NCBI GenBank assembly: GCA_963753205.1
Contig: CAVWBL010000009.1
Location: 244,594 to 308,593 of the forward strand
DNA from: an uncultured Acidobacteriota bacterium
GTDB lineage: Bacteria; Acidobacteriota; Terriglobia; Acidiferrales; UBA7541
Length of the DNA: 64,000 nucleotides
Direction: 5' to 3'
The notes beneath the pieces were generated by a model that had not been told where the DNA came from, made no database searches, and saw only the letters and a list, made by a program, of their open reading frames with translations. The translations under genes were made by a program, and so were the position numbers. Below are positions 1 to 64,000 of the stretch, piece after piece; position 1 is the stretch's first letter; the number at the start of each line of letters is the position of its first letter.

Positions 1-1
1 C

Positions 2-1888
2 AAGATCCGACGTCTGGTCGACGCTAACGTTGTAGGGATTGTCATGTGGAACCTCGAAGGTGTAATCACCGGGGCCAACGATGCTTTCCTCCGCATCGTG
101 CAGTACAGCCGTGAAGACCTCGCTTTCGGTCGGCTGCGCTGGCCGGACCTGACGCCTGTCGAATGGCGTGAGGCAGACGAACGTGCGCTCGCTGATTTGA
201 ACGCGTCCGGGGTGTTCCAGCCGTTCGAGAAGGAGTACTTCCGAAAAAACGGCGGCCGCGTTTCCGTACTGCTCGGCGGAGCACTCTTCGAAGCCGGCGG
301 GAGTGAAGGGGTCGCCTTCGTACTCGATTTGACCGAGCAAAAGCGAGAAGAATCTGCGCGCCTCTACAGCGAAGAGAGGTATCGCGTCGTGGTCGAAACA
401 GCCAGCGATGCCGTCGTAGGTATTGATGACAGGGGTTCAATAGTTTTTGCGAACCCTGCCGCTGCGATAATTTTTGGTTACGACCTAAGCGAACTGACAG
501 GGAAGCCCCTGACGCTCTTAATGCCCGAATACATGCGCGAGTTGCACAAGAATGGTTTTGAAAGGTATTTGACTACCGGTCGGCGGCATATGAATTGGCA
601 AGGCACCGAACTGACAGCAATTCGCAAAAATGGCGAGGAGTTTCCGGTAGAGGTTTCGTTCGGCGAGCTAACCAGAGACGGCCACAAAACGTTTACAGGC
701 TTTCTCCGTGATATCAGCGAAAGAAAGCATGCGGAGGAGGCGCTGCGGCGCAGCAAGGCCATTCTGACGGAATCGCAGCGTCTCAGTTTGACCGGCAGCT
801 TTTCTTGGAAGGTTGCGACCGACGAAATCACATGGTCAGAGCAACTCTATCGCATCTACGAGCTTGAGGTCGGCGTTCCCGTGACGCTCGAACTGATCCG
901 TACCAGAGTCCATCCGGAAGACATCAGCTTGATCGAGAAAATGAGAATGGTCGACCAAGCGCGAGCCGACGGTAAAGAGTTTGAATGGCACTTCCGATTG
1001 CTGATGCCTGACCACTCGATTAAGTATCTGCATGCGGTCGCTCATGCTATCCGGGACCGGAATGGACAAGTGGAGTACGTCGCGGCGATTCAGGATATCA
1101 CGGCGCGGCGAACGTCAGAGGAAGCTCTCGCGAAGGTCAGATCAGAACTCGCGGAGGTTGCAAGAGTCACGAGCCTTGGAGCGCTGACCGCCTCGATCGC
1201 ACATGAAGTCAACCAGCCCCTTTCCGGAATCATGACAAATGCCAGCACCTGTCTCCGGATGCTGAATACGGATCCTCCGAATGTCGACGGGGCGCGCGAA
1301 ACTACGCGCCGTAGCATTCGGGACGCCAACCGTGCGTCGGAAGTGATCACGCGATTGCGGGCGCTGTTTAGCAAGAAGGAGTCCGGAAGCGATTCTCTGG
1401 ATCTGAACGAGGCTACCCGAGAGGTGATTGCACTATCGTTGAGCGAACTTCATCGCAATCAAGTGGTTCTGCGGATTGAGCTTTCCGACGACCTCCCGAC
1501 TCTCACGGGCGATCGCGTCCAGCTGCAGCAGGTGATCCTAAATTTAATCCGGAACGCTTCGGACGCTATGAGAGGCGTTGATGACCGCCCGAGGCAGTTG
1601 GTGGTCAAAACCCAACGGGACAAAGAAGATTGCGTGCGGCTAAGCGTTCAAGATGCCGGAGTTGGTTTTGACCCGCAGGCCGCCGACAGGCTCTTTGAGG
1701 CATTCTACACCACGAAGGACGATGGTATGGGAATTGGACTCTCGGTAAGTCGCTCAATTATCGAGAATCACTCTGGACGGTTGTGGGCAGTGCGGAATGA
1801 TGATGGTCCCGGGGCCACATTCGCATTTTCTGTTCCCCGCGAAACCGCGGGCTCCGGCTCCAGTAGTGCTCGCGGCAGAGGCGCATGA
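2..1888 (+). CDS. PAS-domain sensor histidine kinase, 5' end outside window
   Basis: The frame is open back to base 2 (IRRLVDANVVGIVMWNLEG precedes the first Met at 44). Several PAS-like blocks are present. H-box ASIAHEVNQPLSGI and ATPase motifs LIRNASDAM, DDGMGIGLSVSRSI and GPGATFAFSVP. Stop at 1886-1888. Confidence 0.9.
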   Translation, partial: KIRRLVDANVVGIVMWNLEGVITGANDAFLRIVQYSREDLAFGRLRWPDLTPVEWREADERALADLNASGVFQPFEKEYFRKNGGRVSVLLGGALFEAGGSEGVAFVLDLTEQKREESARLYSEERYRVVVETASDAVVGIDDRGSIVFANPAAAIIFGYDLSELTGKPLTLLMPEYMRELHKNGFERYLTTGRRHMNWQGTELTAIRKNGEEFPVEVSFGELTRDGHKTFTGFLRDISERKHAEEALRRSKAILTESQRLSLTGSFSWKVATDEITWSEQLYRIYELEVGVPVTLELIRTRVHPEDISLIEKMRMVDQARADGKEFEWHFRLLMPDHSIKYLHAVAHAIRDRNGQVEYVAAIQDITARRTSEEALAKVRSELAEVARVTSLGALTASIAHEVNQPLSGIMTNASTCLRMLNTDPPNVDGARETTRRSIRDANRASEVITRLRALFSKKESGSDSLDLNEATREVIALSLSELHRNQVVLRIELSDDLPTLTGDRVQLQQVILNLIRNASDAMRGVDDRPRQLVVKTQRDKEDCVRLSVQDAGVGFDPQAADRLFEAFYTTKDDGMGIGLSVSRSIIENHSGRLWAVRNDDGPGATFAFSVPRETAGSGSSSARGRGA

Positions 1889-1931
1889 CGATTCTTGACA
1901 CTTGGGCAGCCGGCTTGGCGAGCGGCACACT

Positions 1932-2303
1932 ATGCAGTCCATCCCCGGCCGACCGACACCAAGGTATGATGGAGTTTCCGGCGGACTGGCGCATTATCAT
2001 GCGGTGGAACGCTTATTGGTGGCACTAGTTGATGACGACGAGTCAGTGCGCGAGTCACTGCCCGATTTGGTCCGCGAGCTTGGTTTTGCGGCGCGCGCGT
2101 TCTCATCGGCGGAACAGTTCCTCGCGTCCGATTGCATTAGCCAAACCAAATGCTTGATCCTGGATATTTTTATGCCGGGGATAACCGGCCCAGAACTTCA
2201 GCGGGAATTGAAGCGTCGCGGGCAACACATTCCAATCATCTTGATACCGTTCAGCGACACAGGCTTGCTTGAGGCGCTGAACGCGGCACTTCGAGTGGGC
2301 TGA
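1932..2303 (+). CDS. stand-alone response-regulator receiver domain with an in-frame internal deletion (start codon uncertain)
   Basis: LVALVDDDESVRESL...CLILDIFMPGITG...IPIILI runs directly into PFSDTGLLEALNAALR. The neighbouring REC domain reads MPIIFITGYGDVPMTVEAMKAGAVEFLTKPFSNDALL. About 23 residues (alpha4-beta5, including the conserved Lys) are therefore missing. The start could be ATG 1932 or a GTG near 2004. Confidence 0.55.
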   Translation: MQSIPGRPTPRYDGVSGGLAHYHAVERLLVALVDDDESVRESLPDLVRELGFAARAFSSAEQFLASDCISQTKCLILDIFMPGITGPELQRELKRRGQHIPIILIPFSDTGLLEALNAALRVG

Positions 2304-2312
2304 GAGAGGTAC

Positions 2313-2981
2313 GTGATTGCAGTGAGCGGGACCGCTCAATTGAGGTCGTCACCGAAACCGCCCACGCCAATCGTGTTCGTCGTTGACGATGACATCTCGG
2401 TGCGCGAATCGCTGGAGCTGCTGATCCAGTCGGAGACCTGGCACGCTGAGACATTCGCCTCCGCACAGGAATTCCTCGCCCGGCCACGAGCGCTGGTTCC
2501 GAGCTGCCTCGTACTCGACGTTTCCCTGCCAGGCCTTAATGGCCTCGAGCTGCAGAAGCGGGTCGCCATCGAACGGATCGACATGCCAATCATCTTCATT
2601 ACAGGGTACGGCGATGTGCCAATGACGGTCGAGGCCATGAAGGCGGGCGCTGTGGAGTTTTTGACAAAGCCGTTCAGCAACGATGCGCTGCTAAGCGCCA
2701 TCCGTGGCGCTCTGGAGCGCAGCCGCATCACTCTTGCCGAAGAAGCGGAGTTACAGATACTCCGCGAGTGTTACGCGTCACTCACCCCGCGTGAACGGGA
2801 GGTTATGGGTTTGGTGGTCTCCGGACTATTGAACAAGCAGGTGGGCGGGGAGCTCGGCATCAGCGAGATCACAGTGAAAGCACACCGAGGCCAAGTGATG
2901 CAAAAGATGAAGGCCAACTCTCTCGCCGATCTGGTGAAAATGGCCGCGAGACTCCGCCTCACGCCTATGCCGAGAACCTGA
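2313..2981 (+). CDS. FixJ/LuxR-family two-component response regulator (REC + LuxR HTH)
   Basis: VFVVDDDISVRESL, LVLDVSLPGLNG, TKPF, then LTPREREVMGLVVSGLLNKQVGGELGISEITVKAHRGQVMQKM. GTG start preceded by GAGAGAGG. Confidence 0.9.
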   Translation: MIAVSGTAQLRSSPKPPTPIVFVVDDDISVRESLELLIQSETWHAETFASAQEFLARPRALVPSCLVLDVSLPGLNGLELQKRVAIERIDMPIIFITGYGDVPMTVEAMKAGAVEFLTKPFSNDALLSAIRGALERSRITLAEEAELQILRECYASLTPREREVMGLVVSGLLNKQVGGELGISEITVKAHRGQVMQKMKANSLADLVKMAARLRLTPMPRT

Positions 2982-3121
2982 GTTCTACTGCGTTTTCGTC
3001 AAGCGCCCGCAAAAAAGTCAATATCGTCGAACATCCTGACAAGACGGTGCCATTCAAATGTAACGGGCATACGAGAGGCCACTGCCACGCTACTGCGTTG
3101 TAGAGCTGGCTGCTACGCTAC

Positions 3122-3151
3122 TAAAGTATTGTCAATACCATCGTCCAATTG
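3122..3151 (+). promoter_or_regulatory. stress-regulon motif copy 1 (ECF-promoter-like element with palindromic spacer)
   Basis: taaaGTATTGTCAATACCATCGTCCAATTG, 135 nt upstream of ATG 3286. Perfect GTATTG-t-CAATAC palindrome followed by CGTC. Confidence 0.6.
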
Positions 3152-3285
3152 TCCTGCCTACCTCGCGTGCGTTGCAATGAAGTCGCACACAGGCCCCGCT
3201 GTTGAGCTTCGGTAGTGAAAATCGACATGCTCCGCCAGCCGGGCTGATTCGTTCGAGACGCGAGGTCGAAAATGAGGAGACGATC

Positions 3286-4119
3286 ATGAGCACGATTACG
3301 GTGAGAGACGGTACGACAATCTACTACAAGGACTGGGGAAAAGGACAACCCGTTGTTTTCAGCCATGGCTGGCCGCTCAGCGCCGACGCCTGGGAAGACC
3401 AGATGATTTTTCTGGCGGACCACGGATATCGCTGCATCGCCCACGACCGGCGCGGGCACGGCCGGTCGAGCCAACCATCCAACGGCAATGATATGAACAC
3501 CTACGCGGACGACCTATTATCGCTGGTCGACGCGCTCAACGTGAGCGATGCCATTCACGTGGGCCATTCGACGGGCGGCGGTGAAGTCGCGCGGTACATC
3601 GGCCGGCACGGGACAAAGCGTGTCGCTAAGGCCGTTCTTATCAGCGCGGTTCCCCCGTTATTGGTTACCGGCAAGGCCGGTGGTTTGCCAATCGAAGAAT
3701 TTGACCAGCTCCGTGCCGCGATCCTCGCCGACCGCGCTCAATTTTGGAGAGAGTTCAGCAAACCGTTCTATGGCGCCAATCGGCCCGGCGCGAAGGTTTC
3801 TCAAGGCTTGCTCGACTCCTTTTGGCTGCAGGCGATGCTCGGTGGGCATAAAGCCATCTACGAGTGCGTTAAGACTTTTTCGGAGACTGATTTCACCGAG
3901 GACCTCAAGCGGTTCGATGTGCCAACCCTTCTCCTCCACGGCGATGACGATCAGATCGTGCCGATCGGAGTAACAAGCTTGGTTTCGGCCAAAATCATTA
4001 AGGGAGCGACGTTGAAAGTCGTGCCCGGCGCCCCGCACGGCATGTGCTCGACTCTGAAAGATCAGGTCAATGCCGAACTGTTAGCTTTCTTCGAAGGCGC
4101 GGCGGCGGCAGCTGCTTAA
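3286..4119 (+). CDS. alpha/beta hydrolase of the non-heme chloroperoxidase / arylesterase type
   Basis: [39 protein letters not shown], nucleophile elbow GHSTGG, C-terminal GAPHGM. GAGGAG Shine-Dalgarno 7 nt before the ATG. Confidence 0.9.
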
Positions 4120-4206
4120 TAGCTTCGCGATCCGAATGTCATGCACCTGGATCGCTCAAAAATACGGCCGCTGGTCGACCGCACGGCCGAGAGAGGAAGC
4201 AAGAGC

Positions 4207-5004
4207 ATGAAGATCGTAGTGATTGGCGGAACCGGCCTCATCGGTTCAGGAGTCGCAAAGAAGCTCGGCGCGCAGGGCCATCAAGCGGTAGCGGCATCGC
4301 CGGATACGGGCGTCAACACAATCACGGGTCAGGGACTCGCCGAAGTGCTGAAAGGCGCCTCGGTGGTCGTTGATGTATCGAATTCTCCCAATTGGGAGGA
4401 CGCGGCAGTGCTGACCTTCTTCGAAACATCAACTCGTAATCTCCTCAGCGACGAAGCCGCCGCCGGGGTAAGACACCACGTTGCGTTATCGGTTGTGGGA
4501 ACCGACCGGCTTTCCGAAAGCGGGTATTTCCGCGCGAAGATCGCCCAAGAGAGACTAATCAAAGCGGGTTCCATCCCTTACTCCATCGTCCATGCAACCC
4601 AGTTCTTCGAATTCCTTAAAGGGCTTGCCGACATTTCCGTTGAAGGCGGCAAGGTGCATTTGCCACCTGTCCTCTTCCAGCCGATGGCTGCCGATGATGT
4701 GGCGAGCGGAGTAGCCGGTGTTGCTGTCGGGCCGCCGGTAAGTGGCATCGTGGAAATAGCGGGACCAGAACAATTCCGCGTGGATGACCTCGTCCGACGG
4801 CGATTGGCCAGTCTAAGCGATCCCCGCGAAGTTATCGCCGACCCGCACGCGAGATACGATGGCGCGGGGGTCGGCGAGCGAACTTTACTCCCTAGCGATG
4901 ATGCTCGACTCGGCAAAACGCGCTTTGCCGATTGGCTCAAGAGCTCGGCGGCTCAACCACCGAAATCAAAGTCTCAGTCCGCAACCGCAACGAAACGAGC
5001 GTGA
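4207..5004 (+). CDS. NmrA/atypical-SDR-like NAD(P)-binding protein
   Basis: MKIVVIGGTGLIGSGVAKKL Rossmann motif. Length and layout fit NmrA-like proteins. Confidence 0.8.
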   Translation: MKIVVIGGTGLIGSGVAKKLGAQGHQAVAASPDTGVNTITGQGLAEVLKGASVVVDVSNSPNWEDAAVLTFFETSTRNLLSDEAAAGVRHHVALSVVGTDRLSESGYFRAKIAQERLIKAGSIPYSIVHATQFFEFLKGLADISVEGGKVHLPPVLFQPMAADDVASGVAGVAVGPPVSGIVEIAGPEQFRVDDLVRRRLASLSDPREVIADPHARYDGAGVGERTLLPSDDARLGKTRFADWLKSSAAQPPKSKSQSATATKRA

Positions 5005-5096
5005 AGCACGCTCAAACAACGAATTCCATCAATGCGGTGCAAGATCGCCGGGGAATAAACACGATGCATTGATGGTGTCGCACGAGAGGTTGATGT

Positions 5097-5523
5097 ATGA
5101 CGCTTACAAAGCTAATTCTGGTATGGGCGTGTCTCATGTCCGTCACGCTGGCAGCATCGATAGCGGCGGTCACGCAAGGAGCCAACGTGACGCAGGAAGC
5201 GAAGGTGACGCGGCTCTTCTGCGAAAAACCTACCGGACCTTCCTGGCAAGGAAGGGTTGATGATCACGGTTGAGTATCCCCCGGGTGGCTCGGACCCCAT
5301 ACATCGCCACAACGCAGACGCGTTCGTCTACGTACTAGACGGCTCAATCGTGATGCAGGTAAGGGGCGGGAAGCAAGTGGCGCTGACGCCTGGACAAACG
5401 TTCTATGAAGGCCCCGACGATGTCCATATCGTCGGACGGAATGCCAGCGACACCAAACCGGCAAAATTCCTGGTGTTTTTAGTAAAAGACAAGGGCGCTC
5501 CAATCATGGTTCCAGCAAAGTGA
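5097..5523 (+). pseudogene. secreted cupin-domain protein split by a +1 frameshift at an A5 run
   Basis: Frame 0 from ATG 5097 gives a signal peptide, MTLTKLILVWACLMSVTLAASIAAVTQG..VTRLFCEK, and stops at 5271. Frame 1 is open from 5209 and reads NLPDLPGKEGLMITVEYPPGGSDPIHRHNADAFVYVLDGS... to 5523. Removing one A from 5224-5228 joins the two. Confidence 0.65.
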
Positions 5524-5593
5524 CTGCCGAAACCGTCGTCAGGTGGAAAACAACTCAAGAGAACCGCTCGTCTGAGTGGGTGTGGAGGTTGGA

Positions 5594-5857
5594 ATGCTGA
5601 ATCTCCAATCTGGTGATCGAATTGAACTGTTCTACGAAGACGCCCCAGCTGCGCCGATTCGTGCGACCGTCGTCCGCTTGTTGACTGATCAGGATGAAGG
5701 AATGGGCATCGAGATTGAAGACTATACTGCCTCCTGGATCGAGATCACCGTGGATGATCCAAGCGACGTGGATGCCATCCAAGTTGTACTACTGAACACG
5801 GATCTCCAATATCGGCTGAACGGCCGCCGCGTAACTCTTCGTAAGACGGAGGAATAG
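5594..5857 (+). CDS. small hypothetical protein (87 aa)
   Basis: ATG 5594 preceded by GGAGG (5584-5588). Acidic, no recognisable family. Confidence 0.45.
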   Translation: MLNLQSGDRIELFYEDAPAAPIRATVVRLLTDQDEGMGIEIEDYTASWIEITVDDPSDVDAIQVVLLNTDLQYRLNGRRVTLRKTEE

Positions 5858-6028
5858 CGAGTCCTGGCTTCGGGAGCACTCGACACTGATGAGATTGTGC
5901 AAAATGCTTAGCGCGCTTATGAGACCGAGCAGGCCGAAGCGCTCAAAGACGGGTTTAACGGCTAACACAACCATCGAAATGCCGAATGCGACGGATCTTC
6001 TGCGCGTGGTTTAAGGAAAGGAGCAATC

Positions 6029-6733
6029 TTGAATATTGGCATTATCGGCGCGGGTCAGATCGGTGGGACGCTCACGCGCCGGCTGGCACAGTTGGGACAC
6101 GGAGTATTTGTCGCGAACTCCCGAGGGCCTTCGTCCCTTGCGGAATTGGCGAAAGAGACCGGCGCGAAAGCCGTGACGGCTTGCGAGGCCGCCAGGGCAG
6201 GCCAAGTGGTGATCGTGACAATTCCAGAGGGCAAAATCCGAGACCTTCCCAAAAGTCTTTTTGAAGGTGTCCCGTCCGACGTTGTGGTGATTGACACTGG
6301 AAACTACTATCCCCGTGAACGGCATGGCCGCATTGACGACATCGAAGGCGGAATGACAGAAAGCCGTTGGGTTGCGAATCAATTGGGACGTCCCGTCGTC
6401 AAAGCGTTCAACACTATGAATTACAAAAAACTGCTTGAGTTAGGCCGGCCGCAAGGTCCCGGACGCCTCGCCCTACCCGTAGCAGGCGACGACGCCAGGG
6501 CAAAGCAAGTGGTGATGCAGCTGGTTAATGAACTCGGATTTGATGGAGTCGACGACGACGGATTGGACAACTCCTGGCGCCAGCAGCCGGGCACGCCGGT
6601 TTATGATAAGGAACTCGACAGCTCCGAAGTACGGCACGCATTGGCCAAAGCACGAAACGAGCGCCCGCCTCAGTGGCGTGCGGCAAGGAAGATTTCACGC
6701 AGCTTCACGCAACGAGCCTATAGCCGGGATTGA
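6029..6733 (+). CDS. NAD(P)-binding oxidoreductase (NADPH-dependent F420 reductase / ProC-like Rossmann fold)
   Basis: TTG start after AAGGAAAGGAG. MNIGIIGAGQIGGTLTRRLAQLGHGVFVANSRGP. Confidence 0.75.
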   Translation: MNIGIIGAGQIGGTLTRRLAQLGHGVFVANSRGPSSLAELAKETGAKAVTACEAARAGQVVIVTIPEGKIRDLPKSLFEGVPSDVVVIDTGNYYPRERHGRIDDIEGGMTESRWVANQLGRPVVKAFNTMNYKKLLELGRPQGPGRLALPVAGDDARAKQVVMQLVNELGFDGVDDDGLDNSWRQQPGTPVYDKELDSSEVRHALAKARNERPPQWRAARKISRSFTQRAYSRD

Positions 6734-6940
6734 TTGAGGGTTCCTTCCCAAGACGACGATTGCGTTAGCGAGGTTTCGCCCAAACACAATTTTGTCCGAG
6801 TGACTGCAGAACACTCACTTGTACAAGTTAGGCTCCGCGCAATCTAACCGTTGTGGAATGACCCCTGAGCATCCTATCCCTCGCTCTTGGAGAGTAGATG
6901 ATCATCCCGGATTAAAACGGTAGAGGTCCTTGAGATCTGT

Positions 6941-8248
6941 ATGTCTGCACCTCGAGTCGTGATCGTCGGCGGTGGATTCGGCGGGTTGTTCGCAACGCGT
7001 GCGCTCGCTCGCGCTCCAGTGAACGTGGTGTTGATCGACAAGCGGAACTACCACTTGTTTCGTCCCATGCTCTATCAGGTCGCTACCGGTTTGCTCTCGG
7101 CGGATCAGATCGCCCCTCCTTTGCGGTCGATCGTGAGTCGGCCAACACAATGTAGAGGTTTTGCAAGACGAAGTTACCGCGATTGATTCAGCTCACCGGT
7201 TGGTTCAGCTAAAAGAGCATCGGCTACCTTACGATTTCCTGATCCTCGCCACCGGCATTCAATACAACTATTTCGGACATGATGATTGGCGGCGCACCGC
7301 ACCAGGGCTTGAATCACTGGACGATGCAGACCGAATTCGCGGCAAGGTCTTGACGGCCTTCGAGCAGCGGAGGAGACGGCCGCGCTCGATAACCGCGACC
7401 GCCAGGAAATTCGACAGCTGCTGACTTTTGTACTCGTCGGTGCAGGAACGGTTGGCGTGGAAATGGCGGGCACACTCGCCGAAATGTCGCGCATGGCTTT
7501 GACACATGACTTTCGAAATATCAATCCGCGGTCGGCGCGGATTCTGTTGTATGAAGCGGCGCCGCGTATACTTCCTACGTTTCCCGAAGTTTTATCTGCA
7601 AAAGCGCAACGGCACCTCGAAAGGCTTGGGGTCGAAGTATACACAAACACGCGAGTTACTAGCGTAGATGACCGGGGAATCGTCGCCAATGGAAAGCATG
7701 TTCGGGCAAGCACAGTGTTGTGGGGCGCTGGAGTGCTGGCCTCGCCGGCGGCACGCTGGTTAGGTGTTCCAACGGACCAGTCGGGCAAGATCATCGTCAA
7801 CGCCGACTTCTCAGTGCCGGGTTATCCGGAGATTTTTGCGATCGGCGACACCGCACACGTCGTAGCGGGATCTCGCAATCTCCTGGGATTTAAGTCGAAG
7901 CAGGCAATGACCATGCCGGGTGTCGCACAACCAGCGATTCAAGAGGGGCAGTATGTAGCACGGTTGATTCGCCGGCGAGTTGCCAAGAAACCAGCACCGC
8001 CGCCTTTCTGGTATTGGGACAAGGGTGACCTCGCAATCGTCGGTCGAGCTTACGCCCTGGCCGACTTACGTTTCCTTCGGTTCGCAGGATTGCTGGCTTG
8101 GATCGTTTGGGGCGCTGTGCATATCTACTTTTTGATCGGATTTTCAAATCGACTCTTCGTCGTGCTGGAATGGGGGATCACATTTTTGACCAAGCGGAGG
8201 CAGGTGCGCGTTTTCCCGGGACAAGAAAAAGCGGAACGAGCGCCCTGA
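6941..8248 (+). pseudogene. ndh: type II NADH dehydrogenase (NDH-2) interrupted by two compensating frameshifts
   Basis: Frame 2: [18 protein letters not shown]...[24 protein letters not shown]. Frame 0, open from 7137: [23 protein letters not shown]...IRGKVLTAFEQ. Frame 2 again, open from 7313: AEETAALDNRDRQEIRQLLTFVLVGAGTVGVEMAG...FAIGD... to 8248. Confidence 0.8.
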
Positions 8249-8327
8249 GAACGCTACGCCAAAGACACGCAGTTTTCATGTCGCTCTCAAGCGAAGAATC
8301 GCACCATTTCCTTGCCGTCTCCGCTAC

Positions 8328-8357
8328 CAAAGTACTGCCAATACCATCGTCTGATTG
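8328..8357 (+). promoter_or_regulatory. stress-regulon motif copy 2
   Basis: caaaGTACTGCCAATACCATCGTCTGATTG, 89 nt upstream of ATG 8447. Second block CCTAATCG lies 22 nt downstream. Confidence 0.55.
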
Positions 8358-8446
8358 TTCCGTCACGCTTCCTCTGGCCTAATCGCAAACGTAAATCAAC
8401 CGGATTAGTCGTCCAACAACCGATATCACATGTAGAGGTAAGGTAA

Positions 8447-8860
8447 ATGAACGCGCTCTTTGTCGGCGAGAGTCAACGAGCCTGGTGGCACATCGCCAGG
8501 CATCTGCAAGGACGAGGCTGTAGTTGTTGGTTCGCCTCCACAAACGAGGAACTCCGAGTTCTTCTCGGCCAGCGGCCGTTCCGTTTGGTGCTGAGTGCAC
8601 GCCCTGTGACGAACGGGAGTGCGCTCATGCACCTACTGCAGGCTCCTGAGCGGTTCGTGTTCTACTGGTTCCCCGTCGAGGATAGCTGTCTGTGGTTTCA
8701 AGCTATTCCCGAAATTTCAAATGTTTCGCGGGTATCAGCACTTCGACCGAGCGAGTTCATGAGCATTCTCGACGTTCTCCTTGTTTCAGAGGGAGACCGT
8801 TATCCTCGTCGTTTCGAAGCAACGCCTATGCCAGGTGCAGGTCCATTTGGACTATCTTGA
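8447..8860 (+). CDS. hypothetical protein (137 aa)
   Basis: First ORF after motif copy 2. No family recognised. Coding status inferred from position only. Confidence 0.4.
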   Translation: MNALFVGESQRAWWHIARHLQGRGCSCWFASTNEELRVLLGQRPFRLVLSARPVTNGSALMHLLQAPERFVFYWFPVEDSCLWFQAIPEISNVSRVSALRPSEFMSILDVLLVSEGDRYPRRFEATPMPGAGPFGLS

Positions 8861-8954
8861 TCTGGATTAAATTAGCGTCGAACTCGATGTCGAGGGTCGG
8901 AACGGTACTGTTCGTGAACCGATTGTCCACGCTGCTGCTGCGGGAAATTAGCCG

Positions 8955-9863
8955 ATGAAGCTTTTGCTTGCGGTCGATCATTCGCCCATGTCGCGAGCCG
9001 TCGTAGACCAAGCAACGAAAAGGCCGTGGCCTAAGGGCGCAACTGCATTCTTACTGCACGTAATCGAAACACTGCCTCTGCGCGACGGCGTGATGTTTCT
9101 CAAAGAAATGAGGGAGGCCGCGGCCGCATGGCTCAGTCCAGCTGCAGAGTTATTGCACAAAGCGGGCATACCAACGACTGTCGAGATTATCGAAGGCATT
9201 CCAAGAATCGCCGTGTCTGATTTCGCCGAGCAATGGGGCGCGGATTTTCTGATGATAGGAGCGCACAGCTCGAGCGGTCTGGCGCGGTTCCTCCTCGGAG
9301 GAGTTGCTCAAGCTACGCTTCGCTCCGCGCCATGCTCGGTCGAAGTGGTACGAGCAAAGCCAGCCGATGCAACGGTGCCGAGGAAGGTTCTTCTCGCCAC
9401 AGACGGCTCCGAATACTCGATGGCAGCAGCGAGATCTGTTGCTCGGCGCCCATGGCCAGCCGGAACACAGGTTCAAATTATCAGCGTCGCTCAAGTAATG
9501 CCTGTCATAGCTGGGGCGGCGCCCCTGGTGCCGAGCTATTATCCCTCTCCGGAACTGATCGAGACAGTTCAGGCCGAATTTCGTCGGCGTGCCGTAGAGG
9601 CTGTTGAGCGGACGCGCCAGGTTCTCTCAATTTCCGATGCAAAACTCCTCGGAAACGAATCCCTCCCTGTCGGAGATGCCCGAGAAGTCATATTGGACCA
9701 AGCGGCAGAGTGGAATGCCGATTTAATCGTGCTCGGCTCGCACGGCTGGCACGGATTCGCACGATTCATGCTTGGCAGTGTTTCCGAAGCGGTTGCGATG
9801 CACGCGCACTGCTCCGTCGAAGTTATCAGGGAGACGCACAGCGCCAGCAAGGAGTCATCATAA
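8955..9863 (+). CDS. tandem-domain universal stress protein
   Basis: Two UspA-like halves, each ending in G(A/S)H(S/G)..G..RF.LGSV...(HA/SA)PCSVEV(V/I)R. Confidence 0.9.
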   Translation: MKLLLAVDHSPMSRAVVDQATKRPWPKGATAFLLHVIETLPLRDGVMFLKEMREAAAAWLSPAAELLHKAGIPTTVEIIEGIPRIAVSDFAEQWGADFLMIGAHSSSGLARFLLGGVAQATLRSAPCSVEVVRAKPADATVPRKVLLATDGSEYSMAAARSVARRPWPAGTQVQIISVAQVMPVIAGAAPLVPSYYPSPELIETVQAEFRRRAVEAVERTRQVLSISDAKLLGNESLPVGDAREVILDQAAEWNADLIVLGSHGWHGFARFMLGSVSEAVAMHAHCSVEVIRETHSASKESS

Positions 9864-9990
9864 AATCCCAATACGCCTCGAATCGTTCCGAGAGTCGCAT
9901 GAAAGAGAAGCGCGACTATCGTGATCACGGGATCAATTAGAGAGACACGACGACGAAGCCGGTACATCAGAAGAAAAAGGAGTCACTGTC

Positions 9991-12576
9991 ATGGACAATC
10001 ACGGAGCAAAACAGGCTCGAGAAGACGCATCCTCGAAACCGCAGGCGGAATTGACGCCACCAGTCACCGAGCAGAGCGAATTTGAATTTGATGCCGCTCT
10101 GTCCACGGCAATCAAGAAAAACGGGCGGCCACACACGGCTCAGCAACTTCCAAAGGGTCCGTTATCTCCTGACTTACTAGATCGGATGAACCGCTATTGG
10201 ATGGCGGCAAATTTCCTGACGGTGGGGCAAATTTATCTCTCCGACAATCCGCTTCCACGACGCTCGCTGACTGCGGAGGATATCAAGCCAAGGTTGCTGG
10301 GCCATTGGGGTACGTCGGCGGGTCAGAACTTCATTTACACCCACTTGAACCGGCTCATCAAGGAACGCGGCGCGAGTGTGATCTACATCGCAGGTCCGGG
10401 TCATGGTGGGCCGTCACTGAACGCTCACTCGTACTTAGAAGGAACCTATTCGGAAGTGCACCACGACGTAACGCAGGATATGAATGGCATGCGTCTGCTG
10501 TTTCGGCAATTCTCGACCCCAGGTGGCGTTCCGAGCCACTGTGGTCCTCATGTCCCGAATTCAATCCATGAAGGCGGCGAACTCGGTTATTCGCTTCTGC
10601 ATGCGTTTGGCGCTGCGTTTGACAATCCCGATCTCCTCGTTGCATGCGTTATCGGAGACGGCGAAGCTGAAACAGGTCCTCTGGCCGGCAGTTGGAAGGG
10701 AGTGAAGTTCCTGAATCCGGTACGTGATGGTGCGGTCCTGCCCATCTTGCATCTGAACGGATACAAGATATCGGGGCCTACCGTCCAAGGTCGCACTGCC
10801 GATGACGACCTCGTTTCGCTATATCGGGGGCATGGGTACAAACCGTATTTTGTGGAGGGCGACGACCCAGTAGTCATGCATCAGCTGTTTTCGGGCGTCT
10901 TGGACAAATGTTACGACGAGATACGTTCGATCCAGACTGACGCGCGCAAGAACGGTTTTAAGGGGCGTCCGACATGGCCGATGATCGTGCTCCGCACCCC
11001 CAAGGGATGGACCGGCCCGAAAGAGGTTGACGGGATTCCAATCGAGGGTACGTTTCGGGCCCATCAAGTGCCGCTTGCAAATGTCCGCGAGAATCCCGAT
11101 CACCTCCGCCTGCTTGAGGCCTGGCTTCGAAGTTACAAGCCTGAGACCCTCTTCGATGCAACTGGAAAGCTGATCTCTGAACTTCAGGACTTGGCACCTT
11201 TCGCCGACAGTCGTATGGGAGCGAATCCCAGCGTTAACGGCGGGCGCGTGCTCGACGCACTCGAACTCCCGGATTACACGGACTACGGGGTTGAAGTTCC
11301 CGAATCGGGACAGGCCGCTGCTGAAGCGCCGCGCAAGCTAGGGGAGTTTCTCCGCGACGTCATCAAGCTCAATCCTTCAAACTTCCGATTTTTTTGCCCG
11401 GACGAGACAAACTCCAATCGTCTGAACGCCGTCTTCGAAGCCACAACACGCTGCAATATGGAAGAGACTGTTTCGATCGACGACAAGGTCAGTGCCGACG
11501 GCCGGGTGATGGAAGTCCTCAGTGAGCACTGCTGCCAGGGCTGGCTGGAAGGGTACCTTCTCAGCGGCCGGCATGGTTTGTGGGCCTCGTATGAGGCGTT
11601 CGCGCAGGTTGTTGACTCGATGCTTACGCAACACGCTAAATGGCTCGAAGAATCAAAGAAGTTTCCGTGGCGAAGGCCTATTGCATCGTTGAACGTCTTT
11701 CTGACAAGCCATGCATGGCGCAATGACCACAACGGGTTCAGCCATCAGGCCCCTGGATTCGTGGACAACGCTCTCGCGCGTCGCACGGAAGTTATTCGCG
11801 TGTACTATCCTCCGGACAGCAATTGCCTGCTGAGCGTAGTCGATCATTGCCTTCGCAGCCGCAATTACGTAAACGTGGTCACGTGCGGCAAACAACCGGA
11901 ACTTCAGTGGCTAACTATGGATGAGGCGCGAGAACACTGCTCGCGAGGAGCGTCGGTGTGGAAGTTTGCAAGCAATGATAAAGGTCAAGACCCGGATGTC
12001 GTATTGGCCTGTGCCGGCGATGTGCCTACGCTCGAGGCGTGCGCGTGCTCGTGGCTGCTGCAAAAATATGTGCCGGGAATTCGGGTGAGAGTGGTGAACG
12101 TCGTAGACCTCAGCGTTTTGATGTCACCCGATAATCACCCTCACGGAATGGATGACATCTCCTTTGAGGATTTGTTCACCCAAACCGTGCCCGTGATCTT
12201 CGCATTCCATGGGTACCCTTGGGTGATTCATCCCATGGTCCATGGACGCTCCCGCGAGAGCCGCTTTCATGTCCGTGGATTTAGGGACCGAGGTACGACG
12301 ACGACTCCGTTTGACATGGTCGTTCTGAACGAGATGAGCCGTTTCCACCTTGCGATCGACGCGTTGAAACATATTTCCCGGTTTCGTTCGCAGGTTTCCC
12401 ACGTAATCGATATGTTTAATCGCAAGCTGTCCGATCATCATACCTACATTCGAGAGAATCTTCAGGATATGCCCGAGATCAGGAACTGGCGATGGACCCC
12501 AGATTTCAGCGAGCCGACCGAACCGCCTCCGATGGTGAAGGGCGCTCTACATAAACAGCTATTCAGCGACGCTTGA
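9991..12576 (+). CDS. xfp: xylulose-5-phosphate/fructose-6-phosphate phosphoketolase
   Basis: [67 protein letters not shown] before the ATG. About 50-aa N-terminal extension. Confidence 0.95.
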
Positions 12577-12806
12577 GCGCTTCCCGATTTATGAATGCAA
12601 GGGCGGGTCTTCAGTCTTCATCCAAAAGTTCTGCCGGCCGGTCGGCTGGATTGTGCTGCTCATACAGGCCGCTCGAAGCTGCTAAGTCCCGCCCAAACTC
12701 TTTACGCTAACCTGCCGAGTTCAAGCTCGCCATAAGAAACTTCTAACTTTTCTTTGACGTTTCTTTTCCGCCCCTCAAACTGGCGCTTGATCTTGGTCGC
12801 TGACAC

Positions 12807-12836
12807 GAAAGTATCTCCGATACCATAGTCTAATTG
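12807..12836 (+). promoter_or_regulatory. stress-regulon motif copy 3
   Basis: gaaaGTATCTCCGATACCATAGTCTAATTG, 91 nt upstream of ATG 12928. CTTAATCG lies 22 nt downstream. Confidence 0.55.
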
Positions 12837-12927
12837 CTTCATTCCGCTTGCCGGTGCTTAATCGTAACCGTGCGGTCTTGCTCGGAGTGCTGTTACGCAA
12901 CGTTTTTTAACTGGGAGGAGGGCAGAA

Positions 12928-13113
12928 ATGAGTAAAGCAAGTGCTGTGAAGGTTGCGCGCGAAACAAAGGAAATAATTCCACCGAAACAACCGACAATCG
13001 ACGACATCCGCATACGCGCATATGAAATCTTTGTCACTCGCGCAGGTGGCCCCGGGAATGAGGTTCAGGACTGGCTTCAAGCCGAAGGCGAACTCCTATC
13101 GAGAGACCGTTAG
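12928..13113 (+). CDS. DUF2934-like small protein
   Basis: IRIRAYEIFVTRAGGPGNEVQDWLQAEGEL matches my memory of the DUF2934 signature. GGGAGGAGG before the ATG. Confidence 0.7.
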   Translation: MSKASAVKVARETKEIIPPKQPTIDDIRIRAYEIFVTRAGGPGNEVQDWLQAEGELLSRDR

Positions 13114-13151
13114 CTGCTTGACAGACTGCGAGTGCGCGATTGGGGTGATCT

Positions 13152-14270
13152 ATGTTTCGCAACACGATTCGTTTGGGCCGAATTCTTGGTATCGATATAG
13201 ACCTCGACTTGTCCTGGTTTCTCGTTTTCGGTTTGTTCACGTGGATACTAGCCGTTAGCTACTATCCCGCGGAATTGAAGAGCTCGAGCCAGGCGGAGTG
13301 TTGGTTTTTGGGAGCTGTAACGGCAATCTTGCTCTTTGTGAGCGTTTTGCTGCACGAGCTTGGACACTCCGTCGTTGCCAAGCATTTCGGGATAGCTGTG
13401 CCACGGATCACATTGTTCATCTTTGGCGGGGTTTCACAAATCGCAACGGAGCCTGCCGACGCGAATAAAGAATTCTGGATGGCTGCCGCCGGTCCTGCGG
13501 TGAGCTTCGTTCTGGCTGCGATATTTTGGGAGTTACGGCTAATCCTCCCGGCGTTTCCCGCATTGCTTGTTCTCGCAAAATATATGGCGCTGCTGAACCT
13601 CGTTCTGGGAGTTTTCAACCTTATTCCGGGGTTTCCGCTTGACGGAGGCCGAGTGTTTCGGGCTATCGTTTGGCGGAGCACCGGTAATTTTCGCCGCGCG
13701 ACAGCAGTGGCCACCTTCACGGGCCGGTTTTTTGGTTTTTCGCTGATTTTTATCGGCGTCTGGCTAGCGCTGTCTGGAGCCGTGCTTGACGGGCTTTGGA
13801 CTGCGTTTATTGGTTGGTTCCTTGAAAGCGCAGCAGCGAGCCAACTCCAACAACAGGTTCTGAAGGATTTGCTGGCCGGCCATAGAGTTTCCGAGATGAT
13901 GAGCAGGGATTGTATTGCCGTCCTGGGTGACCTGAACCTACAAGAGCTCGTCGACACCTACGTCCTCGGAAGCGGCCACCGCTGCTTCGTCGTCACGAAG
14001 GGAGACCAAACGATTGGCTTGATAACACTTTCGGAAATTACGAAGGTCCCTCGTTCGTCTTGGTCTTCGACAAAGATTGCGGACGTAATGATCCCGTCTG
14101 AAAAGCTGACTTTGACCCCAGCCAATGCAGAGGCTTGGCCGACCGTTGAAAAGATGGAGCAAAACGGCATCAGTCAGACTCCGATTGGAGACGGCAGGAA
14201 AATCATCGGAGTCTTGTCTCGCGACGATCTGATCCACTACCTCGGAGTCCTCCGGAGCCTGCACGCGTAA
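13152..14270 (+). CDS. site-2 protease family (M50) membrane metalloprotease with C-terminal CBS pair
   Basis: HELGHSVVAKHFG (HExxH), NLIPGFPLDGGRV, multiple TM stretches, then CBS-like repeats. Confidence 0.9.
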   Translation: MFRNTIRLGRILGIDIDLDLSWFLVFGLFTWILAVSYYPAELKSSSQAECWFLGAVTAILLFVSVLLHELGHSVVAKHFGIAVPRITLFIFGGVSQIATEPADANKEFWMAAAGPAVSFVLAAIFWELRLILPAFPALLVLAKYMALLNLVLGVFNLIPGFPLDGGRVFRAIVWRSTGNFRRATAVATFTGRFFGFSLIFIGVWLALSGAVLDGLWTAFIGWFLESAAASQLQQQVLKDLLAGHRVSEMMSRDCIAVLGDLNLQELVDTYVLGSGHRCFVVTKGDQTIGLITLSEITKVPRSSWSSTKIADVMIPSEKLTLTPANAEAWPTVEKMEQNGISQTPIGDGRKIIGVLSRDDLIHYLGVLRSLHA

Positions 14271-14316
14271 CCATGCCGCTTATAGGGCATTGCGAATGGC
14301 CTGACTCGACAAGCTG

Positions 14317-15012
14317 ATGCGACTCCTACTTGCCACCGATGGTTCCACGCTCGCAGATGCGGCGACGCAAGCTGTCGTCGCAGAAGTAAAGCGAGACGGC
14401 GCGGACATTCGGGTAATACACCTGGTGAATAGCAAAAAAGAAGTACTGCCCGAAATGACCGCGTCGCGCCACGCCCCTTGCTCAGTGGAGATTGTGCGAG
14501 CTCCAAAGCCTCAGCAAACGCCGCAAGGCTTGAGAATTCTTCTTGCTATGGACGATTCGGAATTCTCCGAGACAGTAGCCAACGCGGTGATTACACAAGT
14601 AAAGTCGGAACGTGCCGAGGTGAAATTGCTGACCGTTCTCGACCCTTGGCCACTAGCCGAGGCGTTAGCTGAAGTCCATCAACGGGGGAGCAAGGAGTAT
14701 CCTGATTTTGCTGGTGCAGTTGTTAAGCTTCGGGACCAAGCAATACGCAAACTCCTGAAAACGGCAAAGAAGCTTGAGAGCGTTGGATTCAAAGTCACGC
14801 AAATGCTCGCTGAAGAGGGAGATCCACGAGACGACATTCTCGACTGCGCTGAAAGATGGCGAGCGGACTTAATTGTCGTCGGTTCGCGTGGAGATAAAGG
14901 CACAGACTGTTTGTTAATGGGAAGCGTAGCGGAAGCAGTAAGCCGACACGCGCGGTGCTCGGTCGAAATCGTGCGCCTTCCATCGAACGAGCGAAGGATT
15001 GCCGCTTTTTAA
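14317..15012 (+). CDS. universal stress protein; first Usp domain internally truncated
   Basis: The second half is a complete Usp domain (ILLAMDDSEFS...VGSRGDKG...MGSVAEAVSRHARCSVEIVR). The first half jumps from IRVIHLVN to SRHAPCSVEIVR, about 65 aa instead of about 135. Confidence 0.8.
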   Translation: MRLLLATDGSTLADAATQAVVAEVKRDGADIRVIHLVNSKKEVLPEMTASRHAPCSVEIVRAPKPQQTPQGLRILLAMDDSEFSETVANAVITQVKSERAEVKLLTVLDPWPLAEALAEVHQRGSKEYPDFAGAVVKLRDQAIRKLLKTAKKLESVGFKVTQMLAEEGDPRDDILDCAERWRADLIVVGSRGDKGTDCLLMGSVAEAVSRHARCSVEIVRLPSNERRIAAF

Positions 15013-15076
15013 TTGAGCATTACACCAGATAACGCCTCGCCGAAATCTCGTCTGAATCTTTGCGAGGGAGTGTCAG

Positions 15077-17593
15077 ATGGCCAAGCCTCAAAGAGCCCCG
15101 ATAGCGCCCTCCGTCTCGCCTCCAGACCGTTTGCCTGACTTGGCGAAAGAGCCGCTCCAATCTGTGCAGTCTCGGTTGGGAGTATCCGCCGAAGGGCTCA
15201 GTGAGTCAGAGGCGCATGCTCGGCTTGCGACGTATGGGTACAACGAACTCCCAGAGGAAAAGACGAACCCTCTGTTCAAGTTTCTTTCCTATTTCTGGGG
15301 CCCAATCCCATGGATGATCGAGGTAGCCGCAGTTCTCTCAGCCGTCGTGCATCATTGGGAAGACTTTGCCATCATTCTTACTTTGCTGCTGATGAACGCC
15401 GGCGTCGGATTTTGGGAAGAGTTTCAAGCCGGCAACGCGGTGGCAGCCCTGAAGGCCAAGCTAGCGTTGCACGCACGGGTGAAACGAGACGGATCATGGA
15501 AAACGGTCCCCGCAAGGGAACTTGTGCCGGGCGATTTGATGCGTGTTGACATCGGAGAGATTGTTCCGGCCGATGCGCGGCTTTTCGAAGGGGACCCGAT
15601 CGAGGTTGACCAGTCTGCACTGACGGGTGAATCTCTGCCGGTTGATCGTCGGTCCGGCGATTTGGTGTATTCCGGCTCGATTGTCAAACAGGGAGAAATA
15701 GACGCGCTCGTAATTGCCACTGGGGGGAAGACGTACTTTGGCAAAACGGCGCACTTAGTAGAAACCGCCCATACCGTCAGCCATTTTCAGCGCGCGGTGA
15801 TGAGAATCGGCGATTTCCTCATCGCCATCGCTTTGGTTCTCGTCGCGATCATACTTCTAGTTGCCCTGTTCCGCGGCGACCCGATGTTAACGACCCTGCA
15901 ATTCGCTCTGATCCTAACGATTGCCGCCGTGCCTGTCGCGATGCCTGCTGTTCTTTCCGTGACGATGGCCGCAGGCGCACGCAAGTTAGCGGACAAAAAA
16001 GCCATCGTCACCCACTTGGCCGCGATGGAAGAATTGGCGGGAATCGACGTGCTGTGTTCAGATAAGACGGGTACGCTGACACAGAACAAGTTGACTCTAG
16101 GGGAGCCTTACGACACAGCCGGTGTTACTCCCTCCGAGATTATTTTGGCCGCAGCGCTTGCGTCTCCGGTCGACAGTCAAGATCCCATCGACGTTGCTGT
16201 CCGTACTGGTTTGAAAGACGCGCACGAAGCAAACCAATTTCGCGTTCTCCACTTCCAACCGTTCGATCCCATTCACAAGCGGACAGAGGCGGTTGTTGCA
16301 GCGCCTGATAACAACCAATTTCGCGTTAGCAAGGGCGCAGTGCAAGTGATTCTCGGGCTTGCGGCGAACGCAGATCAGGTACGGAGCGGCGTGGAACAGG
16401 CGGTGCAAGGTTTTGCTGCGCGCGGCTTTCGCGCCTTGGGGGTGGCGCGAACAAATCAGAGCGGAACGTGGCAGTTCTTGGGCGTACTGCCTCTTTTTGA
16501 CCCACCCCGACCAGACTCGAAGGAAACCATATCGACGGCCGAGGAGATGGGCGTACGCGTAAAGATGGTAACCGGCGATCAGCTGGCCATCGCGAAAGAA
16601 ATGGCGCACCAACTGGGATTGGGCTCGAACATCGTAGACGCCAGCGTCCTCGTGCAAAGTAACGATCTGCAGATCCGCCCTCGGTCCGAAGTAATCGACC
16701 AAGCGGACGGCTTCGCACAGGTGTTCCCGGAACATAAGTACCGGCTTGTCCGCACGTTGCAAAAGGAGGGGCACATCGTCGGGATGACCGGTGACGGGGT
16801 CAATGACGCGCCCGCACTGAAACAGGCCGACGCTGGAATCGCCGTCTCCGGTGCCAGCGACGCTGCTCGGGCTGCCGCTGATATCGCTCTTCTGACGCCA
16901 GGTCTTTCGGTAATCGTCGACGCGATAAAGGAAAGCCGGAAGATGTTTCAGCGCATGAACAGCTATGCCATCTACCGAATCGCCGAGACGATCCGTCTTC
17001 TCTTATTCATGACGCTTTCGATTCTCGTTTTCAATTTTTACCCGGTGACCGCTGCCATGCTCGTGCTGCTGGCATTGTTGAATGATGGTCCGATCTTGGC
17101 GATTGCCTACGATCGAGTCCGCTATCGAAACGCTCCGGAGTCGTGGGACATGCCCTTGGTACTCGGAATATCAAGCGTACTGGGTCTGGCCGGGGTGATT
17201 GCCACATTTGGCCTCTTCTATCTGGCGGAGCGTACGTTTCATCTCGACCGAAATGTAATTCAGACCTTCATGTTCCTCAAGCTGGCGGTCGCTGGGCATC
17301 TCACTATCTTTTTGACCCGTACACGCGGGCCGTTTTGGTCTATCCGGCCAGCTCCGATACTCTTCTGGTCTGCCGTCGGCACGAAAGCTCTAGCCACCTT
17401 AGCAGCCGTTTATGGAGTACTCATGGCCCCGATTAGTTGGCATTGGGCGCTGTTGATTTGGGGATACGCATTGGCGTGGTTCTTCGTCAACGATTGGGTC
17501 AAGCTCGGCGCATACAGAATTTTTGACGCCCACCGCGGCGGTTTGGTCATGCATTTTTGGAACAAACACACGCAACAGCAGCCGACGAGATGA
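15077..17593 (+). CDS. P-type ATPase, plasma-membrane H+-ATPase-like (P3A subfamily)
   Basis: GLSESEAHARLATYGYNELPEEKTNPLFKFLSYFWGPIPWMIE, CSDKTGTLTQNKLT, MVTGDQLAIAKE, GMTGDGVNDAPALKQADAGIAV. These resemble plant/fungal AHA/PMA1-type pumps rather than Kdp, Cop or MgtA. Confidence 0.88.
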   Translation: MAKPQRAPIAPSVSPPDRLPDLAKEPLQSVQSRLGVSAEGLSESEAHARLATYGYNELPEEKTNPLFKFLSYFWGPIPWMIEVAAVLSAVVHHWEDFAIILTLLLMNAGVGFWEEFQAGNAVAALKAKLALHARVKRDGSWKTVPARELVPGDLMRVDIGEIVPADARLFEGDPIEVDQSALTGESLPVDRRSGDLVYSGSIVKQGEIDALVIATGGKTYFGKTAHLVETAHTVSHFQRAVMRIGDFLIAIALVLVAIILLVALFRGDPMLTTLQFALILTIAAVPVAMPAVLSVTMAAGARKLADKKAIVTHLAAMEELAGIDVLCSDKTGTLTQNKLTLGEPYDTAGVTPSEIILAAALASPVDSQDPIDVAVRTGLKDAHEANQFRVLHFQPFDPIHKRTEAVVAAPDNNQFRVSKGAVQVILGLAANADQVRSGVEQAVQGFAARGFRALGVARTNQSGTWQFLGVLPLFDPPRPDSKETISTAEEMGVRVKMVTGDQLAIAKEMAHQLGLGSNIVDASVLVQSNDLQIRPRSEVIDQADGFAQVFPEHKYRLVRTLQKEGHIVGMTGDGVNDAPALKQADAGIAVSGASDAARAAADIALLTPGLSVIVDAIKESRKMFQRMNSYAIYRIAETIRLLLFMTLSILVFNFYPVTAAMLVLLALLNDGPILAIAYDRVRYRNAPESWDMPLVLGISSVLGLAGVIATFGLFYLAERTFHLDRNVIQTFMFLKLAVAGHLTIFLTRTRGPFWSIRPAPILFWSAVGTKALATLAAVYGVLMAPISWHWALLIWGYALAWFFVNDWVKLGAYRIFDAHRGGLVMHFWNKHTQQQPTR

Positions 17594-17645
17594 ATTTGAG
17601 GACTGGAATACTGATTTACAGAACGAAGAAAATGAGAGCCGGCTC

Positions 17646-19787
<2,142 letters not shown>

Positions 19788-20061
19788 AAACGCTGCGTCG
19801 CGAGAAGATGGTTCACAATCGATCTGGGCTGCGTTGCAATGAGGACACTACGAACGTATTTCTTCGCAGTCATCCAGGAGGCTCGTAGAGCCGCGTTGGG
19901 TCGCGCTGGAACAGGTGACCAGCAAAGCCCAATGCATCGCCAACTCTGATCGAAATATTCGTATTCGATTCACGGCCGCCGTCAGCATCTGATTCGCGGT
20001 ACGCTCTAGGTACGCTCAACGTGACGTTTCCTCGACATAACCCGCTGAGTGAATAGCTGCT

Positions 20062-20604
20062 TTAGACTTTTGCAGCCTGCTTGGCGGCTTCGAGAGTGTG
20101 CTGACTCAATTCGGACGGCCCGGTAGTGCTCAGAATGTCCCTAGCCTTTCCAGCTTCCGCGGCAGTCCCATGGGCGACGACAAGAAACTTGTCGGCCTTT
20201 ATGGCCGTCTCATATTTCAAGATGCTGTCCTTTGGAATACCGATGCTGTAAAGCCCAGCGCCGATCGCGCTCAATCCTCCCACGACGACCGCACCCTCCA
20301 GAGCACCGACGATCCACGCCACCAGCGGTCCCCCTACCAATAACGGGCCAAAGCCTGGGACCCAAAAGAACGCCGCACCAAACAACATTCCCCAAAGACC
20401 GCCCCAAAACGCACCCATTTTGCCCCAATATTTCATGCGGTCACCCGCGTTGTAGTACCCGACTACCTGTTCATCCGTATGGACGTCCTTGCCAACAACA
20501 GATAGCTTCTTCATGTCGAATCCCGATCTCTGCAGTTCCTTCACGGCGCTTTCAGCTTCGGAGTGGGTCTCATAAACAGCAATTACAGCGTTCGTGTCAG
20601 TCAT
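20062..20604 (-). CDS. YflT-like general stress protein with glycine-zipper membrane segment
   Basis: NAVIAVYETHSEAESAVKELQRSGFDMKKLSVVGKD, then GAFWGGLWGMLFGAAFFWVPGFGPLLVGG. AAGGAG before ATG 20604. Confidence 0.7.
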   Translation of the reverse strand: MTDTNAVIAVYETHSEAESAVKELQRSGFDMKKLSVVGKDVHTDEQVVGYYNAGDRMKYWGKMGAFWGGLWGMLFGAAFFWVPGFGPLLVGGPLVAWIVGALEGAVVVGGLSAIGAGLYSIGIPKDSILKYETAIKADKFLVVAHGTAAEAGKARDILSTTGPSELSQHTLEAAKQAAKV

Positions 20605-20716
20605 ACTTGTTCTCCTTTTCATCTTCGTGCTTGGTTGGTTTCGCCTTTAAAACGCCAAACCAATTTTTGGCTTTTCCTCGGTGGACGGGAGTTGCGACTC
20701 CCACCTCAGCTCGTTT

Positions 20717-21142
20717 CTAAAATTCTTCGTATTCGTTGAATTTTTCCTCGCGTTGCCCGTGTTTGCGGCGCCTGGTCGCCGCGGCTCTGGCGGCAGCCTT
20801 CTCTAGCACGCGGTGCTCGCGCTTTGTCTCAACGCCTTCGGCAGCGTTCTCTTTCTGGTGCTGCTGTGCATGAACGCCGAATTGATGCCAATATGTCTCG
20901 GGGAGATCCATTTCGTAATGCCGCGCGGCCTTTTCGATATTTGCCAACGCTAAAGCTCGATCTCTGTCCGGCACGCCCAAGACCTGATCGAATCTTGCAA
21001 TCGCGTTGCGCACGTGCTGTGCGTCCGTCAGGGGCTCCTTCCTCTGGTGAGGAAAAGCGAAGACCGTGTCAGGTAAATCGCTCCGCATTGAGAGGCGACC
21101 GTGTTTCTCGTGAGGTTCCCAAGTTGGCCGTACCGTGCTCAT
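20717..21142 (-). CDS. conserved hypothetical protein (DUF6582-like, from memory)
   Basis: MSTVRPTWEPHEK...FAFPHQRKEPLTDAQHVRNAIARFDQV. GGGAGA Shine-Dalgarno before ATG 21142. First gene downstream of the minus-strand motif at 21316. Confidence 0.6.
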   Translation of the reverse strand: MSTVRPTWEPHEKHGRLSMRSDLPDTVFAFPHQRKEPLTDAQHVRNAIARFDQVLGVPDRDRALALANIEKAARHYEMDLPETYWHQFGVHAQQHQKENAAEGVETKREHRVLEKAAARAAATRRRKHGQREEKFNEYEEF

Positions 21143-21315
21143 TTTGTTCTCCCTCTGCCCTCGTCTGCGCAGCGTTCGGTTGCCTGCTTTATCTCCCGGA
21201 ACCGCCGCCACATACTTGCCGCTTGGCTGCGGCCTCGAACGTCGGTTCCTTAGATCGGGTAATTCCCAATATCCCGTGGAACACCAGTCATCACATCAAA
21301 CGCGAGGGAGGTGCA

Positions 21316-21345
21316 CAATTGGACGAAGGTATTGGCGATACGTTC
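21316..21345 (-). promoter_or_regulatory. stress-regulon motif copy (minus strand)
   Basis: The reverse complement reads gaacGTATCGCCAATACCTTCGTCCAATTG, a clean GAAC-N16-CGTC. It lies 173 nt upstream of ATG 21142. Confidence 0.55.
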
Positions 21346-21373
21346 GCGTAATCGGCGGCTACCCATCTTGCTC

Positions 21374-21402
21374 CCAAGTGGTGCAATACCTTCGCGCAAA
21401 TG
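21374..21402 (+). promoter_or_regulatory. degenerate motif copy facing the aldolase pseudogene
   Basis: ccaaGTGGTGCAATACCTTCGCGCAAATG keeps CAATACC, TCG and CAAnTG, but the left half-site and CGTC are eroded. Confidence 0.3.
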
Positions 21403-21424
21403 CGCCGCTGTCGCATTTCTGACC

Positions 21425-21760
21425 CAATCGAAACCGATTCATACTCGTGCAGGGCCTACGTGGCGCGTTTGGCGTCCCTGTTTTCTTGAACGCTGGCCAC
21501 ACGCACTCGTTGCCTAGCGCGATAAAAGCGCCTAAGCCAGGGTTCGATTGTGCCTGTTCGACGTCTCGAACCTCCCATTCGACAAGAATGTCCAACGGAC
21601 AAGTCGGTTGTCGACGCTTTGAAGAGTCTGCGACCCGGCACTCCCGTCGAAGCGAAATCGGAGACACTGGCGGCCGATCCGTGCCGTATAAGACTCTTTT
21701 GCAAGTCGACGATTGAATTGAAAGAGTTGTCGCGAGCGATTGCAGCTATTTAGCGAAGGG
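21425..21760 (+). pseudogene. 5'-truncated, multiply frameshifted fragment of a class II fructose-bisphosphate aldolase paralog
   Basis: Three frames together read LVQGLRGAFGVPVFLNAGHTHSLPSAIKAPKPGFD / LFDVSNLPFDKNVQRT / KSVVDALKSLRPGTPVEA. The intact gene at 23517-24413 reads LVKVMRKEHGAPVFLNADHTHSLAKAVEAARAGFDAVVIDFSALPFDQNVSRTKEAVEAIKAINPAILAE. Confidence 0.6.
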
Positions 21761-21927
21761 CTCCAACGCGGGCGGCTTCGGTATAGAAATCCGGGCGAGA
21801 TCAGAAGCGAAGCGACTGAGAAAGCCTCGAACCCGCTGCGGCGACGATTCCGGTTGTTCAGCGCGTCCACAATGAGTTCTTACGCTGAAGGTCCGGGTGG
21901 GGAGGCATCTTGGTTCGCCACCTAAAC

Positions 21928-21957
21928 AAAAGTATCGGCGATACCATCGTGCAATCG
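21928..21957 (+). promoter_or_regulatory. stress-regulon motif copy 4
   Basis: aaaaGTATCGGCGATACCATCGTGCAATCG, with a perfect GTATCG-g-CGATAC palindrome. It lies 106 nt upstream of ATG 22064. CTTAACTG is 22 nt downstream. Confidence 0.55.
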
Positions 21958-22063
21958 ATTCCTCTACGTGCTACGGGCTTAACTGCGACCGTGCACCAGG
22001 CACAAACCAATCGGAATTGCGCTGAAGCCCAACTTTAACGAATGGTGCTTAGGAGACGTCATC

Positions 22064-22560
22064 ATGGCGCTGCAAAGCTTATTGAATACAACCCAGCCGG
22101 TCGCTCCATGCGTGCGCGGCGGAGTGTCGATGCGAGTGAGACGCGAGGGGGCAAGTGGCTTCGCCCAAGATGCGAAATACGATGTGGCTGCTCGCGGCGG
22201 TGCGAGCGCATTCGCCGAAACGAAACTCGTACCCGCGGCGAAGAAGGGAAATGAAACCGCCTTTCGGGAGCTGGTAGAAAACCACAAAGGGCGTATTTAC
22301 CCTCAGGCTTTTCGCATCGTGGGAATTCGGAGGACGCTGAGGACGTCCGTCAGTCGACGCCAACTGCCCACTTGGGAATCGATCGCGAGACGGCGATCGC
22401 GAAAGCCGAGAACAGGAACTTTCGCTGGCACGCGAGGATTATTTCGCTGGATAGGCGCTTAGCCGAGGATGGCGATGACAGCAACGCGTATAATTACCTC
22501 ACCTCTGTTCGGTCTCGGACATGGCACGGCGTCGATCACAATCGCGCTCGGCGGGCCTAA
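22064..22560 (+). pseudogene. remnant of an ECF-type sigma-70 factor (frameshifted, region 4 missing)
   Basis: LVPAAKKGNETAFRELVENHKGRIYPQAFRIVG, then after a shift near 22321-22335 NSEDAEDVRQ...ISLDRRLAEDGDD. No region 4 HTH before the stop. It abuts the 3' end of the convergent reductase gene. Confidence 0.55.
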
Positions 22561-22614
22561 ATGATGGATTCTTCCGGCTTTCATTCTCACTCCCGCAGGG
22601 CTAGCACGCGCGTG

Positions 22615-23520
22615 TCAAGCCACCAGCAAGATCTTCCCGCTGCCACCCTTTTCTGCCGCTGCTTGAGCCTCGGCCGCTTCACTGAGTGGCAGTTTCTGGC
22701 TGATCGGAATTACCAGCTTGCCATCTCGCACCGCTTCGGCCATGAACTCGAGTGTTTTCTTATCGAATTTTGAGAATACGTGCACCACCTTCACCAACGG
22801 GTACTGGGCCGCGTTCTGCGGCGCCTCAACAACCGACGCGTACGTGCCTCCAGGCTTGACCTTGGCGATCAGCTTTTCGGCGGTCCTTCCGCCCACCGTA
22901 TCCGCCACCGCATCAAGCCGCGGAAGATTCTCAATCGACGTGTCGTCGTCGGTTGCGACGGCCCGATGCGCGCCGACAGTCTTCACCTCATCCATCTGCT
23001 TCTTCAAAACGCCCGCTATCACCGTCGCCCCGCGTTGCTTCGCAGTGAATACCGCTGAACGCCCGACATTACCGGCAGCGCCTATGACGAGAACCGTCTG
23101 GCCCGCGTTCACTCCCGTAGCCAGGAGGAGCTGGTTGCCAGTCGTCGTAACCAGCGGCAGTGCCGCCGCCTGGACCAGATCGAGCCCTTTGGGAACTTTC
23201 GCCAGAATCGCGGCTTTCACGACGCAAAGTTCCGCGTAAGTGTTGTCCGCCATGGCGAACACTTCGTCGCCGACGGAAAAGCCTTCCACTCCCGGCCCAA
23301 TATTGACTACAGTCCCCGCGATATCGACTCCTATGAGCCCCGGGAACCGAATAGGATAAAAATCCTTCGTTAATCCAGCACGCCGCTTGTAGTCGATCGG
23401 ATTCACGCTCGTGGCGGCGACCCGCACCAAAACTTCGCCGGAACCCGGAACCGGGTCAGGGTAGTCCTCAAACTTCAGCACTTCGGGACTGCCATATTCG
23501 TGAACGACGATTGCCTTCAT
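22615..23520 (-). CDS. NADPH:quinone reductase-like zinc-type (MDR) dehydrogenase
   Basis: MKAIVVHEYGSPEVLKFEDYPDPVPGSGEVLVRVAATSVNPIDYK, GQTVLVIGAAGNVG. The start overlaps the aldolase stop (ATGA). Confidence 0.9.
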   Translation of the reverse strand: MKAIVVHEYGSPEVLKFEDYPDPVPGSGEVLVRVAATSVNPIDYKRRAGLTKDFYPIRFPGLIGVDIAGTVVNIGPGVEGFSVGDEVFAMADNTYAELCVVKAAILAKVPKGLDLVQAAALPLVTTTGNQLLLATGVNAGQTVLVIGAAGNVGRSAVFTAKQRGATVIAGVLKKQMDEVKTVGAHRAVATDDDTSIENLPRLDAVADTVGGRTAEKLIAKVKPGGTYASVVEAPQNAAQYPLVKVVHVFSKFDKKTLEFMAEAVRDGKLVIPISQKLPLSEAAEAQAAAEKGGSGKILLVA

Positions 23521-24413
23521 GATTTCTCTCCTTCGGTGAGGGCCATCAGTTGGCCATTGAACAGCTTCAGGCGTGAACTCACGACTTGCTTCACGGATTC
23601 GACGACCGGGGGCAGAATCTTATATGGAACGACTTCGTTCGGTTGACTCGCCAGGCTGCCTTCCAAGGACCGGCGCCATGCGACCCGCAGTTCGGTATTG
23701 ATGTGGATTATGTTGATCCCTGCAGTGATCGCCCTTAGAAAGTCTTCATCATCCGTTCCGGACCCACCGTGAAGGGTGAGAAAGATCCCAGTAGCCTTCT
23801 TGATCTGGGCGATTCTCTCGATCTTTAGGTGCTTTTTGGTTTTTCCTTCGACCATGCTTTCCAGCATGCCGTGCATGTTGCCGACCGCTGGCGCAAGGAC
23901 GTCGATTCCAGTGGAGGCGACGAATTGTCGGGCTTCCTCAGGTGTCGTGAGGTTCCGAAAACCGTTTGGAACGGCTTGATGGATTTCAGAGCCGGTTCCG
24001 ATGTTGCCTATCTCTCCCTCCGCAAGAATTGCGGGGTTGATCGCTTTAATGGCCTCAACAGCTTCCTTCGTGCGAGAAACGTTCTGGTCAAAAGGTAACG
24101 CTGAAAAATCGATTACGACTGCATCGAACCCTGCCCTTGCCGCCTCCACTGCTTTCGCCAGTGAATGCGTATGGTCTGCGTTAAGGAAAACGGGGGCGCC
24201 ATGTTCCTTCCGCATGACTTTCACAAGCGCTGTGATTTCATACGTTCCTAGAAAGTCCCGCTCTCCTTCCGATGCGCCTACAATTACCGGAACTCTGACC
24301 TCAACAGCGGCTGCGACAACTGCCTTTAGCAGAACCAGATCGGCAACATTGAAATGGCCCAGCGCCGAGCGCTGTTCTTGCGAACGAATCAACACATTCC
24401 GTAATGCATCCAT
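23517..24413 (-). CDS. fba: class II fructose/ketose-bisphosphate aldolase
   Basis: ALGHFNV, VPVIVGASEG, FLNADHTHS, LTLHGGSG, NINTELRVAWR. Confidence 0.9.
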   Translation of the reverse strand: MDALRNVLIRSQEQRSALGHFNVADLVLLKAVVAAAVEVRVPVIVGASEGERDFLGTYEITALVKVMRKEHGAPVFLNADHTHSLAKAVEAARAGFDAVVIDFSALPFDQNVSRTKEAVEAIKAINPAILAEGEIGNIGTGSEIHQAVPNGFRNLTTPEEARQFVASTGIDVLAPAVGNMHGMLESMVEGKTKKHLKIERIAQIKKATGIFLTLHGGSGTDDEDFLRAITAGINIIHINTELRVAWRRSLEGSLASQPNEVVPYKILPPVVESVKQVVSSRLKLFNGQLMALTEGEKS

Positions 24414-24555
24414 GATCGTGGTCCTTCCATGATGACGAGTGCGAGGCGTCGCAGAGGGCGCTTCCCATTCCTCGTCGCCCTCGGGCGAATCGGCCTACAT
24501 TCGTCCGATCGAATCGCGTGCCACCGGCGATTTCACTCCACGTGCCCGGGCGAAG

Positions 24556-24585
24556 CAATTGGACGATAGTATTGGCGATATGTTT
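24556..24585 (-). promoter_or_regulatory. stress-regulon motif copy (minus strand, faces fba)
   Basis: The reverse complement reads aaacATATCGCCAATACTATCGTCCAATTG. It lies 142 nt upstream of ATG 24413. Confidence 0.55.
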
Positions 24586-24643
24586 GTATGGGTCACACAG
24601 ATCGAAGTACACACCACCTGAGCCTACGGGATCGATCCGCGCT

Positions 24644-24673
24644 TTGGCGGTGGTCGATACGTTCGTCCAATAG
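24644..24673 (+). promoter_or_regulatory. stress-regulon motif copy (plus strand, left half-site eroded)
   Basis: ttggcggtgGTCGATACGTTCGTCCAATAG, 336 nt upstream of ATG 25010. It forms a divergent pair with 24556-24585. Confidence 0.4.
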
Positions 24674-25009
24674 ACTTGTCGTCGCCCTTCTGCCAATCTC
24701 GCCTCCGACGGTAACTCGCTCTGCCATCGAAAGGACTCCGAATGGACGGCAAAAAATGGACCGAAACAGACCACGCGCGTGGCCGAGCCTGTCGCCTTGG
24801 ACACGCTTGGTGTGAATGTTTTTACCGGCCGGGAATGGGTATGGCGGCGAGGCAGTCAGCTTTGACTCGATCAAGTCGAAATCTCCGGTAAGTATGACGC
24901 GATGCTGGTAGACGCAATGATGAGGTAGCTGAGGCCGAGGCTCTCGCAAATTGTTTTGCACAAGCTAGGGTCTCGGGAAACAGATTCGGTTTTTCGAGAG
25001 GAGAACAAG

Positions 25010-25846
25010 ATGACAACAAAAGGGAAAGTCTTGGTGCTAGTCTCGAGCGGTCACGGCTTGCCATTGAAAGACGGCAAGGTTTATGCCGGCGCTGGCTACT
25101 ATCTCAACGAACTGACCGTCCCGGTTCGTGCCTTGATGAAGGAAGGCTATGAGATCACTTTCGCGAACCCTAAAGGCAACACGCCGCAAATGGATGTCCA
25201 TTCAGCCGTCGCCGACTTCTTCGGCGGTGACGAGGCCAGGCTTCAGGACTATCTAAAATTCCGGGACAGCCTGACCGGGCTCAAAAATCCAACTCGCATA
25301 TCGGATGTGATCGCATCGGGCCTGGATCAATATGACGCCGTTTTCGTCCCCGGCGGCCATGGCCCGATGATGGATCTTCTCGATGATCCCGACGCCGGCA
25401 CCGTGATGAGATACTTTCATAAAATATCCAAGCCCACGGCGGTGCTCTGCCATGGCCCGATTTCACTTCTCTCAGCTCTTCCGAATTCCACGGAGGTGGT
25501 CGGAGCGCTGGCAGCGGGCGATGCCGCTGGAGCGCGGGCAAAGGCTCAAGGATGGATTTACGCCGGATATAAGATGACCATCTTTTCGACGGCGGAAGAG
25601 CAGCAGCGGGAGCCGCTCGAAATTGGCGGCAAGGTTCTCTTCTATCCGGACTTCGCCTTGCGTACAGCGGGCGGTGACGTAAGTGTTGCCGCTCCATGGA
25701 AGAGCTACGTGCTGCAAGACCGCGAGTTGATCTCAGGTCAAAATCCGTTCTCGGACGATGCGCTTGTGAAACTTCTTCTACCGGCCCTCAGCGGAAAAAG
25801 TGCGGGGGCAAGCGCATCCTCCGCCGGATCGAGCGTTCGTCGCTAA
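25010..25846 (+). CDS. DJ-1/PfpI-family (class I glutamine amidotransferase-like) protein
   Basis: KVLVLVSSGHGLP...YDAVFVPGGHGPMMDL...AVLCHGPISL. GAGAGGAGAA before the ATG. Confidence 0.85.
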   Translation: MTTKGKVLVLVSSGHGLPLKDGKVYAGAGYYLNELTVPVRALMKEGYEITFANPKGNTPQMDVHSAVADFFGGDEARLQDYLKFRDSLTGLKNPTRISDVIASGLDQYDAVFVPGGHGPMMDLLDDPDAGTVMRYFHKISKPTAVLCHGPISLLSALPNSTEVVGALAAGDAAGARAKAQGWIYAGYKMTIFSTAEEQQREPLEIGGKVLFYPDFALRTAGGDVSVAAPWKSYVLQDRELISGQNPFSDDALVKLLLPALSGKSAGASASSAGSSVRR

Positions 25847-25860
25847 CTGCGTGGAGCTGC

Positions 25861-25895
25861 CCCACCCATCATACTTTTCGATCTCGATGGGTGGG
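25861..25895 (+). terminator. stem-loop 15 nt after the DJ-1-family stop codon
   Basis: CCCACCCATC-(15 nt)-GATGGGTGGG, a 10-bp perfect stem. No T-tract follows, so intrinsic-terminator status is uncertain. Confidence 0.35.
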
Positions 25896-26056
25896 AGGAC
25901 GGGAACGCGGCCTCACTTTCGAAAGGGCTATGCCGTGCTGTCTGGGCGGAAGTGCCGTCCACCCTTCGGCCCGCAACCTTCGATTTCCGCTGAGGGCAGT
26001 CTGTGGTCGGCGCCCTCGCTTCGCATTGGCCTTCGGGCGCAAGGAGAGAATGTTCG

Positions 26057-26935
26057 ATGAACTACCCCGCCGCTTATCGCACCCTGCAGATCGACGGCCT
26101 CTCGATTTTCTACCGAGAGGCTGGGCCTAAAAATGCTCCGGCAATTCTCCTACTGCACGGACTTCCTTCTTCGTCGCGGATGTTTGAACCGCTCTTCGCG
26201 AGACTCTCCGATCGCTATCATCTGATGGCGCCTGATTATCCAGGTTTCGGACACAGCGACTGGCCCGACCCGAAGAAGTTCGCATACACCTTCGATAATT
26301 ACGCCGAGATCATAAGCCACTTCACTGAGGCGCTCGGCGTCTCGCGTTACACGCTTTACATGCAGGATTATGGCGGCCCCGTGGGTTTTCGCATGATCCT
26401 GGCGCACCCGCAACGGGTGGAAGCTCTCATTGTTCAAGACGCGGTGGCACACAATGAGGGCCTGGGCGTGAATTGGAAGACGCGGCGAGCCTTTTGGGCT
26501 GACCGCGCGACCAATGAAAGTGCGCTGCGCGCGAATTTGCTCTCGCTCGCCGCGACGCGCACTCGACATGTCGGCAACGATCCGAACGTGGGACGCTACG
26601 ACCCCGATCTCTGGATGGATGAATTCTATTTTCTGAATCAGCCAGGCCAGGCCGAGATTCAGAGCGATCTCTTCTACGACTATCGAACCAATGTAGACGC
26701 CTACCCGAAGTGGCAAGCGTGGATGCGTGAGAAGCAACCACGGCTGCTGGTGATCTGGGGCAAATATGAGCTTTCGTTCGACCCTGGCGAGCCGGAACGC
26801 TATCGCGCAGACGTGCCGAGTGCTGAGGTCCACATCGTCGACGGCGGCCATTTCGCGCTAGACACGGCGGCAGATGAGATCGTCGCACTTTTACAGGGAT
26901 TTATCCGCTCTTCACGCGAGGCGGTCGTACGGTGA
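26057..26935 (+). CDS. alpha/beta hydrolase (epoxide hydrolase / haloalkane dehalogenase-like)
   Basis: IDGLSIFYREAGPKNAPAILLLHGLPSSSRMF, MQDYGGPVGF, C-terminal GGHFAL. AAGGAGAG before the ATG. Confidence 0.9.
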   Translation: MNYPAAYRTLQIDGLSIFYREAGPKNAPAILLLHGLPSSSRMFEPLFARLSDRYHLMAPDYPGFGHSDWPDPKKFAYTFDNYAEIISHFTEALGVSRYTLYMQDYGGPVGFRMILAHPQRVEALIVQDAVAHNEGLGVNWKTRRAFWADRATNESALRANLLSLAATRTRHVGNDPNVGRYDPDLWMDEFYFLNQPGQAEIQSDLFYDYRTNVDAYPKWQAWMREKQPRLLVIWGKYELSFDPGEPERYRADVPSAEVHIVDGGHFALDTAADEIVALLQGFIRSSREAVVR

Positions 26936-27249
26936 GCGGGATGAAGCTGCTTTGGCAAGGCCGCTAACCCGGCTGTGTGTCGGGTTGGCATCTTCAGCAC
27001 GGAAGATTATGCATATCGCCGGGAAGGCAGCGAAGGTTAGCCGGCGCATCGGAGGGCATTAGCGCGGAGCATGACCGGTGCAAAGGTCGCACGTGGTACC
27101 GCGGTACCGCGAATCCCCACTGAGCAAAAGGCCGAACGCCGTTCTTCCAGAGCGGTAGCTCCGGTTCATTCTCGCCCTAGTGCGAATGGCTCTCCGTCCG
27201 TCCGATCAGCCCGCCATGAGCGACTCCAATCCACGTGCCCCCGGCGAAT

Positions 27250-27279
27250 CAATCGGACGATAGCATTGACGATGCGTTT
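27250..27279 (-). promoter_or_regulatory. stress-regulon motif copy (minus strand, orphan: no gene downstream)
   Basis: The reverse complement reads aaacGCATCGTCAATGCTATCGTCCGATTG, with half-sites co-varied to GCATCG/CAATGC. The leader 27170-27249 is homologous to the fba leader (24440-24555) but is followed only by short ORFs. Confidence 0.45.
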
Positions 27280-27338
27280 GTGCGGGTCCCGCAGATCGAA
27301 GTACACATCACTCGTTGCCTATATGTCTGATCCGTTCT

Positions 27339-27368
27339 TTGGCGGCGGTCGATACGTTCGTCCAATAG
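27339..27368 (+). promoter_or_regulatory. stress-regulon motif copy (plus strand)
   Basis: ttggcggcgGTCGATACGTTCGTCCAATAG, 142 nt upstream of ATG 27511. CCTAATCG lies 23 nt downstream. Confidence 0.5.
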
Positions 27369-27510
27369 AATTCGCCATCGCGACTCTGGCCTAATCGGGT
27401 CCAGATGAACGCTGAGATCTCGCGTGTCTCCGATCGAGCGGACCCCTGACTCCCGGACGAAGCGTCTTAGTCGGCAGGAGCACGCCCCAAATGGAAGGGA
27501 CTGACCACCC

Positions 27511-28884
27511 ATGAAGGACTTCGACGCAATCATTATTGGAACGGGCCAAGCGGGTCCGCCGATGGCAGTTCGGTTTGCGGATGCCGGAAAGACCGTCGCC
27601 ATCATCGAACGCCGTAAATTTGGCGGCACATGCGTGAACACGGGATGTACCCCGACAAAGACGCTCGTGGCTAGCGCCTATGCCATTCATTGTGCCTCCC
27701 GAGGTGCCGAATACGGTTTCTCCATCGGTGATATGCGCGTTGATATGAAGCAAGTCAAAGCCCGCAAGGATGAAGTCTCCGGTGGGTCAAGTAGGGGAGT
27801 GGAGGAATGGCTGCGAGGAACGGCAAATTGTAGGGTCATTCAGGGTCACGCCCGCTTTCAGTCATCGAACACTGTGATGGTCAACGGTGAAGTTCTGCAA
27901 GCCGACAATATCTTTATCAACGTGGGCGGACGCGCCTCGGTTCCGGAAATCCCCGGGATTCACGATGTACCATTTCTCACCAACTCATCGATTATGGACA
28001 TCGACTTCTTGCCCGAGCATTTCGTTATCGTCGGCGGAAGTTATGTCGGGCTCGAGTTTGCCCAGATGTATAGGCGCTTCGGCAGCCAAGTTACGATCGT
28101 GGAGATGGGGCCGCGCTTGATTGGAGGGGAGGACGAAGACGTTTCCCAAGGTGTGCGCGAAATCCTGGAGGCCGAGGGAATACACATCCGGCTGAATGCG
28201 AAATGTGTCTCACTGGCGAAACGCGATGGCGGTGTCGCCGTCGGTGTCACGTGCGAGGAAGGGTCGCCAGAAGTGATGGGCACTCACGTTCTTCTCGCCG
28301 TGGGACGTACTCCCAACACGGGCGACTTGGGTCTGGACCGGGCCGGCGTCGCCACCGATCACCGCGGCTACATAATCGTTGATGATCAATTGCAAACGAA
28401 CGTGCCCGGCATCTGGGCTCTAGGGGACTGCAACGGCCGCGGCGCGTTTACGCATACTGCTTATAACGACTACGAGATCGTTGCGGACAATCTCTTCAAC
28501 GCCGACCATCGCCGGGTTTCGGATCGGATCCAGGCTTACGCGCTGTATATCGACCCGCCGCTGGGGCGATGCGGCATGACCGATGCTGAGATACGGAAGT
28601 CCGGACGTCGTGCCCTCGCCGTGAAATATCCGATGAGCCGAGTGGGCCGGGCGTACGAAAAAGGTGAGACACAAGGTTTCATCAAAATCTGTGTCGATGC
28701 GGAAACGAAACAAATTCTGGGTGCTGCGATTCTTGGGGTGGGAGGCGATGAGGTGATTCACGTTCTGCTGGACGTGATGTATGCCAAGGCGCCATACACC
28801 GTCATACAGCGCGCCATGCACATCCATCCGACGGTCGCGGAATTTCTACCGACCATCCTCGCCAAACTGGAGCCGATTGCGTAA
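27511..28884 (+). CDS. class I pyridine nucleotide-disulfide oxidoreductase (flavoprotein disulfide reductase; MerA-like core without metal-binding extras)
   Basis: FDAIIIGTGQAGPP, redox-active GGTCVNTGCTPTK, second Rossmann VIVGGSYVGLEFA, HIHPTVAE near the C-terminus. No N-terminal HMA domain and no C-terminal Cys pair. Confidence 0.88.
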   Translation: MKDFDAIIIGTGQAGPPMAVRFADAGKTVAIIERRKFGGTCVNTGCTPTKTLVASAYAIHCASRGAEYGFSIGDMRVDMKQVKARKDEVSGGSSRGVEEWLRGTANCRVIQGHARFQSSNTVMVNGEVLQADNIFINVGGRASVPEIPGIHDVPFLTNSSIMDIDFLPEHFVIVGGSYVGLEFAQMYRRFGSQVTIVEMGPRLIGGEDEDVSQGVREILEAEGIHIRLNAKCVSLAKRDGGVAVGVTCEEGSPEVMGTHVLLAVGRTPNTGDLGLDRAGVATDHRGYIIVDDQLQTNVPGIWALGDCNGRGAFTHTAYNDYEIVADNLFNADHRRVSDRIQAYALYIDPPLGRCGMTDAEIRKSGRRALAVKYPMSRVGRAYEKGETQGFIKICVDAETKQILGAAILGVGGDEVIHVLLDVMYAKAPYTVIQRAMHIHPTVAEFLPTILAKLEPIA

Positions 28885-28969
28885 TCGCCCGCAAGACGAT
28901 CGCTCTGAAGCCCGAGAAGAGTGCGTGCGTATCAAGAAGCGCGGGCTGAGCAGCACTTCAAGCTGATAC

Positions 28970-28998
28970 CAACGTATCCCAATACCATCGTCCAATTG
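28970..28998 (+). promoter_or_regulatory. stress-regulon motif copy 5
   Basis: caacGTATCCCAATACCATCGTCCAATTG (spacer 1 nt shorter), 85 nt upstream of ATG 29084. Confidence 0.55.
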
Positions 28999-29083
28999 CT
29001 CCGTTTTGAAGCCTCTGCTTTTATGCGTCTAGCGAACGCGAATCAAACGCGTATACCGAACGAGAAGTTTTTAAGAGGGTACG

Positions 29084-30430
29084 ATGGCTCAAACCAGTGC
29101 CACCGCGGTGCAAGGCCAAGCAGAAGCCGTACAAACTCCGCGCAGCAGCGTTGGAAGCGAGAGGCGGGACGCCTCCATCCGATCCCGGTACAAGGCGGTG
29201 CGGCGAGCGACGAGCGCTCTTGCCGAGAGAATGTCGGCCGAAGATCAGATGGTTCAATCGTGCCCGGAAGCCAGCCCGATGAAATGGCACCAGGCTCATA
29301 CCAGCTGGTTTTTCGAGACCTTCGTGCTGCGTCCGTTCCTGAAAGGCTACCAGCCTTTTCGGGAAGACTTTCATTGGCTTTTCAACAGCTACTACAACTC
29401 CCTCGGACAGGAGATTCCCGAGAAAAGCCTGCGTTCGGCCTTCTCCCGGCCCCCGCTCGACGAAGTTCTCGCGTTCCGCTCACATGTCGATCAGGCGATG
29501 GATGAGTTTCTTTCGAGCGATGTCGATGAGGAAGCAATACGGCGGACAGTGCTGGGCCTGAACCACGAGCAACAGCACCAGGAGCTAGCCCTGACCGACA
29601 TTAAGCATGCCTTTTTTTCCAATCCCCTGCACCCATCGTATGTCGAGGGCTCACTTTCGGAAAAAGGGGGGCCTCGAGGTTCCGACCGGACTTGGCATAC
29701 GTTTAGCGGTGGATTGGTGGAGATTGGTTATCCATTTCGAGCAGAAGACCCCCTCGATTTTTGCTTCGATAACGAAACTCCGTGCCACAAGGTCTATCTG
29801 GAACCCTTTCAAATCGCAGACCGCGAAGTGACCTGCGGCGAGTACTTGGAATTCATGTCGGATGGTGGATACGCGCGGCCCGAATCATGGCTTTCCGAAG
29901 GATGGGATAGTGTGAAGCGCACTGCATGGCAGGCGCCTCTGTACTGGCAGCGTGATGCTGAAGATAATACCGGCTGGCGCGTGTTCACACTGAGGGGTTG
30001 GCACGGCCTTTCGGCACTACTTGATACGCCGGTGTGCCACGTGAGTTTTTTCGAGGCCGATGCGTTCGCGCGGTGGAGAGGTTGCCGGCTCCCGACCGAA
30101 GTGGAATGGGAATACATCGCGAGACAAAACGCCGTGCGTGGAAACTTGCTCGACACGGGAATTCTCCATCCCACTGCGGCGCGAAGCGCGAGTCTTGGCC
30201 AGCTGTACGGTGATTGCTGGGAATGGACGGCGAGCGCCTATACCGGTTATCCGGGATACAAGCCTTTGCCTGGTGCGCTCGGCGAATACAACGGCAAATT
30301 CATGTCGAGCCAAATGATTCTGCGCGGGGGATCGTGCCTCACTCCTGCGAGTCATATGCGGGCGACCTATCGGAATTTCTTTCCACCAGCAACCAGATGG
30401 CAGTTCACCGGCATTCGTTTGGCGGCTTGA
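29084..30430 (+). CDS. egtB: ergothioneine biosynthesis sulfoxide synthase EgtB (DinB_2 + FGE-sulfatase domains)
   Basis: MKWHQAHTSWFFETFVL...LFNSYYNSLG, HEQQHQEL, GDCWEWTASAYTGYPGYKP...ILRGGSCLTP...RATYRNFFPPATRWQFTGIRLA. Confidence 0.9.
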   Translation: MAQTSATAVQGQAEAVQTPRSSVGSERRDASIRSRYKAVRRATSALAERMSAEDQMVQSCPEASPMKWHQAHTSWFFETFVLRPFLKGYQPFREDFHWLFNSYYNSLGQEIPEKSLRSAFSRPPLDEVLAFRSHVDQAMDEFLSSDVDEEAIRRTVLGLNHEQQHQELALTDIKHAFFSNPLHPSYVEGSLSEKGGPRGSDRTWHTFSGGLVEIGYPFRAEDPLDFCFDNETPCHKVYLEPFQIADREVTCGEYLEFMSDGGYARPESWLSEGWDSVKRTAWQAPLYWQRDAEDNTGWRVFTLRGWHGLSALLDTPVCHVSFFEADAFARWRGCRLPTEVEWEYIARQNAVRGNLLDTGILHPTAARSASLGQLYGDCWEWTASAYTGYPGYKPLPGALGEYNGKFMSSQMILRGGSCLTPASHMRATYRNFFPPATRWQFTGIRLAA

Positions 30431-30444
30431 AAGGATTCACGCAC

Positions 30445-31443
30445 ATGGGAACCTACGTTCAGGCAGTTAACGTCGAGCATCTGCCAATCTCGGACGGGCG
30501 CCAAGCACTGAACTGCGAAGTGCGGCGCGGTTTAATAGCGCGACCACGATCGCTCGCGCCATGGATGTTCTATGATGCAGAGGGCTCGCGGCTCTTTGAG
30601 TGCATCACAAACCTCCCCGAATACTACCCGACGCGCACAGAGAGAGCCATCTTGTCGAAATACGCAGATGCGATCGTTACCGCCGCTCACCGTGACAGAT
30701 CGTTGCCGTTGCGCCTCGTAGAGTTGGGTGCCGGCACAGCCTCGAAAACCTGTATTTTGCTCGAAGCGGCTTTGCGCATCTCCGACGATGTCGTTTACGT
30801 GCCTGTGGATATCTGTCCCGATGCTCTTGAGTTGGCCTGTCAGAACGTGGCATGCGCGCTGCCGGAAGTGCGCATGGAACCCATCGTCCGGAACTACGTG
30901 AGCCACCCCCTTCAGCTCGAACCGTTTGACGGTACCACATTGGCGCTCTACATCGGCACGAGCATCGGCAACTTTTCCTGCGAAGAAGCGCGACTTATCC
31001 TGAGAAATTTAGGCGCTCAACTGCAGGCGGGAGATGCTCTGTTACTCGGTACCGACATGGTGAAAGACGAGCCCACCCTCGTCGCTGCTTATGACGACAG
31101 CGATGGAATCACCGCTGCGTTCAACTTGAATATGCTGCATCGTCTGAATAGAGAACTGGGGGCCAACTTCGACACTGCTCGTTTCCGTCATCGCGCGCTT
31201 TGGAACTCCACCGAGTCGCGAATTGAAATGCACCTGGAGAGCACGCAAGAACAGGTCGTAGCCATCGAGGACGCAAAGCTTGACGTTCATTTCATGCGAG
31301 GCGAAACCATTCACACCGAGAATAGTCACAAGTTCACGGACCGGGGCATTCGAACCCTTCTTGGGGAAGCCGGTTTTGAGATCGAAGCGGCATGGAAAGA
31401 CAGTCGCCGTTGGTACACCCTCACGCTTGCGCACCTTCGGTAG
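30445..31443 (+). CDS. egtD: L-histidine N-alpha-methyltransferase EgtD
   Basis: MFYDAEGSRLFECITNLPEYYPTRTERAIL, LVELGAGTASKT, YIGTSIGNF, AAYDDSDGITAAFNLNMLHRLNREL, IHTENSHKF. ATG 30445 lies 15 nt after the egtB stop. Confidence 0.9.
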   Translation: MGTYVQAVNVEHLPISDGRQALNCEVRRGLIARPRSLAPWMFYDAEGSRLFECITNLPEYYPTRTERAILSKYADAIVTAAHRDRSLPLRLVELGAGTASKTCILLEAALRISDDVVYVPVDICPDALELACQNVACALPEVRMEPIVRNYVSHPLQLEPFDGTTLALYIGTSIGNFSCEEARLILRNLGAQLQAGDALLLGTDMVKDEPTLVAAYDDSDGITAAFNLNMLHRLNRELGANFDTARFRHRALWNSTESRIEMHLESTQEQVVAIEDAKLDVHFMRGETIHTENSHKFTDRGIRTLLGEAGFEIEAAWKDSRRWYTLTLAHLR

Positions 31444-31661
31444 TGCTTGCGGCGACGCATTGGAAATTTTGTGGCATGCGACCGACGATGGTAATGCCTT
31501 TGCGTAACAAACCGGCTTCGAGGTTACAAATACAGAGGTCGGCGCCCGGCTCGGTTATCGAATCCGGACGTGGAAGGTGGGACGCGTTGGAAGGTAGTCT
31601 TGGAATACACGTTTCGAAGCTGATGGGTGGTTCTACATTTCTCTGCATGAAGGAGCTTTAT

Positions 31662-32129
31662 ATGTCTCGGGAAGCGAGCGCTGTAAAATCGGTCCAGCAA
31701 AGCCAAGTTCACCCTCATCAAGCGGGTCAGGAGGCTTTCAAAGCTATCTTGCCCGAATATGTGGATTGGAACCCGTTCCCGGCCTTCCCACCGACGGCGC
31801 GCCTTGCCGTTGTTGTCGGGCAGCCTGCGGAGCCGGGCCCCTACGTGATCAGAGTTAAGGTACCCGGGGGAGTGAAGTTGATGCCGCATCGTCATCCCGA
31901 AGATCGCATCTACACCGTCATATCGGGCGTGTTCTATATCGGCCTTGGCGACGAATTCGACACCAACAAACTGCAGGCGTATCCGCCCGGCGCAGTGATC
32001 GTTCTACCCGGGCATACATCGCACTTCCATTGGGCGAAGTCCGGCGAGTACGTCACACAAGTAACAGCGATCGGGCCTCTGGGAATGGAATACCTCAACC
32101 CAAAAGACGATCCACGAAGCAATATTTAG
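31662..32129 (+). CDS. cupin-domain protein
   Basis: AAGGAG 7 nt before ATG 31662. PGGVKLMPHRHPEDRIYTVISGVFYIGLGD...PGHTSHFHWA. Confidence 0.75.
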   Translation: MSREASAVKSVQQSQVHPHQAGQEAFKAILPEYVDWNPFPAFPPTARLAVVVGQPAEPGPYVIRVKVPGGVKLMPHRHPEDRIYTVISGVFYIGLGDEFDTNKLQAYPPGAVIVLPGHTSHFHWAKSGEYVTQVTAIGPLGMEYLNPKDDPRSNI

Positions 32130-32427
32130 GAAGATTTAGGACAGCCTTTTGTAGGCGCGAACAAACGAGCTTTTTGATTTTGGGCGCCACTATCGAGTTG
32201 CTCAGAAGCAAGTTCTTTTCGAGGCGACCCGTCAACCTGGGCGACGGAACTCTCAACGATTCCGCTGCATCGGAGAGGGTGGATCGTGCAATAGACTGGC
32301 CCTTCGGCTTCTGGCTTAATAAACACGCTGCCGACCGAAGCAACTATGAACAGCGTAATGGCTTTCAGGAACCAGAGTTCCTCGGACACCGCATTTGAAA
32401 TGAGCACCGCAGCGAAAGGAGTCGTCA

Positions 32428-32874
32428 ATGAATAGCGTACAAATCGAACAAAAGAGCTATGAGATGCCCCCGCGAGAGGGGATCAGCGTCGCGCATTTTC
32501 TCACCGTCGCCGACGTCGAGCGATCGGCCCGCTACTACGAAAAGGTCTTCGGTGCTCGCATTCTGACCATGGGGGACGGCAACGCGCCTCCGTACCTTCA
32601 GCTTGCGAATATCTGGATGATTCTGAACGTGGGGGGCGGACCAACCCCAGATAAGCCAACGGTAACGCTCAGCGTCCCCGACCCGAATCACCTCAACAGC
32701 TTTATGAATTTCCGCGTTGCGGATATTCAAGCGTGCTATGAATTGTGGAAAAGTCGGGGAGCCGAGTTCATCACGCCGCCAATACCCAAGTATGGCGAGA
32801 TTCGTTGCTACATCCGCGATCCTGACGGCTATATTATCGAGGTCGGACAAAGCACTTCCCTTAAGTACGGTTAG
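32428..32874 (+). CDS. VOC-family (glyoxalase/bleomycin-resistance fold) protein
   Basis: AAAGGAG before the ATG. ISVAHFLTVADVERSARYYEKVFGA...IRCYIRDPDGYIIEVGQ. Confidence 0.85.
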   Translation: MNSVQIEQKSYEMPPREGISVAHFLTVADVERSARYYEKVFGARILTMGDGNAPPYLQLANIWMILNVGGGPTPDKPTVTLSVPDPNHLNSFMNFRVADIQACYELWKSRGAEFITPPIPKYGEIRCYIRDPDGYIIEVGQSTSLKYG

Positions 32875-33204
32875 TGCATCGTGAGGTATCGGAAGAGTCT
32901 TTAGACGGAACGCTCGAATCTTTGTACAAATTCGGATGGTTGCAAGTATTGCAAACGTGATTGACAAGAGAGCGACTTTCGTTGCGTCGGCCTGCAACGC
33001 ACCGAGTTTGTTGAGCCTTGGTTTCCGAATCGAGCTTATGCGCGCTGCTTAGAAAGACTGCGGCATATTCATATAAACGCTTTATTCCCGAGTACTTCAT
33101 GTAAGAATCCCGGCCCCAGTACGCCTGCGTTCTAAGCCCCGCCCCCCAGCTGTGGCACAGGCAAAACGTCTGCCTTTCTCTTGCGGTTATCGAATGCCGT
33201 GATT

Positions 33205-34049
33205 TTAGTCGCTTCGGGCGAGACGTCGCAGCGCGTTCAGCGCGGCGATGCGAACGCGAACAGTCCCTTGCTTGGCTGCCGCTTCGAGACATGCGGTGGC
33301 CCGAGCGTCTGCTATTTTCCCAAGCGCTTCAATGGCGGATTCAATGACGAAGCTATCAGCCGCAGTTTCCACGGCGCGAATCAGGTCCGGCACAGCTTCG
33401 CTTTCACGCCTCTCCCCCAGAATCCAAGCCGCACGTACCGCAGTCTCGCCCTCTGGAGTAAATCTCAGCAACCGCCGATTTGCCGGCGGCACCATCCAGC
33501 CGTCAAACGGCCAGAAATTCACCCGATCTTCCACGCGCATGCGGAGAAAGCGCAACCATGGGATACCTGCGTGTGTGGATTTGGCTACGGAGCCGGGCAC
33601 GTCGAAATGAAACACGGATTTCGCGCCTGCACGCAGTTCTGTGATCCGTCTCCAGCGAGATTCACCACAGCGAGCCGCGCCGTTTCCGCCCGCGCCGTCC
33701 CGAATGAAATCAACGCACGGGTACTTCTCGTCCGTGGGCCAATGCTTTTGAAAATCATCCAAGAAAGCCAGCCAATCGTGGGCAGGCGATACTTCTCGAA
33801 ATATTTCGACGGGAAGGAAAACCCGTGGTCAACGTCTACCAGCGTGGCGACTGGTTCTGATAGACGTTCAACGAGCCACTGGCCAATCTCCTTACGACTC
33901 CAGTACCAGCGCGGGCTGGGAGGCGGCGCGATTTCACGCGGCTCGTTCGCGCGGTCGGCCATGTAGACGGGCAGACCCTTTAGGCCGGACTCACACGTCT
34001 CCGCCGCTGAGTAGTCGATTCCGATGTATCTCTCAAATGCCACGCTCAC
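33205..34049 (-). pseudogene. hypothetical protein with C-terminal HEAT-like repeats, split by a frameshift at a C3/G3 run
   Basis: The upstream frame reads ..HGFSFPSKYFEKYRLP. The next frame reads HDWLAFLDDFQKHWPTDEKY...AVPDLIRAVETAADSFVIESAIEALGKIAD...RVRIAALNALRRL. Adding one C at 33780-33782 (plus-strand GGG) joins them. Confidence 0.6.
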
Positions 34050-34140
34050 GTGCTCATTTGCAGACGGCGAAGCTCTCTTCGTCGCCGGAAGATTACCAAA
34101 ACCAAAGGCTTGGCGCGTCGCCTCGATGATGGACGTTTTA

Positions 34141-34199
34141 GCTATCGCTCATACATGTGGCATAATATGAGCGATAGAGAGACGAGCTATCGCTCATGA
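34141..34199 (+). promoter_or_regulatory. operator-like repeats around a -10-like CATAAT upstream of the Fic gene
   Basis: AGCTATCGCTCAT (34141) ... tggCATAAT ... ATGAGCGATAG (34168, inverted) ... AGCTATCGCTCATG (34186, includes the start codon). Confidence 0.4.
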
Positions 34200-35353
34200 T
34201 TTGGAACTGGCAAAAACCGGACTGGCCCAACTTCCATTGGGATCGGGCACGGCTGGAGGCTGCCGAGAAGCAGTTTCTGGTCGGAGGGGGCGTGTTCGTC
34301 GGCACCGTTCGACACCTAGGGGAAAACGAGCGCGACCAACTCACAATCGAGGCGATGAGCACGGAAGCGGTGGCGACTTCCGAAATCGAGGGCGAAATTC
34401 TGGATCGCGCGAGCGTGCAGGCCTCGCTCCGCAAACAGCTAGGCATTGCCAAAAATGAGCGGCGCGTTCGGCCTGCGGAGCGAGGCATCGCGGAAATGAT
34501 GGTTGACCTCTATCGGTCTTTTCCCGAGCCGCTCTCCGAAGAAACGCTGTTTCGTTGGCACCGCATGGTGATGAGCGGCAGCCGGAGCCTGAGGGATGTC
34601 GGTCGCTACCGAACGGGCGCGGAACCGATGCAAGTGGTTTCCGGCTCCGTCCACGAACCGAAAGTTCATTTCGAAGCGCCGCCGTCGTCGCGCCTGCCTT
34701 CCGAGATGAGGCGATTCATCGCCTGGTTTGTTCAAACTGCTCCGGGTGGCGAAAATGCATTGCCTGCGCTAACGAGGGCCGGAATTGCGCACCTGTATTT
34801 TGAGAGCATCCATTCGTTTGAGGACGGTAACGGGCGCATCGGTCGCGCCATCACGGAAAAAGCACTTGCCCAGAGCCTTGGCCAGTCGACGCTCACGGCG
34901 CTGGCGGCAACGATTCTGGCGCGCCGCAAGAGCTATTACGAAGCGCTCGAAGCGGCGAACAAGGAAAATGAGATCACGCGCTGGCTGATGTGGTTTGCTG
35001 GCGTCGCTATCGAAGCCCAACGCCGAACCATCGCGCTCGTGGAATTCCTGATCGACAAGACCAAATTGCTCGACCGACTCAAGGGCCAACTCAACGCGCG
35101 ACAGGAAAAGGCGCTCCTGCGCATGTTCCGGGAGGGCCCTGAGGGATTCAAAGGCGGTCTGTCAGCCGGAAAATACAGCACGATAACCGGAGCGTCGCCA
35201 GCAACCACGACACGCGACCTGGCAGACTTGGTCGAGAAAGGCGCACTGGTTCGCGAAGGCGAGCGCCGCTACGCTCGCTATCGTTTACGTGCTCCCCTGC
35301 GTCCGGTCCGACACGTGATTCTCACCGAACATAGGGAGTTGGCGGAACAATGA
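34196..35353 (+). CDS. Fic/DOC-family protein with DUF4172-type N-terminus
   Basis: MIWNWQKPDWPNFHWD N-terminus, canonical Fic motif HSFEDGNGRIGRAI, C-terminal winged-helix-like tail. Confidence 0.9.
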   Translation: MIWNWQKPDWPNFHWDRARLEAAEKQFLVGGGVFVGTVRHLGENERDQLTIEAMSTEAVATSEIEGEILDRASVQASLRKQLGIAKNERRVRPAERGIAEMMVDLYRSFPEPLSEETLFRWHRMVMSGSRSLRDVGRYRTGAEPMQVVSGSVHEPKVHFEAPPSSRLPSEMRRFIAWFVQTAPGGENALPALTRAGIAHLYFESIHSFEDGNGRIGRAITEKALAQSLGQSTLTALAATILARRKSYYEALEAANKENEITRWLMWFAGVAIEAQRRTIALVEFLIDKTKLLDRLKGQLNARQEKALLRMFREGPEGFKGGLSAGKYSTITGASPATTTRDLADLVEKGALVREGERRYARYRLRAPLRPVRHVILTEHRELAEQ

Positions 35354-35358
35354 GTCTT

Positions 35359-36115
35359 CTATAGGCGCGGATCAACTGGCTCGCTTTCAAGAGCGAGTAC
35401 ACCGAACACACACTCGTGTACACGACCGAGCGGCTCTTGCCGAACGAAACGTTCTAATGCTTCGATTCCAGGTGCGAATTGTCGCAGAGCCAGAGACTTC
35501 ATTGTTGTCGCAACAATTCTTGGGGCCTTGGCCGACCACGGCATCAACTCTGCGTCGAGGCAAATCCAATCAGTCTGGAACTGCTCCCAGAACCCCGCCG
35601 CACCTACAGCGCCGCAGACCTTTTGGAGGAACTCCTTCTCGGTGCTCGGGTCGTCGAAGAATCGTCTCCCCGTCCGCGTATAGCAGATCCCGACACCCTC
35701 CCCGACCACGCCGAAACGTCGCCGTGCCGCGTCCTCGTCGCGACACACAATGGCGACAGCGCGCGAGGCCATGTGCTTTTCCTCGCAAATTATGCGGCAC
35801 TCCCTCACGGCGGAAATATCCGAAAGCTTCCGCTGGATGTTCGAGGAGTGCCGGCTGCGAGGTCGTTTCTGTGGGCGACATCGTAGGCGGGAGATAGATG
35901 AGCCATTTCCGATTCGCAGCGAATCGGCTCATGACTTCCAACGCCGCCAACGCGTTCTCTTCTCTCACCGTCACATTGTGATGGAGAGGCGTCGTGACAA
36001 TGCGTTTCCCGACTACGTCGTCGATATCGAGCAAGTCGTCGTGAATCCGCTGAGAAGTGAGCGCCGGAGCAGGTTCTGTTGATGCGGCAAGGGGTCGCGC
36101 CGGCTGAGCATACGT
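35359..36115 (-). pseudogene. fragment of polynucleotide kinase-phosphatase Pnkp (ligase-like domain only; frameshifted, truncated at both ends)
   Basis: DDVVGKRIVTTPLHHNVTVREENALAALEVMSRFAANRKWLIYLPPTMSPTETTSQPALLEHPAEAFGYFRREGV. After a shift near 35795-35812: RIICEEKHMASRAVAIVCRDEDAARRRFGV...CYTRTGRRFFDD...DWICLDAELMPWSAKA. No kinase or phosphatase part. The upper boundary is approximate. Confidence 0.6.
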
Positions 36116-36123
36116 AGCCTGAG

Positions 36124-36893
36124 TTGGCACTGATACGAGTTGAGATCGGAGAGCTTGGCAGAGACGAACAGGCCATGCTTTTGCGTGGGCTCGAAGAAAA
36201 AATCTTCCTCCCGCTCGGATCGGACCGCGAAGCTCACAGCGACTTTCAACTGATCGCGGGAACCAATCGTGATTTACTCGCCGCTGTCCGGGAAGGGAGT
36301 TTTCGTGAAGATTTGCTGGCACGGATCAACCTGTGGACATTCACACTTCTGGGCCTCCGGTCTCGCCCAAAGGGCATTGAGCCGAACCTTCAGTTCGAGC
36401 GGATGAATTCGCCAGGCGGACGGTACACCGCGTAATGTTCAACAAAGAGGCTCGCGAGAAATTTCTGGGGGTTGCCCTTACTCCATCGTCGCAGTGGTCA
36501 GGAAACTTCCGTGATCTGAACGCGGCAGTAGTACGAATGGCTACTTTGGCTCAGGGCGGTCGAATTTCCATCGAAATTGTCGACGAAGAGATCGAACGTC
36601 TGAGCGCTTCTTGGGTAAGGCTCGAATCTGACGAATCAGATGAGCTTCTCTCTCATATCCTAAACACGGATGCGCTCGATCAACTTGATCAATTTGATCG
36701 TGTCCAGCTTGCGCACGTTGTTCAAGTCTGCCGCGGCTCACGTTCACTTTCGGATGCTGGCCGTCGCCTCTTCGGTGCTTCACGGACTCGTAAAGCCAGC
36801 ACCAACGACGCAGATCGTTTGCGGAAGTACCGCAGTCGGTTCGGAGTCACTTGGTCGCAGGTGGTCGGCGAAGAAGCATCGGAACTCGCATAG
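36124..36893 (+). pseudogene. rtcR: 3' fragment of the sigma-54-dependent RNA-repair regulator RtcR (no CARF domain, most of AAA+ missing; frameshifted)
   Basis: EIGELGRDEQAMLLRGLEEKIFLPLGSDREAHSDFQLIAGTNRDLLAAVREGSFREDLLARINLWTFTL. After a shift near 36398-36403: ADEFARRTVHRVMFNKEAREKFLGVALTPSSQWSGNFRDLNAAVVRMATLAQGGRI...NDADRLRKY. Confidence 0.7.
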
Positions 36894-36998
36894 GGACGCC
36901 GGCGATTGCAGAATGCCGACGTCGACTCTAACAACCACCTCGTTCATTTTGGCCCCTGGTGTTTACAACGCGGGGAATAGAATAGTCTCTGCTTACCG

Positions 36999-38060
36999 AT
37001 GCGAAAGATCGTGCACATTGACATGGATGCTTTCTACGCATCCGTTGAACAGCGAGACGAGCCGCAATTACGCGGGAAACCCGTTATTGTCGCTTGGCGC
37101 GGGAAACGTTCAGTTGTGTGCGCCGCTTCGTATGAAGCGAGGCAGTTTGGCGTACGTTCCGCCATGCCTGCCGTTCGCGCTGAGCACTTGTGCCCCACTG
37201 CGGTTTTTCTGCCTCCCGATTTTGTCCGTTACCGCGCAGTGTCGCGGCAGGTGCGTGAAATCTTCAAACGCCACACCGATCTCATCGAGCCTCTCTCACT
37301 GGACGAAGCGTACCTCGATGTGTCGGAGAACAAGACCAGGCTGCCTACCGCCACTGAGGTCGCGCGCGTCATCCGTCAGCAGATTCGTGCGGAACTTAAC
37401 CTGACGGCCTCCGCGGGCGTCGCCCCGAACAAGTTCCTAGCCAAGATCGCGTCAGATTGGAAGAAGCCGAATGGCCTGTTCGTCATCCAGCCGGCAGATG
37501 TGGACTCTTTCTTGTTGCCGCTGCCAGTCGGCCGTTTGCCTGGAGTCGGGAAGGTTACAGAAGACAGGCTGAAAACCTTGGCCGTCGATACAGTCGGCGA
37601 TTTGCGAAACGTGGATCTGCAAGACCTGGAGAGCCGCTTCGGTCGTTACGGTGTACGTCTCTACGAACTTGCGCGTGGCGTTGACATCAGTCCGGTCGTT
37701 CCGGATCGCATAACGCAATCGGTTTCGTCAGAAGACACCTTCGAGCAAGATGTACTGCTCGCTGAGCTTGAGCCCATGATCCGCAAACTAGCCGAGAAGA
37801 CCTGGATGGCTGCGCGCAAAGAATCGCGTATCGCGCGAACAGTCGTGCTCAAGCTCAAAACCAGCGAGTTCAAGATTCTCACGCGCAGTCACACGCCCGA
37901 CATTCCACCATGCTCCTGCGAGGAATTGACGAGGATCGCCCTTGCGCTTCGCAGCCGCGTGGCGTTGAACGCAAAGCAGCGTTTTCGCCTAGTCGGTGTC
38001 GGTTTGAGTAACTTCCGTGATTCTGAGGATGCGAGGGCACAACCCATGCTCTTCGGCTAG
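36999..38060 (+). CDS. dinB: DNA polymerase IV
   Basis: MRKIVHIDMDAFYASVEQRDEPQLRGKPVIV, SLDEAYLDV, ASAGVAPNKFLAKIASD. Confidence 0.95.
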   Translation: MRKIVHIDMDAFYASVEQRDEPQLRGKPVIVAWRGKRSVVCAASYEARQFGVRSAMPAVRAEHLCPTAVFLPPDFVRYRAVSRQVREIFKRHTDLIEPLSLDEAYLDVSENKTRLPTATEVARVIRQQIRAELNLTASAGVAPNKFLAKIASDWKKPNGLFVIQPADVDSFLLPLPVGRLPGVGKVTEDRLKTLAVDTVGDLRNVDLQDLESRFGRYGVRLYELARGVDISPVVPDRITQSVSSEDTFEQDVLLAELEPMIRKLAEKTWMAARKESRIARTVVLKLKTSEFKILTRSHTPDIPPCSCEELTRIALALRSRVALNAKQRFRLVGVGLSNFRDSEDARAQPMLFG

Positions 38061-38108
38061 AAAGGTAAGATAGACGGCTCGATCAGATGTGGTGTACAGG
38101 GTGGGACG

Positions 38109-38676
38109 GTGAAAGTACCTTACGCGAAAAAGTGGCAGAAGGAAGCAGACAAGCTGAGGAAGATTGCGCTCGACTGTGACCTGATCGAGGAGATGAAGTG
38201 GGGCAAGCCCTGCTTCACCTACCAGAAAAAGAACGTGGCAATCGTCATCCCGCTGAAGGACGCGTGCGCGCTCTCGTTCTTCAAAGGCGCGCTGCTCAAG
38301 GACCCGAAGCACATCCTCCAAAAGATCGGCGCAGGCGCAGGCAGGCCGCTGGATTAAATTCACCTCTCTCAAAGAAATTACGGCCATGCAGCCGATTCTG
38401 AGGAACTACATCTACGAAGCCATCGAAGTCGAGGAGTCGGGGAAGAAGGTTACCCTCAAGAAGGCTTCAGAGTATGCGGTTCCTGAGGAGTTGCAGGCCA
38501 GGCTGGATGCAGCTCCGGAGCTGCGGGCGGCATTCGAAGCGCTCACGCCGGGACGGAGGAAGTCGTACATCTTTCATGTCTCGGGTGCGAAGCAGGTGAA
38601 GACGCGGGCAGCGCGGGCGGAGAGGTGTGTCCCCATGATCTTGAGCGGCCGAGGGTTCAACGAGCGCACAGATTGA
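38109..38676 (+). pseudogene. YdeI/DUF1801-family protein split by a frameshift
   Basis: Frame 0 ends ..KDPKHILQKIGAGAGRPLD*. Frame 1 reads AQAQAGRWIKFTSLKEITAMQPILRNYIYEAIEVEESGKKV...LTPGRRKSYIFHVSGAKQVKTRAARAERCVPMI. The shift is near 38326-38335, in a GGCGCAGGCGCAGGCAGG repeat. Confidence 0.7.
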
Positions 38677-38773
38677 ACCGTGTGGCCGCCGGGCGCTTGC
38701 ACCGACGGGCTGTCGCGCAATCAGAGCGCGCGCGGTAGGAATTAAGTAATGCCTTGTCATTTTACGACTTTAT

Positions 38774-38858
38774 GACAAGCTACAACTTGTCGTCTAGTGC
38801 AGAAGTAGACAAGTTATGACTTGACATTGTTAATTTACATGTCAAGCTATAACTTGAC
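38774..38858 (+). promoter_or_regulatory. three phased inverted repeats (operator array) upstream of the HTH gene
   Basis: GACAAGctacaaCTTGTC (38774), GACAAGttatgaCTTGAC (38808) and GTCAAGctataaCTTGAC (38841). Centre-to-centre spacing is 34 and 33 nt. The last ends 9 nt before ATG 38868. Confidence 0.5.
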
Positions 38859-38867
38859 AGGAGAATT

Positions 38868-39311
38868 ATGAAACGGGAATTCAGACAGTTACGGCTGTCA
38901 CAGTTAGATCGGAACGTCGAGCTCGCGCGCAGCCTGCCACCTCGTCCATCGGGGGGGTGGCTCGCGTCGGCGCGCGAGGCGCTTGGCCTTAGCCAGCGCC
39001 AAGTCGCCAAGGAAATGCGCGCATCCGGACAGGCCATCCAACAGTTTGAACACGCCGAAGCCGAAGACCGCATCACGCTTCGTGCCCTTCGGCGGGTTGC
39101 CGGAGCCATGGGCTGCGACTTGGTCTACGTAATCGTGCCAAGGTCTGGTTCGTTCTTGGACTTGGCGGAAGAACCTACGCGCGCGCGCGTGGCTCGTGAT
39201 GTCAAAACCGTCGTCCATACAATGGCGCTCGAAGATCAGAAACCTGGAAACGCCAAGCAACTGACTGACGATGAAACGCAGCGGCGCTTGAATCGCAATA
39301 AAAATCGATGA
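38868..39311 (+). CDS. XRE-type HTH protein of the 'mobile mystery protein A' family
   Basis: GGWLASAREALGLSQRQVAKEMRASGQAIQQFEHAEAEDRITLRALRRVAGAMGCDLVYVIVP. The stop overlaps the next start (ATGA). Confidence 0.8.
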   Translation: MKREFRQLRLSQLDRNVELARSLPPRPSGGWLASAREALGLSQRQVAKEMRASGQAIQQFEHAEAEDRITLRALRRVAGAMGCDLVYVIVPRSGSFLDLAEEPTRARVARDVKTVVHTMALEDQKPGNAKQLTDDETQRRLNRNKNR

Positions 39312-39916
39312 ACTTCATCCTCAATCACAAATACGCCGACGGGAATACTCCGATTCAGCAAGAAGAAGCCGAGCAACTCATTCCCCGCATCAGCACGATG
39401 GGCGAGCTGAATGAATACGAAGCCCTAAACATTCTGCGGGCTCGCGAATGGGCGTTTGGTGGTCGAACGATGAGGGTATCTGATCCCTTGGATGAACTTT
39501 ATGTCCGAGAGCTTCATAGCCGGATGTTCGACAACGTTTGGAAATGGGCCGGCACCTATCGTCAAACGGAACGAAACATTGGATGCGACCCGAGGGAGAT
39601 CGTGCAACGAATTCCCCAACTCCTCGCCAACACGCAATACTGGCTAGAGAACCAGACGTTCCCGACTGACGAGGCGCTCCTTCGTTTTCATCATCAATTG
39701 ACGAGAATACATCCGTTCGCAAATGGAAACGGCCGCCACGCCCGAATGATTGCCGACATCGTCGCCGTGAAGTACGGCCAAGCGGAATTCACCTGGGGTG
39801 CCGGAAAAGACCTGGTCGCGCAAGGCGATGCACGCAGCAGGTATCTCGCGGCACTGGGGGCGCTTGACGTAAATGAGAACCTAGTGAAGCCCCTTCTCGA
39901 CTTTGCTCGGTCGTGA
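39308..39916 (+). CDS. Fic-domain protein of the 'mobile mystery protein B' family
   Basis: Fic motif HPFANGNGRHARMIADI. Translationally coupled to the HTH gene. Confidence 0.85.
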   Translation: MNFILNHKYADGNTPIQQEEAEQLIPRISTMGELNEYEALNILRAREWAFGGRTMRVSDPLDELYVRELHSRMFDNVWKWAGTYRQTERNIGCDPREIVQRIPQLLANTQYWLENQTFPTDEALLRFHHQLTRIHPFANGNGRHARMIADIVAVKYGQAEFTWGAGKDLVAQGDARSRYLAALGALDVNENLVKPLLDFARS

Positions 39917-40093
39917 CGTATTGTGTGTCTCGTCCCGAAGCTCCTGGGCGTTCTCCGAGGATCCTAGATCCTCTGGTTGGGCTCGCCGCGTTTCAGCTAG
40001 ACGAACTTTGTAGTTCCTCGGTACGTCCGCGCCCACTACCCGGGCTTTCTGGGGGAGGTTCTAGCGGGCTTCGGGAAGGCCCAATCACCCTTC

Positions 40094-40154
40094 ATAGACC
40101 TCCTTTCAATTCGCATGATACCGATTTCGTGAAATGGGTCCGTGACGCAGATCA
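40094..40154. repeat. 61-bp direct repeat, copy 1 (flanks vapBC)
   Basis: atagacctcctttcaattcgcatgataccgatttcgtgaaatgggtccgtgacgcagatca. 55/61 identical to 40920-40980. Confidence 0.85.
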
Positions 40155-40260
40155 AGCCGAGTTCCCGAAACGCTGCTTCAAAAAGGAAACGGCGGCACGA
40201 ACCTGAAAAAAACAGCTGCCCTCAAAACAGTCTCGGCGAAAAGAGGTTTGCGACTTCGGC

Positions 40261-40632
40261 TCAGGAGTAAGCGATCCCGAACTCGCTTGTCAGCGTCGCC
40301 AACCGCGGATCGGCTGTCCACAGTTTCAGACCCCCTACGAGCGCGGACGCCAGTAAGTGGGCATCGGTCCAGCCGATCCCGCGGCCATGTAGCCGACGCT
40401 CGCGCACAAACAGAACGACTTCGTCGTGAGCTACCATGGGAGCCTGATGCATTTGCTCGTAGCTGGCCAGCAGTTGTTTCCGCCCGCCCTTATCCCCGAT
40501 GAGGAGTTCGCCATAGATGAAGTCGTGGCCGCTCACCTCGTCGCGGCTCAAAAGGTGGTCCAGTTCAACCGCATACGGCGCCCGATTCGACAGAAAACGA
40601 ATCCAGACAGAGGTGTCGACCAAGACGATCAT
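40261..40632 (-). CDS. vapC: PIN-domain toxin VapC
   Basis: MIVLVDTSVWIRFL..., conserved acidic residues, WTADPRL tail. 4-nt overlap with the antitoxin. Confidence 0.9.
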   Translation of the reverse strand: MIVLVDTSVWIRFLSNRAPYAVELDHLLSRDEVSGHDFIYGELLIGDKGGRKQLLASYEQMHQAPMVAHDEVVLFVRERRLHGRGIGWTDAHLLASALVGGLKLWTADPRLATLTSEFGIAYS

Positions 40633-40847
40633 GCGGCAGAGTGCGGGGCTGATGCAGCGCGTTCACGTCGGCGGGAAACCTCGCGAGCACGTGGCTCTGA
40701 TCCCCGAAGAGCACGAATTCGTTGGTAGGCCGCTTGACGGATTAGAGCCTCAAGACCGAGCCGGACTGTGTCAGTGTCTGTCTGCGCGCCGGAGGCAGAC
40801 CTCGCGTCGCGCAACAGAGTGTCGTCAATGAGCAGGGTCTTTTTCAT
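40629..40847 (-). CDS. vapB: VapB-family antitoxin (DUF2191-type)
   Basis: MKKTLLIDDTLLRDARSASGAQTDTDTVRLGLEALIRQAA. Confidence 0.8.
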   Translation of the reverse strand: MKKTLLIDDTLLRDARSASGAQTDTDTVRLGLEALIRQAAYQRIRALRGSEPRAREVSRRRERAASAPHSAA

Positions 40848-40867
40848 ACATCTAATCCTACCATATT

Positions 40868-40887
40868 GAGATGGTAGATCAAGCCGT
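40868..40887 (-). promoter_or_regulatory. inverted repeat just upstream of vapB (probable autoregulatory operator)
   Basis: CTACCAT-attgag-ATGGTAG, 20 nt from the vapB start codon. Confidence 0.4.
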
Positions 40888-40919
40888 ACCGTTTTTCTGG
40901 TTTTTGGGAGTTGCCGTCG

Positions 40920-40980
40920 ATAGACCTCCTTTCAATTCACATCATACCGATTCGGTGAAATATGTCCGTGACGCAGATCA
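40920..40980. repeat. 61-bp direct repeat, copy 2
   Basis: atagacctcctttcaattcacatcataccgattcggtgaaatatgtccgtgacgcagatca. Confidence 0.85.
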
Positions 40981-41309
40981 CGTCAGCAACAGTGCCCGCG
41001 TTCATCCCCGAATCTCATCATGCGTTTTGACGTAAGATTTTTCCATCGTCGATCTCACGAGTTTTGCTGTGATGCGCCGGTTGGGTGTGGATCGTGTCGC
41101 CTCTCTAGAGACGCGCACTTTGCCGTTTTTCCGCCTCGGCCCAAAGCGTCGCCACTCCTTTGCTGTATTTCGGTGGGGAGGGGATCCCGCTGCTGCGGCG
41201 CTGAGAGCGGTGCGCGAACCTTAATGTCGTGCGTCCTGAGTCACTACCGGTTCCGAAGTGCAGTTCATTGCGCTCATCATTCGTCGCGCGGGACGCGAGC
41301 GTACTTGCA

Positions 41310-42137
41310 TCAGAATCGCAACGATAAGCAGCTCAGTCCTCCATCCATTTTGCGGAACTCCGAGACATCGAGTCGGAGAACCGCGAATCCCCGCTGGACC
41401 AATGCCGTTGTGAGATTGGGAAATCCCTCCGAAATCAGCACATGGTCATTCACGCGCACGCAGTTCGCGGCGTAACTCTCGCCGGGCACAACGCGGATCA
41501 GTTCGTAGTCGCGAAAGTCTTTGCACTCGGCCAGCTCTTCGCTCACGACGAGTTGGCCCTCACCTATACATGCAACACCGGTTTTTAGATGAAGGACGTT
41601 TTTCAACGCGCGAATATCGAGGAGAGAGGAGGTGTGGCCAGCTTGTGCGAGAAAAGCCGCAAGTTGTCTGGCACCTTCTTCATTCGTCCGTTGCGAGACG
41701 CCAATGAAGAAATGTTTTCCCGCTTGGCAAACATCGCCGCCATCGAGCGTCCCAGGCGCCGTGATCTCGTCAATCGTGTGAAAAAAGCGCCCGAGCGGCT
41801 CGCGGATCGGTTCAACTTCTCCCAGGCGGCTTTCTGCTCCAGGGCGCGTGAGCACTGCAAAATCGCACGTCAAAACGGCTACATCCTCAATAAAGGTCGA
41901 ATCCGGATGCGCGAGATCCGGCTCGAGGTCTACGACTTCCAGCCCGCAGCGCTCGAGTGCGCTGCAATATGCTCGATGTTGGTCGAGCGCTTTCTTGAGA
42001 TCGGGAGGCGTGCCTCTGAACGTTGTTAATCCCTCGGCAAAATTGTGGCCCGGCGTGCGTACGATTGCGTGTTTGAACAACTTTGCTCCTCGCCCAACCT
42101 GCTGATTCGGTTTGGGCAGCTTAGAACGGTGTGACAC
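41310..42137 (-). CDS. dimethylarginine dimethylaminohydrolase (DDAH)/amidinotransferase-family protein
   Basis: HAIVRTPGHNFAEGLTT, HPDSTFIEDVAVL, C-terminal MDGGLSCLSLRF (catalytic Cys context). GTG start. Confidence 0.85.
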   Translation of the reverse strand: MSHRSKLPKPNQQVGRGAKLFKHAIVRTPGHNFAEGLTTFRGTPPDLKKALDQHRAYCSALERCGLEVVDLEPDLAHPDSTFIEDVAVLTCDFAVLTRPGAESRLGEVEPIREPLGRFFHTIDEITAPGTLDGGDVCQAGKHFFIGVSQRTNEEGARQLAAFLAQAGHTSSLLDIRALKNVLHLKTGVACIGEGQLVVSEELAECKDFRDYELIRVVPGESYAANCVRVNDHVLISEGFPNLTTALVQRGFAVLRLDVSEFRKMDGGLSCLSLRF

Positions 42138-42270
42138 ATGATTCCAAATCGGCGACCAGCCCGTCTACCGTACCGCTGATTGGCCCAATGCCTTCACGAA
42201 AGGACGGTAGGAAGACTTTCTCAAGATCGCGTCTGTCCGTGGCGCGCCAGTAGATGCTAGCGTACAGATC

Positions 42271-43572
42271 ATGAACGAGAGCCAACGCGATCGAGGGCTA
42301 GTGCGCGCGGTCGGCCCATGGGGTTTTGCAGCGAGCATTATTAATATTGTTATCGGAGCAGGCATCTTCGCGGTACCGGGAGCGTTGGCCGCTTGCATAG
42401 GGCCCTATGCGCCCGTGGCCTTTGTTGTGTGCGCGGTCGCGATCGGATCGGTTGCGATCTGTTTTGCCGAGGGCGGGAGCCGTTTGCCGACCAGTGGCGG
42501 CGCCTATGGCTATATTGAGGCCGCTTTCGGACCGCTTCCAGCGTACGTCGCGGGGACCCTTTTATGGGTGGGTGATGCGCTGGCGTGCGGCGGTATCGCT
42601 GCCGCCTTGGCTGACGTGGCCGTGAGCGTGTTGCCGGCGCGGTTCATGGCGCCAGCGCACGCGGCAGTCATTGTTGGAGTCGTCGGTGGCATCGCCTTGA
42701 TCAACACCGGCGGAGTGGCACTTGGCACGCGGCTGGTGAATGTAGCGACTGTCGTGAAATTGATTCCGCTTGCGATTTTCGTCATTGCCGGAGCGTATGC
42801 CGTGCACGGCGCGAACTTTGTGCCGACGTCGCAGCCCACCACGGCGGGTCTTGGCCGCGCCTTGATTCTCTCTTTGTTTGTGTTCACTGGTATGGAGACA
42901 CCGCTTGCTGCGAGCGGCGAGGTAGAACGACCGGCGCGCACCATTCCACTGGCGCTCGCCATCGGGATGGCGTCGGTGACGCTGCTCTACATCGCGGTTC
43001 AGGTTGTCGCGCAAGGGATCCTGGGCTCTGCGCTGGCGAATTCCACGGTGCCGCTTGCCGATGCCATGGCGCGGATTAGCCCGAGCCTGCGCCTGTTGAT
43101 GTTGGCTGGCGCCGCGTTGTCCATGTTCGGTTGGATGGGCAGCGACATTCTCGGCACCCCGCGTGTGCTCTTTGCTTTCGGGCGCGACGGTTTGCTACCC
43201 CGCGTGCTCGGCCGAGTGCATCCCCGCAGCCACGCTCCGCACATTGCGATTTTGTGCTACGCCGTACTGGCCATCGCCCTCGCACTCTCCGGCACATTTG
43301 CCGAGCTCGCCGTCCTTTCAACACTCGCGAGTGCGGGCCTCTACATCGGCGGCTGTCTTGCGGCTTGGCAGCTCGCGCGCCGTGGCGTGGCCGTGGCTGG
43401 TCAACCGCTCAACTTCCGCTGGCTCGGAGGTGCAATGGTGATCGGCGTTGGAAGCATGCTGATTCTCATCTGTCTGGCATCGCGTGAAGAAGTGCTGGGG
43501 CTCTTTGTCGTTGTGATTCTGAGCGCCCTCATCTACGTGGTGCAACGCCGGCGCGTGCCAGCCGAGCCGTGA
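42271..43572 (+). CDS. APC-family amino acid permease
   Basis: About 12 hydrophobic segments. GPWGFAASIINIVIGAGIFAVPG, FTGMETP. Confidence 0.9.
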   Translation: MNESQRDRGLVRAVGPWGFAASIINIVIGAGIFAVPGALAACIGPYAPVAFVVCAVAIGSVAICFAEGGSRLPTSGGAYGYIEAAFGPLPAYVAGTLLWVGDALACGGIAAALADVAVSVLPARFMAPAHAAVIVGVVGGIALINTGGVALGTRLVNVATVVKLIPLAIFVIAGAYAVHGANFVPTSQPTTAGLGRALILSLFVFTGMETPLAASGEVERPARTIPLALAIGMASVTLLYIAVQVVAQGILGSALANSTVPLADAMARISPSLRLLMLAGAALSMFGWMGSDILGTPRVLFAFGRDGLLPRVLGRVHPRSHAPHIAILCYAVLAIALALSGTFAELAVLSTLASAGLYIGGCLAAWQLARRGVAVAGQPLNFRWLGGAMVIGVGSMLILICLASREEVLGLFVVVILSALIYVVQRRRVPAEP

Positions 43573-43591
43573 GGTCTCACTGCTTCCAACT

Positions 43592-45208
43592 TTGCGCTTC
43601 AGAGTGGATACTACGGCGGTGACCTCACCCACAGCTGCTGTTCTCGGGAAGATTGGACTGCCTGCTCCCGTTGCTGAATTAGCTTCTCGGCGTTGGGATG
43701 TGATTATTGTCGGTGCCGGTCATAACGGCCTTGTCTGCGCGGCATACCTGGCGCGAGCCGGCAAGCATGTGCTGGTGCTCGAAAGCCGAGTGCGAGTGGG
43801 CGGTGCCTGCACCATCGAGGAAACCTTCCCTGGCGTGCGGATGTCGCCATGTGCCTATCTCGCCGGCTTGCTGCATCCCTTAGTCGTTTCCGAGTTGAAC
43901 CTGCCCGAACGCGGCTTCGAATGGACACCGGCGGTAAATGGATTGTTTGTGCCCTTCCTCGATGGCTCCAGCGTTCAACTTTGGGACGATGAAGACCGCT
44001 GCGAGGCGGAGATTCGCGGCTTCGCTCCGACCGATATAAAGGGCTGGCGCGCGATGAATGGCGTGCTTCGCAGGTTGCGCGATGCTTTACGTCCGCAAGG
44101 GGACGGTGATCTATGGATCGGCGAGGCTCCCACACGCGAACAAATTGAAGAGCGGCTGGGAAAGGACGAAGAAGCAAAGCTTGTGCTCTTCGACTGGTCG
44201 ATGGCCCAATTCGTTGAACATTACTTGCGTGACGAACGGCTGCAGACGGCGTATCTCGGACAGGGAGTGATTGGCACCAACGCCAGCCCATTTGACGCGG
44301 GAACGGCGAGCATTCGCTTCCATCATTCATCGGGCCGATTGGGCGGAATGCCAGGCATGTGGGGATATGTAAAAGGCGGCATGGGCATGGTTTCGTTCTA
44401 CTTTTGCGATGCCGCGCAAGAGGCGGGAGCCGTCATTGCGACCGGCATCCCTGTCGCACGGATTACGCCAACTGAAGGCGTAGTCCTCGATAGTGGCGAA
44501 TTCATCGCTGCTCCCGTGGTCGTCTCGAATGCCGATCCGCAACAGACGCTGCGCCTGCTGGGCTCTGCGGCCGATCCCGCCTGGCGCAAGCGCGTCGAGC
44601 AGATTCCGATCGAGGGTTGCACTGTAAAATTGAACGTATTGCTCCGCGATCTGCCTAACTTCACCGCGCGGCCTGGAACCCACCAGGCGCATCACTACGG
44701 GCAAATCAACACACCCCTTACCAAAGGCGAATGGAGGGACTCGTTTGCCGCCGCGAAGCGTGGGGAATTGCCCGAGCACCTATGGTGCGAACTGTATTTT
44801 CAGAGCGTGCACGATTCGACAGCGGCCGGTCCCGGCCAGCATACGATGAGCGTCTTTGCGCAGTACGTACCTTATACGTTTTCGCACGGCACGTGGGATG
44901 AGCGGCGGGAGGAAGTTCGGCGGGTCGCATTGGGCTCTCTCGCCCGCTTCTGCTCCAACGTCGACGGCGCCGTCATCGATGCGCAGGTGCTTGGCCCTCC
45001 GGACATCGAGCAGAAGGTCGGACTTACCGGAGGTCACATTTTTCAGGGTGAGTGTCTACCTCCGTACATGTGGTCAAAACGGCTTTCAGCGCGCACACCT
45101 ATGCTTGGCGTTTACTTATGCGGGGCCTGCACGCACCCAGCAGGTAGCGTGATTGGCATCAATGGGCGCAACGCGGCAATGGCCGTTCTCAGCGATGCCG
45201 AACTCTAG
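43592..45208 (+). CDS. NAD(P)/FAD-dependent oxidoreductase of the phytoene desaturase (CrtI-like) family (start uncertain)
   Basis: WDVIIVGAGHNGLVCAAYLARAGKHVLVLESRVRVGGA dinucleotide-binding motif. C-terminal GACTHPAGSVIGINGRNAA. Confidence 0.85.
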   Translation: MRFRVDTTAVTSPTAAVLGKIGLPAPVAELASRRWDVIIVGAGHNGLVCAAYLARAGKHVLVLESRVRVGGACTIEETFPGVRMSPCAYLAGLLHPLVVSELNLPERGFEWTPAVNGLFVPFLDGSSVQLWDDEDRCEAEIRGFAPTDIKGWRAMNGVLRRLRDALRPQGDGDLWIGEAPTREQIEERLGKDEEAKLVLFDWSMAQFVEHYLRDERLQTAYLGQGVIGTNASPFDAGTASIRFHHSSGRLGGMPGMWGYVKGGMGMVSFYFCDAAQEAGAVIATGIPVARITPTEGVVLDSGEFIAAPVVVSNADPQQTLRLLGSAADPAWRKRVEQIPIEGCTVKLNVLLRDLPNFTARPGTHQAHHYGQINTPLTKGEWRDSFAAAKRGELPEHLWCELYFQSVHDSTAAGPGQHTMSVFAQYVPYTFSHGTWDERREEVRRVALGSLARFCSNVDGAVIDAQVLGPPDIEQKVGLTGGHIFQGECLPPYMWSKRLSARTPMLGVYLCGACTHPAGSVIGINGRNAAMAVLSDAEL

Positions 45209-45628
45209 TTGTCATGGGCGGCGCGAATTTCAGCGCGCCGACGGCTGGTCCGCTACGCTTGTATATCTCGTTCAGGTCGTTTAAATAAAGTCCCGCCGCT
45301 GTTTTTCCGGTGGCCGGATGCTTGCCTTCGACGACGTTTGGCGACGAACGATCGATGGCTCGGTTCTCCTTCAAGATTTGATCAAGGGACGCCTACGATC
45401 GTGTGATCCACTATACGCACTGCGAGAACCTATCCGGCAAACTGACCTATTGCTGCCAACGCCGTCCTGGGCAGTCGAAATGCCGTGCCCGCAACAGTTC
45501 CTTGCGACCGAAGCGCGCAGCTTGCAGAGTGGGCACACTCGAAAAAGGGACCGCTCGCCAAAACGACTTTTCGTATAGTAATTTATCTTAAATCCAAAGC
45601 GGAATAGTGGATTTACAACGACCTGTCC

Positions 45629-46738
45629 TTGTTGGGGGAGCTCTTGCGGAGACTTGCCGGCGCGTTGATAGTAGTGGCGGTAATTTTACTCATACTGAAA
45701 GCGCTTCATCTGGGGATCGGGCATCGCATTCTAAATAGCGAAGCGGCTCGAGCTGCGGAGGAGACGTACGCGGAAATCGAGAACGAGCTAGACAAAACGG
45801 CGCCAACGGCCCCACATGGACTGACCGCGGGCACTGCCCCCGCAATCATTTACGATGAGCATTACCTGAATCGGGCGTTTCTCACGAAACATATTGCACC
45901 GGTATTCGACAGCACGGGGGGTGATTTGATCGTTGTATGCGCTTCCTCGCACAACGGCACGATTCTGACGCCGTCAGATAGCTATAAGAACAAATGGATT
46001 TCTTTAGCGGGCCCAACGAATTCCAGCGCTGGAGCCGACCTGCGTTCGCAAATCTGGTACGCAAAGCACGCCAGAGTCGGGCCCAATCACAGATTTATGA
46101 TGAAGCTGTCGAGCGGTCAGGCATTGGTGATTTCGATTTTCGTGGTGAAGGGAGCGAGTTCCGACCCTATCGATGCGGTTTCAATGATCGCGGATGATGA
46201 GGGCACAAACACGACCACCCCGACAAGCTCCGAGATCAAGACCTCAGCGGCTAACGATCTTTTGATTGGCTTCGGGAAAAGCTCGGTTAGCGAGACTTGG
46301 GCGGCAGGGGACACCTTTGCGTTTCAACCAGCAGCTTCTTCGGATTTTCTCGTCGCCGAGTCCGGCTTGGCTGCTGTACCTGGCATCTATAGTTCGAGTT
46401 TTTCGATCGGTGCACCTGCAACGTGGCAAGCATCCATAGTTGCGGTTCGGCCTGCCGCCAATCCGTTGCTGGCGACGCCTATCCGGCTCGCGTGGCACGC
46501 CGCTATCGACAACGTCCGAGTGGAGGGATATCAGATCGAACGTTGTGAAGGGCAGGGCTGCAGGAATTTTTCACAGATCGGAACGTCGACAGATACTTCT
46601 TTCGTCGACGCCACCTTGACACACTCGCCGACATACCGCTACCGCGTACAGGCTATTGACGGAGCATCGAATGCCAGCGACTACTCGAATACAATCGATG
46701 TAACTGATGTTGCCAACAAGATTGCCGCCAGTAATTGA
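45629..46738 (+). CDS. membrane-anchored protein: TM helix + uncharacterised ~190-aa module + fibronectin type III domain
   Basis: LAGALIVVAVILLILKAL anchor. The module GGDLIVVCAS...QIWYAKH...NDLLIGFGK...WQASIVAVRP aligns with the repeated module of the two giant proteins. The C-terminus IRLAWHAAIDNVRVEGYQIERC...YRYRVQAIDGASNASDYS is FN3-like. TTG start. Confidence 0.7.
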   Translation: MLGELLRRLAGALIVVAVILLILKALHLGIGHRILNSEAARAAEETYAEIENELDKTAPTAPHGLTAGTAPAIIYDEHYLNRAFLTKHIAPVFDSTGGDLIVVCASSHNGTILTPSDSYKNKWISLAGPTNSSAGADLRSQIWYAKHARVGPNHRFMMKLSSGQALVISIFVVKGASSDPIDAVSMIADDEGTNTTTPTSSEIKTSAANDLLIGFGKSSVSETWAAGDTFAFQPAASSDFLVAESGLAAVPGIYSSSFSIGAPATWQASIVAVRPAANPLLATPIRLAWHAAIDNVRVEGYQIERCEGQGCRNFSQIGTSTDTSFVDATLTHSPTYRYRVQAIDGASNASDYSNTIDVTDVANKIAASN

Positions 46739-46740
46739 GT

Positions 46741-48483
46741 TTAAGGGAGCAAGCCGTAGGCGACGATCTGGCCATTGGCGACGACGAAGACTTTTCCGTT
46801 GGCGACGAGCGGGATACTGAACTTCGTCGCTACTCCCAGCGTGTCGCGCGAACCGGCTTGGCTGCTGTTGTAAAGTTCGTTCGAGAGGTTCGATGCGTCG
46901 TAGGCGGTAAGAACGCCGTTTGACGGACTGTTGTCCTGCACGGCCCAAAGGATTCCGTAGGAAGTGCCGTTTGCCGAGATTGCAAACGAACCGCCGCGGT
47001 TCGGATAAGTCTCGGCCGACTGTGATGACGGGCTAGAGGAGAGGGTTCCATTCGATAGCTGAAACGCTTTCAGATTGTCGTTCACAGCCGCGAAGTACAC
47101 GGATCCATTAAAAAAGGCTGGGGCGCTGAAGTTTCCTTCATCCAAACTTCCGTTAGGCAGAATGCTCTGCAAAGTCTGCACGATCTGGCTGTTGTTGTTG
47201 GGATTGAACTGGCCCATGTTGTCGCGGTTGACGACGTAGATCGATCCGGATTTGCCGGCCGCGATCAGCAAGTGGGGAATCGGGCCGGGCTGATCGAGAA
47301 GCAACACAGGGCCGGCTGAGGCGAGATCGATGTCGTTCGATTCCATGTAGGATTGATCGTAGGGCGTGAAGTAGTCGACGACGCTTCCGCTGGGGTTGAT
47401 TTTCACGATCGAATCGCCGTAATCGGAACCGCCCGAACTGGCCGAGAAGTCACCATTGCCAGTAGTGAAGAAAAGGTTTCCGGTCGAATCAGTGGCCAGG
47501 CCCCCGTTGCTCATCCAGATGCCGCCGCCGTAGCCGTCTGGGCTAACGCAATAAGCCATCGTTTGCTGAAGCGTCGAGGCGTTGTAGCCCATCACCCATC
47601 CGTGCCAGGGAGCTTGATCGCCGTGCGAAGCCCAGGCGATGTAGACAACGCCATTGGCGAGCAGCAGTGCGGCACGCTGATTCTCTTTGAGCGGATCGAA
47701 CGTGAGTTGACCGCCTTGGGAGCCATCGCCGGAACCGCTGACGGTGGCTTGAATCACGACGGGACCACCGAACTTTTCGGCTCCTGTCGTGATATCGAGA
47801 GCGTGCAGCCGCTGCACATAGCTGGTTCCTTCTTCCGTGTTGGCGACCACATAGAGCGTGCCGGTCGAGGGATCAATAACGGGTGTCCCGGTGATGCCGA
47901 TCTGATTGGGAATATCACCGCATTCTCCCGTGTCGCCGCAGGGAACGGTGGTGACACCAGGCCCAAGGAAACTCACTTTCCAGAGCGGATTTGGGTTCAA
48001 GCCGTCGGCATCCCAGGCATAGACCGTGTCGTTCTCGGTCGCGATATAGACGACATTGTGGAAGCCCTGACCGGGAATGTTGACGTTGGCCACGTAGAGG
48101 GGAGAGGCATAAGCCAAACCATCCAGAGGATAGGAGAACAGTTTTCCGAATTTCGTCTCGTTGATGTTGCTGAGGTTCAGCACGGTTTCACTGGAGTTCT
48201 GGCCGGTGCGTGAGTTGTCGTTGTGGAAGGTGAAGGTTCCGGGATAGTTCGTCACGTAGACGGTGGCGCTGGCAGAGGAGGCGGATGTCGCGGCGGTGAC
48301 GGTGTGTGTACTGACATTGGCTGGTGGGGTGTAGAGACCAGCGGCGGTGATCGTGCCCACAGTTGATGACCCGCCGACCACTCCATCAACGGACCACGTG
48401 ACACCGCCGGACGTGGCGGTGAACTGTTGTGTTTTGGTGAAGGTGAGGACGGAAGACTGAGGTGTCACCGAGAAACCCGTTCC
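46741..48483. repeat. 1743-bp near-identical dispersed direct repeat, copy 1 (3' end of gene A)
   Basis: Matches 50478-52220 at a constant offset of 3737 nt. By eye I found 5 substitutions (46825, 46855, 47008, 47219, 48317) and no indels. Confidence 0.9.
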
Positions 48484-50190
48484 CGTTCCACTGCCCACTC
48501 CGCGGAAGGCGACCATCTGCATGATCCATGCGCCGCCGGAAAGAGGAGCTGTGGCACTGTAGCTGCCTGCGAGAGTGACGATCGAGTCTTCCAGAATGTC
48601 CGTGTCCGGAATGGTAATCACGCGGCTCGTATATCCGGCACCAGGGCCGGTGGTGCTCTGTTGCACCAGGTTCGCACCGACGAGCAGGTCGTTGGAGTTT
48701 GTGGTTGTTGCCGAACCGCTGTTACTTGTTCCCGACGTGCCTTGCGCGGCCGCCACAACATCTACAGCATTCATCGTCGCGATTCCGCTGTATTCGGCTA
48801 TCCGAACATCGGGCGACACCGCACCGGTGTTGAAAGTAACCGTGACGGCATTGCTGTTGGCGGCAGCCGACGTGATATTTTGAGCGTAATAGATCGCCTG
48901 GGTGGCTGTGCTGCTCTGAACGGTTGGCCCCACGGCCAGGGCATAGCTGTTGCCCGCAGAATCTACGACTGAGCTCACTCGGGCGGTCGAATCGTTCCAG
49001 CCAACCACAACGACGTTGAGGTCGCCGGCGGCTTGTGCTTTGGTATAGGTCGCCTTCACCGTGGTGTTGCTTCCCTGCGGTGTGGCGTAGTTCACCTGAA
49101 CGAAAGCAATAGGGGCGGACTGGTTGGCTGGGTTCACGGTCAAGGTGAAGTTCTGGGTGGCCGGAGAGCCTACGCCGTTGCTGGCTGTGATGGTGAAGGG
49201 GAAGGTTCCGGCGGCAGATGCCGTGCCGCTGAGTGTGGCGGCGCCGTTGCCGTTGTCGTGGAAGGAAATTCCGTTCGGCAGCGTACCCGCCTCGCTTAAT
49301 GAGGGCGTTGGGGTTCCGGTTGTTGTCACACTAAAGCTTCCCGCGATTCCTGCGGTGAACGTCGTGTTGGCAGCGCTGGTGATGGCGGGTGCCTGATTGG
49401 CAGCATTTACCGTCAAGGTGAAGTTCTGTGTGGCCGGAGAGCCGACACCGTTGTTGGCGCTGATGGTGAAGGGGAAGGTTCCGGTGGCAGATGCCGTGCC
49501 TGCGAGCGTAGCGGTTCCGTTCCCGTTATCTATAAACGTCACACGGCTGGGCAGGGCTCCGTTTTCGGTAAGCGATGGCGTCGGCGTGCCGGTTGTCGTC
49601 ACGGTAAAAGTCCCCGCGGTTCCTGCGGTAAAGGTTGTCGTGTTAGTGCTGGTAATCGCGGGCCCCGTCGTTCCGAGATTTACTGTTAGGGTAAAACTCT
49701 TTGCGGCAGTCTGCGGGGGAGTCTCCGAATCGCTGACCTGCACAGTAGAATTGAATGCGCCACTTACTAAGGGCGTTCCCGTAATCGCCCCAGTTGAAGA
49801 GTTCAGGGTGAGGCCTGAAGGTAACGAACCCGAGGTTAGACTCCACGTATACGGTGTTGTGCCGCCCGACGCCGAAAGAACTGCGCTATAGGTTTTATTC
49901 GTCGTGCCCGAAGGCAGGCTGCCAACGGTCAACTGAAGGAGATTTGTTCCCGGGGGCGGGTTCGGAGTTGACGTGTTTCCGGTCGAACATGCTGCAAGGT
50001 AACTCGCCAGAAGAATGCAAAAGACACTCGCAAGTCCCCGGAGGCGGCGTTGGCGTCTTGAGTTCTGTATCAGGCACAGATGCGCCTCGCCTCGAACTGA
50101 AGTCACGCCACCGAGAAACTTGCTAAGGTATTTGTCCGCTAGTGATGGCACCGGACGCGCTATTCGCCGGGCCTTATCAAGAGAACCCAT
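46741..50190 (-). CDS. giant surface protein A: probable lipoprotein, Ig-like domains, one ~190-aa module, Ig-like domain, PQQ-like beta-propeller
   Basis: First in-frame ATG at 50190. RRLRGLASVFCILLASYLAAC|STGN lipobox. Repeats of ITS..TFTAG.AG.F.VTTTGTPTPSL.E.G.LP. C-terminal ~580 aa with FHNDNSRTGQN...VYIATENDTVYAWDADG propeller signature. The longer ORF-track start (50685) only overlaps the end of gene B in another frame. Confidence 0.85.
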   Translation of the reverse strand: MGSLDKARRIARPVPSLADKYLSKFLGGVTSVRGEAHLCLIQNSRRQRRLRGLASVFCILLASYLAACSTGNTSTPNPPPGTNLLQLTVGSLPSGTTNKTYSAVLSASGGTTPYTWSLTSGSLPSGLTLNSSTGAITGTPLVSGAFNSTVQVSDSETPPQTAAKSFTLTVNLGTTGPAITSTNTTTFTAGTAGTFTVTTTGTPTPSLTENGALPSRVTFIDNGNGTATLAGTASATGTFPFTISANNGVGSPATQNFTLTVNAANQAPAITSAANTTFTAGIAGSFSVTTTGTPTPSLSEAGTLPNGISFHDNGNGAATLSGTASAAGTFPFTITASNGVGSPATQNFTLTVNPANQSAPIAFVQVNYATPQGSNTTVKATYTKAQAAGDLNVVVVGWNDSTARVSSVVDSAGNSYALAVGPTVQSSTATQAIYYAQNITSAAANSNAVTVTFNTGAVSPDVRIAEYSGIATMNAVDVVAAAQGTSGTSNSGSATTTNSNDLLVGANLVQQSTTGPGAGYTSRVITIPDTDILEDSIVTLAGSYSATAPLSGGAWIMQMVAFRGVGSGTGTGFSVTPQSSVLTFTKTQQFTATSGGVTWSVDGVVGGSSTVGTITAAGLYTPPANVSTHTVTAATSASSASATVYVTNYPGTFTFHNDNSRTGQNSSETVLNLSNINETKFGKLFSYPLDGLAYASPLYVANVNIPGQGFHNVVYIATENDTVYAWDADGLNPNPLWKVSFLGPGVTTVPCGDTGECGDIPNQIGITGTPVIDPSTGTLYVVANTEEGTSYVQRLHALDITTGAEKFGGPVVIQATVSGSGDGSQGGQLTFDPLKENQRAALLLANGVVYIAWASHGDQAPWHGWVMGYNASTLQQTMAYCVSPDGYGGGIWMSNGGLATDSTGNLFFTTGNGDFSASSGGSDYGDSIVKINPSGSVVDYFTPYDQSYMESNDIDLASAGPVLLLDQPGPIPHLLIAAGKSGSIYVVNRDNMGQFNPNNNSQIVQTLQSILPNGSLDEGNFSAPAFFNGSVYFAAVNDNLKAFQLSNGTLSSSPSSQSAETYPNRGGSFAISANGTSYGILWAVQDNSPSNGVLTAYDASNLSNELYNSSQAGSRDTLGVATKFSIPLVANGKVFVVANGQIVAYGLLP

Positions 50191-50346
50191 TTCTCGCTTT
50201 TGTATCGAGAGATCTACAGTAGGGTACCCGTTCGTCGAATGGACAAAAAAAGAATATGCGTCAATCAATGGGTATCCTCCCGGGTCAGGTGAAGGGCATC
50301 TATTGGGCCAACCCTTCAGGCTTCCACGGGAAAAAGATTGCACACC

Positions 50347-50382
50347 AAGATGCTTATCTATGCTACTTAAAATAAGCATCTT
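50347..50382 (-). terminator. hairpin about 95 nt downstream of gene B's stop
   Basis: AAGATGCTTAT-(14 nt)-ATAAGCATCTT, an 11-bp perfect stem. On the minus strand a CTTTTT follows after about 10 nt. Confidence 0.4.
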
Positions 50383-50477
50383 ACGAACAAAATAAGCGCA
50401 AGGGAGTTCCAGAGCTGATGACCCCTCGAGGAAGAAGGATTTTACAAATCTAACGCCTGAACCATCAACGCGAAGGG

Positions 50478-52220
50478 CTAAGGCAGCAAGCCGTAGGCGA
50501 CGATCTGGCCATTGGCGACGACGAAGACTTTTCCGTTGGCGACGAGCGGGATACTGAACTTTGTCGCTACTCCCAGCGTGTCGCGCGAACCAGCTTGGCT
50601 GCTGTTGTAAAGTTCGTTCGAGAGGTTCGATGCGTCGTAGGCGGTAAGAACGCCGTTTGACGGACTGTTGTCCTGCACGGCCCAAAGGATTCCGTAGGAA
50701 GTGCCGTTTGCCGAGATTGCAAACGAACCGCCGCGGTTCGGATAGGTCTCGGCCGACTGTGATGACGGGCTAGAGGAGAGGGTTCCATTCGATAGCTGAA
50801 ACGCTTTCAGATTGTCGTTCACAGCCGCGAAGTACACGGATCCATTAAAAAAGGCTGGGGCGCTGAAGTTTCCTTCATCCAAACTTCCGTTAGGCAGAAT
50901 GCTCTGCAAAGTCTGCACGATCTGGCTGTTGTTGTTGGGATTGAACTGGCCCATGCTGTCGCGGTTGACGACGTAGATCGATCCGGATTTGCCGGCCGCG
51001 ATCAGCAAGTGGGGAATCGGGCCGGGCTGATCGAGAAGCAACACAGGGCCGGCTGAGGCGAGATCGATGTCGTTCGATTCCATGTAGGATTGATCGTAGG
51101 GCGTGAAGTAGTCGACGACGCTTCCGCTGGGGTTGATTTTCACGATCGAATCGCCGTAATCGGAACCGCCCGAACTGGCCGAGAAGTCACCATTGCCAGT
51201 AGTGAAGAAAAGGTTTCCGGTCGAATCAGTGGCCAGGCCCCCGTTGCTCATCCAGATGCCGCCGCCGTAGCCGTCTGGGCTAACGCAATAAGCCATCGTT
51301 TGCTGAAGCGTCGAGGCGTTGTAGCCCATCACCCATCCGTGCCAGGGAGCTTGATCGCCGTGCGAAGCCCAGGCGATGTAGACAACGCCATTGGCGAGCA
51401 GCAGTGCGGCACGCTGATTCTCTTTGAGCGGATCGAACGTGAGTTGACCGCCTTGGGAGCCATCGCCGGAACCGCTGACGGTGGCTTGAATCACGACGGG
51501 ACCACCGAACTTTTCGGCTCCTGTCGTGATATCGAGAGCGTGCAGCCGCTGCACATAGCTGGTTCCTTCTTCCGTGTTGGCGACCACATAGAGCGTGCCG
51601 GTCGAGGGATCAATAACGGGTGTCCCGGTGATGCCGATCTGATTGGGAATATCACCGCATTCTCCCGTGTCGCCGCAGGGAACGGTGGTGACACCAGGCC
51701 CAAGGAAACTCACTTTCCAGAGCGGATTTGGGTTCAAGCCGTCGGCATCCCAGGCATAGACCGTGTCGTTCTCGGTCGCGATATAGACGACATTGTGGAA
51801 GCCCTGACCGGGAATGTTGACGTTGGCCACGTAGAGGGGAGAGGCATAAGCCAAACCATCCAGAGGATAGGAGAACAGTTTTCCGAATTTCGTCTCGTTG
51901 ATGTTGCTGAGGTTCAGCACGGTTTCACTGGAGTTCTGGCCGGTGCGTGAGTTGTCGTTGTGGAAGGTGAAGGTTCCGGGATAGTTCGTCACGTAGACGG
52001 TGGCGCTGGCAGAGGAGGCGGATGTCGCGGCGGTGACGGTGTGTGTACTGACACTGGCTGGTGGGGTGTAGAGACCAGCGGCGGTGATCGTGCCCACAGT
52101 TGATGACCCGCCGACCACTCCATCAACGGACCACGTGACACCGCCGGACGTGGCGGTGAACTGTTGTGTTTTGGTGAAGGTGAGGACGGAAGACTGAGGT
52201 GTCACCGAGAAACCCGTTCC
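50478..52220. repeat. 1743-bp near-identical dispersed direct repeat, copy 2 (3' end of gene B)
   Basis: See copy 1. Identity stops abruptly after ...gtcaccgagaaacccgttcc (52220 / 48483). Confidence 0.9.
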
Positions 52221-55200
52221 GGAACTCCCGACGATCAGCGTGAAGTTCTGTGTTGCCGGAGAGCCAATGCCATTGCTGGCGGTGATGGTAATCGGGAAAG
52301 TACCTGCCGCAGATGCCGTGCCACTGAGCGTAGCCGTTCCGTTGCCGTTGTCATGGAACGTGATACCGCTCGGCAGCGCGCCCGTTTCACGCAGCGATGA
52401 AGTGGGCGTTCCCGTCGTCGTCACCGTGAAGCTGCCTGCAGTTCCTGCGGTGAACGCCGTGCTGCTCGCGCTGGTGATCGCTGGGCTGGTTCCAATGACA
52501 CCACCTCCGGCTCCCCGGAAGGCGACCATCTGCATAATCCAAGCGCCGCTGGAAAGCGAGGCTGTGGCGCCGTAACTGCCTGTGACGGTGACGATCGAAT
52601 CTTCCAGAATGTCTGAGTCCGGGATGGTAATTACGCGGCTCGTATATCCGGCACCAGGGCCGGTGGTGCTCTGTTGCACCAGGTTCGCACCGACGAGCAG
52701 GTCGTTGGAGTTTGTGGTCGTTGCCGAACCGCTGTTACATGTTCCCGACGTGCCTTGCGCGGTCGCCACAACATCTACGGCATTCGTCGTCGCGATTCCA
52801 CTGTATTCGGCAATGCGAACATCGGGGGATACGGCGCCCGTGTTGAAGGTGACCGTGACGGTATTGCTGTTGGCGGCAGCCGACGTGATATTTTGAGCGT
52901 AATAGATCGCCTGGGTGGCTGTGCCGCTCTGAACGGTTGGCCCCACGGCCAGGGCATAGCTGTTGCCCGCAGAATCTACGACTGAGCTCACTCGGGCGGT
53001 CGAATCGTTCCAGCCAACCACAACGACGTTGAGGTTGCCGGCGGCTTGTGCTTTGGTATAGGTCGCCTTCACCGTGGTGTTGCTTCCCTGCGGTGTGGCG
53101 TAGTTCACCTGAACGAAGGCAATAGGGGCGGACTGGTTGGCTGGGTTCACGGTCAAGGTGAAGTTCTGGTTTGCAGGAGAGCCGATGCTGTTGCTGGCGG
53201 TAATTGCGATCGGATAAGTGCCTGCGGCGCCCGAGGCAGGTGTGCCGCTTAGCGCTGCCGTCCCGTTTCCGTTGTCTGCGAACGATACACCGCTGGGCAG
53301 TGCCCCGCTTTCGCTTAATGACGGAGTGGGCGTTCCGGTCGCGGTGACCGTGAAGGTTCCCGATGTTCCAGCGATGAAGGTCGTTCCGCTCGCGCTCGTA
53401 ATCGTGGGTGCTTGATTCACGGTCAAGGTGAAGCTTTGCGTGGCTGCTGAGCCAATGCCGTTGCTGGCGGTGATGGTGATCGGGAAAGTACCTGCTGCAG
53501 ATGCCGTGCCACTGAGCGTAGCCGTTCCGTTGCCGTTGTCATGGAACGTGACACCGCTCGGCAGCGTGCCCGTTTCACTCAGCGATGGAGTGGGCGTTCC
53601 CGTCGTCGTCACCGTGAAGCTGCCTGCAGTTCCTGCGGTGAACGCCGTGCTGCTCGCGCTGGTGATCGCTGGGCTGGTTCCAATGACACCACCTCCGGCT
53701 CCCCGGAAGGCGACCATCTGCATAATCCAAGCGCCGCTGGAAAGCGAGGCTGTCGCGCCGTAACTGCCTGTGACGGTGACGATCGAATCTTCCAGAATGT
53801 CTGAGTCCGGAATGGTAATTACGCGGCTCGTATATCCGGCACCAGGGCCGGTGGTGCTCTGTTGCACCAGGTTCGCACCGACGAGCAGGTCGTTGGAGTT
53901 TGTGGTCGTTGCCGAACCGCTGTTACTTGTTCCCGACGTGCCTTGCGCGGTCGCCACAACATCTACGGCATTCGTAGTCGCAATGCCACTGTATTCGGCA
54001 ATGCGAACATCCGGGGATACGGCGCCCGTGTTGAAGGTGACCGTGACGGTGTTGCCGTTGGCGGCGGCCGCGGTGATGTTTTGCGCGTAATAGATCGCTT
54101 GAGTGGCTGTGCTGCTCTGAACGGTTGGCCCCACGGCCAGGGCATAGCTGTTGCCCGCAGAATCTACGACTGAGCTCACTCGGGCGGTCGAATCGTTCCA
54201 GCCAACCACAACGACGTTGAGGTCGCCGGCGGCTTGTGCTTTGGTATAGGTCGCCTTCACCGTGGTGTTGCTTCCCTGCGGTGTGGCGTAGTTCACCTGA
54301 ACGAAGGCAATGGGGGCGGACTGGTTGGCTGGGTTCACGGTCAAGGTGAAGTTCTGGTTTGCAGGAGAGCCGATGCTGTTGCTGGCGGTAATTGCGATCG
54401 GATAAGTGCCTGCGGCGCCCGAGGCAGGTGTGCCGCTTAGCGCTGCCGTCCCGTTTCCGTTGTCTGCGAACGATACACCGCTGGGCAGTGCCCCGCTTTC
54501 GCTTAATGACGGAGTGGGCGTTCCGGTCGCGGTGACCGTGAAGGTTCCCGATGTTCCAGCGATGAAGGTCGTTCCGCTCGCGCTCGTAATCGTGGGTGCT
54601 TGATTCACGGTCAAGGTGAAGCTTTGCGTGGCTGCTGAGCCAATGCCATTGCTGGCGGTGATGGTGATCGGGAAAGTACCTGCCGCAGATGCCGTGCCAC
54701 TGAGCGTAGCCGTTCCGTTGCCGTTGTCATGGAACGTGATACCGCTCGGCAGCGTGCCCGTTTCACTCAGCGATGGAGTGGGCGTTCCCGTCGTCGTCAC
54801 CGTGAAGCTGCCTGCAGTTCCTGCGGTGAACGTTGTGCTGCTCGCGCTGGTGATGGCAGGTGCCACACCTGTGACTCCACTTGAGGTCCGGATTGCGACC
54901 ATCTGCATGATCCACTTGCCGGTCGCGCCTGCTGTCGCACTATAGCTTCCTACGGACGTCACCACTCGGTCTTCCGCGATATCGCCATCGGGCGACGTGA
55001 GAATTCTACTTGTGAATCCGGTTCCAGGGCCGCTCGTCAATCCCGTGACGATGTTCGCGCCGAAGATCAGGTCGTTCGCATTCGTAGTTGTAGCAGCGCC
55101 GCTGCTGCTTGTCCCCCCGCTGCCCGTGGCAGCGGCTATCACATCTACGGGATTTGACACGTCGGCACCTGCGTATTCGAGGACCCGAATGTCAGGTGCG

Positions 55201-55622
55201 AACGCTCCGCTCGAGAAAAGCACGGTAACTGTATTCGTGGCACCGACTATGTTCTTGGCCACATATATGGATTGAGAGAGTGCGCCAGAGACGATTGTGG
55301 GACCAACGACGCGCACGTAAATGTTTCCGTTCACATCCGTTACGGAGTTCACGCTTGCCGTTGTGTTGTTCCAGCCGATGACAACGACATTGAGGTCACC
55401 GGCGCTTTGGGCAGACTTAAACGCGACAGTCACGCTCGTCGGCGACGATTGAGGTACCGCATAGTTGCCTTGAACGTATGTGACGTTGACCGCGGCAAAT
55501 AGAGGACTTGCGGGCGTGCAGCAAAGAAGCACAGCCCCCCAAATGATGAAGCTGTATCGAGAAAGCCTGCGACGGACGACAACACGACTAGGTAGTGTTT
55601 TTCGCTCCAACAACCCCTCCAT
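50478..55622 (-). CDS. giant surface protein B: signal peptide, 3 x [~190-aa module + Ig-like domains], PQQ-like beta-propeller
   Basis: ATG 55622 (MEGLLERKT...RRRLSRYSFIIWGAVLLCCTPASPLFA). Domain order is module-Ig-Ig-module-Ig-Ig-module-Ig-Ig-like-propeller. The C-terminal ~580 aa are almost identical to protein A. Confidence 0.85.
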   Translation of the reverse strand: MEGLLERKTLPSRVVVRRRLSRYSFIIWGAVLLCCTPASPLFAAVNVTYVQGNYAVPQSSPTSVTVAFKSAQSAGDLNVVVIGWNNTTASVNSVTDVNGNIYVRVVGPTIVSGALSQSIYVAKNIVGATNTVTVLFSSGAFAPDIRVLEYAGADVSNPVDVIAAATGSGGTSSSGAATTTNANDLIFGANIVTGLTSGPGTGFTSRILTSPDGDIAEDRVVTSVGSYSATAGATGKWIMQMVAIRTSSGVTGVAPAITSASSTTFTAGTAGSFTVTTTGTPTPSLSETGTLPSGITFHDNGNGTATLSGTASAAGTFPITITASNGIGSAATQSFTLTVNQAPTITSASGTTFIAGTSGTFTVTATGTPTPSLSESGALPSGVSFADNGNGTAALSGTPASGAAGTYPIAITASNSIGSPANQNFTLTVNPANQSAPIAFVQVNYATPQGSNTTVKATYTKAQAAGDLNVVVVGWNDSTARVSSVVDSAGNSYALAVGPTVQSSTATQAIYYAQNITAAAANGNTVTVTFNTGAVSPDVRIAEYSGIATTNAVDVVATAQGTSGTSNSGSATTTNSNDLLVGANLVQQSTTGPGAGYTSRVITIPDSDILEDSIVTVTGSYGATASLSSGAWIMQMVAFRGAGGGVIGTSPAITSASSTAFTAGTAGSFTVTTTGTPTPSLSETGTLPSGVTFHDNGNGTATLSGTASAAGTFPITITASNGIGSAATQSFTLTVNQAPTITSASGTTFIAGTSGTFTVTATGTPTPSLSESGALPSGVSFADNGNGTAALSGTPASGAAGTYPIAITASNSIGSPANQNFTLTVNPANQSAPIAFVQVNYATPQGSNTTVKATYTKAQAAGNLNVVVVGWNDSTARVSSVVDSAGNSYALAVGPTVQSGTATQAIYYAQNITSAAANSNTVTVTFNTGAVSPDVRIAEYSGIATTNAVDVVATAQGTSGTCNSGSATTTNSNDLLVGANLVQQSTTGPGAGYTSRVITIPDSDILEDSIVTVTGSYGATASLSSGAWIMQMVAFRGAGGGVIGTSPAITSASSTAFTAGTAGSFTVTTTGTPTSSLRETGALPSGITFHDNGNGTATLSGTASAAGTFPITITASNGIGSPATQNFTLIVGSSGTGFSVTPQSSVLTFTKTQQFTATSGGVTWSVDGVVGGSSTVGTITAAGLYTPPASVSTHTVTAATSASSASATVYVTNYPGTFTFHNDNSRTGQNSSETVLNLSNINETKFGKLFSYPLDGLAYASPLYVANVNIPGQGFHNVVYIATENDTVYAWDADGLNPNPLWKVSFLGPGVTTVPCGDTGECGDIPNQIGITGTPVIDPSTGTLYVVANTEEGTSYVQRLHALDITTGAEKFGGPVVIQATVSGSGDGSQGGQLTFDPLKENQRAALLLANGVVYIAWASHGDQAPWHGWVMGYNASTLQQTMAYCVSPDGYGGGIWMSNGGLATDSTGNLFFTTGNGDFSASSGGSDYGDSIVKINPSGSVVDYFTPYDQSYMESNDIDLASAGPVLLLDQPGPIPHLLIAAGKSGSIYVVNRDSMGQFNPNNNSQIVQTLQSILPNGSLDEGNFSAPAFFNGSVYFAAVNDNLKAFQLSNGTLSSSPSSQSAETYPNRGGSFAISANGTSYGILWAVQDNSPSNGVLTAYDASNLSNELYNSSQAGSRDTLGVATKFSIPLVANGKVFVVANGQIVAYGLLP
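52221..55480. repeat. in-gene tandem repeat, period 1188 bp (396 codons), about 2.2 near-identical copies plus a diverged third
   Basis: Antisense ORFs recur at 52240/53428/54616, 52582/53770 and 53046/54234, all offset by exactly 1188. Copies differ by only a few substitutions. The 5'-most module (54880-55480) is much more diverged. Confidence 0.85.
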
Positions 55623-55991
55623 GAGCACCTTTCCAGCGAGAGCTACGCGCAAAAGAACCTGCGGGAGGGGAGCAGGCTCCTACGTACAGGAGCGTGATTA
55701 CATCCGCGGTGCGATTATGACAGAAAAGATGCTCAGAAGCCCGGAAAATTCACTTGATCTGACCGTCGCGTTTCGTATCTGGCACCAGTACTCTGGCGCG
55801 AATAGCCGATCAAAGAAATTTCGCGATTTTGAGAAGTTCGAGGCAGCGAGACCCGAAGGGCGCACACTCCCGTTAACACCCATACCAGAACTGTACCTTG
55901 GGACAGGATGTGGAGAGATGGCGACTATGATGGAATATCGCTAGATTGTTCGGATTTTTCAATGTGTCAGTCTGGTTTAAGGCGCACGAAG

Positions 55992-57587
55992 ATGGAGATC
56001 ACGAATAGCAAGAAGGACTTGACTCGTCCGCCGCGGCTTCTTTGCAAATGGCTCTGCGCAGGTTTGTTGTTGACTGCAGCACTGCTTTCCTTGCCTCAGT
56101 GCGCACAGGCTAGCTCTTGGTATGTTGATAATGCCGCGAGTGGGACGTTGCACAATGGGACGTCATGGAGCAGCGCCTGGACGAGTTTCGCGGCAGTCAA
56201 CTGGTCCAGCATCCACCCCGGTGACACGCTTTACATCAGCGGAGGAGCCTCATCGCAGACCTATACAGAGTCGTGGACCGTAGGCGCCAGTGGGACGGCG
56301 AGCGCTCCGATCACGATCGCAATCGATTCATCGAATCCAAGCCACAACGGCACAGTAGTTTTCGATTATAATGCCGATGGAGACACGTCCACACGAGTGG
56401 CCATTACTGTAAATCAAAACTATGTGACGATAACCGGTAATGTGAATGGCGCGAATCGCATTCAGATCGCTAATCTTCGGAACACGTCTGATCGTAGGGC
56501 TACGATCGGGATCAGCGGAAGTTCGAATACCGGCGTCGTAATCGATCACGTGAGCTTTGTGAACGACAATAATCCGATTCGGATGGACTACGCCAACGGA
56601 GTAACCGTCCGGAATTGCAGCATCACGCAGCTTCGCGGCGATGCAGGAATCGCGATGAACGCATCGAGCGGTACGTGGGACAACAACAAGATTTACAACA
56701 ACTATCTTGAGCCGATGGTTCTGCCTGGGACCGGCGGGCCTGATGGTATACAGGGCAGTAGCGGAATCTCGATCTACGGCAACACAATCAAAGAAGTTAC
56801 CGCCAGCGTTTACACCTCAACCCAGCATCCCGATATGATGCAAATGACCGGCGATTACCTGAAAGTCTATGGCAATGACTTCATAAACGTGGGCGACTCA
56901 GTGTTCGATTTCGACGCATATGGGAACAGCACGCCGCACGATATTTGGGTCTACAACAACACATTTCGAATCGTTACCGCCATCGATCCTTATCCTGAGT
57001 ATTTCCGGATGTATTGCAGCAGCGGGAACATCGCCGCGATCACGAATGTCAAGATCATGAACAACACGTTCATCGATAACAACGACGGTGCCTCGAATAT
57101 TCGAATGGATACGTTTCGCGGAAATCCGACGGCGGCTGGGAATGAGATCAAGAACAACATTTGGTACAACGCAGGGCGGGGGACGTCCACTCCAGCATTC
57201 TCCATAGACGACAGCCCTGGCTTCACGTCGAATTCATTTTCGATCGACGGAAATGTGTACTTTCAGACGTCGGGAACAACCAGCATCCGCTTTCGCGGTA
57301 CCGTGTATACCGCAAGTAATTGGACAGCAGCCAATGAACCCCACGGCGCCACCGCCCAACCGCGATTTGTCTTGTACTCCCCCGGAAACCTCAACAATGA
57401 CTTGCATTTACAGGCTGGGGATACCGTAGCCATCGATCACGGGCTCTCGCTGGCAGATTACTTTACAACGGATAAGGACGGCCTAACCCGACCTCAAGGG
57501 AGTGCTTGGGACATCGGCGCCTATGAGTTTCCGGCCACCTCGTCAACTGCTTTGCCTCCAACAAATCTTACGGATGCCATTCGATAA
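55992..57587 (+). CDS. secreted right-handed parallel beta-helix repeat protein (pectate-lyase-like fold)
   Basis: ATG 55992. Signal peptide LLCKWLCAGLLLTAALLSLPQCAQA. WYVDNAASG...GTSWSSAW...IHPGDTLYISGG, followed by many N/G-rich beta-helix turns. Confidence 0.8.
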   Translation: MEITNSKKDLTRPPRLLCKWLCAGLLLTAALLSLPQCAQASSWYVDNAASGTLHNGTSWSSAWTSFAAVNWSSIHPGDTLYISGGASSQTYTESWTVGASGTASAPITIAIDSSNPSHNGTVVFDYNADGDTSTRVAITVNQNYVTITGNVNGANRIQIANLRNTSDRRATIGISGSSNTGVVIDHVSFVNDNNPIRMDYANGVTVRNCSITQLRGDAGIAMNASSGTWDNNKIYNNYLEPMVLPGTGGPDGIQGSSGISIYGNTIKEVTASVYTSTQHPDMMQMTGDYLKVYGNDFINVGDSVFDFDAYGNSTPHDIWVYNNTFRIVTAIDPYPEYFRMYCSSGNIAAITNVKIMNNTFIDNNDGASNIRMDTFRGNPTAAGNEIKNNIWYNAGRGTSTPAFSIDDSPGFTSNSFSIDGNVYFQTSGTTSIRFRGTVYTASNWTAANEPHGATAQPRFVLYSPGNLNNDLHLQAGDTVAIDHGLSLADYFTTDKDGLTRPQGSAWDIGAYEFPATSSTALPPTNLTDAIR

Positions 57588-57786
57588 CCGAGGTTCTTTT
57601 GGGCTTTTGGGAGTGCAGCCGAAGGTTGGGGCCGCAGGCCAAGGGATAGAGAATTTCCACTTTTTGGAACTCCCTTGGGACTTGCAAGGGCATTGCCACT
57701 AGGGGTAAGCACGCTGCATTTTCTCTAAACCACTAGCCTGCATATACTTAACCTCACAACGGGCTCCGTTCGATCCTCTAGAAAGC

Positions 57787-57802
57787 TGGTAGGGTCCTTG
57801 CA
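57787..57802 (+). promoter_or_regulatory. candidate sigma-54 (-24/-12) promoter
   Basis: TGGTAGGGTCCTTGCA against the consensus TGGCACG-N4-TTGCA. GG and GC are separated by exactly 10 nt. It lies 42 nt upstream of ATG 57844. Confidence 0.4.
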
Positions 57803-57843
57803 CAACTGTTTGGCTTCAGGACGGCTGGAATCATGCTTCCTGT

Positions 57844-58803
57844 ATGCTACAAATGTCGGAGTCTATAACACTACGAGTCGGCATAAACAAGGCCCTCTCT
57901 TGCTTCTTGGCCAGTGCATCCCCCGTTATGCGCACGCTGGAGGCAATTGCGCTAGAGATTGCCGCCACTAACATTCCTGTGCTCATTATCGGTGAGAGCG
58001 GAACGGGCAAGCAAGCGCTTGCGCGACATATTCATGAAATGTCGCTGCAACGTGAGAACCCAATCGTGCAGATCTCGTGTGGAAGCCTTCTCCCCGAGAA
58101 AGTTGCGAATGAAATACCGACGGGCCGGAACCACAGTGCTCTCGGTACCATCATTCTTGACGAAATTGGCGATTTAGACCGCGAATCCCAAAGAAAGCTG
58201 CTGCACATTTTGCCCGACGGTCAAGACGCGTCGGAAGAAAGGCTGTCGGCACGGATCATTTCGACCAGTAGCCGGAACGTAGAAAGCGAAGTCCGAGCAG
58301 GTCATTTTAGAAGTGACCTCTATTATCGACTAAATGGCGTTTGCCTAAGGATCCCGCCGCTCAGGGAACGACCCGAGGACATAGGACCTTTGCTCGATTT
58401 CTTCACGGCAAAGCATTCTTGCCGTTTCGGAAAGCAACCTGTCGCTATCAGTTCGACGGCGATGCAGCGACTCATCGACTACACATGGACGGGCAATGTC
58501 CGCGAGCTCGAAAATGTGGCGATGAAGCTGTTGGCTTTGCGAGACGAGGAGATTGCCCTAAGCGACCTCTGCGAGTCATCGCGCACAGAGCCCCAGAATC
58601 AACGATTAGATGGTTATGGCTGTTCTTTGAAGGCTGCTGCGCGAGCCGCATCTAGAGAGGCAGAGCGAGAACTCATCTTAAAGGCGCTCTCTCGAACGCA
58701 ATGGAACCGCAAACGCGCAGCACAGGAACTCCAAATTAGCTACAAGTCCCTGCTCTACAAGCTCAAGCAGATCGGTTTGCCAAGTTCCGGGAGCGAACAG
58801 TGA
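57844..58803 (+). CDS. sigma-54-interaction (AAA+) / Fis-HTH transcriptional regulator without receiver domain and without a recognisable GAFTGA loop
   Basis: Walker A IIGESGTGKQALAR, Walker B ILDEIGDL, RFSDLYYRL-like SDLYYRLNG, PPLRERPEDI, NVRELEN, C-terminal QWNRKRAAQELQISYKSLLYKLKQ. The stretch SCGSLLPEKVANEIPTGRNHSALG replaces the ESELFGHEKGAFTGA region. Confidence 0.8.
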   Translation: MLQMSESITLRVGINKALSCFLASASPVMRTLEAIALEIAATNIPVLIIGESGTGKQALARHIHEMSLQRENPIVQISCGSLLPEKVANEIPTGRNHSALGTIILDEIGDLDRESQRKLLHILPDGQDASEERLSARIISTSSRNVESEVRAGHFRSDLYYRLNGVCLRIPPLRERPEDIGPLLDFFTAKHSCRFGKQPVAISSTAMQRLIDYTWTGNVRELENVAMKLLALRDEEIALSDLCESSRTEPQNQRLDGYGCSLKAAARAASREAERELILKALSRTQWNRKRAAQELQISYKSLLYKLKQIGLPSSGSEQ

Positions 58804-58820
58804 GCAAGGAGAAGGAAGAA

Positions 58821-59423
58821 ATGCGCGTAAGAAATTATGCATTGGCGGCGATATTCCTGCTGGTTTCGATGCCGGCGCTGGCTGGTCAAAACGCCGCCGG
58901 GAATCAAGCGGGAACAAAGGACGCAACAGCACAAACTGACCCAAGCTACAAGATTGGTGCTCAGGATGTGCTCAGCATTAGTGTTTGGAAGGATCCCGAA
59001 TTGACGCAGACCGTTCCTGTCCGGCCGGACGGGAAAATTTCAATGCCCCTGCTGAATGACGTACAGGCTGCGGGGCTGACACCGAACGAACTAAGGGACA
59101 ATATTACCGAAGCGCTTAAGAAATATGTAGCTGATCCGGTAGTAACGGTCATCGTAACGCAGATCAATAGTCAGCGCGTCTACATCACGGGCGAGGTTAC
59201 GCACCCAGGCGCATTCCCGCTTATGCCGGGTACGACCATCCTCCAAGCTCTTTCCAGCGCCGGCGGATTTACGAATTTTGCGAATACGAAGAAGATTTAC
59301 ATGTTTCGGATGGTGAACGGGAAACGAGTGGATTTTCCGTTTAATTACAAGGATGTGATCGACGGTAAGAAATTGGATGAAAACGTGGTGCTTCAGGCCG
59401 GCGATACGATCGTGGTGCCGTAA
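58821..59423 (+). CDS. periplasmic polysaccharide export protein (Wza/EpsE-like, PEP-CTERM-locus type)
   Basis: AAGGAGAAGGAAGAA before ATG 58821. Signal peptide. YKIGAQDVLSISVWKDPELT..VRPDGKISMPLLNDVQAAGLTPNEL...VYITGEV..PG. Confidence 0.85.
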   Translation: MRVRNYALAAIFLLVSMPALAGQNAAGNQAGTKDATAQTDPSYKIGAQDVLSISVWKDPELTQTVPVRPDGKISMPLLNDVQAAGLTPNELRDNITEALKKYVADPVVTVIVTQINSQRVYITGEVTHPGAFPLMPGTTILQALSSAGGFTNFANTKKIYMFRMVNGKRVDFPFNYKDVIDGKKLDENVVLQAGDTIVVP

Positions 59424-59428
59424 GAACA

Positions 59429-60861
59429 ATGAGATCTCACTGTTATGTGTTTGCGTGTTTCGGTTGCCTTGTTTTGCTTGGCGCGAGTGTGGCGCGCGCT
59501 CAGCAGCAGGTGCAGGACCAGTCCTCCGCGCCCATTCCGGCGTATCGACCACCATTATCGGGCCTCGTCGGGGGCGATACGACGACAGACCAAAGTCCGG
59601 ATCAGACGGCTTCTGAATATCAATCACTTTCAGGCGTTCAGAATCTTTCGTTGGGTGTCGAACCCACCCGCAGCTATTGGCAGCCGCACTTTGATGTTTT
59701 CGGGACGGCGGACTCCAACGCACAACAGCAGGGCAGGGACGCAACTGGACAACGTGGATTTCCGGATCCGCGGGAGCCGATATTCACCATGTTTCAGGCG
59801 TTTCCAATATCACGCTGAGTTATGCCGGTGGCGGAATGTATTCCAACGGAAACAACAGCCTCGGGAGCGGGGTCACCCAGCAGTTCAGTTTTGCGGACAA
59901 GTTGACTTACCGTCGATCGATCTTCTCCGTTTTCGACCAGGCGAGCTATTTGCCTCAATCGTCGTTCGGCTTTGGCGGTCTGGGCGTGCAGCTACCGACG
60001 AACGGAGCCACGAGTTTAAACTTTAGTCCGGGACAGAGTGCTTTAACAGGCTGGGGGCAGACCCTCAATAACTCGACGGCGGTCGAACTCGACGAGCTCC
60101 TTACTCCTCGATCTTCACTCACTTTTTCTGGTGGTTATTCGCTACTACACTATTTCGACAGCAACCTATTCAACTACGGAACGGTCAATGCGCGTGCCGG
60201 TTACAACTACCAGTTCAGCCCGCGAAATTCGTTTGCGGTTATCTATAGCTTTTCCGATTTTCGCTACTCGAATCTGAACGAGTCTTTCAATGAGCACACG
60301 TTGCAGGCGTCGTTCGGGCGAGTCGTCAGCGGAAGACTTTCTTTTCAAGTTGCCGGCGGCCCACAGGTCGTCGTTTCGCAGTCCTCCTTGACCGGAGTCG
60401 GGATTCCCGCCGGTTTCGGTCTTCCAACGCAGACCCAGGTACTCTGGTCTTTGGCCACCTCCCTGCAATACCAAGAACGCCGGTACGGCATGAATCTCTC
60501 CTACAATCACGGCGTTGGTGGCGGTTCTGGGGTATTGCTGGGCGGACAAATGGACACGGTGACAGGTTCACTGACCAGACAGATGTCCCGAACCTTTTCA
60601 AGTGGCTTTACGGGAGGGTATTCCAGAACCACGGGGCTTCCGGGTTCAGGGGCTGCATCGAACCAACACTATGATTATTGGTTCGGCGGCATAAATCTCA
60701 CAAAGCCGATTGGACAGATGTTCGGATTGACTCTCGGGTATCAAGCGCAATATCAGACGTCCAATGCGGCGCAGTGCATCGGGCCCACGTGCGGAACAAA
60801 CGTCTTGATTCACATGATTTCTGTAGGTTTGGGTTGGCACCAGAGGCCGCTGCTGTTTTAA
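59429..60861 (+). pseudogene. outer-membrane beta-barrel protein of the EPS locus, interrupted by a frameshift
   Basis: Signal peptide MRSHCYVFACFGCLVLLGASVARA ...SYWQPHFDVFGTADSNAQQ in frame 2. Frame 1, open from about 59700, reads AGQGRNWTTWISGSAGADIHHVSGVSNITLSYAGGGMYSNG... and ends in an aromatic ...GLGWHQRPLLF. The shift is near 59722-59740. Confidence 0.6.
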
Positions 60862-60893
60862 GAGGTTTGTGCAACGGCGCGGCAGGAGATTCG

Positions 60894-62420
60894 ATGCAAA
60901 CGGAGAAGACAACACCAAGAGAATTGACCCCGGCGGATTACCTCGCGATGCTGCGCCGGCACTGGGCTTTGATTCTGATCTTCACGATTCTGGGCCCGCC
61001 GATTGGCTACGGCGCTGCCAAGGTAATACCGCCCAAGTATAAGTCCGAGACTGTGGTGCTGGTTGAGCAGCCAAGTGTGCCGCGCACCATCCTGGCTCAG
61101 TTGGATACCACGAGCATGAACCAGCAGCTCGCCAGCCTGAAGCAACAAATTCTGAGCCGGACGAACCTCGAACGTATCATTCGCCAAAACGGTGTCTATG
61201 GCCAAGACTTAAACAAGAAGTCCATGGATGAACTAGTGGCACGTTTGCAGCTGGCGATTGACGTTACGCCGGTTCAGCCAATGCAAGACACGGGGAACGA
61301 TCTCGCTGGATTTACGATTAGCGTCACTTTGGGCGATCCACATACGGCACAGTCTGTGTGTGGGGAAATCGAACAGATGTTTATCGCACAGAGTTTGGGA
61401 AATCAGCAGCAGAGGTCGCAAAATACCACGCAATTTTTGAGCGAACAATTGAGTGACGCCAAAAATACCCTGGACGCCCAGGACGCCAAGCTGGCGGCAT
61501 TCAAACTGAAGAATGCGGGCTCGCTCCCGGAAGACAAGCAATCGAATCTTAACCTCTTGGCCAGTCTGACTTCTCAGAATGACGCCGCCAGCGAAGCCCT
61601 GAACCGCGCCCAGCAAGATAAGCGGTTCGCCGAGTCGATGCTTGAACAGCAACTCGCGGCATGGAAATCGGGTCAGACCGGACAGAATCCGGATACACTT
61701 GAACAGCAGCTCAACGCACTCCAAGCACAACTCACTAGTCTCGAAGGAAAGTACACCGATGACTATCCGGATGTTGTGAAGACAAAGGCGGATATTGAGG
61801 TGCTGCAGAAAAAGATCGCTACCCAGAATAGTCAGTCGCAGGCCACAGCGATTGTGCCAAAAGCCGCCGCCGAGCCAGCGCAGGTTACGCAGTGGCGCGC
61901 CCAGATTCGTTCCGATGACGATGCGATCACCGCAAGGACCCGGGAACTCGAACAGATCCAAGACCAGATCAAGCAATGCCAAAATCGCATCCAGGCCAGT
62001 CCTGCCGTGGAGGAAGAATATACGGAATTGACGCGCGGCTATAACACCGATCTGGATTCATACAATACGCTTTTGAAGGATTACAACACATCGCAGATGT
62101 CAGGCGATCTGACGCGCGAGCAACAGGGCGAATATTTCAAAATGCTGGATGCCGCCAACTTGCCGAGTTCGCCCACGTTTCCTAAGCCTTCGTTCTTCAC
62201 GCTCGGTGGACTTGCCGGCGGCATGGGGCTCGGCATTGGTCTGGCGCTCTTGCTTGAGTTCAAGGACACATCCCTGAAATCGGAACGCGATGTGGAGTTC
62301 ACCCTACGGTTACCCGTTTTGGCCATGATCCCGGCGGTCGAGCCCATCGTAACGAAGAGGGCCATTCATCCGCCGTTGCACGCAACGACTACGGATGCAG
62401 GTCTGAGCCTGAGAGCCTGA
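60894..62420 (+). CDS. polysaccharide chain-length determinant (Wzz/GumC-like, PEP-CTERM-locus type)
   Basis: N-terminal TM (HWALILIFTILGPPIGYGAA), long coiled-coil periplasmic region, C-terminal TM (LGGLAGGMGLGIGLALLLEF). Confidence 0.85.
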   Translation: MQTEKTTPRELTPADYLAMLRRHWALILIFTILGPPIGYGAAKVIPPKYKSETVVLVEQPSVPRTILAQLDTTSMNQQLASLKQQILSRTNLERIIRQNGVYGQDLNKKSMDELVARLQLAIDVTPVQPMQDTGNDLAGFTISVTLGDPHTAQSVCGEIEQMFIAQSLGNQQQRSQNTTQFLSEQLSDAKNTLDAQDAKLAAFKLKNAGSLPEDKQSNLNLLASLTSQNDAASEALNRAQQDKRFAESMLEQQLAAWKSGQTGQNPDTLEQQLNALQAQLTSLEGKYTDDYPDVVKTKADIEVLQKKIATQNSQSQATAIVPKAAAEPAQVTQWRAQIRSDDDAITARTRELEQIQDQIKQCQNRIQASPAVEEEYTELTRGYNTDLDSYNTLLKDYNTSQMSGDLTREQQGEYFKMLDAANLPSSPTFPKPSFFTLGGLAGGMGLGIGLALLLEFKDTSLKSERDVEFTLRLPVLAMIPAVEPIVTKRAIHPPLHATTTDAGLSLRA

Positions 62421-62428
62421 GAATAGAC

Positions 62429-63376
62429 ATGTACCAGAGATTTTTTGGCTTACGCGAAAGCCCCTTCAATGTGAACCCGGACCCGCGCTATCTCTACCTC
62501 ACGCGGCATATTCAGGAAGCGCTTGCCGGATTGACTTACGGGATTCAGAACCGCAAGGGCTTTATTCTCCTTACCGGCGAAGTGGGTACGGGGAAGACCA
62601 CGCTCTTGAACAGGCTGCTTGATTGGCTTCGCGGGCAGAAGGTCGCGACAGCATTTATCTTCAATTCTCGCCTGGAAGTGAGTCATCTGTTCGACTTCAT
62701 GATGGCGGATTTTGAGATTCCCTACGAGTCTCGCGAGAAGAGCCAAGTGTTGCTGCGCCTGAATCAATGGCTGTTGGAGCGTTATCGGGCAGGCGAGACG
62801 GCCGTCCTCATTGTCGACGAGGCCCAGAATCTGTCCTCGGAGGTACTGGAGGAGATTCGACTGCTGACTAATCTCGAGACGTCAACAGAGAAATTGCTAC
62901 AAATTGTTTTGACGGGCCAACCAGAGCTCGAAGAAAAGCTAAAGGTGCCGCAATTGCGCCAGCTTCGGCAGAGGATCACGCTGAGATGCAGGACATCTCC
63001 TCTCTCGCTTGAGGAAACGTTTGGCTACATCGCGGAACGCTTGCGCATAGCGGGCGCTAACGGCGAGCCGATTTTCTCGAAAGAGGCCATCCAAACGGTG
63101 CATCTCTACTCGCGTGGCATTCCTCGCGTCGTAAACTTGCTTTGCGAGCATGCGATGATCAATGCTTACGTCGACAGCCTGCGGCCTGTGCCGGCTCATC
63201 TGGTGGAGGAGGTCGCAAGGGACTTCCAACTCGATGAGATTGCGCCGATTGCCGCTAACGGCTCGAATCACGCGGTCGGTGCAACAAACACTGAGGCTTT
63301 GCTCGAGAATCTCGACGAACTGGTGTCACGCCTACGTCAGGCCAATGCTTTGACTCCGCGCGAAAGGAAGCCATGA
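62429..63376 (+). CDS. ExeA/GspA-like AAA ATPase typical of PEP-CTERM EPS loci
   Basis: FGLRESPFNVNPDPRYLY, Walker A GEVGTGKTTL, Walker B LIVDEAQNL, GIPRVVNLLC. Confidence 0.85.
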   Translation: MYQRFFGLRESPFNVNPDPRYLYLTRHIQEALAGLTYGIQNRKGFILLTGEVGTGKTTLLNRLLDWLRGQKVATAFIFNSRLEVSHLFDFMMADFEIPYESREKSQVLLRLNQWLLERYRAGETAVLIVDEAQNLSSEVLEEIRLLTNLETSTEKLLQIVLTGQPELEEKLKVPQLRQLRQRITLRCRTSPLSLEETFGYIAERLRIAGANGEPIFSKEAIQTVHLYSRGIPRVVNLLCEHAMINAYVDSLRPVPAHLVEEVARDFQLDEIAPIAANGSNHAVGATNTEALLENLDELVSRLRQANALTPRERKP

Positions 63377-64000
63377 GTCGTATTCACGAGGCACTTAAGA
63401 AAGCGGAGCAGGAGCGAACGATAGGGCAAGGGATAGAGGGCGCATCTCCACTCGCCGCGAGTGTTCCGGCCGTAGACGGGCCGGACCCAGACACACCCGG
63501 ATTAGAACAGCACGAAGGAGCTGCCCATATTGCCGCCGGCACTGCACCCGTGATCATGCCGTTGTCTGCGCCTGCGCTCGATTACTTGAGATTTGATGAT
63601 TTGCGAAAAAAATGTGCGCATCCAGAATGGAACCTTGATCCAAACGTAAACGTCTTCGCAAATCCCGCTCTTAGCGAACACGGAGCTGAGCAGTTCCGTA
63701 CGTTACGCTCGCGGTTGTATCAGAGCCGGCACAACCAGCCGTTGCGAAGTTTGCTCGTCACGAGTTCGGTTCCTGGAGAAGGAAAAACCTTTGTAACTGT
63801 AAATCTGGCGCAGGCGATTGTCCGCCAGCCGGATAGGCGCGCGATCATTATCGACGCCGACCTGCGTTGTGCCCGCGTTCACACGCTTCTCGGAGCACCC
63901 CAGGCTCCCGGACTAACGGACTATTTGCGTGGCGAAGCCGACGAAACGTCAGTGATTCAGCACGGCCCCGAGGGAAATCTATGTTTGATCCCTGGAGGGA
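63373..64000 (+). CDS. exopolysaccharide tyrosine autokinase-like P-loop protein (3' end outside window)
   Basis: Not in the ORF track because there is no stop in the window. ATG 63373 overlaps the previous stop (ATGA). MSRIHEALKKAEQER..., LLVTSSVPGEGKTFVTVNLA, IIIDADLR. Confidence 0.8.
   Translation, partial: MSRIHEALKKAEQERTIGQGIEGASPLAASVPAVDGPDPDTPGLEQHEGAAHIAAGTAPVIMPLSAPALDYLRFDDLRKKCAHPEWNLDPNVNVFANPALSEHGAEQFRTLRSRLYQSRHNQPLRSLLVTSSVPGEGKTFVTVNLAQAIVRQPDRRAIIIDADLRCARVHTLLGAPQAPGLTDYLRGEADETSVIQHGPEGNLCLIPGG

Follow-up and report, generated by a model that had tools for sequence, protein, structure and literature searches.

Response regulators of the StyR/TodT type recognise the sequence ATAAAC-N4-GTTTAT (PMC5874301), and the activating StyR site is found at about -40 (PMC2442086). 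FixJ footprints at fixK span positions -69 to -44 and -57 to -31 (PMC4999443). The window analysed here, a stretch of 64,000 nt from an uncultured Acidobacteriota bacterium, carries a kinase, a receiver and a regulator gene related to these systems (44-2981), directly upstream of a region that bears multiple copies of a conserved element.

Two-component genes and copies of the element in the window

44..1888, plus strand: FixL-like sensor histidine kinase, PAS-PAS-HisKA-HATPase (Pfam); candidate sensor of the system
1902..2303, plus strand: single-domain receiver protein (Pfam Response_reg), between kinase and regulator
2313..2981, plus strand: StyR/FixJ-family response regulator, REC and GerE HTH domains (PDB); proposed reader of boxes D and P of the element

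The kinase scores 311 bits on the NCBIfam FixL model, which is below the cutoff, and its PDB matches are the FixL kinase core and heme-PAS domain. The counterparts of the proximal heme ligand His200 and of Arg206 of FixL are conserved in its PAS domain, but Arg220, which FixL needs for O2 discrimination, is replaced by Thr, a difference that counts against the model favoured below. The best NCBIfam match of the receiver protein is the FixJ receiver; its FixT-like position hints at its role, orthologues are present in motif loci from other genomes, and its true start probably lies downstream of the listed TTG. Among solved structures, StyR is nearest to the regulator (1yio, E = 2.5e-55; FixJ 5xso, E = 1.5e-46).

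Offsets within the element are counted from an anchor, C0, the C of CRATAC (offset 0). The copies in the window are the following, with gene assignments from Pfam:

3116..3177, plus strand, C0 = 3133: 47 bits on the position weight matrix (PWM); upstream of an alpha/beta hydrolase (3202-4119) and an NmrA-like protein (4141-5004)
8322..8383, plus strand, C0 = 8339: PWM 63 bits; upstream of a 137-aa ORF (8447), a tandem USP (8955) and phosphoketolase (9991)
12801..12862, plus strand, C0 = 12818: PWM 50 bits; upstream of DUF2934 (12928), M50-CBS protease, USP, P-type ATPase and GlgX-like genes (to 19787)
21290..21351, minus strand, C0 = 21334: PWM 58 bits; upstream of DUF6582 (21211-20717) and YflT-like (20622-20062) genes
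21367..21428, plus strand, C0 = 21384: degenerate copy, PWM 11.6 bits; upstream of an 89-aa ORF (21447)
21922..21983, plus strand, C0 = 21939: PWM 49 bits; upstream of ORF 22064-22462
24530..24591, minus strand, C0 = 24574: PWM 58 bits; upstream of class II aldolase (24413-23517) and Zn-ADH-like (23520-22615) genes
24638..24699, plus strand, C0 = 24655: subtype-2 copy, PWM 19 bits, CAATAG, no AA; upstream of DJ-1-like (24956) and alpha/beta hydrolase (26003) genes
27224..27285, minus strand, C0 = 27268: PWM 33 bits; no clear downstream ORF; paralogue of the C0 24574 copy
27333..27394, plus strand, C0 = 27350: subtype-2 copy, pattern match with 3 mismatches; upstream of a pyridine-nucleotide-disulfide oxidoreductase (27511-28884)
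28963..29024, plus strand, C0 = 28980: PWM 39 bits; upstream of EgtB (29084), EgtD (30214) and a cupin protein (31392)

The presence of the element is far above chance. A search of the window with a 14-mer pattern, allowing up to three mismatches, returned 17 matches against 4.8 expected, a number reached in none of 100 shuffles. The 62-column PWM gave 10 matches above 10 bits, and no match above 8 bits was seen in 20 shuffles. All 11 copies fall within the 26 kb adjoining the two-component operon and none in the remaining 35 kb; the PWM scan of the window at 29-64 kb returned no match to the element. The copy at C0 27350 is under the PWM cut but agrees with the subtype-2 consensus. The degenerate copy at C0 21384 stands back-to-back with that at C0 21334 and retains a recognisable box P and downstream block, and in the copy at C0 28980 the spacing between the two boxes is shorter by 1 nt. 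Alignment shows the divergent intergenic regions at 24.5 and 27.3 kb to be paralogous duplicates, so that their copies are incompletely independent.

These results confirm the observation of the first-pass annotation: the 11 positions it reported (3122, 8328, 12807, 21374, 21928, 24644, 27339 and 28970 on the plus strand; 21316, 24556 and 27250 on the minus strand) were all recovered, and its start-codon distances of 85, 89, 91, 106 and 142 nt were reproduced as distances to the first ORF. The claim that every copy points at the adjacent gene holds for 10 of the 11, the exception being 27268 on the minus strand.

Anatomy, conservation and placement of the element

The full element comprises about 62 bases, against some 30 nt described previously, and reaches further upstream, to a GATAC arm. 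It consists of box D (CGATAC-N4-GTATCG, offsets -17 to -2), box P (CGATAC-CATC-GTCCAA, offsets 0 to 15), the trinucleotide T(T/A)G abutting box P at offsets 16-18, and, at a fixed spacing of 17 (+/-1) nt from the latter, a TG-containing block, TTCTGG-YNTRAT, at offsets 33-44. The CTAATCG block previously noted in four copies exists as part of this last block, which is carried at a fixed distance by nearly all copies. In a logo built from 143 instances, sequence information drops to zero outside -20 to +45.

Conservation in both boxes peaks at the inner AC and GT. Among 85 sites found without a search pattern, box P retains A4 in 81, C5 in 83, G10 in 85 and T11 in 83, while the outer bases of CGTC vary more (C9 64/85, C12 71/85); near-invariance within CGTC is thus confined to GT, the mirror of AC in the left arm. 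Of 232 sites, 132 match the box D arms at 7 or more of 8 positions, and presence of one arm goes with presence of the other. In a second subtype TTTG takes the place of AA: AA is missing from 38 of 42 such sites, although the ATAC/GTAT arms of the palindrome are retained. At offset -16, the centre of box D can read either way (SAAR or YTTS), which a dimer site tolerates and a -35 element does not. The suspicion of a dimeric DNA-binding protein is thereby supported. The halves of the palindrome had also been said to change together; across about 150 instances they do not, C/T at -3 and G/A at +1 being independent (Fisher p = 0.80, odds ratio 1.2). GTCCAAT, the right half of box P, is highly conserved without being palindromic, pointing to a constraint other than that of a symmetric dimer, which counts against the model favoured below.

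The element is conserved across Terriglobia, a class of soil bacteria, in at least 108 other loci; the comparison set comprises about 108 loci with the motif, each 8 kb long, fetched by DNA pattern alone. Sites are intergenic in 77% of 232 cases, against 26% of random positions, and are followed by an ORF starting downstream on the same strand in 75%, against 32%. The proposal of an oriented, intergenic, regulon-defining promoter-region element is borne out by these biases. We conclude that the element is most likely an undescribed operator, with its regulon, of a known regulatory kind.

Candidate readers of the element

We assign a probability of about 0.58 to the explanation that each copy is a composite activator-dependent promoter, with boxes D and P read by the adjacent StyR/FixJ-type regulator, rather than a plain ECF promoter. 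The boxes would be tandem 16-bp operators, with centres 17-18 bp apart, for dimers of the regulator, which the FixL-like heme-PAS kinase would phosphorylate and whose phosphorylation by the kinase the receiver protein may modulate. T(T/A)G would act as a -35-like element and TCTGG-YNTRAT, 17 (+/-1) nt on, as an extended -10-like element. The strongest new evidence suggesting that the regulator reads the element is genomic linkage. Orthologues of the regulator (73-83% identity) occur in about 20 of the roughly 108 motif loci, where chance alone would give about 0.1-0.2 such loci for a gene present once per genome of about 6 Mb; the regulator gene is often divergent from a motif copy, and about 15 motif loci hold orthologues of the kinase (52-74% identity). 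Against this, a regulon member could lie next to the element just as its regulator does, and the centre of box D in subtype 1 is xAAx in a single orientation in 93 of 93 sites, which also fits a directional -35 element.

Just 9 of 232 sites carry A at '-11' of the -10-like block, and a standard sigma-70 scan rejected every copy in the window, whereas two Terriglobia tRNA promoters look canonical; the housekeeping sigma factor may therefore not be the reader. ECF involvement is possible. A SigW/SigM/RpoE-like gene family (ECF-A) lies downstream of the motif in all seven loci that carry it, directly in four (L069, L049, L051, L055) and as the second gene in three (L088, L040, L038). This is the classic signature of ECF autoregulation and counts against the two-box regulator model. 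The window itself contains a single ECF-like ORF:

22064..22462, plus strand: truncated ECF-like ORF, of which the N-terminal part alone matches the ECF family that follows the motif

Residues 46-86 of this ORF share 54% identity with the L040 ECF; the likeness then resumes in a different frame with NSEDAEDVRQ, and no sigma-like sequence lies past these residues. It matches SigW weakly (E = 1.5e-4), and a similar truncated ORF is carried by locus L028. By its sequence it is possibly an ECF remnant or a small ECF-derived protein.

A hybrid arrangement, in which the response regulator binds D and P and the co-localised ECF-A sigma reads the promoter proper, appears unlikely, if the most credible of the alternatives. 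RpoE has the consensus GGAACTT-N16-TCTGA, and the hybrid geometry would be RpoE-like: CCAAT(T/A)G as -35, TCTGG some 15 nt later as -10, and a start near the conserved A at +43. The position of ECF-A behind the motif suits this arrangement, and no anti-sigma gene was found adjoining ECF-A in the motif loci, so that its activity would be set by transcription. ECF-A scores 106-108 bits on the RpoE model (L069, L088), below the curated cutoff, with SigW and SigM scoring higher; a non-housekeeping sigma would also explain the conserved, non-palindromic GTCCAATWG and the avoidance of A at '-11'. ECF sigmas, however, lack region 3, which makes the conserved TG two bases ahead of the hexamer unexpected, and the best-kept bases of the block (A43 91%, T44 80%) would sit at the start site and not in the -10. 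Identity among ECF-A members of different lineages is just 32-47%, against near-invariance of the motif, and the window holds ten good copies with only the truncated ORF to serve them, though another ECF copy in the genome is possible.

Still more doubtful is a plain ECF promoter along the lines of the first-pass annotation, with AA(C/A/G) as -35, 16 nt, CGTC as -10, a start about 7 nt after CGTC and palindromes that are incidental or a superimposed operator, read by ECF-A. SigW/SigM-like ECFs typically use xxAAC-N16-CGTx; ECF-A, whose genes the motif precedes, resembles SigW/SigM, and the AA-N17-CGTC geometry is found in 124 of 190 sites outside subtype 2 and in 8 of 11 window copies. Yet an AAC -35 is not general, the third base being G in 70 and A in 47 of 143 sites, and the subtype-2 sites keep their arms without AA. 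The assignment is weakened further by the supposed 16-nt spacer, which is better conserved than the putative hexamers and is the most conserved part, and by the variable outer bases of CGTC. It leaves unexplained CCAATWG and the fixed-distance block at 33-44, which would fall between -10 and start or within the transcript, whose leader carries no structure signal. The idea of a transcribed RNA element, a DNA hairpin or cruciform, or a dispersed mobile repeat is very improbable and already largely refuted. Two window copies do lie within duplicated intergenic segments, and folding of the motif region is a little more stable than that of shuffles (mean z = -0.9), the latter because the boxes are palindromic; but the leader fold has z of about 0, the stem shows no compensatory change, and nested covarying pairs looked for downstream of the element were not found. 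Rfam returned no known RNA, either at the gathering threshold or at E <= 1, the flanks past -20 and +45 are uninformative, in disagreement with a mobile repeat, and the intergenic and orientation biases are strong.

Genes served, possible signal and likeness to StyR and FixJ

The element precedes about 10 operons in the window and many stress and detoxification genes across Terriglobia. Pfam agrees with the gene labels given earlier (USPs, DUF2934, YflT, phosphoketolase, GlgX-like, class II aldolase, DJ-1, alpha/beta hydrolases, EgtB/EgtD), and the suggested stress- or dormancy-type regulon is plausible. It would comprise USPs, phosphoketolase, aldolase and ADH, glycogen debranching and a P-type ATPase, together with cytochrome P460, HbpS-like protein, DJ-1, glyoxalase, epoxide and alpha/beta hydrolases, and ergothioneine synthesis. 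In 12 other loci the motif is followed first by DUF6582, and in three others it is followed by EgtB.

Under the two-box regulator model, a signal sensed by the kinase would lead the regulator to switch on this dispersed regulon, and the ECF sigma gene found in the regulon of other genomes would act as a second tier. The signal would probably be a heme ligand or redox state (O2 limitation, NO or CO), as the conserved proximal heme His of the PAS domain suggests. In Acidobacterium capsulatum, an O2 downshift raises a sensor kinase 84-fold and a USP 56-fold (PMC11636273), a response that would fit such a signal if these genes are orthologous to those of the window and carry the motif.

The boxes of the element and those of StyR/TodT-type regulators have the AC-N4-GT geometry in common, and the recognition helix of the window regulator (TVKAHRGQVMQKM) is nearly identical to that of StyR (TVKVHRHNIMQKL). 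The 17-bp centre-to-centre spacing would put two dimers on different faces of the helix, which counts against tandem binding. If TCTGG-YNTRAT is the -10 element, transcription would start about 51 nt after C0, and the centres of the boxes would then fall near -60 and -43, where FixJ and StyR also act.

Copies, anatomy and distribution of the element

The core 14-mer, with three mismatches allowed, matches the window at 17 sites where 4.8 would be expected; no shuffle gave as many. Extraction of these matches recovered every position and strand reported in the first-pass annotation, whose gene labels are likewise upheld by Pfam. A 62-column weight matrix yields 10 window matches above 10 bits, with none above 8 bits in 20 shuffles. 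The copies are positioned here by C0, the C of CRATAC, which serves as position 0 of the element.

Strong (n = 8) and weaker (n = 3) copies of the element, by window position of C0
3133, plus strand, strong copy
8339, plus strand, strong copy
12818, plus strand, strong copy
21334, minus strand, strong copy
21939, plus strand, strong copy
24574, minus strand, strong copy
27268, minus strand, strong copy
28980, plus strand, strong copy
21384, plus strand, weaker copy
24655, plus strand, weaker copy
27350, plus strand, weaker copy

Duplication accounts for the paralogous divergent intergenic regions that hold the copies at 24.5 kb and at 27.3 kb. Behind the minus-strand copy at 27268 no ORF is evident: this copy drives about 300 nt without a convincing ORF (window 26935-27285), followed by the 3' end of a convergent hydrolase gene, and paralogy with the aldolase leader at 24.4-24.5 kb extends over the first ~90 nt. 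This copy could represent an orphan promoter, or belong to a small RNA or a small protein. A matrix scan of the 35 kb of the window past 29 kb returned no element match. In that part, a short way outside the regulon island, 34196-39916 resembles an islet of toxin-antitoxin or defence type (a DUF4172-Fic protein, a PNKP-ligase-domain protein, a Y-family DNA polymerase and an HTH plus Fic/Doc pair), and two very long minus-strand ORFs of 1314 and 1724 aa lie at 46741-55652. Inside the latter are antisense ORFs of equal size, 286 aa each (47353-48213 and 51090-51950), a hint that these giant proteins contain large internal repeats.

The logo of 143 instances among the matches listed reads C G A T A C c A A g G T A T C G c at positions -17 to -1, C R A T A C C A T C G T C C A A T T G at 0 to 18, T T T at 19-21 and T T C T G G Y N T R A T at 33-44; the sequence information is zero beyond -20..+45. 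Two 16-bp boxes of the same design are apparent, namely box D, CGATAC-N4-GTATCG, centred at -9.5, and box P, CGATAC-CATC-GTCCAA, centred at +7.5. The block at 33-44 keeps a constant distance of 17 (+/-1) nt from the TTG. It corresponds to the downstream 'CCTAATCG' of the first-pass annotation, which was correct about the block itself but limited it to four copies, while nearly all copies have it. The core is unbiased in the 85 listed sites that the matrix alone found, since these do not satisfy the pattern used for the search. The near-invariant bases in these 85 sites are those of the inner AC (81/85 and 83/85) and GT (85/85 and 83/85) of box P; C9 and C12 of CGTC are more variable (64/85 and 71/85).

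A variant, subtype 2, accounts for 42 of the 232 sites among the matches listed, including the window copies at 24655 and 27350, and has the sequence CATAC-TTTG-GTATCGGT-CGATACGTTCGTCCAATAG-ATTCGTC...TTCTGGCCTAAT. Both arms of box D are kept around a centre of TTTG, not CAAG, box D is one base more distant, and TAG replaces TTG. Across loci, the distance of box D (position -16 or -15) co-varies with the -35-like triplet at +17: among the matches listed, box D is found at offset -16 in 15/15 TAG sites with a scorable box D, and at -15 in 91 of 96 TTG sites with an adjacent box D. In one locus from another genome (L086, 1500-1640), a receiver-regulator operon begins about 100 nt from a divergent element copy that has no adjacent box D. 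A D-like palindrome, GTACC-TT-GGTAT, lies about 45 nt upstream instead and may serve the divergent regulator promoter, which would lead to autoregulation.

An exact scan with CRATACYWTCGTCYRATTG, using one genome per species, returned at least 119 loci. Among the matches listed, nearly all of them belong to Terriglobia (Acidobacteriaceae, Terracidiphilus, Sulfotelmatobacter, Acidoferrales, Korobacteraceae), 108 of the 119 loci contain at least one matrix match, and 63 of those 108 contain two or more within 8 kb. The 232 sites listed display the bias in position and orientation implied by the first-pass annotation: 77% fall between genes (26% for random positions), and a same-strand ORF begins downstream of 75% (32% for random positions).

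First genes downstream of the element (n = 134, among the matches listed)
Cytochrome P460, 13/134
Alpha/beta hydrolases, 12/134
DUF6582, 12/134
HbpS-like, 9/134
DJ-1/ThiJ, 7/134
Enoyl-CoA hydratase, 6/134
Beta-carbonic-anhydrase-like, 6/134
SDR, 5/134
DUF4331, 4/134
Glyoxalase, 4/134
Epoxide hydrolase, 3/134
EgtB, 3/134
Zn-ADH, 3/134
RidA, 3/134

These first genes belong to many unrelated families, and the element is therefore a regulon signal and not a repeat. The regulon combines hypoxia/dormancy-type functions (USPs, an M50-CBS protease, a P-type ATPase, phosphoketolase, aldolase, ADH and glycogen debranching) with defence against NO, electrophiles and oxidants (cytochrome P460, HbpS-like proteins, DJ-1, glyoxalase, epoxide hydrolase and ergothioneine synthesis). 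A Verrucomicrobiia-binned locus, possibly mis-binned, contains a motif-driven cytochrome P460 adjoining phosphoketolase. Three sites in Paraburkholderia isolates (L003 2218+ and 5281-; L020 3121+) display box P, CAATTG and TGTGGC(G/C)TAAT at the same spacing, lack box D, and are found near a LysR regulator, a PEP-mutase-like gene and a porin; they may be members of this promoter class beyond Acidobacteria, or fortuitous matches. A literature search found no description of the element in Acidobacteria; it is a genuine and strongly conserved cis-regulatory element of Terriglobia, and apparently an undescribed one.

It is extremely unlikely that the element acts as an RNA element, a DNA hairpin or a mobile repeat. 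The palindrome halves had been reported to change together, yet the C/T alternation at -3 and the G/A alternation at +1 are independent (Fisher p = 0.80), which leaves a hairpin or a strict dyad compensation unsupported. No Rfam family, Acido-1 and Acido-Lenti-1 included, matches anywhere in the 64 kb at the gathering threshold, nor does any match within 2900-29300 at E <= 1. Scanned for pairing register by register, +15..+75 showed neither a helix nor nested covarying pairs, and the folding energies of the putative leaders equal those of shuffles. Hairpins seen by eye in some leaders did not generalise. A dispersed mobile repeat is rejected because the flanks carry no information beyond -20..+45, apart from one local duplication.

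The two-component operon as candidate reader

A three-gene operon lies immediately upstream of the first copy of the element.

Genes of the two-component operon
44-1888, PAS-PAS-HisKA kinase, first gene of the operon
1902-2303, single receiver protein, between the kinase and regulator genes
2313-2981, REC-GerE regulator, third gene of the operon

We favour the reading of the element as an operator-promoter for this adjacent StyR/FixJ-family response regulator, with putative binding to the boxes, and assign it a probability of about 0.58. For the regulator as the probable reader of the element, the decisive observation is linkage. Among the matches listed, regulator orthologues of 73-83% identity occur in about 20 of the ~108 motif loci and the kinase in about 15; these loci are arbitrary 8-kb pieces fetched by DNA pattern only, and the chance expectation for a single-copy gene is ~0.1-0.2 such loci. 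In the motif loci listed, the regulator is frequently transcribed divergently from an element copy. In a Woeseia-binned locus, possibly mis-binned, the regulator (76% identity) neighbours epoxide hydrolases that are motif-driven. In metagenomes the regulator family comprises at least 7997 clusters at E <= 1e-60.

The nearest solved homologues of the regulator are StyR (E = 2.5e-55) and FixJ (E = 1.5e-46). Boxes D and P are 16-bp inverted repeats with an inner AC-N4-GT, as in the StyR/TodT boxes, and regulators of the StyR/TodT type recognise ATAAAC-N4-GTTTAT (PMC5874301). The recognition helix, TVKAHRGQVMQKM, is near-identical overall to that of StyR, TVKVHRHNIMQKL; it carries V176A and H179G, with two of the three proposed StyR DNA-contact residues changed (contacts from PMC5874301). 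The difference of the outer half-site from that of StyR/TodT matches these two substitutions. Read as an operator-promoter of the regulator, the system is a conventional one and not of a conceptually new kind.

The signal might be a gas or a redox state. The first PAS domain of the kinase aligns with the FixL heme domain, conserving the equivalents of the proximal His200 and of Arg206 and having Thr in place of Arg220; the NCBIfam FixL match scores 311 bits against a cutoff of 850. Judged by these residues, a heme-based gas or redox sensor is plausible. In Acidobacterium capsulatum, a shift of O2 from 10 to 0.1 uM raises the expression of a sensor kinase 84-fold and of one USP 56-fold (PMC11636273). 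The link of these nanoxia-induced genes (ACP_1638, ACP_1576) to the element is circumstantial, and a literature search found no other mention of the two tags.

Almost nothing is known, to our knowledge, about transcriptional regulation in Terriglobia, though they are among the most abundant soil bacteria. The element provides a near-invariant marker for a class-wide regulon that spans USPs, central-carbon rerouting, cytochrome P460, detoxification by DJ-1, glyoxalase and epoxide hydrolase, and ergothioneine. It names a candidate sensor, regulator and second-tier sigma factor, permits regulon prediction in uncultured MAGs, and makes the physiology that underlies the persistence of Acidobacteria under O2 fluctuation or nitrosative/electrophile stress directly testable.

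The putative promoter block and its candidate sigma factors

The first-pass annotation interpreted the element as an ECF promoter, an interpretation that holds for part of the sites and that we consider improbable as a full account. The AAC-N16-CGTC reading does fit the geometry of most subtype-1 copies, with CGTC at the right distance from the supposed -35. As a general description, the ECF promoter fails for several reasons: the third base of AAC is G in 70/143 and A in 47/143 of the instances listed, 38 of the 42 listed subtype-2 sites lack AA, the supposed spacer is the most conserved segment, and both CCAATWG and the constant-distance block at 33-44 are left unexplained. A conserved -35 with an AAC core was not found, AA being conserved in subtype 1 only, and within CGTC the GT alone is near-invariant.

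ECF sigma factors are nevertheless associated with the element. Related genes of one family, ECF-A, were found in 7 loci among the matches listed, with PRK11922, SigM, SigW and RpoE as the best NCBIfam matches, all below cutoff. In each of the seven the element precedes the ECF-A gene, which comes first after it in 4 and second in 3. No anti-sigma gene was found beside the ECF-A genes, and no PhyR/NepR-type partners nearby. The two-component system might drive an ECF factor without an anti-sigma, a cascade for which CseBC-SigE and BvgAS-BtrS are precedents; alternatively, the ECF factor would read part of the element and autoregulate. A hybrid, in which the response regulator occupies the same boxes and the promoter is read by an ECF factor, appears unlikely.

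A motif-driven window ORF of 132 aa (22064-22462) has only its N-terminal ~40 residues in common with ECF-A; the next ECF-like residues, NSEDAEDVRQ, lie in another frame (shift near 22320), with no sigma-like sequence beyond. A similarly truncated ORF in another locus (L028 6645-7079, minus strand) is 49% identical over 77 aa, so the window ORF may encode a small conserved protein of ECF origin instead of being a decayed gene. A second ECF family occurs a few kb from element copies (L063 3498-4832, L025 3735-5198, L068 7055-8002); its members have ~440 aa, a large C-terminal extension and 82-88% mutual identity.

Under the favoured operator-promoter reading, the block at 33-44 would contain the -10. 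If YNTRAT at 39-44 were the -10, it would be an extended one (T-17, T-15, G-14, Y-12, T-10, R-9, A-8, T-7), TTG occupying -35..-33 and the spacer measuring 17 nt. The predicted start would then fall at about +51, and the boxes would consequently be centred at about -60 and -43. FixJ at fixK protects -69..-31 (PMC4999443), which is where boxes D and P would lie given this start; the site through which StyR activates is at about -40 (PMC5874301, PMC2442086). Among the 232 sites listed, T-7 is present in 80%, TG at -15/-14 in 71/78%, and A-11 in 9/232 (4%). The corresponding position +40 (e.g. window 8379, 12858) has a background of ~22% A, against the 4% in these sites; A at '-11' is actively avoided, not merely unconserved.

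A standard sigma-70 scan matches none of the copies, and the element does not conform to the canonical promoter (TTGACA-N16-18-TATAAT, A at -11, T at -7). Among the fetched loci, two tRNA promoters of Terriglobia have a canonical appearance (TTGACG-N17-TATCAT); the 64-kb window has no tRNA genes, and with just two usable tRNA promoters the housekeeping baseline is weak. Inspection by eye discarded sigma-54, there being no GC 12 nt after GG in the downstream block, and sigma-28, which GCCGATAA does not fit.

The highly conserved yet non-palindromic GTCCAATWG calls for a reader besides a symmetric dimer. Tentatively, and against the odds in our estimate, GTCCAATWG and the block without A-11 may define a promoter class requiring both a non-housekeeping sigma factor and a bound FixJ/StyR-type regulator, a class-wide two-component-plus-sigma 'AND gate', whose sigma could be the anti-sigma-less ECF driven by the element itself. 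If true, an obligatory 'AND gate' would control a heme-gas (O2/NO) stress regulon throughout the class, in one of the most abundant groups of soil bacteria. The element is of value to soil microbiology and readily tested; it would be conceptually new only if the promoter block defines such a regulator-dependent alternative-sigma class.

Comparison with known systems

ECF promoters have the form AAC-N16-CGTx in the SigW/SigM type and GGAAC-N16-CGTT in the EcfG general stress response. The element resembles them in the AA-N17-CGTC geometry of most subtype-1 copies, in a stress-type regulon and in the ECF gene downstream in the 7 loci listed. It differs from them in the unconserved C of the -35, in a spacer that exceeds the hexamers in conservation, in the missing -35 of subtype 2, in the additional downstream block at constant distance, and in having no anti-sigma or PhyR/NepR-type partners near.

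The promoters of StyS/StyR and TodS/TodT (PstyA and PtodX of Pseudomonas) likewise have several boxes, with an activating box near -40, as would be the case here if YNTRAT is the -10. The TodT spacer is presumably CATC, identical to that of box P. The outer half-site is CGATAC here and ATAAAC in StyR/TodT; the boxes are adjacent here and 20-50 bp apart there; a single catabolic operon is controlled there and a dispersed stress regulon is predicted here. The kinase is short and FixL-like, in contrast to the double-type TodS/StyS.

With FixL/FixJ of Alphaproteobacteria (fixK, nifA) the system shares a kinase with a heme-PAS domain, predicted here, that conserves the proximal His, a REC-GerE regulator and a nearby small receiver gene in a position like that of FixT. 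FixJ promoters have CSNAATWT near -33 (PMC4999443), comparable to CCAATWG here. However, the FixJ sites GTAMGTAG and TAAGTAATTTCCCTTA are unlike the GATAC boxes, FixJ has few direct targets and acts via FixK whereas dozens of candidate direct targets are found here, the NCBIfam scores are below the FixL/FixJ cutoffs, and Arg220 is not conserved.

DosS/DosT-DosR of Mycobacterium also pairs a heme sensor kinase, the heme being predicted here, with a GerE-type regulator. The DosR regulon has a similar gene content, in which USPs, an M50-CBS protease, a CtpF-like P-type ATPase and enzymes of glycolysis and fermentation are prominent and cluster near the regulator. The sensor domain is GAF in DosS/DosT and PAS here, and the DosR operator is a 20-bp site of the GGGACT-N-AGTCCC type; the likeness is an analogy across phyla, not a homology of sites.
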